DNA of 64,000 nucleotides from Botryllus schlosseri (Eukaryota): positions 13,022,001 to 13,086,000 of the forward strand of contig CM119371.1 of NCBI GenBank assembly GCA_051294905.1. The letters run 5' to 3'. The notes below the pieces were generated by a model. It did not search any database. It worked only from the letters and a program-made list of their open reading frames with translations, and had not been told where the DNA came from. Of the stretch, positions 1 to 64,000 are shown piece after piece. The translations under genes and the position numbers were made by a program. Position 1 is the stretch's first letter. The number at the start of each line of letters is the position of its first letter.

Positions 1-423
1 TACTGCACGGAGCTGTCAGCTACACTAAGCACGTACAACGATGACCTTGCGGTGTAGGATAGCCAGGATGTAGATGGTGACGTAATGATAAGCGTCATGA
101 AGACGAGTTGCTTTTGTTGAGAATAGTAAGCTAAAAACTTGTGCTGATTTTATTAGTAAAGAATTTGTACATGATGAATTTATAAAAAAAATTGTCGGCA
201 CTGTACTTTAATTATCAAGTCCATTCGAAATGTTAGGTTACATCTTTCAAAAATATAAGGATTGTGTCTCTTTCACATCGCATTTTCCAAAAGACAAGCA
301 TCATATCCATCGCTTCACCAGCATTGGCCTTCAGTATTAACATTATTCTCTCATGCATGACCTTGCCTCTGAGAGTTTCTTATTGGTGCAGATTGTGACG
401 TAACTTCCATTTTTATTTTGCAG

Positions 424-579
424 GATTCCAATCTATCGTTCAAACGGGTTCATGCTGTAGCAGTCGTTGCATTTCTTGGAATACTTTTTGATGCTGAATT
501 TATCAAATTTGAAGCACAAATACAACTGTTGGCCGAGCAGGATGATTTGCAGAAGTTATCTGAGTGTAAATTAAACAAG
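424..579 (+). CDS. Gene 1 internal exon (upstream exons lie before the window); DSNLSFKRV...LSECKLNK
   Basis: Acceptor ttttattttgcag, donor AAG|gtatta, 156 nt open frame, phase 0-0; joins in frame to the exon at 2547. Confidence 0.7.
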
Positions 580-2546
580 GTATTAGATACATTTCCTATT
601 ATATTATTGTAAAATATTTCCTGATATTGTTCAATTTGCATGATACTTTTAGACAAATTTCAGCCGTTATCGAATTTGAACTTGGAGTTGAGACAAAAAC
701 TTCCATTCTCAATTTCTACTCTACTTGCATCTCTAGTATTGCGAGTCGAGTCACGATGGTACGTAGATGTCGTGAAAGTAGTCAGCCTTGCTAACCGTGA
801 AGAAGTAGAAGAAATGTTTTAATTTTATATGCAATTGTATGTAAATAATAGATGTGTCCACGATGGGTTGAAACTACTTCAAGTGGAGGTAGAAAGTGAC
901 AAGTTTGAAAAGTACCTTGATAAGTACTTGAGTTTCGAAAAGTAGTTTTAGTCGATCGTTCGTAAGTGTTTAGTGATTTATCGCTAGCGCTTACTTTGTA
1001 AATTACGAGATGAGTCTCTGCGACTAACTAAAAATGATTATTATTGCAAATTTGTATAATCTTGGAAATTAGATTCAACAGTTACCATGATGTCACTTGT
1101 GATTTCTTAAGACGGTTTCACACATCACAGTGATTCAAACGCAACACAAAACTACTTTCTATTTCTCAAAATCCAATCTGTGAAAAGTAAGTAATTTTGT
1201 GTGAAAGTAGTCTAAAATCATGTCATATTCTTATGTATAAAAATTGTTAGACATGATATATTTCTGTCCTAAGGAAATAGAATGCACTAGGCACGATTTT
1301 GACATAAATCTCCTGACTGAGCATCATCCGTTGAACGCGGTATCTAAACCACCTTGACGTCTGCGACATATATCCTTCATAACATTGGCTGACAACTAAA
1401 TAAAGTTTGATCTCTGCATGACTGCTGGAGCGTGAAGGTCCTGTGAAAATTTCGATAAATTGCTGATCCATTACCGCGGCGTTCTGAAGAAAATGGCTGC
1501 GGCCAAATTTTTATTTTCGTTTTTCCCTTCAATTTGAGACCATATCATTTTTAGAGTGCTGTGCCCCTTTCAGGCACAATTTTGCATCAATTTCATAAGT
1601 GAAATCATTATTTTAACCACATATTTTTAAGAAGTAGAAGCCGATCATCTCGTAATATGCGCTCAGGCATTGGCGTAGTCTGAGGTGAAAAGCAACAATG
1701 CTTGCTCCAAGTCTAGGTTTCGAAAGCAGGTGGATGATATTTAAAATAGCGTATGCTTCTGTCCGTGCCAGTTTTATGCAGGTTCCAATATGTTTTACTC
1801 TTCGGGTAAATTTCAACCTTGGCGTAAACATAAGAGACATCGTTACATAGGCTATCCAGCGTTCCTTACAACATTTATCTAGAGGTGGTCAGTAACGAAG
1901 TACTTCCACTTGTCGTAGTACTTCAGGTACATTTATTCTACTTGTCCTACGTACTCAAGTGGTTATAAGATTTCATGCTACTTCTATTTGGCAGTTTTCA
2001 TTTTTACGCGAAACTAGGCCTGCAATAATTATATTTTACATAGTTGTATATCGCTACTTTCACTTCTACTTGAGCACCGACGGTTACTAGTTTGACCACC
2101 ACCTTCTATATCATACGTTTGTACAATGGATAGAATATACATAAGTATATTTGTAAAGGATATCAAACTCTGGAATGAGACTGAAACCGATGTAGCATAT
2201 GTATTATGAAGTAACGAAGAATTCTATTGAATCAGTATTGAACTTTACCTATATGAATATTTATTCAAATGGGAGAACATCGAGGCAATTACGTCATATT
2301 ACCTATTGAAATCAATATTGTGTTCAGATAAGCAAGATCCTGCTCGATTGCACAAAAGATGAAGAAAACATCGATTGGTCGTTGATTAGGACTTGCTGGA
2401 ATAAGTATCAAGTATGATTCCTGATTCTATTCTCAAAGCATTTTTCAACGCATTTATATTTACCTATCATTTTATATGATTTCGAACCTAATCATCTCTT
2501 CTGCGGCTATCTTAAAGTCTGGGAATAACTGTTTTTCGCATTTTAG

Positions 2547-2714
2547 TTGGATCGCTTGGATATTGCCGTGAATGGCCTGATACCTGACCAGGATTACAGT
2601 CGAATTTTGGAGCGCAGGACAGCAATTTCCGTTTTTGGCAATATCCATGCCATGTTTTACGTTGAGAAAGCGGATGAATTCAGGAAGACGTTAGAAGCTT
2701 GTCAGCAAAAGAAG
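2547..2714 (+). CDS. Gene 1 internal exon; LDRLDIAVN...EACQQKK
   Basis: Acceptor tttttcgcattttag, donor AAG|gtagta, 168 nt, phase 0-0, open frame. Confidence 0.7.
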
Positions 2715-4505
2715 GTAGTACTTATCATCCAGTATTAGTTGCATTGGATATATTGAACGTTCTTCTCCCACCATCACACGTTTAACATTGAATTCTGTCG
2801 CACAGTACGAGTCCCCTCAACATGAATTAAGTTATAGTCCATACCCGAGATAACCACCGTAGTTGCGGAGTTCGTGATTCCTGGTAATTTGTTCATCTAA
2901 AGCAGGGGTGTCAAACTCAACTGACGTCGCGGGTAAGAGTCAAACTTTATGAGCACTCGCGGGCCGGACCAGTCAAATTATTTCAAAATATTTCCTTACA
3001 ATCCATGCCGTTGGTTTTCACTCGAATACTTGATTATAAAGCTTATACGCATTATAATAATCAATTTATATCACGGTCATCTGGTTCTATTCCATCAATA
3101 CCTTTATTATTCGCAAACAATCGAATTGGCGAAATTACGATTAATGGCCGGACCGACGATATACGTTGGCGAATTGCTATGCCTGCTTTGTTTTAGTCGG
3201 AATCTGACAATCCTGTGCAAGCGTTGTGTGGAATACAAGCTATTTAACCGTAAATGTAGACGTTGACACTTGGTTCATCATTTTCACATCGTGATTCGGG
3301 TTTCTCCAGGAGCCAAGGAGATGTTGAGTCATAAGCGCAAAAGGAGTGCGACCACAGATATTTAAATTATATTTTGGTGTTATAATTATATTATCCACTT
3401 CTGCAATAACTGCTTTGTGGTCCGTTTTTGCATGAAACTTTGAACTCACTGAGCACTTTTTTGCCTTCTCTGAAGTGAGTGTCAATTAGGGTTACCATAT
3501 TTGGGAATCTGAAAAGAGGTCACCTTTCGAAAAAAATTGAGACTTGCAATACAGGAGTGAAAATTGAAAAAAATTGGCAAATTTATTCCAAGTTTGTAGT
3601 TGGTTGAGTGAAAAAAGGTCACCTTTCTAGCTCAACTCCTGAAAGACCTGCCGGAGCGTTACTTCAGTACTTAATTCAAATTTCTCAGTTGAATTTTCAC
3701 ATACATTTTACCAAAATTTTCAAAAAAGAGGACAAATCTCAAAAAGAGGTTATTTGAGCGTGCTAAAAGGTTGCACACCAAATTCGATTCAATTCCAACC
3801 AGTAGAAGCCGAGGTCACTCCAATTTATATTTCGGTCCTTTTTGAAATAATAGTATTTACGTTGACCAATTTCGTCACACCGACATGACCAAAAATCGTG
3901 TTTCAGGTATGCCCGAAGTGGCAGAGAGGTCTCTTTCATTTGTTTTGATCTTGACAAGGTCTTAGGGTGGAGTTTGAAGACATCGCCAGCGAACGAAAAA
4001 AATAGTCATCAAGTGATAGTCATATCTAGAAGTATTTTTTGTCGGACAAATTTAGATTTCACGAAATCTATTTCAGTTATGCAGGGCATACTCTCTGCCT
4101 TGATTCAAAGTTTTTACTGATTGCAAAGTCGCCATTCCCAAAACCTCATCCACAGTGACATCAGTTGCATTCCTCAGCAGCTCAGTGTTCGAATATTTCT
4201 CTGCTGTTTGACATTGACTGATCGAGGGCATTAAAAATAGTACTGATTGTAGTTCAGAATGGGCTATGCCACTGGATAGTATTTCTGACTTAAAAAACAT
4301 ATCTGATAATTCACATATGCGAGATTCTGGGAAACCAAATGGTAACCCAGTGAGCTTATAAAGCACATCAGTCATTTTCTAGTCCTCCAATATCACCAGG
4401 ACCCCCTTGTCATAGAGTTATAAAAGGCATTAGTGTTTTACCACGATATATGGATACAAATAGATTATAGTAACAGAATATGAAGGAGGAGGATGACATG
4501 AATAG

Positions 4506-5019
4506 TAGGCTTACCATACGTCCTCTTTTAAGAGGATTTGTCCTCTTTTTTGACTTTTTTGAAAGTGTCCCCGGAGGACGCCCTTTTGTCCGCTTTTTTG
4601 AGATTTTGTCATCTTTTTTTAGGATTTAGAGCAGATTTAGAGAAAAATGCGAGTGATATGCCACATAATAGCACTGAAATGAAGCTCCGACGGGTGAAAA
4701 ACGGTGATTTTAGCTCTGGGCGAAAAGATGACCTTTTTTTTTTTTTTTTTAGTCATCCACCTGACGATGCGGAGTAAAAAATGTTATTTTGGCATCTGAG
4801 CGGATAAGATGACCTTTTTTTTTTTTTTAGTCATCCACCTGACGATGCGGAGTAAAAAATGTTATTTTGGTATCTGAGCGGATAAGATGACCTTTTTTTT
4901 TCAACCGATCACAAAGTGGGAAAAATTAACCGATATTTGAGAATTTCACTCCGGTTTTGCAAGTGGCAAATTTCTGAAAAAGTGTCCTCTTTTTTGATTT
5001 CCAAAATATGGTAAGCCTA
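4506..5019. mobile_element. hAT MITE, TAGGCTTACCATA family
   Basis: Perfect 13-bp TIR TAGGCTTACCATA; TSD ATGAATAG both sides; internal tandem duplication of about 85 bp. Confidence 0.9.
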
Positions 5020-5245
5020 ATGAATAGAGGACGATAACTTTTGATAGGAAGAAGATCTGTCACGATGACCGTAAGTCTTATAATTCGCCTGCGATAGTAC
5101 TGTAGGAGTGGTGCAGAGCAAGTAACAAAATATCATATAATATCAAATTTTATCGTGAAGAAATTTACATTGGACTGACCAACAATGTAGATCACTTGAG
5201 AAATATATTTACTTGGATTTAACCTGCTTGACAGTTCATTTTCAC

Positions 5246-5267
5246 ATGTTTCGCTTCGGCGGTACAC

Positions 5268-5298
<31 letters not shown>

Positions 5299-5305
5299 GG
5301 CATGG
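5246..5305 (+). pseudogene. U6: U6 snRNA 5' fragment (3'-truncated pseudogene)
   Basis: TCGCTTCGGCGGTACACATACTAAAATTGGAACGATACAGAGAAGATTGGCATGG matches the first about 60 nt of metazoan U6 including the ACAGAGA box; the 3' half and T-tract are absent. Confidence 0.9.
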
Positions 5306-6197
5306 ACCGACTAACAATATAGATCACTTTGGAAATATATGTTCCTGGACTTTACTCACTTGTCAGTTCATTTTCTTTTCGTGGTCGTTAATTTCAGATC
5401 GTAAAGTAGACCTTCTCTATTTGAAAATTATCTCGCCATCGTTTTGGCATGTCTATTTCAATGAAGTGGACCAATTTCCAGGTAGTCCATGTCATAGTAT
5501 TTTTTCTGTTTACTGGCGATGTCTTCATCCAAACCCCACCCTAGGCCCCTATCAAGATCAAAACAAGTGAGAAAGACATCCCTGCCATATCGGGCATACC
5601 TGGAACACGATTTTTGGCCTTTTCGGTGTGACGAATTTAGTCACCGTAATTATTACTGTTTCAAAAATGACCGAAATTTCAATTTGAGTGACCTTGGCTT
5701 CTACAGGTGGGAATTGAGTCAAATTTGGTGTGCAGCAAATATTTAGGCAACCTGGTGATTTGAAAACTAGGCCGATGGAATTTTTCCAAATAAAGTTTTT
5801 TTAGCACCCCTAGTGCTTCTATAACACTTTCAAAAACCCAGAAAAGAGGACGTATGGTAACACTAGTGTCAATGGCAGTGACTTGTTGCTGACGGTGACT
5901 ACAGTGTAACCTCAACAGCACGGTCGGATGGTTATAATTTGACCTGAACCGAAAATGCTCGACATTTTCTATCTTGAGAGAATGGAAATGTTTACTACTA
6001 GAAATCTCAACATGTATTAGAAATGTGCCGGATAATACGGACATTTCTTCAGAATCGCCTAACGGGCCAGACTAAAACATCCAAACTGGTGATCCAAAGT
6101 ATATTGTAATACATGATGGCCCCTGGTGACATGGTCAACAATAGTGGTAAGCATCATTGTAACTCACAATATTAATAGTCATAATTTCTCACTGCAG

Positions 6198-6393
6198 ATC
6201 GAATATATCCGATGCATATTCAACTTTCAATGTGGGGCTTCACTCGATGACATTTCGTCTCTCGTCAACAACTCCAACTTAAAGAAAGTAACATTGATAT
6301 ATGTGTGGGGACAAGATATGTTTAAAGGAGATGAATTGCAGAAAGTCCAGAAGATTGCAAATGATCTCGATACTGAGTTGGAAGTTTTAAAAT
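6198..6393 (+). CDS. Gene 1 internal exon; IEYIRCIFN...TELEVLK
   Basis: Acceptor tttctcactgcag, consensus donor gtgagt at 6394, phase 0-1; read-through of the donor stops at TAG 6402-6404. Confidence 0.7.
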
Positions 6394-8286
6394 GTGAGTC
6401 ATAGTTTGGTTGCATCGTATCTTAGACACGTTTTATTAGGTATATTAAATAAGCGCGATCGCTTTGAATGAAATGGTCAATTCAAGTCCAATTCGTTAGT
6501 AACGCTAGAAATCATGGGGCTTTAGTTTCATGCATGACATAGTGCCGTTATCGAGGTTATATATAACGCACAGTATTCATGAAATTTAGTTTCAATCGAT
6601 ATCCCATCCTTAATACGATTAATTGTTGTAGGAAATTCAGCCTTGGTCTCTCACACGTTGCTGATTGTGAGCTTGCATATCAATTTCAAAGCAATACATC
6701 GTTAAAGTGCGTCAAAATCTACTTTTAATTGACTATGTCGAGTATGCAAAAATTAGTATAAACCAAAAAAAAATTGTTGATGTAGAGGTAGTATACGAAC
6801 CAAACTACTTGAGTAAGCGAAACAAGTATATAATATAAGTACTACAGAAAAGCACAACTACTTCGCTGCTGATAGTACTGCTACCATTATGGGGCGTGGT
6901 AAAGATATGCCTAGCTTGATAAGGGGACGATGAGTCAAAGAAACTTGTAAACCACTTTCATATACTTTGGAACATATTTAATACTTCATGTAGCTTATTT
7001 ACCACATCTGGTGACCAAGCAGACTCTTATCTGTTCTGAGAGTTGCTAACACGAGTTCATGAATGATTAGAGGTAGACAAACTACAGTCACGCAGAACGA
7101 TAAATAGCGCCATATGCTGCTGCTGATATACAAGTAGAAGTAGCAATTTCCAAGAAATAACAAATTGACTTGAGGTGGAAGTAGAAAATGTATCATTCTG
7201 AAATGGGGTGAAATAAGTAGTTTCAAAAAGTAGATTTGGTCGAAGGGCCGCATACTTTTAGCAGTTTATGGGAGATATCTACTTTCGAAATTGCAAGATA
7301 TGTCTTCGCGGCTAATGCAAAATGACTAATGACACTGCAAGTGACTGGAATCTTTGAAAATATGTGCATGCAGTCACCGTGATACATGGGCTATTTGAGG
7401 TGGCTCCTATAAGAATTTCACTGAAATCCATGACGAATACGCAGCTAGGAACAACTTGATACTTTCAAAATCAATATTGTATAAAGTAAGTAGTTTTGAC
7501 TAACAAATGTAACAAGAAGTAGAAAGAGAAGTGGTCTAAAATGACAACGCCTTGATTAAGCGATGCAAGTAGACAGCACTACTTGAGTAGTCTGATAAAG
7601 TAGAGTTGTTTCGTTACTGACCACCTCTCTGCAGGATTCGTGGTTTTATGTCATACAGCATGCCACTTTTTATATTGGCGTTGATACGAATCATTTCATC
7701 ATTCATGTGCATTGTGCATTCTTTTACGTGGAACTGAATTATAATCAACAACATTGCATTAATTCCGAAATCGTTTTGTCCAACCTAATCAAGTACTATA
7801 AATCTTAAAATAGCATTCGTGATGACTTTGTTCGATTTATCTGTGATACGAAAACGAATATGCGAGTTCATATTCGTTCTGTGAAAGTATCTCACAGAAC
7901 ATGGAACCGGTGCGAATATATATCGAATATAAATTTAGTGATTTGAATCGATTGACAATACGTAAATAATTAGCTGCGTATTGCAGGGAATGTTTTTCAA
8001 ATGGATTAGAGTTACTTTAATTCATTCCCATATCTAATTGGATCAGATATACGTAATATACATTCTACTGTCGGGGCATCATATTGTGTGTGATTTCTCA
8101 TTTCACTGCCCACTGACATAACTATAACACATTAAAACGACACTGCGCTCTAAATATAATGTTGTCTTTGAAAGCCACCGCTTTTGGACGGAAACTATAA
8201 CAAATAATTTCAAGATTTTACGAATCCACTCTATACATCTCTATGGTATTGAGGTCACGCGTCATCTCTTTTGCCTGGCTTTAGAT

Positions 8287-8646
8287 CAGTGGTTCCCGAC
8301 CTTTTTCGACTCAACGCCCCAATTTCAAGCACCACAGCGATCATCGCCGCCCCAAAAAAATTTTGTGAACTGAAAAATGGGCATATAAACTGTAATCACC
8401 GGCGGGTTGAATAAAAAAATAAACTTTTCGGCTCCATATCGAAGTTTTACACTTTTGCAGCTGAATTTTACTAAAAAAAAGTCATTTCTCCGACTTGACT
8501 CCAATATAGCCGTTTTAATGCGCCATCGCCCCACTATCGTCCCCTTCGCTATTTTCGCCCCCGTTGTCCATTTTCGCCCCCCCAATCGCCTCCTTCGTCA
8601 TTTTCGCCCCCCTAGACCACGAAATAGCTCACGTTTAGAACCACTA
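8287..8646. mobile_element. hAT (Buster/Charlie-type) MITE
   Basis: Ends CAGTGGTTC / GAACCACTA; TSD CTTTAGAT both sides. Confidence 0.85.
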
Positions 8647-9029
8647 CTTTAGATAATGGTTTATGATTCATTCGAAGATGGATTTTCATCCGTACTTTGA
8701 CATAGAATTTCACGTAACTTTCATTTTCATGCGACTTTTTGATCAAGTTTCTGCCATTACCGGATTGGACGTGGATATTAGAGCCCGACCGATATTGGAT
8801 TTCTGAGCCGATACCGATAAAACCGATATCCAATACCTCCACCGATAACCCCGATATATTCAGCCGATATTCAAAAGATATGAAATCTAGCTCAAGGCTC
8901 CTATTTAACACCTCAAGAGTATTTATTTCAACAACTTCACAGCCATTGCTATGCTTGAACATGAAATAAATGATCTAGGGGCTATAAAAATATATCAATA
9001 GTACCTGTCTAGTAGTTGCAGATTACAGT

Positions 9030-9374
9030 TCAGCACAATTTCTCGCCCCTTTGTCCCAGGAGTGAACTTCTGTTGTCTTCATAAATGATGTATATAGTGC
9101 TAAACACAGTGAGCAGTCTTTCACTTGGTACCATAGTTAGTGGCACAGCAAGAATTGGAAATCTTTCTTCATTTCGGTTTCACCGCTCCCTTGCAGGGAA
9201 TCTTTCCTTTAATGGTTTCACCAAGTATTGATATTCTTCTGGCAGTGCACCTGGAGCTTTCAGCACATCATTAACAAATAGCTGAAGAGAATGTGCAAAA
9301 CAACTCAAATTGTTCACGTCTGCTACTGTTCCACCCACCCCCTTGGGCCTTGACCATGACCAGCATTTCAACAA
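9030..9374 (-). pseudogene. hAT transposase remnant
   Basis: CxxH motif LSCFAHSLQLFVNDVLK followed, after a large deletion, by dimerisation-domain-like RFPILAVPLTMVPSERL...NRSSL. Confidence 0.8.
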
Positions 9375-9741
9375 TCAATTGATCAATATGTTACGCTCTT
9401 TTGTCAGAATTGGCCCATGTCATCATGGAATGAAACATTTCCGTATCAACTGTTGGCTTCACTCCACTTTTGCTTGATTTTCTTGCACTCTATGCTCGCA
9501 TATTTCCTATCATGGTATCCCTCAGGCCTCCGTCAGATAGATGACTTCATACATTACTGGTATATTTCGCTCTGTTGGTACCGGGCCTTGGCTTGTCAGC
9601 TTCTTGCACAGACACCACCAGCACTATCTACAGAAATTGTTTCGACGCGACGTTCTTCTCCATCATCCCGAGGGTCAGTGCAGCATGAATGATGTTCTCA
9701 TTTCTCTAATCGATTGAAATCTTCTGCAGACAACTATCCAT

Positions 9742-10168
9742 CAGAGATGAGCATGGATTAGGATTAGGTTTTGGAAAAACAGGATTTGTGAAATTTTGGT
9801 GGATTTGGATTGGATTTGGATTAGACATTTTTTCAGAACGGATAATGATTTGGATTGGATTTATCTATTTTCTGGGAGATTGAAATGTCGTGTGGCGAAT
9901 GGCGACAAACTTTATTCGGATCAGTAATTATTGTACTTATGGTTACTAGGTTACCTTGAATCAAGTGAATCGTTGGTTGTGAAAGAAAATTTTCGAATCC
10001 CTCTATTGCATAAATTAAGTTTTTTTTCTGAATTTCCAGTTGGAATCGGATTAGGATTGGACATAGACTTGAATATGAAAAAGTTATGGCTTAGGATTTG
10101 GATTTGGATTTGAAGGTTCGGATTTGGATTGGATTAGGACATAGAAATTTCAAATCCGCTCATCTCTG
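9742..10168. mobile_element. hAT MITE nested in the 8779-10491 element
   Basis: TIR CAGAGATGAGC; TSD CTATCCAT; GGATT(T) subterminal repeats. Confidence 0.9.
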
Positions 10169-10765
10169 CTATCCATCCAGCTGCTCTCTGCCATTGGCGA
10201 TCGATCAGTGCAGGGGATTCCCATGAATTCAGTGGGGCATAACGGTGGAAGTATATTTTCACACAAGCACGCAGACGGGCCTGTATGCACTATATGCAGC
10301 TTGGCCATTTATTTTTATCATTTACCGACAAGCAGTGAAGACCTCACGTCTTCTCTGACTCCCTAACACCATGTTGTGACGTCACGAAAATGGCCGATAT
10401 TTTTTTACCTCCAATGGCCGATACCGATATTTCTTTCCAAGTGTGATATCGACTCGATATCATCGGCGAGCCGATAATCGGTCGGGCTCTAGTGGATATG
10501 GACGCAAGACAAAATAAAATATGGATTTGTCCTTGGATTTGAATGTATCATCAGGAACAGGATTCGGATTGCAAATAGTAGATAAGCGCAAGTTCCATAC
10601 GCCTACTTACCATAACTAAACCACCGTGTATCGTAGGATACAATTCATTTATATTTTTTTGAATATTTCAACTCGCTTCAAGCCAAATGACAGAGCACAA
10701 TTCACAGGATGTATGCATCTTTTACTAACAAATATCTTGTATCTGTAAATTCTTTTTCATTTTAG

Positions 10766-10826
10766 TGCCATCATTCTCTTTCGTTGAAGATGCCTGGCAG
10801 AGACTCGACGTCGATTTTCGTTCGAG
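10766..10826 (+). CDS. Gene 1 small exon; (L)PSFSFVEDAWQRLDVDFRS(R)
   Basis: Acceptor tctttttcattttag, donor GAG|gtgagt, 61 nt, phase 1-2 matching the preceding exon. Confidence 0.65.
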
Positions 10827-11379
10827 GTGAGTAGATGTTGTGAAGTCTGACCGTTATAAAATGAGAGTTGAGATTTGTCCTTCCATTACATCGTCGATCC
10901 ATTCTCATGCACATCCGGTCTCAAACAACAGCTTAGAAATATTGTGACAAGTTCTGTATGATTATCAAATTAATATACAATAATATTTAATGTGATGTCG
11001 GATATTGACGTCATAACGTATGACACGCGGTACACCACACGTATTTTCGATAAAACTAACTTTGTATTTCCTGCAATAATATAACAGCGTTGTCATACAT
11101 CATTTTCGATCAAGTCGCAATAAACTTATCACATTATTCCTAGTTCAGCCAAAAAACTGAAAATTGTGAAGTATAAATAAAATTAGTCAGTATTAATAAA
11201 TGCTTCGGTAAGTAGTGAAAGTGGGCAAAGCGTATGCTTGTACTTTGAAAAAGTAGAATTAGTTGGTTACTTTCCACCTCCTCCAATGTGCAATAATAAA
11301 GTTGATCTTCAGCAGTAATGAGTCACTTCAATTCATGATTGCTTGCTGCGTTCAGACCATGCAGATCTCATTTTCTTAG

Positions 11380-11453
11380 GAGAAATATTTGTTGTATTAT
11401 AAAACTGAGATTTGATGAGATACCCGAACAACTTATATGTCAATACGTCGTAG
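11380..11453 (+). CDS. Gene 1 probable small exon; RNICCIIKLRFDEIPEQLICQYVV
   Basis: Acceptor ctcattttcttag, weaker donor TAG|gtcgag; 74 nt phase 2-1 exactly bridges the neighbouring exons. Confidence 0.5.
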
Positions 11454-11789
11454 GTCGAGAATTAATGTGTCTGGATTGTTTAGCTGCTGGGGGTGAAATA
11501 AATATAGTTATTGGTCGTAATATGTTGTCAGATAATTTTTAAAGAGACTATCGAAATATTCATAGATTAAACTCGAACAGAAGTTGGAGTGATCCCGTTC
11601 ATTTTTTGCTCGGGTGCATGTAGCAATAGTGTAAATGAAAGTTTGAAAAGTACTGGAGTATGTGCATTTCAAATATTATTACTGGGACTGGTTGTCGAAC
11701 ACTTTTATTAGGTAATCGTAAGTGATAACCTACAGGATTTCAGATTAATTTCCGGTCAGACTCGGTCATCCAGATTCTAGAAGATTTCC

Positions 11790-12290
11790 TGCTCTTGCAA
11801 TCTGATTAGAACTAGAATTACAGTTACAAATATTTTCAACATATTGTAGAATTAGAATTGACGTTACTCAGTTATTTTCAAATTATAGTAGAATTATAAT
11901 TATCATGTCATTTTTTTCAAAATACAAAGAAACTATATAGTAATAGCTAGACATTTTTCCAAATTCAGTCGAATTAGAGTTGAATCCGCAAAAACTAGGT
12001 CGTAGAATCCAGTTCCGTTACTATCAAATTATGGTTCATCCTCATGCGCATGATATAATAGCAAATCTCTGTACAACAAGCTTGGCTCGTTTCGCACTAT
12101 ACAGTTTTCTCAGTAGCATTCACAGGAAAACCAGAGATAGAGTTTCAATTAAAATGAGGACATATCAAAATTTCACAAATTAGGTTAGAATTATAGAGCA
12201 GAGAATCATTTCACAAAATACATTTAAATTAGATTACCGGCCTTTCGCTGGAAGTAATCTAATTAGACAACTAGAATTGTCTAATTGTCT
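11790..12290 (-). repeat. Degenerate inverted relative of the 80-bp satellite
   Basis: Repeated tagaatta / tttcacaaatta motifs; ctaattagacaactagaattg near 12260-12280 is reverse-complementary to the start of the array near 38360. Confidence 0.5.
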
Positions 12291-12328
12291 AATAATGATA
12301 GTAGTGCGCTCATCGTCACCTATTTTAG

Positions 12329-12453
12329 GCTACCTTGAAGAAGAAACGTTCGTCCCTAGTTTTGATGAATTTTCCACTCGTACAGATGAGCCTAGTGGCA
12401 ATAAAAATATTATTTCCATCAAACAAACTGTTGAGCTACTTCTTAAAGTGTAA
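12329..12453 (+). CDS. Gene 1 probable terminal exon; (G)YLEEETFVPSF...VELLLKV*
   Basis: Acceptor cctattttag, phase 1 frame open for 40 codons to TAA; AATAAA about 150 nt downstream. Confidence 0.55.
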
Positions 12454-12606
12454 TTGATACTCGACATTATTCACTGCACCGCAATTTCTCTAATTGAAAT
12501 GTAAACTGTGAGAGATGTCGTCTAGCAAGTACCACGCCCCATCCAATACCACTACCTAAGATATACGATGTGTTGCCTACAGGATTTTCATGAAATGGGA
12601 GTATAT

Positions 12607-12612
12607 AATAAA
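12607..12612 (+). terminator. Candidate polyadenylation signal of gene 1
   Basis: First AATAAA after the predicted stop at 12453; such hexamers are common in AT-rich DNA. Confidence 0.3.
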
Positions 12613-15600
12613 TATTTTACCGTATATTGAATTGTGTGCCCATGATACCTGAGAATCGTATTGTGAAAATATAAATGCACAATCCAACTGTAGACTAAAT
12701 CCGTAAAATCTATCCGACTATGAGCCCAGGTCGTCTACAAAAAGTCCAATTCTATTTTGTGCAGTGTAATGACGTAACCGCGTGAACAGTCCATCTCCGG
12801 CTCACAGTCCCAATAGTTTGCAAACGTGATTGATGAACTAGGATATTGATTTATTCAGCGGTAACTGTTTTTCAGGGAGTACAATATAAGGCATGGGCTG
12901 CAACAACGCTAATCGTGTACAAGAGCTAACAATTCCTCATCATCAAAATTGAAATTTGCAGTGTAAAATTACCGCGTTTCATTGAAGAAATTAAACTGTC
13001 TATTTCATGTTTAATTGATGCTATTTCGCGATGCTATTTATATTGTGCATATTGCATTTCACAGTTAGGTAATCACAACAGTTGCAAAAACATTTCACAA
13101 CTCAACGAAAACAATGGTAATACCGTAAACGTCACGTCGATCCTAAATATTTCTGAAAATGAATGTTTCACGGCGATTTTAATGTAGGCTACAGTTGCTC
13201 TTACTACAGTAGAGCTCAAGCCGCCATCCTGTTTATTATTTTGCTGTTATAATGATTGTTTCGCAAGGTAGAATCGAATAGCGGGATAAAATAAATGTAT
13301 TCCATCGTCTTACACCTTAAAAATAATTGATTAGAATATATGTTATATAAAAAGCATAAATATGGAAAAATGAAGAAAAAAATTGTTATAATCTTAGATG
13401 TGCAGTGTGTACTGTGTAGTTTCTTTACGTTTTGTGTGATGGATTATGATAGAAATTAAATACTTCAAAAAACTCAAAAAAATATAAAATTAAAAATTTT
13501 GTTGAAAATAAATGTAGTGTAGCATATGAAATCCATTGTAATGTCAATTATGTAGGATTCTCCATGCTCCATCATGATCTTGTGATCTTTCTCTATATCT
13601 TTAGTACAGTTGACTTCAGGAGAGTGTTGAAAGGTATACTTACCTAGTTTAAAACTTTCATTACCAAGATATTTCATGACCTTGATATTATTCTGTAGAA
13701 TGCCGGTCGCTGCATGTACTTTGAGCCAACGATCTTTCTTGCTTCTATGACCAATGACCAAGTTTTCTGCTACCTTGGTGTTTCTAATTGCTTCGAGCAT
13801 AATATAATTGGCTCATTTCTCTTGATGACCTCGTTTACTATTGATATGTGATTAATTAATTCTAAATGACTTTATACACCATAGTTAACAGAAAAAGTGG
13901 CAAATTGTTAATCCATAACAATCGAAATTTCAGATAATCTTATGGATGTGATTCAATGTCCCAGCTAGCACTCCCACTTGGTATCCAGGTGGAATTTAAG
14001 TGATTAGGTGGGATGGATAATCGGAATGGGTTAGTAACATGTAACCCACATCGAAACCAAGCGGGATTTACATCCATAAAGATGCGTGGTTATACCACAC
14101 CAATCCCAGGTAGATTGCAATAAGTCTCTTCTCATTGTACCTATCAATTTGAACTCGGGGGAGTTGTACTTGTTGAGTTTTTGATATCAAATCATCTTGA
14201 AACATGAGAAATCCACGAATAGAGGAGCTCAAATTTCCCATATATTACCCACACAGGAACCAACCCTATTTTCCATCAATGTTATTTGGTTTATTTCATC
14301 GAATAATAAAGGTGGTTCCGTATGTAGTAAAGATTTCTAGCTATTATGCGATCCCAGTTGGTTGCTCGAACCTCGAACATTAAAACCCCTACCATGCTTT
14401 ACTTCGTCAATGTGATTTGAACTATTTAAAATTGACCGTTTGTCACACTGAAGTGAACTTAAATTTCCGTTGCTAGAGTACTCAATTCCCCACAGCGTGC
14501 CTTACAATTTTCTTGCGTAGATCCCATTACCTTTATCCCTTATCTGTAGCTATTATTTTTACCTCAGGATTAATTTTACTCGTAAAATTTCAGTGATCAA
14601 ATAATTGGAACTTTTTATTTTCGTCAATGAAGACGGGTCGATTTTTCATACGGTTCCCACATGTGACCGAGTAGTTTTCCGAAATATATGCTTCTTTTAT
14701 ATTTTCCTACAGGAAGGTTTGTTCATCTATATAGTAAAGTCATATTATAATCGATTTCCGATTCATTCATTTGCGATGATGGTCGCTGGGACATTTCCAA
14801 ATTGAATTCCATCTCCATGTGAATTGAATTCGGGTACTGGTGACGATATGCGCCTAAGAATCGGGCGGCCTCGGTTCGACTCCCGTCGGAGGTTTGTCCG
14901 GGCTCCTCTTCTTCCGACTTGAGGCCCGAGAATGACTCGACGAAAGAATGCACTCGCAAGTTATGGAAATCGCTAGCAAGGGCCGTGGCCTCGAAAATGA
15001 TCAACATCGAGAGTAACTGTGAAGGCGGGCACTCTAAGCCGAGGTAGATGTCAGTCTAAAAGACGGCAACTGCGCGTCGGTCGGCATCCTCCTATCTGTT
15101 CATTACATCGCTTTGTGTCTTATCGCATTGTACATTGTGTCTTGTTCAGTTGAAAATATAACTCAACGATTACACTTAAACAGTGATGACCGCCTCACTC
15201 ACCCACCGTAAAGGTTATTATATACTCAGATTCCCCCCCTGGTTACCACAATTCATCTCACCTTGATACCTTGTGGTAAGTAGGCGTGCTACCTGGGGTT
15301 CCCTTTTTACTGAGATATTATGATTTGCTGCTTGACATTCTATAAATTACTCTTACTGTCCATTGTGACTAATTTGCAATTATACTGACATTATCCACAA
15401 CTCATTATAACTCAAGAGTATTGTTAATGACTCCTAATGAGTATCTGCATCTTAGACTTAGAGAGTAGTGGTTGGAATTTCCGTGATTTTATGTTGTATT
15501 GGCCTGCGTTTTCATGTTATGAAATGTATAGAATTTATTTGGAATAAATGTTAATTAGGTATTTGAGCCTTGCATTTGCTTTGGGTTATTGGAGAGACAA

Positions 15601-16229
15601 TGTATTTTACGCGAATGCGTACAATTTGACAAAAGGTTGTGTAGCAATCAGGATAAATGCCAGACAATCGTTTCTTCTGTCAGAATTCGAATGAGAGGTA
15701 GGTAGACTTGGTGAAGATCTGAGGATAAGTATCGTCATTTGTCGTTAAATGTTGGAATGTCAATAGGCATCCGTTGTAGGGTGGAGTGAAAATGACTTTT
15801 TGTTTAAATCGAAAAAAGGGGGTTCTTAAGTCCCGAAAAATGACTTGAAACTTCAATAAAATTTGGTTTTAAGGGATTGCCTCCATTTTCCAGCCGGCAT
15901 CCCCCAATTTCTGTGCGAGAGGGGGTGAAATTGCCCATCTCGACAACCACTGGTCGTAGGGTCATGAAAGCTGCAAAAACATCATGTTTCTGTCTGTATT
16001 AAGAAGAAAGTTTTCTCTATTGTGAACACAAAACGAGTTACAGCCGAAAAACACTAGATTTTTGAAGTCGATAAATGGCGGGAGTAACTAAGTTACATGT
16101 TAGTGTGATTTACACAAGAACAGCTAAATAAATAAATCTCATTTTGTAAAAAAAATATTGACTTTTTTTGACGTGTCAAAAAAAATCGCCTAAATAATGA
16201 CTTTGAATCATGTCCAGTACTTTGAAATT

Positions 16230-16414
16230 TCAACTTGACTTGACTAGTTGCTTGACTCGTGACTTGACTTGACTCGACGTGACTCGGGTCACCTCAAAAA
16301 TCGAGTGACTTGACTTGACCCTTGTCCCCTATGAAAATCATGTAAATTTACTAGACTCGAGTCAAAATGTGCAATGACTTGTGATTCGAAGGCAGTGACT
16401 TAATCCCAACACTG
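16230..16414. repeat. (TTGAC)n-rich hAT MITE right-end fragment
   Basis: Tandem GACTT/GACTC motifs ending in cccaacactg; no matching left end seen. Confidence 0.55.
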
Positions 16415-17784
16415 CCACGAACATTACCGAGGAGGGCTGCGATCCAATATAACTGATGTTCGCGTGAAGTCTTAACTAAGGGTTTTTGCATATGACATGC
16501 AATCAGAGTTCAAAAAACTAGTTGACAGTATTGAGCGACCATAGATGTCCGATTGACTTCAATAGCTGTTGTAAATAAATTCATTAAATACTGTTTTTGT
16601 TCTCTTTGCTTTAAACTTGAAGTTTACATCAAATACAATTGATTCCTTGTAGAGGTGGACAAATACGCGATTAAGGTGTAATGTATATATTCTGTAATCT
16701 GGCCTGCCAAGTACCTAATTTTACCATATCCGGCTCACCTACCGGAGGAGTTGCCCGCCACTGACAGTGACATAGGGCAAGCGCAAAACGATATATACAG
16801 CGGTTACTAGGCATGCCGTCTCCTCGGTTTCCAAAAGCGTCATGCATCGATGGCTCCTCACCTTCTGGCAGTATAGTTCTTTTAAATGTTCATATTACGT
16901 ACCCTATTTGAATGTGGGCTTTATCAACTGATCCGATAATATCGCTATGTACAGGAGAATAAAATTCGGAGCGATGACAAAACTAACTAGATTATGAAGG
17001 AAATGTAATATCGAACTGCATGATGTTATCGATTTGACGCTTTTCGTTTTTCCGCGTGGTAGAGCTAATGTATCCCGTGCATCAGTGGCTCTGAGTCAAA
17101 ACATGGAATTAAATCAGCTGATCGAGTGTTCTAATATCAGGTTTTAATTCGTTGGACGTTGGAGATACAGCTGATATATATATGAGTGCAGGCTGACTCA
17201 CTTATATTACCGGATGAAGCGAACAAGAATGACATGGTAAAGTTTTACACCTGAATTTAGTAAGATTGGATGGCGAATGCGCAAACCTAACCTATAGCTA
17301 CTTGGTGTTGATTGATTGTAGACCAGTGCTTTATTGGCATACCGTTTCGCGCTTCTACTGTGCTCACATACAATAGTACAGTCGTGGTATATCGATAGGA
17401 ATAGAGGTTACCAACTCGAAATTGTGATGGCCTCTGGCTGCATGAGTGTGTTACGAAAGGTTTGGTCTGATGTGAAAACTTTTGAAATGGTAACATGGCT
17501 TGATAGTCGATACCGGTAACCCCGGACTCTGAAAATCGCCCTCGGCAATTGTTTATGTGTTCAATCAATATGCTCGAAAATGGAATCCTGATACGTTTAG
17601 CGTATTATGTTTGATGTGCCAAGACGGTTCTCAGCGTCTTGCTTCACACCTGTGTGTATTCACTAGACTCTAGTGACTAGAGTCTTTAGTCAGCACGAGA
17701 CGCCGATTCCATATTGGCTTACAACTTCTATCAAACATGATTCCTGCCTCACTCGAGAATGAAATTACTGAATATAAAATGATG

Positions 17785-18960
17785 CTGCAAGTCTGATTAA
17801 GTTCAACCTTAAGCCATGATCAAGCCAGCTTACTGGATTGTTTGTGACATTAGGTAACTGCTAGGTAATCCCATGTCAAATGAACCAAAGAGAGATTTGG
17901 TCTCCATCAAGTTGCAGATTTTGCTGAAATTCGACTCATCACCTATAGCTGAGTAGATAGCTACCGGTATTCATTTTGAATGAAGTTTTCAAGTTATCGC
18001 ATGATGAAAACAAGCTTTCTGCTCATTTAACCGTGAAATCCAAGTGCTGTTTTTAAGCAGATCTGAACTTGTGTCTGTATAAATGAGCTACTTAGAACTG
18101 AGAATGTTGTCATGTTGTATAAATTGATAAATTCAGCAAGTCAGTGAGAAAATATTCATCTTTGGTGCCCAGCCATGACTGTAGCTGAAGGAAGGTAAAG
18201 CCCATGAAAATCACTCATGCGTAAAAATATTTCAGGACTCTTATTATCATTTCTGTTTACTTGAAAATTTTTGTAAACAGTGTCGTATGATACCTCCCCG
18301 TGGCATTGAATCCTTAGGAATTGAGTTTTTATGTAATATTTACTAATAAACTTGTGACTACAGGAAATATTTCAGATTATAAACATGTGGTGATTTTGCT
18401 GGAAATTATGCTCCATATTCTAGTTTCTCACTTAATGTAAGACGAATTTTGGCATCAAACTCAATCCTTAAGTATATATATATATTCTATGTTTCAACAG
18501 AATTCATATGACACCCTTCACAAAAGTTTTGAAGCAAGCCTACGGTATAAACAAAAATGAGAGGAAGAAATTGGGGGATATGTACCTAAACTTAATACCT
18601 CAACTTTTGCATGATAAAAACAATCATCTTATGTAACATAACAATGAGAACAACTATTTATTGCCAGAGTATCTCATTTACAGACTGTTTCAAATGAGCT
18701 TGAAAAAACTTCCATTTCACGGTTAAATGAGCAGAAAAAGCTTGTTTTTATATGCGATAACCTGATAACCGCTTATGTTGGCCTACCGGTAATTGCGTTA
18801 AAATAAATTGCTCTTTAAGCATATCAACTCAGAAATAATTCATAATGTCTTGATCCAAATATCTACAAAATCTGAAACTTTATTGATCTGTTTGATCTGA
18901 AATTGAGTTTCAGCTTGGATTCAGAAGCATCTATGTATGAAGTTGATTTAGACTAGGCCT
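17785..18960. mobile_element. Old non-autonomous DNA element with about 300-bp diverged inverted arms
   Basis: 17985-18095 is reverse-complementary to about 18665-18765; a second diverged copy lies at about 20025-21470. Confidence 0.55.
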
Positions 18961-20024
18961 ATTTGCCTACTAATTAAATATTATTAAGCAAAACATGTCA
19001 GTCATATTTCTCTTCTCATCCAGCTTTCATATAACAAGTTGCTTCCCAATTTTTGTGTAGACAGAATTGCGTTAAAAATGTTCCAAGTTTATGTCACACA
19101 TGATCTATTTGGAAAGGGTAGGTTACTAAGACTGATATTGACCCCTGACCGCATTTGATTGGTAAAATTTTTTCCCTTCAGTATCGAGAGTTTCTTGTAT
19201 TCTGTTATTAGACACCATCGTCCGCTCTTAATTACTTCAATACACTGTTTTATGACCGTACTGTACCAGGGAATGTGAGACTAATTTAACTTCATCGTAG
19301 AGTGAGCACAAAATGGTTTCAGGGCATCAATATTGAAAAAATCACGTTTTCTACACTCAGTGCTAGATACCAGATTCACTCCTAAAATGACATGAAAATC
19401 TGAGACCTAGTGGGTCACTGTGTTGTTGACTTGAAATGGAATTACCGATGGACGATGATGCTGGAGACGAAATAAAGCAGGAAAAAGGTTTGCTCGTAAT
19501 TACCAGGCTTGCATCTGGGCAAAATCGAATACCGGTACCTGAGTGATTCTATTCTGAATCAAGTATTAGGCTTCACATCAAGTATTTGATAATCACTCAT
19601 GATGACGATATAAGTATATGGGAGTCAGGGAGAACTAATAGTTTGAGTATGTAGCCTACTTTCCTTTTAACCGCGAAACATATAGCCCGGCTCTTCACCA
19701 CATAACGATATTCTTCGAAAATACTTTATTTGGCTTCGTGACAATGTTGCAAGTCGATCCAGCTACACAGAAATGTCATTTACGATAATGTAAAAGCTTT
19801 TTACAACATGTTTCGTATGTTGCAATATGACCAATTGGAGTTTCAGAAAATTTAGGCGATTATAGATTTTTGATGGAACTGGGCGTGAAGTTTCATTAGT
19901 CTAAAAAATCGTCTTTTACTACTCGACTCGAATCATTACAGTTACGGTACGCCTATTCGATTCAGATTCGAGAACCGTTACGCAAATCAGTGTGTCACGG
20001 TCCTGTGCCTCAAAGTAAAACTAT

Positions 20025-21470
20025 GCTGCGAGTCTGATCAAGTTTAACCTTGAGCCGTGATCAATCAAGCGTAAGGGATTGTTTGTGCCATGAAAACAGA
20101 TTTGGACTCTATCAAGTTTCAGATTTTGCAGAAGTTTGGTTTATAACCTACTGAAATATATTTTGAATGAATTAGGGGAGATGTGGTACCGATGGATCAA
20201 TAATTGGAAAATGGTCGCTGGCCCCAAAATGTTCAGCCGAAAACAGCAGATCTTTTGCTGGCTCAGCACTTTGATACAAGCTCTACCTATCACGCACATA
20301 TACACGAATACCCGTCTTTTCAAAAAATATTTATGGACGTTCAAAATTTGTTGCTCGAACGTGTCATCGGTCCCCACCCGGTGGGTCCAATGACACACGA
20401 CCCGGGGACCTATGACACATATACCCTAAAAAACTCAAATGTGACTACTTTTCTTGCTCAGTATTATAATCTAAGCTGCTGCAAGCCAAAGAAGAATGTT
20501 TGGTCGCAACTGTCAAAAAATAGAATAAATATTAACTCAAATGTTGTCATAAAATCACGTTTCGATTTAGGCTCGAACTTATAAATTTGTGGGTACATAC
20601 ATATTGCCTGAAAATCGACAGTGTGACTTCCAAATACCTCGTTATAGCGATAAAACATCATATCCAATTATTAGATAAAGATTTTCTGTACGTAGGCATG
20701 TTTCATTTGTTTCATGATTAGTATGCTTGATTATTTTGCTTGATTTGGCTATTGTATCATCGGTCCCCACCCTACGAATTTTATACATGAATCGAAAAAA
20801 GTCCACTCAAGGAAAGTACTGAAAAAAATAATAGGTGCCATTATATAGCCTGATACAAGCCCTACACTTCACAATAAAAATTATTGCTGGTTTGTTCGTG
20901 TTGACGGTTACAAAGAAAAATGTATATGTCAATCTAAATTTAGTTTAGACCCCCCAAAACAAAAATCATCTGTGAGAGACCCCATAGCTCGCCCACGTCG
21001 AATTTTTTTGTATGTGAGGAAAGATTTTGCCAGCATGCAATTGTAGACAAGTTCACGAAGTGTAATCATGGAATTATCATAGAGAATTTTCAAAGTATTT
21101 TCGGTCCCAGTGATCCATCGGTACCACATCTCCCCTACATACCATAAGTATAGTTTCCAAGTTATAGCATGATGAAAAACAAGCTTTAATTGATCATTCA
21201 ACTGTGAAATTGAAGGGCTTTTTCAAAGCAGATTTGAAATTGCGTCTGTAATTGAGCTACTTTGACCTTCAAATCCTGTTCACTTTGTTACAGTATAAAG
21301 ATTGGTCTATTCTGTCATTTAAGTAAGAGATTACGCCTAATCAGTTTTGATGCTCGGCCGTAAATGTAGCTCGAGTTGTGGGTCATTGTCTATAGAAATC
21401 AGTCAAGCATGACTATATTATAGGATTCTCCCTCTCATTTCTGTCCACTTTGAAATTTTTGCCACCTAAT
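20025..21470. mobile_element. Second partial copy of the 17785 element, split by a younger insertion
   Basis: 20025-20170 and 21150-21470 align collinearly with 17785-18280. Confidence 0.55.
20173..21137. mobile_element. TIR DNA element (probably Tc1/mariner-pogo type)
   Basis: Perfect 27-bp inverted repeat TAGGGGAGATGTGGTACCGATGGATCA at 20173-20199 and 21111-21137; superfamily is inferred. Confidence 0.8.
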
Positions 21471-22664
21471 AAAAAATTCGACAACTATACTGATTAGCAT
21501 CAATGTTATGAACTATCTCTAGACTCTCCAAGCTAATACTTTATTACGGTACTGTTCTTGAGTAGCAACAATGTTTGCTACCACCTTGACTCGGCCTGAA
21601 AATATTTCATTAAACTACTTGAGTGGCATTAATGTCGGTATCTATCTCAACCTTGTTACAGATAGCATGGAACTGACCCGAAATTTTATGCAATTCAGCG
21701 CTATATCAAGATCCAAATAAAATTTAGTGCCGTGTCTCTCACATTGATAAAGTTGCCGATTATGGCTAATCTCGTAGTATAGTTGGCGACATTGGAAAAA
21801 GAGATACATTCACAAGAGGCCAGTATTTCCGGCGCATAATGTGTCTGCTTGGTCTTAATGCTTGGTTGCCTTCAGTTATTAAGTCCAAAAAGAAATGCGA
21901 CATCAAGACATTTCCCGCTGTTATCGAAGGGGGGCTGGTGTTTATTCAAATCTGTCGTTGGGTGTTACGGAAGACGGTTTGGCCAAGCCTTTCTATGAGT
22001 ATGGACAGATTTGCTATGCCAAGGTAGAAATTATTTTGTAACGTAGGCCTATGTCTATTGCATCACTGGTCGGCAGTCCACGAGTCTTGTGTAGGCTACA
22101 CTCTAAATCGAGAGCATCGATTTAGACACAAAATTGTGCATTCAAAGATGCAATATGGGACAAACACATAAGTCGACCCAAATCTTTCGCCGAAGTGGTG
22201 TCATAATATGTGCAAGTCCACACTTCATCAGATAAAGTTACGAAATATGTGCTTCTGCTCTCATCTTATCATCTGTCGCCGGCTTTGATCACTATGAAAG
22301 AGTTTACGTATACATTTTAATAGTCCGGTAAGTCGCCGCACGAGTTGTGAGATCAGTAAGATTGAGAGGGATTGTGAGGTCGACGCTGGAAACGCTGCTG
22401 AAATGTAATCGTAATGTCACTGGTAAATGACCAGATCATCCAGGGTAAGGTACGGTACACTCGTGTGCCGATCATGACGTCATCGGTAAACCCAATGACC
22501 CTGGGGTCCGTTTGCTCCCGCTGGGTTATTTGCAGGGGAGGAATTAAGCTGCAAGATATAGATTCTCAAATGATGCAGCATTTCTATAATAGATGTTGAA
22601 CGGTAATAATGACTCTCGTGTAAGTAATGCGTGCTTTTAGCCCCGTTTACATATAGCTCAGAAG

Positions 22665-22861
22665 CAATGTTACCTCTAATTTTGACGAGTCTGCAGCAAA
22701 CGCTCACCTATTCACTGCGCGGTCCCTTGGACAACAGTGCGTAACCACTAAAAAAAAAGGTCATCACTTCGGATTTTTTGTGCGCAACTTATAATTTATG
22801 TGAGCAGAGACCGTGTCAGCTCAAATCAATTGCACACATGCGTACCTAAAAGGGCACATTG
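22665..22861. mobile_element. CAATGTT-family MITE (shared by both EnSpm copies)
   Basis: Ends CAATGTTACCT / AGGGCACATTG; TSD CTCAGAAG/CTCAGGAG. Confidence 0.75.
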
Positions 22862-23333
22862 CTCAGGAGCCATGAAGTGGACTGCTGTTTCATCAATGTC
22901 GCTCCATTATTTTAGTGTGTCGCTTTCTTGCATTTACTGGATTTTGTGAACGTTTCTCTTCTCATTTTATTTACCTACCAAACTGGCAGAAGAAATTGAT
23001 CATTTCAACCCAACTATATATATCATTGTTACAACCACATGATTGCCTGACTTGACTATGACTTCCATGATATTGCTTTTCCTCATTATTGATCATTGAT
23101 ACATCAGCAGTATAGCAATGAAGAAATCAATCAATCAATCAATCATTGTCATCACCATGTAATTTTGAAGTACGTTGTTTAGTAATCGTTAGTGTTACCT
23201 TGCTATTATCAGTGCATTCTGCTTTTGACTGTTGACTGAATAAACATCTCTGTATTTCTCTATTGCTATCCTCCTCTCTCTCTCCCTCTCTCTCATTCAC
23301 GCTTCACATCTCTCGGTAACAGCGGGAACTCAG

Positions 23334-23612
23334 CAGAGATGGGCGGATTCCAAAATTTCGGGATCCGAATCTATCCGGATCCGGCTGGCAATTGGAAATT
23401 CAGAGTCCGAAAAAATCCGGCTGGTGAATGTCCAGTTCGGAATCCGAAAAAATCCTGCCAGAACAATGCTAATTAATCATATTCAGCAAAAAAATCCGGC
23501 TAAAATCCGACCGTCACCCCAAATTCAAAATCCGGATCCAGTCCGGCCAGGTAAAAAATCATTGAAATCCTGCTTCGGATCCGGCTCCTGAACCGGACTG
23601 TGGCCATCTCTG
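23334..23612. mobile_element. hAT MITE present only in EnSpm copy 1
   Basis: TIR CAGAGATGG; TSD GAACTCAG; ATCCGG repeats; empty site at about 35496-35503. Confidence 0.9.
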
Positions 23613-24203
23613 GAACTCAGTCACGGTCAAAGGGTCAAATTTAAATGGAGCGACAGGTCGCAGTACAGTGACTTTGTGGATGTGGATGAACGTGTCGCTA
23701 ATCTCATCATAGCGGAAGGAATAAAGAAGATGTTGATTGCGTACGGCATACGAGAGAACACATTGCTTTAATAATTGAAGGTAATTCGTTCAAGAATATC
23801 AACATGCGATATGTTATGATTACCGGTATGTTGTCAAGAGGGTTCTTACAGCAAGCAGCAGTGTGAGAAATATTGGTAGATTGCCTTTTAGATCAACTTG
23901 CAGTAGCATCGAAACTGAGTTTCAGAATGTCAGTTAATCCTCTAACTTGATGCAATATGGGTTTACAACTAGAATTCTTGACCAAGTTATATAGATCTTG
24001 CTTTGCAGTTGACTCACTTGTTTTTCCAATTACATGACATCTTCATTGGTTGAAAACATGATATTTCATTCATGAACCTATTATAATAATTATTGTTCAT
24101 ATTATCCAGTGAAATAAATCTTATTATATCCATATCAAGTTCCCTCTATACAACAAAGTGGAATGTCCTTCAACCAAATCTTTTACTTTATATTTATTTG
24201 TAG

Positions 24204-24303
24204 GGAAAACAAGCCGCTGCGGTTATGCTCCTGAGGGAGTTACGAAATGCAGTAACTGAAAAGAGAATCCCAACAGGATTTGAGGGCGATAACGCTTTAT
24301 CAG
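24204..24303 (+). pseudogene. Exon remnant of the EnSpm-borne spliced gene; GKQAAAVMLLRELRNAVTEKRIPTGFEGDNALS
   Basis: tttatttgtag acceptor, CAG|gtgagt donor, open frame; homologue with a small deletion at about 36577-36669. Confidence 0.5.
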
Positions 24304-24344
24304 GTGAGTTGTAGGATTTGCTGCTTGATTAACCTGGAACTGGA

Positions 24345-27300
24345 ATTCTAATTCTACCCCTATTTTTAAAATGTTTTTTTAGAATCTAATTTGTGAAAAC
24401 AACTGTGTTACCATAATTCTAATTCTACTCCTATTTTTAAAATGTTTTTTTGCTCTAATTAGAATCTAATTTGTGAAAACAACTGTGTTACCATAATTCT
24501 AATTCTACTCCTATTTTTAAAATGTTTTTTTGCTCTAATTAGAATCTAATTTGTGAAAACAACTGTGTTACCATAATTCTAATTCTACTCCTATTTTTAA
24601 AATGTTTTTTTGCTCTAATTAGAATCTAATTTGTGAAAACAACTGTGTTACCATAATTCTAATTCTACTCCTATTTTTAAAATGTTTTTTTGCTCTAATT
24701 AGAATCTAATTTGTGAAAACAACTGTGTTACCATAATTCTAATTCTACTCCTATTTTTAAAATGTTTTTTTGCTCTAATTAGAATATAATTTGTGATAAG
24801 AACTGTGTCGCTATGATTCTAACTCTACTCCAATTTATGAAATGTTTTTTGCACTAACTAGAATCTAATTTGTGATAACAACTGTGTTGCTGTGATGGTA
24901 ATTCTACTCCTATTTTTGAAATGCTTTTTGCTCCAATTAGAATCTATTTTATGATAACAACTGCGTCGCTATAATTCAATTCTACTCCAATTTGAGAAAT
25001 GTTTTTTTTTATCTAATTAGAATCTAATTTGTGAAAACAACTGTGTTATCATAATTCTAATTCTACTCCTATTTTTAAAATGTTTTTTTGATCTAATTAG
25101 AATCTAATTTGTGAAAACAACTGTGTTATCATAATTCTAATTCTACTCCTATTTTTAAAATGTTTTTTTGATCTAATTAGAATCTAATTTGTGAAAACAA
25201 CTGTGTTACCATAATTCTAATTCTACTCCTATTTTTAAAATGTTTTTTTGATCTAATTAGAATCTAATTTGTGAAAACAACTGTGTTACCATAATTCTAA
25301 TTCTACTCCTACTTTTAAAGTGTTTTTTTGATCTAATTAGAATCTAATTTGTGAAAACAACTGTGTTACCATAATTCTAATTCTACTCCTATTTTTAAAA
25401 TGTTTTTTTGATCTAATTAGAATCTAATTTGTGAAAACAACTGTGTTACCATAATTCTAATTCTACTCCTATTTTTAAAATGTTTTTTTGATCTAATTAG
25501 AATCTAATTTGTGAAAACAACTGTGTTACCATAATTCTAATTCTACTCCTATTTTTAAAATGTTTTTTTGATCTAATTAGAATCTAATTTGTGAAAACAA
25601 CTGTGTTACCATAATTCTAATTCTACTCCTACTTTTAAAATGTTTTTTTGATCTAATTAGAATCTAATTTGTGAAAACAACTGTGTTACCATAATTCTAA
25701 TTCTACTCCTATTTTTAAAATGTTTTTTTGATCTAATTAGAATCTAATTTGTGAAAACAACTGTGTTACCATAATTCTAATTCTACTCCTACTTTTAAAA
25801 TGTTTTTTTGATCTAATTAGAATCTAATTTGTGAAAACAACTGTGTTACCATAATTCTAATTCTACTCCTATTTTTGAAATGTTTTTTGCGCTAATTAGA
25901 ATCTAATTTGTGAAAACAACTGTGTTACCATAATTCTAATTCTACTCCTATTTTTAAAATGTTTTTTTGATTTAATTAGAATCTAATTTGTGAAAACAAC
26001 TGTGTTACCATAATTCTAATTCTACTCCTATTTTTAAAATGTTTTTTTGATCTAATTAGAATCTAATTTGTGAAAACAACTGTGTTACCATAATTCTAAT
26101 TCTACTCCTACTTTTAAAATGTTTTTTTGATCTAATTAGAATCTAATTTGTGAAAACAACTGTGTTACCATAATTCTAATTCTACTCCTATTTTTAAAAT
26201 GTTTTTTTGATCTAATTAGAATCTAATTTGTGAAAACAACTGTGTTACCATAATTCTAATTCTACTCCTATTTTTAAAATGTTTTTTTGATCTAATTAGA
26301 ATCTAATTTGTGAAAACAACTGTGTTACCATAATTCTAATTCTACTCTTATTTTTAAAATGTTTTTTTGATCTAATTAGAATCTAATTTGTGAAAACAAC
26401 TGTTTTACCATAATTCTAATTCTACTCCTACTTTTAAAATGTTTTTTTGATCTAATTAGAATCTAATTTGTGAAAACAACTGTGTTACCATAATTCTAAT
26501 TCTACTCCTACTTTTAAAATGTTTTTTTGATCTAATTAGAATCTAATTTGTGAAAACAACTGTGTTACCATAATTCTAATTCTACTCCTATTTTTAAAAT
26601 GTTTTTTTGATCTAATTAGAATCTAATTTGTGAAAACAACTGTGTTACCATAATTCTAATTCTACTCCTATTTTTAAAATGTTTTTTTTGATCTAATTAG
26701 AATCTAATTTGTGAAAACAACTGTGTTACCATAATTCTAATTCTACTCCTATTTTTAAAATGTTTTTTTGATCTAATTAGAATCTAATTTGTGAAAACAA
26801 CTGTGTTACCATAATTCTAATTCTACTCCTACTTTTAAAATGTTTTTTTGATCTAATTAGAATCTAATTTGTGATAACAACTGTGTCGCTATGACTTTAA
26901 TTCTACTCCAAGTTGGGAAATATTTTTTTGCACTAATTAGAATCTAATTTGTGAAAACAACTGTGTTGCTGTGATGGTAATTCTACTCCAATTTATGAAA
27001 TGTTTTTTGCACTAATTAGAATCTAATTTGTGATAACAACTGTGTCGCTATGACTTTAATTCTACTCCAATTTGGGAAATATTTTTTTGCACATATTAGA
27101 ATCTAATTTGTGAAAACAACTCTGTTGCTATGATTGTAATTCTACTCCAATTTTTGAGATGCTTCTTTGCTTTGAATCAAATGTAATTTGTGGCTGCAAC
27201 TGGTCGCTATGATTCTAATTCCATACCAATTTGTGAAATGTTTCTTTGCTCTAATTAGAATGTAATTTGTGATAAGAACTGTGTCGCTATGATTCTAACT

Positions 27301-27910
27301 CTACTCCAATGAAATGTTTTTTGCACTAACTAGAATCTAATTTGTGATAACAACTGTGTCGCTATGACTTTAATTCTACTCCAATTCGGAAAATATTTTT
27401 TTGCACTGATTAGAATCTAATTTGTGAAAACACTGTGTTGCTACGATTGTAGTTCTACTCCAATTTTTGAAATGCTTCTTTGCTTTGATTCAAATGTAAT
27501 TTGTGGCTGCAACTGGTCGCTTTAATTCTAATTCCATGCCACTTTGTGAAATGTTTCTTTGCTCTAATTAGAAAGTAATTTGTTAAAACAACCGTGTTGC
27601 TAGGATTGTAATTGTACTCCAATTTTTGAAATGTTTTTTGCTTTAATTAGAATCTAATTTGTGATAAAAACTGTGTCGCTATGATTCTAATTCTATCCCA
27701 ATTTGTGAAATGTTTCTTTGCTCTGATTCCAATGTAATTTGTGGTTGCAACTTTGTCGCTACAATTCTATTTCCACACCAATTTGTGAAATGCTTTTTTT
27801 CTCTAATTAGATTCTAATTTGCAAAAACAACTGTGTCGCTATAATTCTAATTCTACACCAATTAGTGAAACGTTTCTTTGCTCTAATTAGAATCTAATTT
27901 ATGATAACTT
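24345..27910. repeat. 80-bp tandem satellite, about 44 units
   Basis: Unit AATCTAATTTGTGAAAACAACTGTGTTACCATAATTCTAATTCTACTCCTATTTTTAAAATGTTTTTTTGATCTAATTAG; near-identical blocks at about 24380-24780 and 25021-26870. Confidence 0.97.
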
Positions 27911-30218
27911 TGTAGCTGTAGTTCTTATTTCTATTTGGAAAAGCTTAAGTTTTTTAATGGTGCAAGCTAGAAATTCACACATTTTCGTCTGCAAATGAAT
28001 GTTCTGTATTGATCCTTCGTTGCAATAAAATCATTTTTGAGCCTAAGCTGAGTAAAAATTGATGGATAACTGGTATTAATTTCGAGCTCTGCACCAGTCA
28101 ACATGAACACACCACCTCTAAACACAGGATAGCCAGGCACACATCGGCTCCAGCACGTTGTGTGGTAGTTAAAAAAAACCGGATTTGGCGTGTAAGTTTG
28201 CGTTCCTCTGCACGCATTCGAATTTAGAGTGTACTGGATTTTTAGATCGAAAATCTAGGATAAAATAGTATTACGGTGGGCACCACTATAATAAATAATT
28301 GAAGAATTGGTCAACGTAAATACTATTTTATTCATAATTCCAATTTTTTGACGGCAATAACTTCGCTTCCACTGGTTGGAATCGAACAACAAATTTGGTG
28401 AGCATAGTTTCTATAGTATAGACAACCTAACACTATCATGCGGTGAATATAAAATTTTCAAATTTTCTGTTATTTATTTTTATATAATAAATAGAAACTT
28501 TCTTCTCCTGTAGCAATGCGGCCACTTGTTGGAATTGAACCAAATTTGGTGTGTATGCTTAAATCAGGTAACCAAACAATTTTATCAAGTAGACAGTACG
28601 ATTTGAGAAAAAAGGTGATTTTTGAAGACCCCTATTATATATACTATCAATTCCGCAGAGTATTAGCCTGTGGTTGGAATTGAAACAAATTTGGTGAGCA
28701 TAGTTTCTATAGTAGGCCTATAGACAACCTAACACTGTCATGGGGTTAACTGACATTTTTTACCGAAAAACAACTAGCACTGGAACTTCTGAATAACCAG
28801 TAGTTAGTTGATCGCCAACTAACTAGATTGGTAGTTTGTACAAGACTGACTATAAACGTGTGGGTGACTGCCATTTTAGAGCGAGACCCTGGACGGGAAT
28901 GAGCTTCGAGTATATCAAGCTGTGAGCAGAACCGAAGGGTAAATGTTGCTCAACCAACAGAAGTAGCAAAAGAATTAGGAGGGGGACAAGAGGAATTTGC
29001 ATCTTGGCAGATCAAGGCTCGTACGACAAGGTACTTGTGGGGGTCAATATACAGAACAAATTTTTCATTATAGTGGTGGTGACGTACTCTTGGCGAGTGG
29101 TTGGCAATTTTTTCAAGAGGAAATAAGTGGAAATAAAACCAGCATTTACATTCGACCACATATTGTTTTCTGACAATGAAAAAGATCTAACGAGTAGTGT
29201 TGCAGCTGCAATTAGAAGGAAATGTGGATACACAAAAGTATTCTAAAATGATTGTTTTCAGTGGTATTGCGCTCTAAATATAAAGTGGCCTTCAATTGGA
29301 AATAAATTAAGAAAATAATTTTTGACCGCAGATATTTTCTTCAAAAAGCCACCGTACTGCAAATAAATTTTTTCCATAACACCGTGTTCCACTCCAGTTG
29401 TATCCATTCTTCCACGGCTGCGCAAATCTATTCATCTGTGTGTTGAACAGCTATCAGGTACTATCTTCTTGCTGCTGAGCCATGGGTAAATGATGCCAAT
29501 GCCAAATATCCCATGTGCCTCTTCCAGACCACTACGACAGGTTGTGAGGTCATAAATACGATAACATATCACAGCTTGAAAATCACCTCTGTATTAATAG
29601 CTCAATATACCTCAATATTCAATCATTGGCATCTCGGTATCAGTCCGACACCCTGCCAAATATGATAGCATCAAGAAAACTTCCAACATGCTTCTGACAC
29701 AAATCCAACTGGTTGAAGTTTCCGTCAGGCGCAGTCCTGTTAAGAACCACCAACTTGATTTTGATTCGTGGGTTTATTTTCAAAGGGCTACAACTTTGGT
29801 GTGGGTTAAACTCTATTTTACGTTCAGATGTACATGGAAGGTACGGTTGAAATGTTACGATTTTTTTCTGACAAGTCTTCTTCGACTTCACTAATAAAAA
29901 TCTTCTGAAACGGGTTGTAGGGTATAGGCTGCTTTGAACAGTTTGATATAATAATTACAGCATTGTAAATTGTGTTGTCATGGTAAGTCATGGTAAGTCA
30001 TGGTAAGCTACGCATCTGTTCCTTGAACATCGCTTCTGTACTAGCATCTAGTTTCTGAGGCATGATTAAATGATGCAAAATAGTCTCTCTCTTCCGCGCA
30101 AGACCACTATGACAGGCTGTGCTTTCACAAACACGCCAGCATATCACAGTTTGATAATTGGCGCCTGGATAGTTTTGCCTCAATATACAACCGTTGGCAT
30201 CTTAGTATCCAGTTAGAC

Positions 30219-32286
30219 CAGTGGTTCTTAACCTTGACTACTAATATTAAAGGCGAAATTCTTTGGTAAGTGTCAATTAAGCCTTGCGCTTCGCGCAGCC
30301 GTAACCACTCCTGGGTACTATTCATTACATGACAACTAGCGATTTCAATGCCTATAGTAAGCTGATATGAAAAAGTAGATTAGTCCGGAGTTTACCGGGG
30401 ACAAGCATGGATTGTTTAATATTGGTATTTGGTGTCCAATTAGTTCATTACGACTACCTCCTGTAATGCGTCCGTAGACTATATAAGTCAGTGGTTCTTA
30501 ACCTTGCCCCCAGCGCCCCCCACCAGGGGCGCTGGCGATTTTTAAGGGGGGCGGAAGCGCTCAGGGGGCGATATGGGGGGCGCTGGGCTCAGGGGGGCGG
30601 TATGGGGGCGCTGGAGAAAAATGGCTTCGCAGTAGATGATGTGGTGATATGACATATCCTTAATGAGTATTCAGAGCAAATTAACACCGAAAACTTCGTT
30701 ATAAATAGCCTTCAAAATACATATAGGTTTAATTGTCCATGGGCGCCTAAATGACTGGCACCGAATGTTCCTGTATTGGCAATCTGAACCCCAGAACACG
30801 AATTTCATCTGGCAGGGAAAATTATATGCCAGTGAAGAAATACCAATTTGAAATCGTGTGTGTCTCTAAGTTTAGTACGATTGGGCGACAGGGATATTCC
30901 TGTTGGGCGATATCCCTGTTGGGCGATTCTATATTTTTTGATATTGCAGACAGGAGGTCACGAAATAACATCATGCAACGAAGTCATATTAACGGGTTCG
31001 CCCGCCCGAATATGTTTAATTATTAGTTACGGGCTCTACAGTTTCCAAGACACCTCACAATGTTCGCTTCAAGTTTTGATGAGTCTGCGCACACTCAACA
31101 ACTCACTGCGCTGACCCTTGGACAACAGTGCGTAACGACTAAAAAAAGGTCATAACTTCGGATTTGTTTTGAGCAACGTAGATTTTCTGTGCGCAGAGAC
31201 GGTGTCAGCAGTGCGCACGTGCGCAGCTTTGAGGGAACATTGCATCTCACTCAGCTCTACCGGTAAATCTGGTAACGTGAGCAGAGGGGACAAGAAATTG
31301 ATAGCAGTATATTTGCAATCCCTGGTCTTACTGACCGATTTTAGCATGAATTATCGAAAGTTTTCGCGCTTCGCACTGGCTCGCTAAACAGTACAGCTGA
31401 TTCTGTGGCAAAAGCGAACAACGTGATTGGGGGGTCGGTTTATCACCCTATGGGAGCCCAAGACCCAAGTTTTTTCGGGGGCCTGACGAAGTGACGTTTC
31501 GTTCCTGCCAACGGGTATACGCCCGAAGATGTATAATTATTATTGAGGGGTCCTACCTTTTCATACACACATCACTCAGCTCTACCGGTAAATATGTTTA
31601 CGTGAGCAGAGAAAGGATAAAAATTGATCTCAATTTACATGCAATTCCCGATCATATTGACCAATTTCAATCATTAATTAGTGAAATTTTCCGCGCTTTA
31701 GCGGACAGCTGAATGGGGGGTATGGGGGTGAAGTCACCCGGAAGTTTGGTTTATCACCCGATGGGGGCCCAGGACCAACGTTTTTTGTTTGGGGGGGGGG
31801 GGGCTGACGAAGTGCTGTTACGGCCCTGGTAACGAATAATTTTACCTACGGGCACGCCCGAATATGTTTAATTATTACTTACGGGCCCTTTATTTTCCTA
31901 TACAACAGCTCACTCAGCGCTACTGGTAAATCTGATTACGTGGGCTGAGAGGATAAAAAATTTATAGCGACTTATATATGTAATTACCACCTATTCATTC
32001 ATGCATTATATAAAATTTTGGTACCTAGGGCGACCAGGCCACACAAACTTTGCTGACCATCGAAATCACGCTATGGGGTTCGTGGGGGCGAAGCCCTCAG
32101 AAGTTTGGTTTATCACGCTATGGGTGCGCAAGGCAATCGTTTATAGGGGGGTTGACGAAGTGCTGTTACGGCCCTCCCTCTTACTCATTGTCTTTATTAC
32201 ATTCCTCACAATATGAAGTTGGGGGACGCTGGAGCACGATAATTTTTGAAAGGGGGCGCTGGAGGAAAAAAGGTTAAGAACCACTG
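30219..32286. mobile_element. Composite hAT (Buster-type) element with two left ends
   Basis: TIR CAGTGGTTCTTAACCTT at 30219 and again at 30489, right TIR ending 32286; TSD AGTTAGAC matches the outer end only; internal diverged repeats of about 310-340 bp. Confidence 0.85.
31058..31242. mobile_element. CAATGTT-family MITE nested in the 30219 element
   Basis: Ends CAATGTTC / GAACATTG; shares cccttggacaacagtgcgtaac with the 22665 element. Confidence 0.7.
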
Positions 32287-34867
32287 AGTTAGACCAACCG
32301 AGAAATATGATAAAGTGAAGGAAATTTAACGATAGCATCAGACACTAATCCACCAGGCTTGAACGTCTTTGAGTTATTGCGACACAACAAATAGCTTAGG
32401 TGACCCTGACCCCGCTTGGGGTTGCCACCCACAAATTGCCGATCACTGATCAATATCCGTCATCTAAAAATCAAAATGGACTCAATGTGTATTCACGGTA
32501 ATTGCGTGGAAGTCGAAAGCAAATATACAAAGCGGTGACATTGGCACGTGATTTCGTGAAGGCTAAAGATCTGCGCACACTCAGTTTATGGATGAAAACA
32601 GCTAATGACAGAGACGTCACTATTCCATATATAGGTTACATACCGGATGTACGCAGAAAACAGAATAATTTTTCTGTGGTCGCACCTTTGTATACCTTCC
32701 GACTTAAAAGTGTCCCGCCTTCCACAAAAAACAGGACATGTAATTTATTAATAAATGAACCAAATTCCAGCGCCCGCAGTAACAGGTAAAACTTTGGCCT
32801 ATTTCGGAATGCATAGCCTTCAGAGGATGGGGCCAACGCTACACCACAACTAAAACGAGGAAGCAAAGATGTATGTCGACAGATATCGTCGATAAAACCA
32901 CTGATTTGGCGGTTTATAAGTATATTCATTTATTCAATCGACCAATAATCATAGTATTTTCGTGAAAATGGGGGTACCGTTTAGCTTTCAAGGCAAAAAA
33001 TCATCGTATTTTAAGCAATTCCGGTGTTTTGGAATAAATGGGTGTCTAGAATTGACCCACTGTGATCCGTGATATAGTGGCTATATACTATCATTATGTA
33101 TATGCTTTATAGAAGAGCATTCAAATTTTTTTTAATCATTTGAAGGGTTCGGCGCGATCAATAGGTTTGAATCTGGCCCGCGACCTAAGTTGAGTCCCCT
33201 GATGTAGGGACTTTTAGAGTAACGAATAGGAGGCCTAGAGGGACCATTGGATGCGACTATGTTTCTGAAGTATGTATTTGGATTGGATTTGAATCTTAAT
33301 TCCGGAATGGCTTTTGGATACAGAAATACTAAATCCACCACCTCCGCTACACAGTAAGGGCTATAAAAATGATATGGAAAGTTTCGTAATTTAATTATTT
33401 ACGTCATTTGCGATTTTCCAAACGCAATTTGTGGTCGGCCGTGCGTATATATAACATGATAGATAAGAATATTGGAATATCTCCTGGTGACATTTGATGA
33501 AGTGACAATGACATTTTGTCATTATTATTATCATGAAAAACGTGACGCTTTCGACTGATGATGTGTTTTGCACCACGCGTAAGATAGTTGCAATGCAACG
33601 ATAAGAATATGCATAGGAATAGGCGCCGAGGTACGGGGAGGCGGGGTGGCGCAGCCACCCCATGACACATTTATGGGGTGGCGGCCACACCATACAATAA
33701 GTTCAAACGCCCGACGTCTGCGATTTCAAATCATCAGCGCTGTCAATTAGCGAGTCCGTGATAGCGCGTAAATGCCAACTATTTACCATTAACCGATACG
33801 CGCGAGAATAATTGAATACTCAGTTTCGTCGGCGACGACGAACTATAGTGCTTAAAACGCCCCAATAAATTGCAATCCGTGATTTGTAATCAGACAATGG
33901 CAGCAACCTCGTTTACGACGTCGATTTCCACACTCTTACGTTGATAAACACCATCTTCTCACTCGACCAGACGAGCGAATTCGCGTTCTCCTTCTCTTGA
34001 TTAAATTGTATTTGCGCCCATATTCGTTTGCAAAATAATTCCTGAGTTAAGTCCGTGTTAGTCTCTTAATTGTTGGAGGCTTGGATGCAGGAGTAGAACA
34101 GTGTGTTTGTGTAGCCTATGTCCGCGAATTGAAAGTCATTCCTGCGCAAAGTGCTCATATTCATTACTAACATGGCTTTGCCAACTTTTATTGGGGAATG
34201 CAAGAATGCAGCTCATACGTCGTTATGATGAGCAAACAATTATCGCGATGTCAGACCCGGAACCGTACTGTACGCAAGTTGAGGAAATACTGATTAGATG
34301 CGCGCTTTCTCGTTTGCTACACTCTAAATCGAAAGCATCGATTTAGACACAAAATTGTGCATTCTAAGATGCAATATGGGACAAACACATAAAGTCGACC
34401 CAAATCTTTCGCCGCAGTGGTGTCATAATATGTACAGGTCCACACTTCATCAGATAAAGTTACGAAATATTTGCTTCTGCTCACATCTTATCATCTGTCG
34501 CCGGCTTTGATCACTATGAAAGAGTATACGTATACATTTTAATAGTCCGGTAAGTCGCCGCACGAGTTGTGAGATCAGTAAGATTGAGAGGGAAACGCTG
34601 CTGGAACTTATCGTAATGTCACTGGTAAATGACCAGATCATCCAAGGTAAGGTACGGTACACTCCTGTGCCGATCATGACGTCATCGGTAAACCCAATGA
34701 CCCTGGGGTCCGTTTGCTCCCAATGGGTTATTTGCAGGGGAGGAATTAAGCTGCAAGATATATATTCTCAAATGATGCAGCATTTCTATAATAGATGTTG
34801 AACGGTATTAACGACTCTAGTGTGAGTAATGCGTGCTTTTAATAGCCCCGTTTACATAGCTCAGAAG

Positions 34868-35065
34868 CAATGTTCCCTCTAATTTTGACGACTCTGCAGC
34901 AAGCGCTCACCTACTCACTGCGCGGTCCCTTGGACAACAGTGCGTAACCACTAGAAAATGTCATCTCTTCGGATTTTTTGTGCGCAAATTATATTTTATG
35001 TGAGCAGAGACCGTGTCAGCTCAAAGCAATTGCACACGTGCGTACCTAAGATCCGGGGCACATTG
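34868..35065. mobile_element. CAATGTT-family MITE, same site as 22665-22861
   Basis: Same ends and same TSD pair CTCAGAAG/CTCAGGAG. Confidence 0.75.
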
Positions 35066-35770
35066 CTCAGGAGCCATGAAGTGGACTGCTGTTTCATCAC
35101 TGTCGCTTTCTTGCATTTACTAGGTTTTGTGAACGTTTCTCTTCTCATTTTATTTACCTACCAAACTGGCAGAAGAAATTGATCATTTCAACCCAATTAT
35201 ATATATCATTGTTACAACCACATGATTGTCTGACTTGACTATGACTTCCATTATATTGCGTTCCATTATTGATCATTAACATATCAGCAGTATAGCAATC
35301 AAGAAATCAGTCAATCAATCAATCATTGTCATCACCATGTAATTTTGAAGTACGTTGTTTAGTAATCTTTAGTGTTACCTGGCTATTATCAGTGCATTCT
35401 GCTTTTGACTGTTGACTGAATAAACATCTCTATATTTCTCTATTGCTATCCCCCTCTCTCTCTCATTCACGCTTCACATCTCTCGGTAACGGCGGGAACT
35501 CAGTCAGGGTCAAAGGTCAATACACAGCATCAGTAAGTCGCAGTACAGTGACTTTGTGGATGTGGATGAACGTGTCGCTATTCTCATCATAGCGGAAGGA
35601 ATGGAGAAGATTTTGATTGCGTACGGCATTACGAGAGAACACATTGCTTTCATTGAAGGTAATTCGTTCAAGAATATCAACATGCGATATGTTATGATTA
35701 CCGGTATGTTGTCAAGAGGGTTCTTACAGCAAGCAGCAGTGTGAGAAATATTAGTAGATTGCCTATTAGA

Positions 35771-36007
35771 TAGGCTTACCATACGTCCTCTTTTAAGAGG
35801 ATTTGTCCTCTTTTTTGACTTTTTTGAAAGTCAACCAACTAGCGATGTGGAGTAAATAACGTTATTTTGGGATCTTTTTTTTTTTTAGTCAACCGATCAC
35901 AAAGTGGGAAAAATTAGCCGAATTTTGAGAATTTCACTCCGGTTTTGCAAGTGGAAAATTTCTGAAAAAGTGTCCTCTTTTTTGATTTCCAAAATATGGT
36001 AAGCCTA
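35771..36007. mobile_element. TAGGCTTACCATA-family MITE (deleted form) present only in EnSpm copy 2
   Basis: Perfect TIR; TSD CTATTAGA; empty site (cttttaga) at about 23885-23892. Confidence 0.9.
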
Positions 36008-37055
36008 CTATTAGATCAACTTGCAGTAGCATCGAAACTGAGTTTCAGAATGTCAGTTAATCCTCTAACTTGGTGCAACGTGGGTTTGATACTAGAATTC
36101 TTGACCAAGTTATATACATCTTGCTTTGCAGTTGACTCACTTGTTTACTCACTCACTTGAAATAAATCTTATTATATTCATATCAAGCTCCCTCTATATA
36201 ACACACAGAAGTGTGTGTGCATGCTTAGCTCACTACATAGCTGCTTTTATAGTAACACTTTGCCTTTGTAATAGATCAGAGCGGGGTTTTAAATGGTCGT
36301 TCCGAGGAGTGTCGAACCGAAATACTTACTACTCATGCCGAAATATTTGGAGTAGAGCTAGAGACAGATGAAGAGGTTAGTATTATTTAACTATTCTATT
36401 CTATTCCAGAATGAATTTATTCGTTGGGATAATCCTGTTTATATTTGTTGCAATTTTATATATTAAATATTGTTGTGGCAAAACTCTTGCCTTCATATCA
36501 ACCGGAATGCAATAAGTGGAATGTCCTTCAACCAAATCTTCTACATTATTTATATTTATTATTATATTTATTCGTAGGGCCGCTGCGGTTATGCTCCTGA
36601 TGGAGTTACGAAATGCAGTAACTGAAAAGAGAATCACAACAGGATTTGAGGGCGATAACGCTTTATCAGGTGAGTTGTAGGATTTGCTGCTTGCTCAACC
36701 TGGAACTGTGTGAACAATGAACATAGATGTACCATAACGTCCTGATTTGTCAGATTTGTACGATTTCGACACTTGTCCTGATTTTTCGGCAAACATTGTT
36801 CGGCGTTTTCTGTAACACCTTGGAGGTTTTGCATGCCACTATCTTCCACAAGTTCGAACTTAACAGACCGTCACAAAAGTACAGCTAGTTGTTTGAAAAT
36901 TTTATGGCTTAACATGCGCGCATGTTGAGTTGGTTCTAATTCGGGGGTCTGTTAATTTCCAAGTTGCGCCACAAACATGTGTTCTAATTCGGGGTCTGTT
37001 GAGCTCAGACGTGTGCCACCAAAATGTGGCACAATTGTTTTTGGGTGCTGAAAAT

Positions 37056-37360
37056 GGTTGCCCGACATATGAGCATGCGACACAATGGAAAACGACACAG
37101 TTCAGCATGGAACACATCAGCATGCGTCACTTCAGCATGTGACTGTATAACCCAAAAACTTACCCTAACCCGAAACATAGCCTAACCTAACCTAACCTAG
37201 CCTAACCTAACCTAAAGCCTAACCCTAACCCAACCATAAATCCAACCATAACCTACCCCTAACCCGTAATTTAACCCACATGCTCATGTGTCGCATGCCA
37301 AATTGTCGCATGCCGAAGTCTCGCATGCTGTAATGTCGCATGCTCATATGTCCAAGGACC
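37056..37360. mobile_element. MULE-like MITE with internal telomere-like (C)CTAA repeats
   Basis: Inverted ends containing GACATATGAGCATGCGACA; 9-bp TSD GCTGAAAAT/GCTGCAAAT; CCTAA/CCCTAA run about 37163-37275. Confidence 0.75.
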
Positions 37361-38008
37361 GCTGCAAATATGGTAGGCCTGTGTTTTGATTGACGCTATT
37401 TGCGTTATGACGGTGCAAGAAACACTCGAACTGAAAAAAGGCCTCCAAAAATAAATGTTTATTAGATGCTTTTTAATTGCATCATTCTTTTTGATAAGGC
37501 TAAATCTAAGTTAGAATGAGCTGGCGTAAATTCGTTTTTGTCCCACACCATGGAAAATCATTTCTGCTGCTAATGTAATTTTTGGTTTTCCTGACTTCGA
37601 GTCCATGAGGATGGCTACCATGGATATAGTGCATAAAATCAGTGAATGTGAACTTGAACATAATACTTGTGCCGTTTCAAAAGGAACCTGTATGATGGTA
37701 TACTGATGAAATCTGAATGGATCAATACAGGTTAGTAAACTTATGATTATGTGGAAAAACCCATACATATCAACGACTAGACAGCATATTGTGACGACAG
37801 AATTTGCTATCACTTGTTTCCATGAGTTAAGCCTGTTAAACCATATTGACAAAAACCTATATTCACCTATTCAGCTCTATTTTTATTGAATATTCATTAT
37901 GCAGAAGTCCCATAAAGGCATTTTTACATAATCCAAATCTTGTGCTTTCAATTCACACATGGATTATTGGCAATATAATTTTACTTAACATATTTCTTTC
38001 AATTCCAG

Positions 38009-38300
38009 GCCAGGCCCATTCAGTCCAATTAACGGCCACAAAGCTGAGTCCTCGACATCTTATACTAGCGCACCATGAAAATGGTGACCTGCAGTCATGG
38101 ATCGTGGCGAATGGCTTCCACATAAAGGGATCGTCTCACAATAAAGTGAAACCATTTGAGATGGTGCTGGATCTTCTAGCGTTTTATTATGTTTGTGAGC
38201 CCGCATATCCAAAAGTTTTCCAGATCTGTCAATTTTACAGTATATCCTGATTGGAGACAAAAATTTGGGTTTCAATCAAACAAGCTTCTCTGTTTTATGA
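38009..38300 (+). pseudogene. Frameshifted last exon of the EnSpm accessory (ORF2-like) gene
   Basis: Acceptor tttctttcaattccag; DLLAFYYVCEPAYPKVFQ then, after a 1-nt shift, LSILQYILIGDK; resembles the YYVFNxxYPK...FLQ motif of SAMD3-like/animal EnSpm second proteins (recognised from memory). Confidence 0.55.
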
Positions 38301-38359
38301 GCAGATTTCAGAAATCCCAGTAATGATTTTGATTTCGTTTGCTGACTTGTACAACTATC

Positions 38360-39601
38360 CAATTCTAGTACTAGTCTAGTTGTCTAATTAGAGTGAAAAA
38401 TAATGTGTAGCTAAAATTCTGATTATACTCAAGTTTTGAAAAAAAAACTAGCTATAATTATAATTCTACTTAATTCGTGAAGTGCTTCGTCTCTCTAATT
38501 CGAATCTTATTTGTGAAAACAACTGAACCTATAATTCTAATTGTCCTCTAATTTGGAAAAACAGTGTAGCTATAGTTCTAATTCTTTATAATTTGAAAAA
38601 AACTGTTCTATAATTCTGATCCCACTCTAATTTAAAAAAAACGAGCTACAAATCTACTTCTACTCTAATTTGGAAAAAGCTGTGTAGCTATAAATTCTGA
38701 TGCTACTCTAATGTGTAAAATGTTTCTTTGCTCTCAATCGAATCTAATTTAGAAAACAACTACCGTATAGCTATATTTCTAATTATACTCTAATTTGAAG
38801 TAAAAACGACCACTAATTGGATTCTAGTCTAATTCAGAAAATATACTGCAGTAATTATTCTGATTCTACTCCAAATTTTCAAATGATACTTTGCTCTGAT
38901 TCGAATCTAATTTGTGATAACAACTGTGTCGCTGTAATTCTAATTCTACTCAATTTGGGAAATGTTTTTTTGATCTAATTAGAATATAATTTGTGAAAAC
39001 AACTGTGTTACCAAAATTCTAATTCTACGCCAATTTTTGAAATGTTTTTTTTTGCTTTAATTAGAATTTAATTTGTGATAACAACTGTGTCGCTATGACT
39101 TTAATTCTACTCCAATTTGTGAAATGTTTCGCTCTGATTCAAATGTAATTTGTGTTTGCAACTGTGTCGCTATAATTCTAATTCCATACCAATTTGTGAA
39201 ATGTTTCTTTGCTCTAATTGGAAACTAATTTGTGAAAACAACCGTGTCGCTAGGATTGTAATTCTACTCCAATTTTTGATATGTTTTTTGCTCTAATTAG
39301 AATCTAATTTGTGATAACAACTGTGTCGCTATGGTTCTAACTCTACTCCAATTTATGAAATGTTTTTTGCACTAATTAGAATCTAATTTGTGATAACAAC
39401 TGTGTCGCTATGACATTAATTCTACTCCAATTTGGGAAATGTTTTTTGCACTAATTAGAATCTAATTTGTGAAAACAACTGTGTTGCTATGATTGTAATT
39501 CTACTCCAATTTGGGAAATGGTTTTTGCACTAATTAAAATCTAATTTGTGAAAACAACTGTTGCTATGATTGTAATTCAACCCCAATTTGTGAAATGTTT
39601 C
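38360..39601. repeat. 80-bp satellite in EnSpm copy 2, left part, grading from degenerate about 40-bp monomers
   Basis: Same unit as 24345-27910 but heterogeneous; irregular short units 38360-38870. Confidence 0.9.
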
Positions 39602-39855
39602 TGTTATGTTCTTGATCTTGTTTGAACAATAACTCAATACGACGAGGTTGCAATACGGAATCAGTATATTATACAGCAGAATAACTTCAGGCAGCGACAC
39701 GATCCAGAGTATAGTTAATTGAAATAGCACGAGACAACAGAACACAGGGTATAAATACAAGCACGACACACGAGGAAATAATGATTGACGGTAATTAATA
39801 GTCCTATAGAAATTAGGAGTTGAACAACACTGAACGTAAATGCACGAACATAACA
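39602..39855 (-). repeat. 3' LTR
   Basis: TGTTATGTTC...GAACATAACA; 8 substitutions in 254 bp versus the other LTR (counted by eye). Confidence 0.95.
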
Positions 39856-39857
39856 GT

Positions 39858-39865
39858 CCTCCCCT
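39858..39865 (-). other. Polypurine tract
   Basis: AGGGGAGG on the minus strand, 2 nt before the 3' LTR. Confidence 0.8.
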
Positions 39866-39888
39866 GTAAGTTAAAGGGATGCCCACAT

Positions 39889-42800
39889 TTACGTAGGTCT
39901 ATAGAAATCCGGGGGTTTCCTATTCCTAGGAGGATAACGTCTACCCGACGTACGGGCAGGACTAGCTGCAGGACCTTGTGCCCTGTTCCTCACCAATGGT
40001 TGCTCAGCTTGTGACTGTTGCGGCTGAGCAACATCCTGTGTAGCTGTATTATTGCCTGCTGAAATCAAGCGTGGTTGGAGTTGGTTCTTGTGCCTTCTCC
40101 AGTACCCATGATCTGTTTTTATAATGTACACAACACGCCCCAGTATTTCCGTTACCATGCCAGCAACCCACTTTGGTCCCCGTCGGTAACTACGAGCGTA
40201 AACCGAGGAACCAATCTCGAAATGAGTGACCGATTGTCTAGGCGTAACGGGTTTCGATTTATCGAAGGGCGAGCACAAACTTAACAGATTGCGCGGCTGC
40301 CGACCATGTAAAATATCCGCAGGCGTTTTCCAGTCTATGCCCGGGTGCGGTGCACATCGGTATGTAGCGAGAAGTGTTTGGAGCGCGAAGTTGAGATCTT
40401 TTCCCCCGTCGCAATTTTTTAGTAATCCAGCTTTAAAGTCTGGACGAAACACTCCGCTTCCCCGTTCGATGCAGGGTGAAAAGACGGTGATACGATATGG
40501 CTAATTGCCAAATTAGAGCAAAACGTATCGAATTCATCCGATGTGAATTGCGGCCCGCCATCCGCGACAATTGTTACGGGCAAGCCTTCAATAGAGAAGA
40601 CTTCCCGCAAAGCGTTGACTACACACAAGGTTGTGGTAGATCCGACATTCATTACTTTAACGAAAGGATATTTCGAATGCGCATCGACGATCACAAGAAA
40701 CATTTTATTGTTTATTGGACCTGCGAAGTCCAAGTGAATTCGATCAAAGCTTTCGGAAGTTTTGGGCCATTCGCGATATTGACGATCAGGCGCTTTCATT
40801 ACTTTGCGGCAAGCGTCGCAACTCTTTACGAGATTTTCAATGTCGCGATTAATAGAAGGCCATGCGATGTAACGTCGAGCCATCTGCTTCATTTTCGCGA
40901 TACCCCAATGTCCTTCGTGCAACAACGATAAGACTCGAGAGCGAAGTGACTGCGGAATTACTACGCGCTGAAAACCATCAATATTGAGCATGACTTGACT
41001 ATGTCTTCGTGCAGAGAAAGCGAATGTTTGCGAGTCGAAAACCAAGAAAAATCATCAATGTGCGTCTTTGGATTCCAATTACCATGAGCGACAGATAATT
41101 TTACTAGTTTCATGGTTTTGTCCTTCAGCGTCGCGTCGCGAATTTCATTGCGAGCCATCGAATGCCATATTAATAGCGTGAACGATCTCCGCGTTTTCAC
41201 GAATTTCCAGTTCGTCAAACTCAGGGTCTGGACCCTTTGGTAGGCGAGATAAACCGTCGGCGTTTCCGTGCTGATTAGTCCGTTTATAGCGAATGTCGTA
41301 TTGGTAAGCCATGAGCGTTAGTGCCCATCGCTGTAAGCGTTGCGCTGTAATCACGGGAATTTTCTTGTCTGGCGAGAAAATAGCTAAAAGCGGTTTGTGG
41401 TCCGTTACGAGCGTAAATTTTCTACCATACAAGAATTGACGAAATTTAGTGACTCCGTAAATGATTGACAGAGCTTCCTTCTCGATTTGAGAGTAGGATT
41501 TTTGCGAATCGGAAAGTGTTTTCGATGCGTCTCTCTTCGCCATTGTGCTCGATCGAGAGGACAGCGCCGATTCCGAATTGAGAAGCATCCGTCGACAACA
41601 TGAGCTGCTTGTTTATATCATAATGAGCTAACTGCGTACGTCGATTACGTCGTTTTTGAGAATGCGAAAAGCTGCGTCACAGTCCGTATTCCAAATGAAT
41701 TTCGCGTCTTTTTGAAGAAGACGGTACAAGGCAGCGGCTTTATTCGTGAAATTAGGAATAAACGCGCGGTAATAATCGACTTTGCCCAGGAATGCCTGTA
41801 GCTGGCGAACATCCTGAGGTTTAGGCAACTGTTTGATTGCTTCAACGGATTTCTGAGACGGGCGTTTGTCGTCCTTGTCGATTATATGACCAAGGTACTC
41901 GATACTACTTTTGAAAAATTCACATTTCGCGAAATTGACGGTGAAACCGTATTCGGTGAGGCGCTAAAAGAGTAGTGATAAGTTGCGAAAATGATCGCGT
42001 TCATCAATACCAGTAACGATTATGTCATCGATAAAACTAGCAACACCGGGTAAGCCGGCGATCATGGCATCAATACAGCGTTGAAAATTTGCTGGACTAG
42101 ATGCGACTCCGAAACACATGCGTCGACAACGGAATAGACCGAATTGCGTGTTGATGACACACAAATTCTTCGCATCATCATCTAATTCTAGCTGAAAATA
42201 AGCATCGGCAAGATCAATTTTCGAGAAAATACAATTACCCTGTAACTTGTGAAGAATTTCATCCAAGGAGGGCAGGGGATGTTGATCTATCTGAATTTGT
42301 TGATTCAATGCTTTGAAGTCACCACAAATGCGTACTGATCCATTAGACTTGATGACGGCAACAATTGGTGCTGCCCAATCACTGTAATTGATTGGTTCGA
42401 GGATACCTTGATTGACTAGTCTATCCAATTCGGTTTGAACAGCGATTTGCCTTGCGAAAGGCAAAGGACGTGGCTTGTTAAATACGGGCTTGGCATTAGG
42501 TTTCAAGTGAATTGTCACCTTTGTCTTGGTGCATCGTCCTAATACATTAGAGAAAACGGAGGAAAATTTGGACTGAAAAGATACCAATTTGTCGTTCGAA
42601 TCAGAAATGTAAATAGTATTACATGATTGCGATTTGACCATCTGCGAGGAAATTGCATCCTAAGCAGAAGTTCCCTTAGCGGTCATGGAGAAAGCATCGC
42701 TCCAATCGAGACTAAAAATGTTTTGCCCACGGTGTTCGTCGAGAACTACCAATTTTAAGCCAACTCGAACTTCAGAACCCACCTGCACGGTTACAGTGCA

Positions 42801-44119
42801 AATATCTTTCACTTTCAGTGGCTTGTCGCCGTACGCTACGAAAGAGCAATGGTATGCTGAGAGTTTCGGAGAGCCCAAAGTTTTGTACCCAGTCAACCCC
42901 ACCATGGCGGAGGGTGCACCAGTGTCCCACTGTGTCGGCAACGGAATGCCGTTGATGCTGGAGTTGATCCAGAGCTGGTTTCCTACGCGTCGATATAGTA
43001 GATCGATGTCGAAGGAGAGGAGTGGCACTGAGCAGAAATTGACGGATGTGACCTGTTGCGTGATACTAGGTTTGGTAGACATGCACACAGGTTTTATATG
43101 ACCTTTACGACCACATTTCTGACATACTGCATGTCGATATTGACAGTCTTTTCTCTGGTGATCGATGAAACAGCGGCTGCAGGATTTCAGTCTTTCCGGG
43201 AAGTTGCCTTGGATGGATTTGCAAGGTTTTCTCCCCTTCTGATAACTTCCCGTCATTTTGTTGACGATGGAAGTGTCTTTACCGCTACTCTCGCCCCGGA
43301 TAACCCTATCGGTTTCCAGCGTTCTCACGTGTGTTGCAGCTACTTTGAGAACGTCGTCAAGGGATGGATTGGTTTGTGTTAGACAATGCCGTCTCACATC
43401 CGCGTGCGGCGTTTCTTTAATGATGAGATCGCGCATTAGCTCATCAACGTAGCTCTGAACACAGCCATCTCTTGAGCATGTGAAGTTGCAATCCTTGGAG
43501 ATTCCGCGTAGAGGTGCGATCCAATCGGCGTACGATTGCCCCGGTTGCATTTTGCAATTGTAAAATTCGTACCTGGCTGCTTGCACATGAATTGAGTCCT
43601 TGAAGTGTGTTGACAATTTCTCAGTCAACGCGTCGAAAGTTTGCGCACTGACATCAGCAGCACCACCAAACAAATTACGTAGGAGCGAGTACGTTTCAGG
43701 TCCAACTCATGAGAGTAGACACGCTCTTTTCTTCTCCATGTTGGAAATGCCGTAAATTGCTAGGTAATGGTTGAATCGCTGGAGATATTGGTCCCACTTC
43801 TCCTTTGAATTTACGAACGAATCAAACTTGGAGCGGTAGCTTCTGATGTTGACGTACCGGGACTCAACCTCTGTGATAATTGCGATATGGCTTGCTCATG
43901 CTGCAGCTTTTGCTGTGCCATGTCTTCTCTGTGCTGTGCGCGTTGTTGGTCCAAATCTTCTCTGTGCCGAGCATTTTGCTGCTCCAGATTTGCCTGTTGC
44001 TGCTCCAGCTCTTCTTTACGCTGTGCTTTTTGATTTGCCATGGTTTCTTCATGCTGCCTTTGTTGCTTCGCCATCATTTCTTGCTGCTGCTCTAGAAGCT
44101 TCAATATACTTGCTTCCAT
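39889..44119 (-). pseudogene. gag-pol: gag-pol polyprotein broken by several stops and frameshifts
   Basis: Zn knuckles CSRCFIDHQRKDC and CQKCGRKGHIKPVC; protease WDTGA; RT VRICGDFK, FSKIDLADAY, ASFIDD; RNase H YSQIEKEAL, TDHKPL, NADGLSR; integrase HEGH..CDAC, HLDFAGP, SNGEAE. Confidence 0.95.
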
Positions 44120-44149
44120 AATGTTTCTCAGTCGCAGAAATAAATATGA

Positions 44150-44167
44150 ATCCGACTTCTGACACCA
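44150..44167 (-). other. Primer binding site, tRNA-Leu type
   Basis: TGGTGTCAGAAGTCGGAT, 2 nt after the 5' LTR, complementary with one mismatch to the tRNA-Leu(CAA) 3' end ATCCCACTTCTGACACCA. Confidence 0.8.
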
Positions 44168-44169
44168 AT

Positions 44170-44423
44170 TGTTATGTTCTTGATCTTGTTTGAACAATAT
44201 CTCAATACGACGAGGTTGCAACACGGAATCAGTATATTATACAGCAGAATAACTTCAGGCAGCGACACGATCCAGAGTATAGTTAATTGAAAGAGCACGA
44301 GACAACAGAACACAGGGTATAAATACAAGCATGACACACGAGGAAATAATGATTGGCGGTAATTACTAGTCCTATATAAATTAGGAGTTGAACAACACTG
44401 AACGAAAATGCACGAACATAACA
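44170..44423 (-). repeat. 5' LTR
   Basis: Direct repeat of 39602-39855. Confidence 0.95.
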
Positions 44424-44780
44424 GTTTCTTTGCTCTAATTTGAATCTAATTTGTGAAAACAACTGTGTTACCATAATTCTAATTCTACTCCAATTTTTGA
44501 AATGTTTATTTTGCTCTAATTAGGATCTAATTTGTGATAACAATTGTGTCGCTATGACTCTAATTCTACTCCAATTTGGGAAATATTTTTTGTAATAATT
44601 AGAATCAAATTTTTGAAAACAACTGTGTTGCTATGATTGTAATTCTACTCCAATTTGTGAAATGTTTCTTCGCTCTGATTCAAATGTAATTTGTGTTTGC
44701 AACTGTGTCGCTATAATTCTAATTCCATACCAATTTGTGAAATGTTTCTTTGCTCTAATTAGAAACTAATTTATGATAAC
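44424..44780. repeat. 80-bp satellite in EnSpm copy 2, right part
   Basis: Unit resumes in register after the TSD; about 4 units. Confidence 0.9.
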
Positions 44781-47700
44781 TTTGTATCTGTAGGTAGTTC
44801 TTATTTCTATTTGGAAAAGCTTAAGTTTTTCAATTGTACAAGCTAGAAATGCACACATTTTCGTCTGCAAATGAATGTTCTGTATTCATCTTTCGTTGCA
44901 ATAAAAAAAATTTTGAGCCTAAGCTGAGTAAATTTCATGGATGGCTGGTATTAATTTCGAGCTCTGCACCAGTCAGCATGAACACACCACCACTAAACAC
45001 AGGATAGCCAGGCACACATCGGCTCCAGCACGTTGTGTGGTAGTTTAAAAAAACGGATTTGGCGTGTAAGTTTGCGTTCCTCTGCACGCATTCGAATTTA
45101 GAGTGTATCATCCATCTGTAGGCTGTAGGCGACTAACTCTTGTCTGTTTTATACAATCGTATTCCATCGGTGTCACTTGTCAGTGTTTGATTTGTTATAA
45201 ATTATGTGTATTGTGCAGTGCACGGCGTTGAATTACGTTCTCAAATATTGATGCAATACGGGAGTCTCGGTGGCGCAAATTCTGAATATTTTCGATTAGT
45301 TTGAACGGGAATCTTCTATGTTCCAATAAACTTCATCGAGCGCAACCATATCGCGGATCGAATTTAAAACCTTTGGGATATGTGTTATTAGTGATAAGGT
45401 CGCGGCATGCGCCCATATTGCTCTTGCGGCAAGAACACGTGGATAATTAAAAGCGCACCGTTCCACGTTTTAAATCGACTGGCTGATCGGGGCATACGTA
45501 TAGGCCGTAGGCCCGGGGCAGATATTACCAGCGGGTTGTTGGCAATAAAACCCTAGGTGCGTGGCCAGGGAGTTTCACATTTATAGCTAGAAATCATGTC
45601 CTTTAGAAATGCCAATTCAATAATTCGTATTATCGATGCCGCCTAATCCAAATTAGCGAGAATCAATTGTATGTGACATGGGTCATCGATATCTCATGTG
45701 CACTATCGTCGGTGGTTTGATTTAGCGTGTCCACATGCAGGCCTGCTACCATTGGCAGAAACACTTTCGCCAAACAGTAACAATCTATGAGTGTAATATA
45801 GTTTGTGTTATGTATCTGTTTGATTAAAACTTATGCCCGCATCTGAACAAATTGTGCTCATTGTCATTACCGAATCTGGGTATTTAGGTATGACTAGCGC
45901 ACCATGTAACTGCAATTATTGCAGGTTTGCGGCATGTCTGCAATTTCGTTATCAGCGCAACCTTGCTGGCCGATTGTTCAGTCAGATAAAATTGATCACT
46001 ACTATTTCGCACGGCGTACTGATGTTGATTTCAGCAAACGAACGATCCTTATTAGATCTACAAATTCGACCTCATCGTTAGAAACGTAGATTTCCTCGCG
46101 CGCTCTGAGAAACACCATCTTCTATCGCGATTTGATGACGAAATATACGATCACCTTCTACAACGTCAAGTGCATTATTTGCAGCGATGAGGGCCGTAAG
46201 CCGCGTTCAAAATATTTTGTGGACCCCAATTTTGTGGTAAATATTCTCGGAGCGCAACGTTAAACATTGTTTTATTGTCAGTGCCTGCTAGTTGGAATTT
46301 ATTTCAGTGCCCATACTATTAATCCTATTATGCTTTGCGAACGTAAATCGGAAAATGCAGCAATGCAGTCAAAATCGATGTTTTAATCAGCAACCAATTG
46401 CTACTGAATACTAACTAAAAACCCATTGTGTTGGCGGTAACAGATATTTACTGATTGGCCGCGCGCGTTTGTAATCATAATTCTCGTCTGTCTTTCGTGT
46501 TCCAGAATTGTCGCGCTGTGAAACCTACCAAGACCAACATGCTACGTTGTTACAGTGTTTCATATACTTGAAAATGCCTTAAACATTTACAAATCCGACT
46601 CATCGCAAAATGGATGATGCAGAAATGATTACGAGCCGACTACAATGTAGTATTCCAATTGAAGCGATACCTTTCAAGCCATGTATGAAATCGATTACCT
46701 TATGTCACTTATCATTTTGCGAAAGTAATGTATAATTCATTCACATGGTGATTCCCTTATTATACGTGGCATGGATGGTGTCACTTGCGAGAGGTGCCCT
46801 TGGAACTCTTATGGCCATCACTACTATCAATAATAGCATCAGACTTGTGTAGAAGCTACCATGTTAGTTTTTACTTTGAACAATATGCCTGATGAAGTTA
46901 CCAATTTATTCATTAGGATATAGGCCTCTACATAGATGAGGGGTAATACCATATAGATGCGCCACATGCGAGAAGCAGACGTGAAACACCAAATGGAAAT
47001 ATTATAAAATGGATCATGAGCAATATAGCGTCTAACACAATTTTCATATTTCTTGTTGTAGTCCGAGCTCATAGAAGCTTTGTCGTTTTCCTGGGTCGAA
47101 CCAAGCGGCATAATCAATAAGGATTGAATGATAACAATATCATATGATAGTCTGATACGTTGCTACGTCATTAGATTGTGTTTTTGTGCGGTGAGTATGT
47201 CCGGAAGTGTGAGTCATTAAATATGTTGGATTAATATTCAACAAAAAATCCATTAGCTACACATAGCGGAGTGGACATTCCTCTGAGTAATTATGACTGA
47301 ACCGAGGGAATTGTTGCTGAGTTATCGCTTTTCTGGATTAGCTGCTTGTGGAAGTCTTCTAAGGTTAGGTTAAGTTTGAGTTAAAATAACGGGTCGACGT
47401 TTAGGATGAAGGTTTTATCAACGAGACAGTGAAGTCCAATAAGTAGTCAAGTATAATATTTGTTTCATATGACAGGCGATGTAGAAAGTAGCATATCGCT
47501 GTATGTACTTCATGAACAATAGCAAAGAGCTACGCTAATCTGCTTTAAATTGATATGCATTCGATTTTATTTAGTTGATCAGGTTTCACTTGGCATTTCG
47601 TTTGATCATACGAATAAATGAATAACGAAAATAATACTTATATGCAGTACAGTGCCATAATCATATATGAATTAAAGACTACCACTTTTGGTGCTATTTC

Positions 47701-48026
47701 ATTCCATCCTGTCGGAATGTAGGATGATCAATGCGTGTCTAAATAAATATTGTGAGACGGCATTCAACTGCTTGCCACTGCAATTATTGACACGAGAGCT
47801 GCCAAAATATACCATATTCTACGGGATAAATGTTTTTTTCGTTGCTTTGATTAAGAATGGCGACTAGAATCTAGATGATCCGAAGAAGACATACAACTGG
47901 TTTTACACCTATCCACGACTTTAAGGATAAGGCAATAATACGTTTTCTCAATATATATTTATAGTTACATTCAGTTTGCTATTCATTACTCTACTTGGCT
48001 CATTTGAGAAAAAGATAGGTATAGAC

Positions 48027-48556
48027 CAGGGGCGGGCAACTTCCCCGGTCGGCGGGCCGGATATAGGAAAATTAAGTACTTGGCGGGCCAAATTGCTGAA
48101 TTGATACATTATTCGCCCATTAATCCGCATATACAAGGAACGAATCAAATTTAATGAATGTATTTTAACGACAGCGATGTCACTTCAAAGCCATTTCTCG
48201 CCGATAATGGATTTGAGAACAGCATTGTCATACTGGCGCCGCCATGTCTGCTTCTCTCTGATCAATTAACACACGGTACAATCCTTAATTAAGATTTTAA
48301 GGCGTTCGATGAGACCGATACACCAAATTTACCAAGATATCAATTCATTGGGTTCCAGTACGTGGTAAATGTCGATAACACAAGTCTTCTCGCTTCGATG
48401 AACTTACGCGTAAGCTTTAATCAAGTATATAATAACATAAAGTTACTAAAATTTTACGCTTAAGAAAGTAGTGCGTAATCTCGGCAGACTGGGCCGCGGG
48501 CCACATTATCATGTAATGAGGGAAAATGTCCGCGGACCGTATGTTGCCTGTCCCTG
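48027..48556. mobile_element. hAT (Buster/Charlie-type) MITE
   Basis: CAGGGGCGGGCAAC / GTTGCCTGTCCCTG; TSD GTATAGAC/GTAGGGAC. Confidence 0.7.
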
Positions 48557-48926
48557 GTAGGGACTTATAGTTCATATAGTTAATGTAACGTCGCTTGCCT
48601 GTGTAATTCGACAAGATGGTTTTTACACTGTTTCAACTTTTTTTTGAGGCCGCATACCGAGCACATCGTCTCTATAAATACCTAAGTACATTGTGTTTAA
48701 AATCCGAATGCATTTAGAACACACATGTTAAAACCTAGCTCCTTTTAAAAAACTTATTCAGCCAAAACCGCCGTTTGAAAAGTAGGGCTGACCCTCGTCC
48801 ATACTACTGGTTAGTAATAACATTCTTGGTGTCTAGCTATACAAGGTATGCCCACATCGTAGACTAATCTTACCACGCCAACTAGCATCCGATAGTTTAG
48901 TGTAAAAACCTTACAAACATCGAAAT

Positions 48927-49036
48927 ATGATCACCGAAAGGATTTGCAAAGGCGACTCGAAAACTATTCAGTGTACAGATGACCATTTTTTGGATATCAG
49001 ATATGCAAATTACGGAAGAGTAGCCATGTTTGCCCG
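48927..49036 (+). pseudogene. Gene 2 exon: N-half of SUEL/rhamnose-binding lectin domain
   Basis: MITERICKGDSKTIQCTDDHFLDIRYANYGRVAMFA(R); hallmark ANYGR; donor CCG|gtgagc phase 2; 5' boundary uncertain (acceptor candidate at 48900). Confidence 0.85.
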
Positions 49037-49882
49037 GTGAGCATATTCGCCTCTGTTGCACTCTAAGAGTCTATGAGTTCCCGTATGGATCTATGCATCA
49101 CTACCGCGTGCGTCAGACGGTAATGTGGTCATTTATTATAGAGCGACACTGGACTGATCCTGACATATAGGACACCCCCGAAGGCAATGTGTTCACAATT
49201 AAGTACACACAGGAAAATCTGTGTGACTCTTTTTCTCTTGAGCTACTCTCTCGTTTCGCCAGACAGCATTGTTGCGTCCCAATGCCAATCTCCATAACAA
49301 TGAAAAATCTGAGGCTGATTGTGGGAGTTCCAGGCCACGAGCGGAATATAATATATATTTTCTCAATCAGTGCAGAGTCAGCTTTCGATTGATACCTGTT
49401 TTACCAAATTTAATGCTCGGCAATCCGGTCAAAAATGACCGTCAAATTGCTCGTAGCCAAATGGAAATTGTGACGTGATACAATTTCACTGAGGCGTGAG
49501 ATTTGCCTGTGTCGACACCATATAGGACACTATGATCAGACTATCAGACAGCTACTTGAAAATATCCTAATAATCATCAACCCAACTATTACTTTTTCCA
49601 TACCTACGGCGATGGTGGTTTACTGGAATCAATCCTAGTGACATATTTCGGCGTTAGCATGATAATTGAAAGATATTGGGTAGTTTGTGAATATTGGGAA
49701 GGATATCGCACAATACACGAATAAGATTTTCAAGAGATGACGACTTCGTATGCTGTTTTGCTACTTATTCTGTATGCCCGATTGCGTAAATTTTCGTATG
49801 TGTAAATTGAATGTTGATGAACACCAGATCTTTTTTTTGAATATGTGTTAATGGCAGCAGTTTGGAAACCGTAGCTCTTGAG

Positions 49883-50837
49883 CAGGGGTGGGCAATTATT
49901 TTCCTCCGCGGGCCAAATGAGAAGTATAAATACGTTGACGGGCCGAGTAAAATCTTTTAGCGAAATTCTCCAGCCTGTTTTAATTTTATTTCTAAACTGC
50001 ATTTTTCTTCACATGCTGCTGATGTCAAATAATGAGAATAGGACGGATAATTCAAAAAAGATCTATGTTCCATCATGATTCGAAACAATGTTACACGTGA
50101 TACATTCTAACTCTCTGTAAACTCCTATCCACGTTTTAGTACTAAGCTTATTGTCTTGGTCGTTGCCTTCCGAGTAGTGTGCAGATTAAATAGCCACGAC
50201 CTGAATTGTTGGAATTCGCCTTGCCTTTACCGAGCGTTTCGTGTTTTGTCATAAGACCCACTTTAATTAAAATTGTCAATCTCGGCGACATACTCAGCAC
50301 AAACTAAAAGGACGCATTTACTCCTGACCCCAGAATACAAATATTTAGTGCTCAAAAACCTTCTCTAAATTTCAATTTTAGGATTTCTATTTTGACATGC
50401 CTGTTCATCCTTTTTGGGTGATAGTTATGATAGTAATCGCGAGCACCGATTGACTTGTTTTATGAATTAGGGATTTAGAAACGTATCCCGTGGCAATTTG
50501 AAGCACATGCCGTATAAGACGAAGTGCGACAATGGCAACAAAGAAGGTTTCAACTCAATTATATGTAAAGAGTGATTTCTTGTGACTTTAATTGCTACTC
50601 ATACTTTGCCACATAACCTTTATTTTGAATCTGGATTGCGTATACGAGGTCCGTACCTTGTAGGCATTGTAATCGTGGCATGTTAATGAACAGTCTTCAA
50701 AGTAAACGAAATTCCTGCTGAGTTGACACAGCCTATGGTTTTAGTCATTCAAAAATCAAGTGTTACGTTTTTAATTTTAAATTACCTTCCGCGGGTCGCA
50801 CAGTGTAGCGTCGCTGACCGCACTTTGCCCAGATCTG
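49883..50837. mobile_element. Old hAT (Buster-type) element in a gene 2 intron
   Basis: CAGGGGTGGGCAA / TTGCCCAGATCTG; degenerate TSD CTCTTGAG/CTGTTGAC. Confidence 0.6.
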
Positions 50838-51057
50838 CTGTTGACGGAACAACTGACAAATATCTCAACATCTCAAACTCATATTCTACTCAAAACCTAT
50901 AGCAGCGTGCCCCGCTGTGGCGAAGTATGGCCCAGCAATGACATTTGGGTGAGATCAGTCGTTGACACATAATGTTGGCCGAATATTTGTCGTAATGTCT
51001 TCTATATAGCACATTGCCAATACATTAGCTCACGCAAATATTCTTATCTTCTTAAAG

Positions 51058-51230
51058 ATGCGGTCACTCTTGGACGAGGGAATGTAAGATTCCGGATAGC
51101 TTGAAGATAGTGAAAACGTCTTGCCAGGGCCGAACATCCTGTCTACTGGAAGCGTCTGTTTTCGTATTTGGTGTAGAGTGCAATCATGCTAACAGATATC
51201 TCAAAGTTGAATAACAGTGTGTGACCCAAG
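51058..51230 (+). pseudogene. Gene 2 exon: C-half of SUEL domain with in-frame stop
   Basis: CGHSWTRECKIPDSLKIVKTSCQGRTSCLLEASVFVFGVECNHANRYLKVE*QCVTQ; acceptor ttcttatcttcttaaag, donor AAG|gtacga, phase 2-1; TAA 51212-51214 at the conserved Tyr position. Confidence 0.85.
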
Positions 51231-51249
51231 GTACGATCATCTGATAGAG

Positions 51250-51934
51250 CAGAGATTCCCAAACAGTGTGTCGCGCAACATTAGTGCGCCGCCACAGCTA
51301 CTCAGGTGTGTCTGAAGTTTTTTATTTTAATTTTGGAAAGGAACTCCATATGTATGCCTATATATACATGAATTCAGGCAAGCATATTCGTCTCGGAAAC
51401 GCTTTAACTCTGTTAGACATATGAGCTGATAAATTGGCGCATGTGATCATTATATTAGAACCAATCAGGATATTGCATTTGAGTAGGGTAATTTTCGCGT
51501 CATAATTGTCGAAGATGGTCTAAATTCGTTTTACGCTCATAGTGAATCAACTTATAAACAGTATACTAATTCGAAACCCTTGAGCATCCTACCTTGACGT
51601 AATTTGCATTGCAATATTACTTCTCGGGAATCGTTGTTTACAACTTTAATGGGTTTGTTAGTCGATTTGGAAGAAGCATCAAGCAAACAGCTCATCTATT
51701 TAGGAATTGCCCATTCTTAACTACGTTCTTTCCACCAAAATGGAGAAAGAGAGACAGAGAGAGAGAGAGACTGCTCGGAATTAACGAAGAAATTGGTTTG
51801 TTTGTCAACAATGCAATATAACCTCATTCTAGCCGTATATATTGGTATTAATAACGATCTGTTATATGAGTGTGTCGCAAGCGTTTTATAATTTTCCTAG
51901 TGGGCCACAAGCGTAAAAACTTTGGGAACCGCTG
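51250..51934. mobile_element. Old hAT-type MITE
   Basis: CAGAGATTCCCAAA / TTTGGGAACCGCTG inverted ends; TSD poorly conserved. Confidence 0.55.
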
Positions 51935-52241
51935 CCATAAAGACTTGTAAGTATCTATTGAAAATAATATGTTGATATACACAAGGTATGAATATAACAG
52001 TCAGGCCGGCATGTCAACATCGCTAGAGCCAATAATTTTATGAAAACTCAATGATCTTATGTCACAACTCTCGATATATATTTAGTATGGGAGAACAACC
52101 ATTCATTATCTTTTTTGGTGTGAAATTACCTCCATGGACGACCATGGTGAGGTATATTCACATCACCCCTTATATATCCACTGTTACACCTCACAATGCC
52201 ACATGTAAAATTTACCAATAACATTAAGACTCTTGTTTTAG

Positions 52242-52324
52242 CGTCAACAAGTACATCTACCTCGTACACATTTACAAGGACGGCAGCTTTACCGTTACTA
52301 CCGCGAGATTCTGAATCTCCTTCC
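52242..52324 (+). pseudogene. Gene 2 probable S/T-rich stalk exon
   Basis: Acceptor tcttgttttag, donor gtaagg; (A)STSTSTSYTFTRTAALPLLPRDSESPS; 83 nt, exits in phase 0 whereas the next exon needs phase 1. Confidence 0.55.
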
Positions 52325-52360
52325 GTAAGGGACTACAATCATATCGAAAGTACGATATAT

Positions 52361-52708
52361 TAGGCTTACCATACGTCCTCTTTTGAGAGGATATGGCCTA
52401 TTTTTTGACTTTTTTGAAAGTGTCCTCGGAGGGCGACCTTTTGTCCTCTTTTTTGAGATTTTGTCCTCTTTTTTGAAAATTCAGATCAGATTTAGAGCAA
52501 ATTGCCAGTGATATGCCGTGAATTGACGCTCCGTAGGGTATTTCGGAGCGAAAAACGGTATTTTGAGCCCCGAGTGGAAATATGACCTTTTTTATTTTCT
52601 ATTTTTTAGTCATCCACCTAGCATCACGGAGAAAAAAAAACGGTAGCCTATTATGAGCTCAGAGCGGAAAGTTGACCCTTTTTTTTAGTCAACCGATCAC
52701 AAAGTGGG
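52361..52708. mobile_element. TAGGCTTACCATA-family MITE, right end missing
   Basis: Left TIR and body align to 4506-4920; sequence breaks off after cacaaagtggg. Confidence 0.8.
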
Positions 52709-53037
52709 TATGTTAATTCGATTCTTGCTTGGTCAATAGTTTGAGCCTTTATGAGGTAGGTCTATATTTACTAGGAAAATAATATATTGTCGAATCATAC
52801 AACTGCCGAGTAGTCTGGAACATGCACTTCTGTTCATTTGACATTGATTTAGTCGCACTTTGTTTTTCGTACCGTCATTTTTTTACGGAGTAAAATGAAA
52901 TGTTCTCAGGAAAAGCAACGCTGACATGCTGCAGCACTGCAAAATACCTACCTACCTAATCCATAGAGAGAATAACCCAATTCATTTCAGAAATCGATTC
53001 TGAAGACACATCAGTCAGACTTATAGATTACTAAGAT

Positions 53038-53736
53038 CAGGACCGGCCAACCCGTGGCCCGCCGGCCACATTTGGCCCGCGAGAAGGTTTTGAGTGGCCC
53101 GCGAGGTAATTTTAGAAATTAGTAATATTACCAAAAATGGATTGCCCAGATTGTGAACTTGCATGGCCAACCAAAAATTTGATTAGTCTGGCCGCAACAC
53201 TGGGGATGTGATGACTAAAATATCAGTTTCTACGCATAAGCAGATCAATAAAAACCAGTCAAATTTTGATAGACCTTCGTACATTACAATAAAGCAGAAT
53301 ATTCAGCAGTAGATTTATCTAAAGTAAAAATTTTCTTCCAGCTTCCTGCAATATGTTTGTCACTCGATATCTTGCTTTTAATATTGTTACCCCTTCCTGA
53401 GAATGAATGAACGCCCAATGCACCAGTTTAAGTCTAATAATCGCAATTATTTGAGAAAGTGTCGTTTAACAAGTGGCATTACGTTTGCGCTCGCAGAAAG
53501 ACAGTCGACGATGAAACATAGGTATAAAATGATTGACGCATGTTGGCCGAAGCTTTTGATATCGATATGTCCAGGCACCAGATAGTCCAGTTCATGCAAA
53601 CTGAGCCCAACAAGATACAGCAGACCCTTAATATACTCAATGCAACAATAATATTGACCAATAAACTTTGAAAATTTTTCGAGCTTGGTTCGGCAATGGA
53701 ATGTGGCCCTTTGGCCAAAAAGGTTGGCCACTCCTG
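53038..53736. mobile_element. hAT (Buster-type) MITE
   Basis: CAGGACCGGCCAACC / GGTTGGCCACTCCTG; perfect TSD ACTAAGAT; inverted homologue at 59686-60364. Confidence 0.85.
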
Positions 53737-53902
53737 ACTAAGATGAATAGATAAATAACTGCGAGCGCTCTTCGTTTAAAGTTTAAACCTTATTGTCAAT
53801 ATACAGAAATTCCTGAATGCTCCCTTACGTCGACTGTCGAATTGCTGCGGTAAAGCGAGCTTCATCGCCCGCACCTTTAACACGTGTTGAGTTGGGAGGG
53901 GA

Positions 53903-54100
53903 GGGACGCAGTGTGTGAAATGTCTGCGCTAAGACACCAATGGTGGCTGGTTCGAACCCCAATTCGTTCTAGTTTCTATATTTCCCGGAGGTCAATCGGG
54001 CACCTAATCGGTGATCCCGCTGTACTAATAGAACCTTGAAAGCCCAGTAACTCTGTGAGTCACGCTGTTAGAAGTCAGCACCAGAGACCCGTTGGATTCG
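53903..54100 (+). mobile_element. Possible tRNA-derived SINE remnant
   Basis: B-box GGTTCGAACCC near 53949 with a degenerate upstream A-box; no cloverleaf. Confidence 0.35.
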
Positions 54101-54106
54101 TGCGAG

Positions 54107-54506
54107 TAGGGTTGCATTTAAAACAAGGCCATAATTTAAAACATGTTTTTTTCCTAGTCATGAAGTCACGAATATTCAATTGTGACGTCATAGTGGATTG
54201 AAATTGACATTTGAAAATATAGGGTAGAAATAGCTCCTTTGACGAAACATATGTACTATTGCAGTTGAACAGACTATTTTGAGGGATCCAACCATATCAA
54301 TATACATCGGCTATATCGGATTTTATTTGTCAGTAGATCCATACGACATGTTTGTTGCAAAGTATTCACAAAATTATGGCATAATTTTACAACTTAAAAC
54401 AACGCAATTTTGTTTATTATAAAATGGCATTTTTTTGAAAAACGCTGCGCAAAACATGTTTTAAACAACGTGTTTTAAAACGTCGTTTGTTTTATATGCA
54501 ACCCTA
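54107..54506. mobile_element. hAT MITE
   Basis: TIR TAGGGTTGCAT; TSD CGTGCGAG/CATGCGAG; AAAACA subterminal motifs. Confidence 0.8.
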
Positions 54507-54603
54507 CATGCGAGTGAGTGAGTGACTGAAGATTGAAGGTGCACGATTGAAGGGAGTGTAGATACGAAGATACGATATCATTGAAACTCAACTGTGTCAG
54601 TAT

Positions 54604-56095
54604 CAGAGTTGGATCAATTACATTATTTCAGTTCAATTACAATTACAATTACAATTACTTTCATGCATGTTTCAATTACATTACAATTACAATTACTCCA
54701 TGCTAAAAATATCAAATTACAATTGCATTACAATTACAATTGCTACTGTTGAACATGTAATTAAATAATCATAAATTAGCCGTGCTCCTTGACAACCGTA
54801 GCGTCGTATTTAACAACAATTCAAGTCTAGTTCAGATTGTGTAGTAATAAATGCGTTTCTGTGCGTACATAGTATGCTATGTAAGATGTCAAGGTGACGT
54901 AATATAAGCGTGTTTTGTATGCTCGGTAATTAGGGCGCACGTAATTGGAAATATAAAATGTTATTTACCTAATTTCCTATGGGTTAGGATTAAGGATAGG
55001 GTGCAGTATGTCGTTGAAAAAAGTATTATAATATATGCACGTGTTGGATTTGCGTATATAGGATATAATTTTAAAAAAAAATATTTTTATCGAGGGACGT
55101 AGGAATTAGGATGAGGAGTAAAAACAAAACCGTGCTTTGTCAGATAAGACGTTATATAATATCCAGTGGTCTGGTTAGTTAGCCAGACGAAGTAACGATG
55201 CAGCATCGTGATCTGAAATCGTATTGTAGATTGCCAACCCACGGATAGATGCGCAAGATGTGAGTCAAGGATGAATGAAACCGACAAACGTACTGCAGAG
55301 CCGGCTAAAAGCAGCAAACTTTGTAGTCCTAGAGCTGGCGATCCAAGCGTCCAAATTTGATGCATCTGGTCTTTATCGTAAGCTATTGATGCACTAATTC
55401 CGAAAATACAAATTACAATCTCGTCAGGGCAATGTAGCTGCTTCAAAATAGCGGTTTAAGGCCGACTGTTCTGAAAAGTGGGAGCGTCGCAGCAGCATGA
55501 CCACAACAATGACCAATTACGCCCAGCGATTGTTCAGAACAATGCCGATTCCCAGACTTTCACGACTTTTTTGGGATGGTACCATTGCCTGGAAGTATAC
55601 ACTAGCTTTCGATTAGGAACATACATACAAAATTTCGCGCTTTGATCGCCAGTTATGGGACTATCAATTCTGCTGCTTTTAGCCGGCTCAGCAGTTCGCT
55701 TCTCGGCGTATTCAATCGTGAGTCACGTGTTGCGAATCCATCCTTTGGCTAGTAATCTAAAAATTGTATACAATGGCAGCCGAGCCCAGCATAGCGGTAA
55801 AAATAAATAAAAAAAAACTTCGCCCGCAGTCAAGGGCTTCCGCGAATGGATCCACCAAATTCCTTGTCGACATTTAAAGAGAATGCATATATAAGTCAAT
55901 TATTTTATGCTGTGCTTGTCAGGTCTCAATAGCAATTTAATGTAATTGAAATTGTAATTGAGCAAAATTTTTGTCAAATTACAATTACAATTACATACAA
56001 TAAAAATGCTTTAATTACAATTACATTACAATTACATTGAAAAATGTAATATATTACATTCAGCTCAATTACAAATTACAATTGATCCAACTCTG
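54604..56095. mobile_element. hAT non-autonomous element with (CAATTA)n subtermini and a nested inverted-repeat element
   Basis: TIR CAGAGTTGGATCAATT; perfect TSD GTCAGTAT; internal inverted pair about 55240-55330 / 55658-55745. Confidence 0.9.
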
Positions 56096-56242
56096 GTCAG
56101 TATGTCGTGATGCGCAATCCCCAAAATAGCGATAAGCGTTACTGAAATGTCGCCATTTCGGGGTAGGTTTCTCGCCGAACTATGTGTGTATTTACCAATT
56201 TTACCGTGAATGGAGAATATGATAATATTAACACGTGTTGTG

Positions 56243-56653
56243 TAGGCTTACGATACGTCCTCTTTTAAGAGGATTTGTCCTCTTTTTTGACTTTTTTGAA
56301 AGTGTCCTCGGAGGACGCCCTTTTGTCCTCTTTTTTAGGATTTAGAGCAGATTTAGAGCAAATTACGAGTGATATGCCACATATTAGCACAGAAGTGAAG
56401 CTCCGACGGGTGAAAAACGGTGATTTTAGCTCTGAGCGAAAAGATGACCTTTTATTTTTAGTCATCCACCTAGCGTTGTGGAGTAAAAAACGTTATTTTG
56501 AGATCTGAGCGGAAAAGATGACCTTTTTTTTTAGTCAACCGATCACAGTGTGGGAAAGATTAACCGATTTTTGAGAATTTCACTCCGGTTTTGCAAGTTG
56601 CAAATTTCTGAAAAAGTGTCCTCTTTTTTGATTTCCAAAATATGGTAAGCCTA
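56243..56653. mobile_element. TAGGCTTACCATA-family MITE
   Basis: TIR with one mismatch; TSD GTGTTGTG; ends 29 nt before the exon at 56683. Confidence 0.9.
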
Positions 56654-56682
56654 GTGTTGTGTGATTTCATTTAAATTGACAG

Positions 56683-56829
56683 CGACAGAGTCGCTCAATA
56701 CAGACGAATATCTCTCGACTACATATCTTGACGCCAAAGACACTTTGGATTATACAAAGACAAGCGAGGAAGGGCAAAATTTGTTCAAGAGCGTTACAGA
56801 GACTTCTGCTCTAGCAACTACGTTCAACG
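56683..56829 (+). pseudogene. Gene 2 exon: S/T-rich stalk
   Basis: ttgacag acceptor, ACG|gtttgt donor, 147 nt phase 1-1; TESLNTDEYLSTT...TETSALATTFN. Confidence 0.7.
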
Positions 56830-57966
56830 GTTTGTATTACTGTACAAGATTTGAAAATTGTGAATACTGCATTGGCAGTCATGGTTTTCCCGACCGTATT
56901 ATTACATCCCAAAGTAATGGATTTTTATATCAGCTCTCGAATTATATTAGGTGGATTCTACCCACCAACAAAAATTAATAGTTGTTTCCACTCAGAATGT
57001 ACTTATATCTTTAGGACTGGGGAAAGGGTTCTAGCGTCGTTCATGCACGGTGTGACAAACTTGATAATTCAGAAGTTCGCGGTAACAAAACAACTTTATT
57101 GAGGCCGTGCGCCTAGCATGTTATGATAAACAGTAGAACATTACAGTAATTTCCAAGATGTTTGAACATGATACCTCAAATTCAAATTTCCAGACACAAT
57201 ACTTTCACCGCGGAGGCAATACGAAGAGAACCCAAAAGACGACCAAATTCGAGTTTTTGTAGCTAAGATAATGCTAATTCGAAAGACAACTATGTTATAA
57301 ATATAAAAACATATTGGATCACTATCGCTGTCGTTGCGTGTCGAGCCATGCCGCGAACCTATATTCCTTGCATTGGTAGAGTTAACTATTCATTGACGAT
57401 ACAACGGAGAAGGACGCATATACTTAGAGTTTAGATTTAGGACTCATAGAATTATTCGGGAAGTCTGACTGGGCTAGTCTTAGGAGGCCTATTGGGGTAC
57501 AGTACTCATTATAAATGATCATTTTTTTTTGGAAACTTGTCAGCAGAGCAAAGATGGCTCCTGTTTCCGAAAAGTGAAAGCATCATCGGTATTAAATAAT
57601 TTTTGGTTGATTATATGACTGATAATTAGTGATATTGTCATATCAACCGGGCAATGGAGCCCCTGCACAACGGACACATAGTATAGTATTACAACTGAAC
57701 CCTCCTTGTCGTGCTGTAATTATGTAAACTGCGATCAGCGACAGAATAACGAAAGTCTACAAGACCCCGTCCTAAGCTAACTCTTCAAACTGCTACAGGG
57801 GTATTTTTCCATTCCTTCGATTCTAACGTTTATCCTAGTTATATGTCTTGGTCAACTCTTTGTAATTGAATATATTAATTTACGGCATCAGTTGCACGGG
57901 TAGCCATACTGAATATGATCAATAATACTATATTGAAAAACATAGCCTATACCTATAACTTTGCAG

Positions 57967-58066
57967 ATGCCGCGCCAAATCTCCGTTCGGAAGTCATCGG
58001 TGGGATAGTCGTATGTGTATTAGTGGCAATACTGATTTTAGCTATAATCATCATGTTGTACCACAG
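57967..58066 (+). pseudogene. Gene 2 exon: transmembrane helix
   Basis: ctttgcag acceptor, CAG|gtaagt donor, phase 1-2; (D)AAPNLRSEVIGGIVVCVLVAILILAIIIMLYH(R). Confidence 0.85.
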
Positions 58067-58186
58067 GTAAGTAGATGTGAGAGTACGTTATAAAATATTT
58101 TCTGGTAGCGATATTTTTATGTGACTTTATCGATGTCTTTGAGGTTATATTTACTGTGTATCACCCATACATATCCTACATATGAC

Positions 58187-58575
58187 CAATGTCCCTTCTA
58201 AGCTGCGCTTGTGCGCAGCTGCACACAACTGGCAAAGTATGCGCGCACAGAAAAATCTGTACCACACACCAAAAAAAATCATGCTATCTTTCCCAGAAGG
58301 CATTGCGGATCATCAGACCAAATTGATCACCATTTTCGATATATAAATGTACCAAATGTAGTGAAATGCCATGAAAAACTCGAATTCGAGTCAGCGAACG
58401 TCAAAGTTTTGGAAAAAATCGTGGAATTTGGTAGTCTAGTCAAAGTAATGACCTGTTTTACAGTCAACATATTTTCCTCTGTTTCCGATCTCAAAATATT
58501 ACTTACTGTTCTCCAAAGGACCTTCCAGTGAGTTGTTGAGTTCGCGCAGACTCATGACAAATCCGAGGAACATTG
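58187..58575. mobile_element. CAATGTT-family MITE, inverted relative to the other copies
   Basis: CAATGTCCC / GGAACATTG; TSD CATATGAC/TATATGAC. Confidence 0.75.
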
Positions 58576-58814
58576 TATATGACACATTTAACCCTCCACG
58601 TTGCACATGAACAATCAAACACAAGAGTCTATACAACCAATTCCCACTTTTACCAACTATATTTGATATTTGGACGCTTACGGACAATAAAATGATGAGA
58701 AACTTGCTGCCATAATGGCTAATAGTTGTTGTTTGTGGTATTTAAGGTGTTTGTCTTCTACTACTGCCATTTACACCAGCCCGATATTCTTCATTTGCAT
58801 TCCGTAACTGCCGA

Positions 58815-58990
58815 CTTATAGCACGGCCCACTAGGCTTTTTCTACGACACCGCATACGGGGATGAGATGGCAAGGAGGAGCCTAGATAAACCTTCCACAC
58901 GTAGGTAGGAATTCTGGAGCCAATCTCGGTCGGACTCGAACCCGCAACCCATTGCTGTTGCAGCTGTAGATTATACAGCGGAATAACCAA
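58815..58990 (-). mobile_element. Possible tRNA-derived SINE remnant
   Basis: Minus-strand GGTTGCGGGTTCGAGTCC (B-box) at about 58931-58949 followed by a GC-richer body. Confidence 0.35.
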
Positions 58991-59237
58991 TAACCAAAGT
59001 ATTATTATATCAAATTCATTTTTTTCGCAACTCGATAGCAGAGCGGCCTGTAACAACATTTTTATAGTTTGCCTCTTCAGTGCTCTGCAACAAACGTCGC
59101 TACAATTTTCTCTAATAGTTTCTGCAATGTTTCGGAGGTGTTTATTTACATCAACGAATATAATGTATATTTTCTGATGGATTTCGGAGTGATACTCATG
59201 AACACATTCTAATTCAATACTGTAACGGAGTCAAAAT

Positions 59238-60529
59238 CAGGGCTTTGGAGCCGGAGCCGGAGCACGGAGCCGGAGCACGGAGCCGGAGCCCCGGAGCCGT
59301 GCATTTTAACCGGAGCTGGAGCCGGAGCCGGAGCTCTACATAAAATTCAGCCGGAGCCGGAGCTGGAGCCCGTTATTTGAGGAGTAGCTCCGGCTCCGAC
59401 GTATTTCATATTATGCTATTTATTATGTATGCAACAACCACATCTGCTGATTATCATAATTGAACAGCAGGCCTGAATTTTAATGCTGTGCACAGCAATG
59501 GCATAGAGTAAAGTTGTGCGTTCTGGTGCAACTATGATGTTATCGACAATTGACAAGTATTAATTATGACGTCACAAACCGGCACGGCGGCCCCTATGTC
59601 TTCGTTGCTACATCGGATGTTACTGACGGTTAACAGACTCTAGATTACTAACTAACCTATTGGTAGATTAGTAATCTATATAGACCAGGAATGGCCAACC
59701 TTTTCGGCTAAAGGGGCACATGCAATTGACGAACGAGTGCACGGTCCACTAGCCGCGCCAAGCGGGTAAAATTTTCACAAAGTTTATAAATACGCTAGGT
59801 CAATAATATTATTACTTGAGTATATTTCGGGTCTACTGTATACCGCCCGCTCGGCTCAGTTTGCAAGGACACGACTATTCGGCGTCTGGCCATATCGATA
59901 TCGAAGGTCTCCGATAATATGCGACGATGATTTTGTGCCTACATTTCACCGTCGACGATCTTTATGCGAGCGCAAACGCGAAAAGACTTGCTCCCGTAAT
60001 TGCGAATACAGTTTGACTCAATCGGGTAAATTAGGCGTTTTTTTCATTTTCAGTAGGGGGTAGGCTACCAAGCAAGAAATCGTGTGACAATTAAACACGC
60101 GAAGCGTGAAGAAAAAATTAACTACTACTTTAGTTTATTGTAATGTACGACGATTTACTGAAAATGTGACTGGACCATGGATCTGCCAATGCGTCGGAAC
60201 TGATATTTTAGTCATCAACATCCCAAAAGTGTCGCAGCCAGACTTGTAATTTGTGGTTGGCATTGCAAGTTCACAATCTGAGCAATTCATTTTCGATAAT
60301 ATAATACGAAATTACCTCGCGGGCCACGCAAAACCGTGTCGCGGGCCACGTTTGACCACCCCTGATATAGAAAGGCCTATTCGATAATTCCAGAGCCGGA
60401 GCCGGAGCTGGAGCCGGAGCAGTGGTAATTATGTGGCTCCGGAGCTGGAGCCGGAGCTAATGTTTGATAGAAGAAAGCTCCGGAGCCGGAGCTGGAGCAG
60501 TTTAAATTTACAGCTGCTCCAAAGCCCTG
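59238..60529. mobile_element. hAT MITE with (GGAGCC)n subtermini
   Basis: Perfect TIR CAGGGCTTTGGAGC; perfect TSD GTCAAAAT. Confidence 0.9.
59686..60364. mobile_element. Nested hAT (Buster-type) MITE
   Basis: CAGGAATGGCCAAC / GTTTGACCACCCCTG; TSD ATATAGAC/ATATAGAA. Confidence 0.8.
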
Positions 60530-63296
60530 GTCAAAATGCCAGTAAATGAAAACACGGATTTGTTTTGGGTCTGTACCAACTTGATAATGTCGCAGCACGG
60601 TAAGATCTTGATAATCATCATGGAAAACACGTCAAAATACTTCCTTCAAGTGTTTGTACAAAGATTTCGTCATTTTAGGATAACAATTCTATGCTAGGGT
60701 TACCATATTTCAGCAACCTGAATTCCGGACACTCTTTAGCGCCCACTGGTTGATTTGAAAATGAGTTTTGACGTCACACAGGCAAAGCTTTTCTCATAGA
60801 CCAGAGGTGATCACGAGACCGTTCAGGAGTATGTGGCTGTGTGTTGTGTATCCAGGATCGAAAGCACATGTTTTCAGCCCCCTCCCGCCCAAATAAACAA
60901 AGATTTTGAGCCCACACTATTGGGTAATCTATGCAACTTGCCGGTGCGCACCCCGGAGCTTTATTAAAATCCCACATCTAGTGATTTCCAACCTTTTATG
61001 GTCGCGACTCTATCTCCAGTTTGAGAGTGTTCCGTGGCCCAGATCAATATTTGACGAGCTGATTACCAAAAGAAGGCGGCACCTTTGCCCAGACTTACTC
61101 ACGGGCTATTTTGGAAGCTGATTACGTTCGACATATTCGCAAACCCCAGAGTAAAGGCGAACGACCCCACGTTTGGAACCACTATCTTTGAATAAAGCAT
61201 ATAAACCAGGGGCGGGCAACATACGGCCCGCGAAGGGATTTTGTCCGGCCCGCGGACAGTTTTCCGTCCCACATGATAATGTGGCCCGCGGCCCCAGTGT
61301 TCCGAGATTCCCCACTATTTGCGTAAACGTCCAATTTAGGTGACCGTGTGTAATACAGTCAAATTTAGGTGACTGTATTACACATGTATGTGCAGCTAGC
61401 GATGGTGGTGCTCAAGTTAGTCGAAGCGAGAGACTTGCATTATCGGCATTTCCGCTGTACTCAACCTTAATGTCATTTGTGTTAATCATGGTGTTTGTCG
61501 ACTTCGATGGTCATTTACACTAGGCCGATATTTCTTATTTTTGGTTTTGTAACCGTTGACTTGTAGCACGGCTAACTTCTAGGCTTTTGTTAGACATCGC
61601 TTATGCCAGGGGTCGCCAATTCGAGACGGGTCGCGGGCCACTTTCAAATTTCGTAGAGGCTGCGGACGGCAAGAATTCAATAGAGAGATAAAAGAGGCCA
61701 CACAGTTGAACAACCAGGCTATATCTCGTCACCAACAAAACCAGGGGTGGCCAACCTGCAGCCGCAGAAGGAAATCTGTGTGCATTTGAACAATAATTCG
61801 ATTAGTATGTATTGGCGGCCGTCGACATGCAATTCGAATTTACAAATTGAGTCTCAAATTTTTCAGAGATCCTGGTTAATCTTGAAATTCAATGCGACTT
61901 CGTTCATCGATTTTGATATAGTGGCGCCTTTTGTAATCATAGCTCCACGGTACAGACGTGAACAGCAGAGGAAAATGCCATGTAGGTACTCCTCACTATA
62001 CGGACAATCTTGATGGTAAGTCAAGAAATAACAGCATGCAACAAAGTGACTAATCACAATTGGCCCACCCGAAGATGCATCATCATTTAGGCCTATAACT
62101 TGTCCAAAATTTTCGAAAAGCACACCCTCCACCAAATCTACAGGTAAATCCGATCACATGGGATGAGAAATAATATAAAAAAGACTATTATTTATGACGC
62201 AATTTATAGGTGAATCTGAAAATATTTTCGCGCTTCGCGCGATTATGTACGACGCCATGACCAGTGACCAGTGACCACTCGCGAAGTTGGTGTGTATAGT
62301 AAGCCTATGTGATTAAATAGATAGTTATTCCGGAGTTCACCGGAAACGAACATAGACACTTTTACATATGGGTATTTGGCGTCCAGATAATTCGTTACGA
62401 CTATGTCCTGGAATGCGGCCGTATAGGCCTCATGAGTAGTGGAAATGCGCCCGTGAATGGCAAAAATGTTGACCACCCATGTACTAAACCCTAATGAATT
62501 GATATCTTGGTAAATTTGAGGTAGCGGGCTTATCGAACGCCTTGAAATCCTAATTAAGGAGGGTGGTAGTCTCAATATTAAAATCAATAAATGTGATAGT
62601 AAATCGCGCGCAGCGGGAAGAAAAATATCATGCATCAGCATAAATATTCCCCAAAAAATATTGTTTTTATGCTGATTTACGAAAAAGTTATGAGCCTACG
62701 TCAAGTCTTCAAAATTCCGGACATTTTGCATATTTTAGAAATTCATAAAACTCGGTATATCAGTGAACTACACGGGCGTTTTCTGATATTCGTCCTCTAA
62801 TGTAGACAAAATCCAATATCATATCATATCATCTCATTCAAATAGTAATAATGTCAGTGCACCAGGCCCCTTTAACTGTGCCGGTGAATGTTAGTAAATC
62901 GGCATTGCTACATACAATGCCAGTGCAGAGAGGTAGCAAGCGTTACTCCAAAACACCGGCGAAGGTTGCGAGCTAGAGCAAAATTTTATTTGTCTTGGGC
63001 ATTAAATTCGAAAGAAGACAAACTAAATATGTAGCGTTAGGTCAAAATTTGTCAAAATTGTTTACAAAGTCAAACATTTTTTGACCTCTGCATTTCGTTT
63101 GTATCGTATATTTTGCGCTGTCGGTGAACTTATCATTTCATATTTTACAGCTTGTAGCCTACTTTATAGGCCTACCGTTGTAAACGGACCATCGTCTGCT
63201 CATTGTGAATCATAAATGGTCAAATGAAACAAATAGTGACATGGTTTTATGGTCAACGCACCGCAATATCCTAGCTGAAGCAAGACTGCTTGGACA

Positions 63297-63533
63297 TTGC
63301 ATGGTTCTTATATCAAGAAGCGCAAGCTGAAAAATTGTGATATAGACAACATTGTCAGAATGAAGCAACACGGTTTGTCACCAGCAGTGTGCACACAACT
63401 TGAGTGTTGTCAGCCAACAAATGCTGCTATTGAACGTTCTTTCTCCGTTCTTGGCAAGCTACGTAGTAAGGACAGACACTTTCTACCCGAGAATGTAGGA
63501 AAGGATCTTTCGTTGTACTACAACAAATTTTGA
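63297..63533 (+). pseudogene. hAT-family transposase C-terminal (dimerisation) fragment
   Basis: QPTNAAIERSFSVLGKLRSKDRHFLPENV matches the hAT C-terminal ERxFS motif; AGGTCAAA subterminal repeats follow at 63750-63845. Confidence 0.8.
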
Positions 63534-64000
63534 TTATTTCCACCAGAATACGTAATGTAACTACTGGAATTCTTCATAGGGCCAGATTTCGTTAAAATAC
63601 TAGTTTTTCATGTAAAAATTTGTCAGTTTTTGAGCCAAAAACGTTTTTTCATGCCAATCTACTTTGTAAGGACAGACAGTTCCAACCAGAAATGAAGATA
63701 AGTAGTACAATTTTAACATTACATGCGAAAACACATAATTTGCATACGTGAGGTCGAAATTTGGTCAAATTTCAGATTTTTCAGGTCAATAAAGGTCAAA
63801 ATTTAGATTTTTTAGGTCAAAATCTTCCGTTTTTTAGGTCACAAAAAATTGCCTTCATGATGAGTAATGGTGACCCCAGAAAATGTTAAGTCGTCACTAT
63901 GCTACCTGTTGCCGCACTGATGGTATACGGTGCTAACTGTGAATACTCATTTTTGAAGTCAAATTGTCTTTAATTAATTGAAAACCGACTGTCGAAAACA

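Follow-up and report, generated by a model that had tools for sequence, protein, structure and literature searches.

Satellite-carrying CACTA elements have already been published in plants, and the general process by which transposons spread satellites is already treated in reviews. According to the available part of the Chenopodium quinoa study (PMC8978399), the CACTA-like Jozin elements contain an internal 171-bp satellite of 32.5 units, extending over 5.5 kb. Satellites have also been described in non-autonomous DNA transposons, including miDNA4 of Xenopus tropicalis, Tetris of Drosophila virilis, and the central arrays of Helitrons/Helentrons (PMC9659126 and PMC12628747, in the portions available). 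For maize En/Spm, the accessible part of PMC2613891 reports a transposase ORF that lies within a second, spliced gene, in one of its early introns, as well as deletion derivatives that move in trans. Among animals, the non-autonomous CMC-EnSpm elements EnSpm-N49 and EnSpm-N49B of zebrafish have inverted repeats that start with CACTC (CACTCAAAAAAATGA), as stated in the portion of PMC13189230 consulted. An animal EnSpm element with an internal satellite was not found in the literature covered, which leaves subscription journals, Repbase reports, and supplements mostly outside.

The window analyzed here, a stretch of 64,000 nucleotides from Botryllus schlosseri, contains two copies of one element, A and B (Table 1), which are a clear animal example of a known route of satellite spread. 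They probably represent independent insertions of a non-autonomous, transposase-less animal member of CMC/EnSpm that prefers TA, the ancestor of which would have bred the array inside itself. The sequence-only reading had claimed a duplication with the same ends and unrelated flanks, and this was borne out by self-BLAST of the window and comparison of the ends. Both copies begin with CACTCTAAAT, found in the window at 22099 and 34320 only, and end with ATTTAGAGTG, found at 28222 and 45096 only; the 10-bp terminal inverted repeat is exact in both, and TA stands beside all four ends. No empty site was seen for either copy, so TA may be part of the terminus. The left 62-nt end, which includes a palindrome, folds at z -4.4, a value equaled by none of 200 shuffles.

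The copies lie just 6 kb apart in the same orientation, which would suit a local segmental duplication or an assembly artefact instead of transposition, but this explanation is extremely improbable and has been largely refuted. Homology stops at the inverted repeats with TA: on the right side it ends at TA itself, and on the left side the flanks have four bases in common (GCTA) and nothing beyond. Over 1989 aligned positions the arms show 85 differences (4.3% ± 0.5%), the nested insertions are not the same in the two copies, and the arms have high read depth together with contigs carrying other flanks. In read sets X7 and X5, the match of one listed contig each ends at 28233 and 34318, the TA adjoining each terminus, with 30 unmatched letters beyond; no loose ends or joints of read contigs at the termini were present among the matches listed. 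Summed depth over the arms and the exon region, which is no copy number and does not cover the 80-bp array, amounts to ~7,900-11,300 in X1, compared with 16-23 for unique-looking contigs, and to 4,300-12,700 in X17, compared with 44-50. These data, from 4 of 20 listed runs, suggest hundreds of copies of the element arms. Exact-pattern scans gave no match to the left terminus in metagenome contigs and none to the 80-bp unit in prokaryote genomes and viral contigs.

Table 1. Coordinates of the two element copies and of the features within them.
Feature	Position	Strand	Remark
Copy A, non-autonomous EnSpm-type element	22099..28231	+	6133 bp; TA both sides
Copy B	34320..45105	+	10786 bp; TA both sides; ~5.7 kb minus its two well-defined insertions
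Left terminal inverted repeat CACTCTAAAT	22099..22108 (A), 34320-34329 (B)	+	
Left subterminal palindrome	22102..22126	.	two 10-bp arms, 5-base loop; also in B
Non-repetitive right arm of A	27909..28231	+	ends in right inverted repeat 28222-28231
Right arm of B	44781..45105	+	ends in right inverted repeat 45096-45105
Collinear block A/B	22095-23333 / 34316-35503		self-BLAST
Collinear block A/B	23612-23893 / 35495-35771		self-BLAST
Collinear block A/B	23885-24023 / 36008-36146		self-BLAST
Collinear block A/B	24156-24342 / 36514-36708		self-BLAST
Collinear block A/B	27553-28233 / 44424-45107		self-BLAST
Candidate helper-gene exon in A	24204..24303	+	AG..GT, open frame
Candidate helper-gene exon in B	35528..35658	+	AG..GT, open frame; frameshifted in A
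Candidate helper-gene exon	36275..36375	+	absent from A
Candidate helper-gene exon in B	36578..36669	+	counterpart of A 24204-24303; small 5'-edge deletion
Last helper-gene exon	38009..38326	+	C-terminal region of animal SAM-domain protein family; 2 frameshifts; absent from A
Degenerate ~38-42-bp repeats	38340..38908	+	begin just past helper-gene stop codon, grade into 80-bp units; absent from A
80-bp array of A	24343..27908	+	44 delimited units
B array, 5' part	38909..39601	+	heterogeneous units
B array, 3' part	44424..44780	+	
Period 79-80 array	24379-27908		TRF, 44.3 copies
Period 79-80 array	38857-39600		TRF, 9.4 copies
Period 79-80 array	44424-44780		TRF, 4.5 copies
Period-38 array	38494-38720		TRF
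Nested short element, A only	23334..23612	.	CAGAGATGG ends, 8-bp duplication; presumably hAT-like by TSD length
Nested short element, B only	35771..36007	.	TAGGCTTACCATA ends, 8-bp duplication CTATTAGA
Gypsy-type LTR retrotransposon in B array	39602..44423	-	4.8 kb; splits array

No transposase or remnant of one was detected in the window by tblastn or hmmsearch, and both copies are therefore non-autonomous; for the same reason, it is the helper gene and the ends that tie them to EnSpm, an absent transposase excluding autonomy, not descent. Short terminal inverted repeats starting with CACT, a feature of CMC/EnSpm, are present as the exact 10-bp CACTCTAAAT of both copies. Both copies have CACTC in place of CACTA at their ends and an apparent flanking duplication of 2 bp, compared with 3 bp in plant CACTA, which places A and B outside plant CACTA sensu stricto, characterized by CACTA ends and a 3-bp duplication in the available part of PMC4158355. 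In the portion of PMC13189230 consulted, the zebrafish elements resemble A and B in their CACTC start and have a 2-bp target duplication, as A and B may have, and an autonomous partner moves them, as would be the case here; they differ in a 15-bp repeat, a CA duplication in the case described, and a size of 2.5 kb, and the word 'tandem' is absent from the main text. Jozin, as far as the accessible text of PMC8978399 goes, likewise is a CACTA/EnSpm element occurring in several copies with a multi-kilobase satellite between the coding region and the 3' end. It is, however, a plant element with a transposase, a 3-bp duplication stated for CACTA, and an array described as captured, unlike A and B, which are animal elements with CACTC ends, 2-bp TA flanks, no transposase, and an array grading from older repeats at the end of the helper gene.

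The helper gene is preserved in B as a decayed spliced gene, the last exon of which matches the C-terminus of animal SAM-domain proteins. Four of the five matches of this exon are real relatives (E 1e-22 to 4e-5); the fifth, P0005, is a repetitive protein matched by chance and was left out of the alignments. A profile of the four relatives finds four longer proteins, with SAM matches in three of them, one above the Pfam cut-off, while a single-sequence search among longer proteins gave no match. No significant protein match was found for the upstream candidate exons, and a Pfam search with four exon peptides indicated no credible family. The Atlas search with the exon returned no usable match, and the Atlas matches of P0002 were eukaryote clusters without a name only; SAMD3 was absent from the literature on transposons and EnSpm among the matches listed. 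The second spliced gene, in the ORF2/TnpA position, is present as a remnant, its last exon broken in B and deleted in A, where the element part corresponding to B from ~36709 to the array is missing by deletion.

The EnSpm-type assignment made by the sequence-only reading is supported by metagenome contigs, in which relatives of the helper gene sit in TA-flanked, CACT-ended elements together with a DDE transposase of ~800 aa and repeat clusters near the right end. This reading had proposed to look for a copy encoding an EnSpm transposase; the window holds none, no autonomous partner from this genome was found, and the transposase-coding elements detected are the metagenome relatives. Same-strand ORFs of ~800 aa were detected in 3 of the 50 loci with a helper relative (L011, L025, and L033; 799-838 aa), which are three of the four loci with at least 6 kb upstream; the other, L049, has 6 kb upstream yet no transposase. 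In all three, the gene flanking the transposase is homologous to the last exon of B. These are autonomous relatives encoding an EnSpm-type transposase, although all Pfam matches to CACTA transposase families are weak, with E up to 1 allowed. Within the ORF family of 60 aligned members, DUF4218, which we take to be part of plant CACTA transposases, is matched by 26, Transposase_21/Tnp2 by 7 (best E 4e-5), and Plavaka by 2, and none of the three neighboring ORFs matches Transposase_21 in its own Pfam search. A structure model of the transposase (pLDDT 90) matches RAG1 and Transib. A PDB sequence search with the transposase profile returned mainly zinc fingers and was rejected.

Locus L025 is a complete element with CACTG..CAGTG ends flanked by TA, in which the ~800-aa ORF lies between helper exons, in an early intron of the spliced second gene, and a 24-bp x8 array is situated near the right end. 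The two-gene plan of maize En/Spm, as given in the available part of PMC2613891, recurs in this relative. The helper belongs to a family of SAM-domain proteins; its counterpart by position in maize is TnpA. At 15 distinct right-end sites of relatives, the next bases are TA in 12, AT in 2, and TG in 1; the occurrence of TA and AT within one relative cluster suggests that the flanking bases are those of the host. Over the first 25 bases of the left end, A and the transposase-coding L033 agree at 20.

The two copies share an 80-bp array, claimed to lie about 300 bp inside the right end and found 323 bp (A) and 325 bp (B) from it. In A, where the 5' edge of the array is the deletion junction 24342/24343, 28 of the 44 units (24388-24787 and 25026-26865) are near-identical, on average 1.7% apart, and the other 16 are heterogeneous, with a mean distance of 18%. 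A B unit within 10% exists for 13 of these 16, and unit B10 differs from the amplified type by 3.7-5%, against a mean distance of 16-18% among the units of one copy; the comparison included neither the degenerate block nor the B unit that the LTR element interrupts. The two arrays share a common set of monomer variants, inherited with the element in A and B, and the A lineage amplified one variant to 28 units after its split from the B lineage. The proposal that the array expands independently per insertion goes further than these data, which place the amplification after the split only; it may already have taken place in a donor copy, ahead of the insertion at this site. Both array states that had been noted were seen, the B state resulting largely from a retrotransposon insertion and not from array dynamics. 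No hairpin in the monomer was supported (z -0.4 and 0.0), and neither was a regular higher-order repeat, the only sign of one being a weak lag-4 dip in A32-44, with none in B. That the 80-bp unit is a dimer of a ~40-bp repeat is suggestive only, the check involving one unit with a hand-chosen cut position, for which 33 of 2000 shuffles were as good.

Both mature arrays of the window lie within element termini, and the idea that the element carries the array is supported for these two sites, with the same monomer variants and the X7 and X5 contigs stopping at TA. The family may also disperse the satellite more widely, as the sequence-only reading proposed. If the 80-bp repeat were instead an independent genomic satellite, located mostly outside the element and either captured once or converting with outside arrays, the element would have a small role in spreading it. 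This is doubtful. It would accommodate the related 42-bp repeats at 11807-12290, lying in a stretch whose CACT-type end is different and for which no right end was found, a uniform A block possibly copied in from elsewhere, and, in the accessible part of PMC8978399 on Chenopodium, a related monomer that has no CACTA context in another species. However, the array grades from degenerate ~40-bp repeats right at the helper-gene stop codon, which fits an origin in place, the amplified variant is already present in B, and cross-copy monomer distances of 4-10% are near the arm distance of 4.3%.

Another, rather unlikely explanation is that the array is a subterminal repeat region of amplified binding sites for the helper protein, functional in transposition or self-regulation and not just cargo. 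TnpA binds subterminal repeats in maize En/Spm (PMC2613891, available part), among the 30 relative loci that extend 1 kb or more downstream, 17 end in a cluster of one short motif followed by AGTG, with a true tandem array in L025, and the monomer variants are retained in A and B. The terminus core ACTCTAAAT (at most one mismatch) occurs 5 times in the old repeats compared with 0.9 expected (0 of 300 shuffles), but units repeated in tandem do not give independent matches, one unit taken alone shows no enrichment (at two mismatches, 44 of 300 shuffles attain its count), and no match within one mismatch is present in the mature arrays. The relatives' repeats have another motif and reach both termini, whereas in A and B a non-repetitive arm of 323 bp separates array and terminus, and the subterminal features are limited to one left palindrome and this right-side array, neither the left end nor the right arm having a motif cluster. 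Maize En/Spm has short repeats at both ends according to the same partial source, and A and B have one long array on the 3' side only; unit number also differs threefold between the copies. It is unlikely that the 80-bp satellite consists of overgrown putative sites to which the SAM-domain helper protein of the element itself binds; if it did, animal EnSpm-type elements would breed satellites at one fixed spot, from the helper gene to the right end, and a satellite target would stand ready in the host genome for each helper protein.

In the likeliest reading, the array is a passenger of the element. The ancestral element would have carried the spliced SAM-domain helper gene, and a ~40-bp repeat would have grown just past its stop codon, where it is now seen, presumably fusing to the 80-bp unit, which may then have diversified into several variants, all within the element. 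The transposase of an autonomous relative elsewhere in the genome would have moved the whole element with its array. After the split, deletion removed the last exon and the old repeats from the A lineage, in which one variant rose to the 28 units observed, possibly by unequal exchange or slippage, and the B lineage received the Gypsy retrotransposon now seen in its array. As described in the parts of PMC9659126 and PMC12628747 available, the satellite unit in miDNA4, Tetris, and Helitrons/Helentrons likewise arises or expands inside a non-autonomous element that spreads it, but these belong to other superfamilies and have no helper-gene remnant.

The plant CACTA case is thereby extended to an animal EnSpm-type family, and the window shows stages of satellite growth together, from old ~40-bp repeats through shared 80-bp variants to a young uniform expansion. 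Since the family probably has hundreds of copies, the birth and expansion of the array could be traced across many paired insertions. The Gypsy element has LTRs of 254 bp (TG..CA) with 8 differing sites, a 5-bp duplication GTTTC, and a coding region divided among several ORFs, where RT, RNase H, and integrase are matched, and the family of the short element nested in B has further copies in the window.

Self-comparison of the window delimits two collinear copies, A and B, of an EnSpm-type element carrying an 80-bp array (table). Both copies start with CACTCTAAAT and end with ATTTAGAGTG, 10-mers without any further occurrence on the same strand of the window, and no other TA-CAC..GTG-TA pair in the window reaches 10 matching bases. 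TA lies outside each of the four ends, and the flanks of A and B are unrelated except for GCTA common to their left sides; the observation of the sequence-only reading that two copies share TA-flanked ends, unrelated flanks and an 80-bp array near the right end is real. Over their common parts, the copies have diverged by 4.3% (85/1989 positions). GCTA also precedes the left end in L033, one of the metagenome contig loci described below, and TAG follows many right ends of relatives, which hints that the preferred target extends beyond TA.

Principal features of the two element copies
Feature	Position	Description
Copy A	22099-28231	collinear with B
Nested element in A	23334-23612	279 bp, 8-bp duplication
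Copy B	34320-45105	collinear with A
Nested element in B	35771-36007	237 bp
Last exon of helper gene in B	38009-38326
Gypsy-type LTR retrotransposon within array of B	39602-44423	4.8 kb, 5-bp duplication

A deletion in A places 24342 directly against the array, and B, after subtraction of its 237-bp nested element and the LTR retrotransposon, measures about 5.7 kb. The LTRs (254 bp each) differ at 8 sites (3.1% ± 1.1%), and the coding region consists of several separate ORFs, with matches to reverse transcriptase (RT), RNase H and integrase in the order typical of Gypsy elements. The 237-bp element is one of four copies in the window (the others at 4505-5019, 52361-52727 and 56243-56653) of a short-element family that has TAGGCTTACCATA ends and differs in internal length between members. 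Additionally, the segment 37075-37360 of B, containing CCTAA and 15-bp repeats, is probably another nested insertion with approximate borders.

B retains the remnant of a spliced gene, referred to as the helper gene, in four exon-like pieces on the + strand with AG..GT borders. The last exon is spread over three frames, indicating two frameshifts, and matches four unnamed proteins (E 1e-22 to 4e-5); a fifth match, to a repetitive protein, was dropped. A profile of these proteins retrieved four longer ones, among them two uncharacterised proteins from oyster; three of the four have SAM-domain matches, one above the cut-off. 'SAMD3-like' is a provisional label for the gene. The search for protein matches to the three upstream pieces found none, and their splice signals suggest that they are exons.

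Scanning of metagenome contigs for helper-gene relatives yielded 50 loci in 22 sequence clusters, and in three loci, all among the four with at least 6 kb of upstream sequence, an ORF of 799-838 amino acids lies upstream on the same strand. One locus, L025, is a complete element, with TA next to CACTGTAAAAAATGTG at both ends, the long ORF flanked on both sides by helper exons, a cluster of motifs at each end, and an array of eight 24-bp repeats near the right end. Of 163 matches to the long ORF, 120 were listed, and 57 of these were aligned with the three ORFs, giving 60 sequences, among which weak matches to DUF4218 (26/60), Transposase_21 (7/60) and Plavaka (2/60) were obtained. Together with the best structural matches of the ORF model (pLDDT 90), RAG1 and Transib, these identify the long ORFs as predicted DDE transposases of the CACTA/EnSpm kind. 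Under a rule fixed only after the data were seen, a motif cluster plus AGTG terminates 17 of the 30 loci whose downstream sequence reaches at least 1 kb (10/22 clusters); the bases after AGTG at 15 distinct sites are TA (12), AT (2) and TG (1). At the left end, A and L033 agree in 20 of the 25 outermost bases. One relative, seen in L039 (2035 and 2338) and L040 (1882 and 2185), has two right ends 303 bp apart with the same flank after each, an arrangement in which the end of the element is duplicated in tandem.

No transposase was found in the whole 64-kb window, so A and B are non-autonomous derivatives. The CACTA/EnSpm class proposed from sequence alone is mostly right: EnSpm-kind transposases stand beside helper relatives, but A/B departs from the strict plant definition, which requires CACTA ends and a duplication of 3 bp (PMC4158355). 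Dispersal of the satellite through the genome by this family, and growth of its array at each insertion separately, are further proposals of the sequence-only reading that may hold. The element fits the animal EnSpm group, in which the ends of zebrafish EnSpm-N49/N49B are CACTC and the duplication is 2 bp long (PMC13189230). As in A/B, the satellite of the Chenopodium CACTA-like Jozin elements (32.5 units) lies near the 3' end and occurs in several element copies (PMC8978399), and reviews list satellites that arose inside a non-autonomous DNA transposon and were spread by it (PMC9659126, PMC12628747). The literature searched, a partial coverage of main texts, yielded no EnSpm element from an animal that carries a satellite inside it.

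The 80-bp arrays (delimited by TRF) stop 323 bp (A) and 325 bp (B) short of the right end. In A, 44 units were delimited, of which 28 form a nearly identical group (mean distance 1.7%) and the other 16 are heterogeneous (mean distance 18%). The 12 units analysed in B, a set that omits the degenerate block and the unit interrupted by the LTR element, differ by 16% on average. A B unit within 10% was found for 13 of the 16 heterogeneous A units and for none of the other 3, and the amplified A type is 3.7-5% from B10, one unit of B's array. Variants common to A and B show that the set predates the divergence of the two lineages and was inherited inside the element. Since 1.7% is below 4.3%, the amplification in A's lineage postdates that split and may have taken place before or after insertion here; the LTR divergence gives no firm order relative to either event.

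Degenerate 38-42-bp repeats in B start no more than a few tens of bases from the helper stop codon and grade into the 80-bp units, the halves of one unit being weakly alike (33 of 2000 shuffles), which fits an in-place origin of the unit as a dimer of a repeat of about 40 bp. A related fragment on the - strand (11807-12766) has an end at 12766, with TA next to CACTGCACAAAA; over 157 bp, its 42-bp repeats share 71% similarity with the degenerate repeats of B (E 2.5e-8). Neither another matching end nor a helper-gene match was found in this fragment, which may represent a sister family whose repeat has kept its short form.

The simplest reading is that the array is cargo. More boldly, by analogy with the subterminal sites bound by maize TnpA (PMC2613891), it could be an amplified subterminal region of putative binding sites: its position agrees with the repeat clusters of relatives, and the terminus core occurs five times in the old repeats of B against 0.9 expected. 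However, these matches are mutually dependent, a single unit shows no enrichment of the core, and no motif cluster lies beside either terminus of A/B. No special hairpin was found in the 80-bp monomer.

Contigs of four sequencing runs were aligned to 27930-35760. Summed depths for the two arms and the exon region are comparable within X1 (about 7,900-11,300), which may be the source sample, within X5 (about 80-180) and within X7 (about 8-12), and vary threefold in X17 (4,300-12,700). Unique-looking contigs have depths of 16-23 in X1 and 44-50 in X17. The contrast suggests that hundreds of copies exist with both ends present, although depth is not copy number. The match of one X7 contig ends at 28233 and that of one X5 contig at 34318, each at TA with 30 other letters beyond; no loose contig ends at the termini occur among the matches listed. 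Very high depth also marks an element with CAGTGGTTCTTAACC inverted ends (30490-32288), of which 31058-31243 is 77-81% similar to an inner part of both A (22665-22862) and B, and to 58499-58576.

Elsewhere in the window, 5250-5305, between short direct repeats (5171-5243/5303-5375), resembles a U6 snRNA gene in its 5' part, and 14835-15170 resembles a tRNA-derived SINE. Unannotated exon-like pieces of host genes occur at 420-580, 2545-2715 and 57967-58067, the last with a hydrophobic stretch resembling a membrane anchor.
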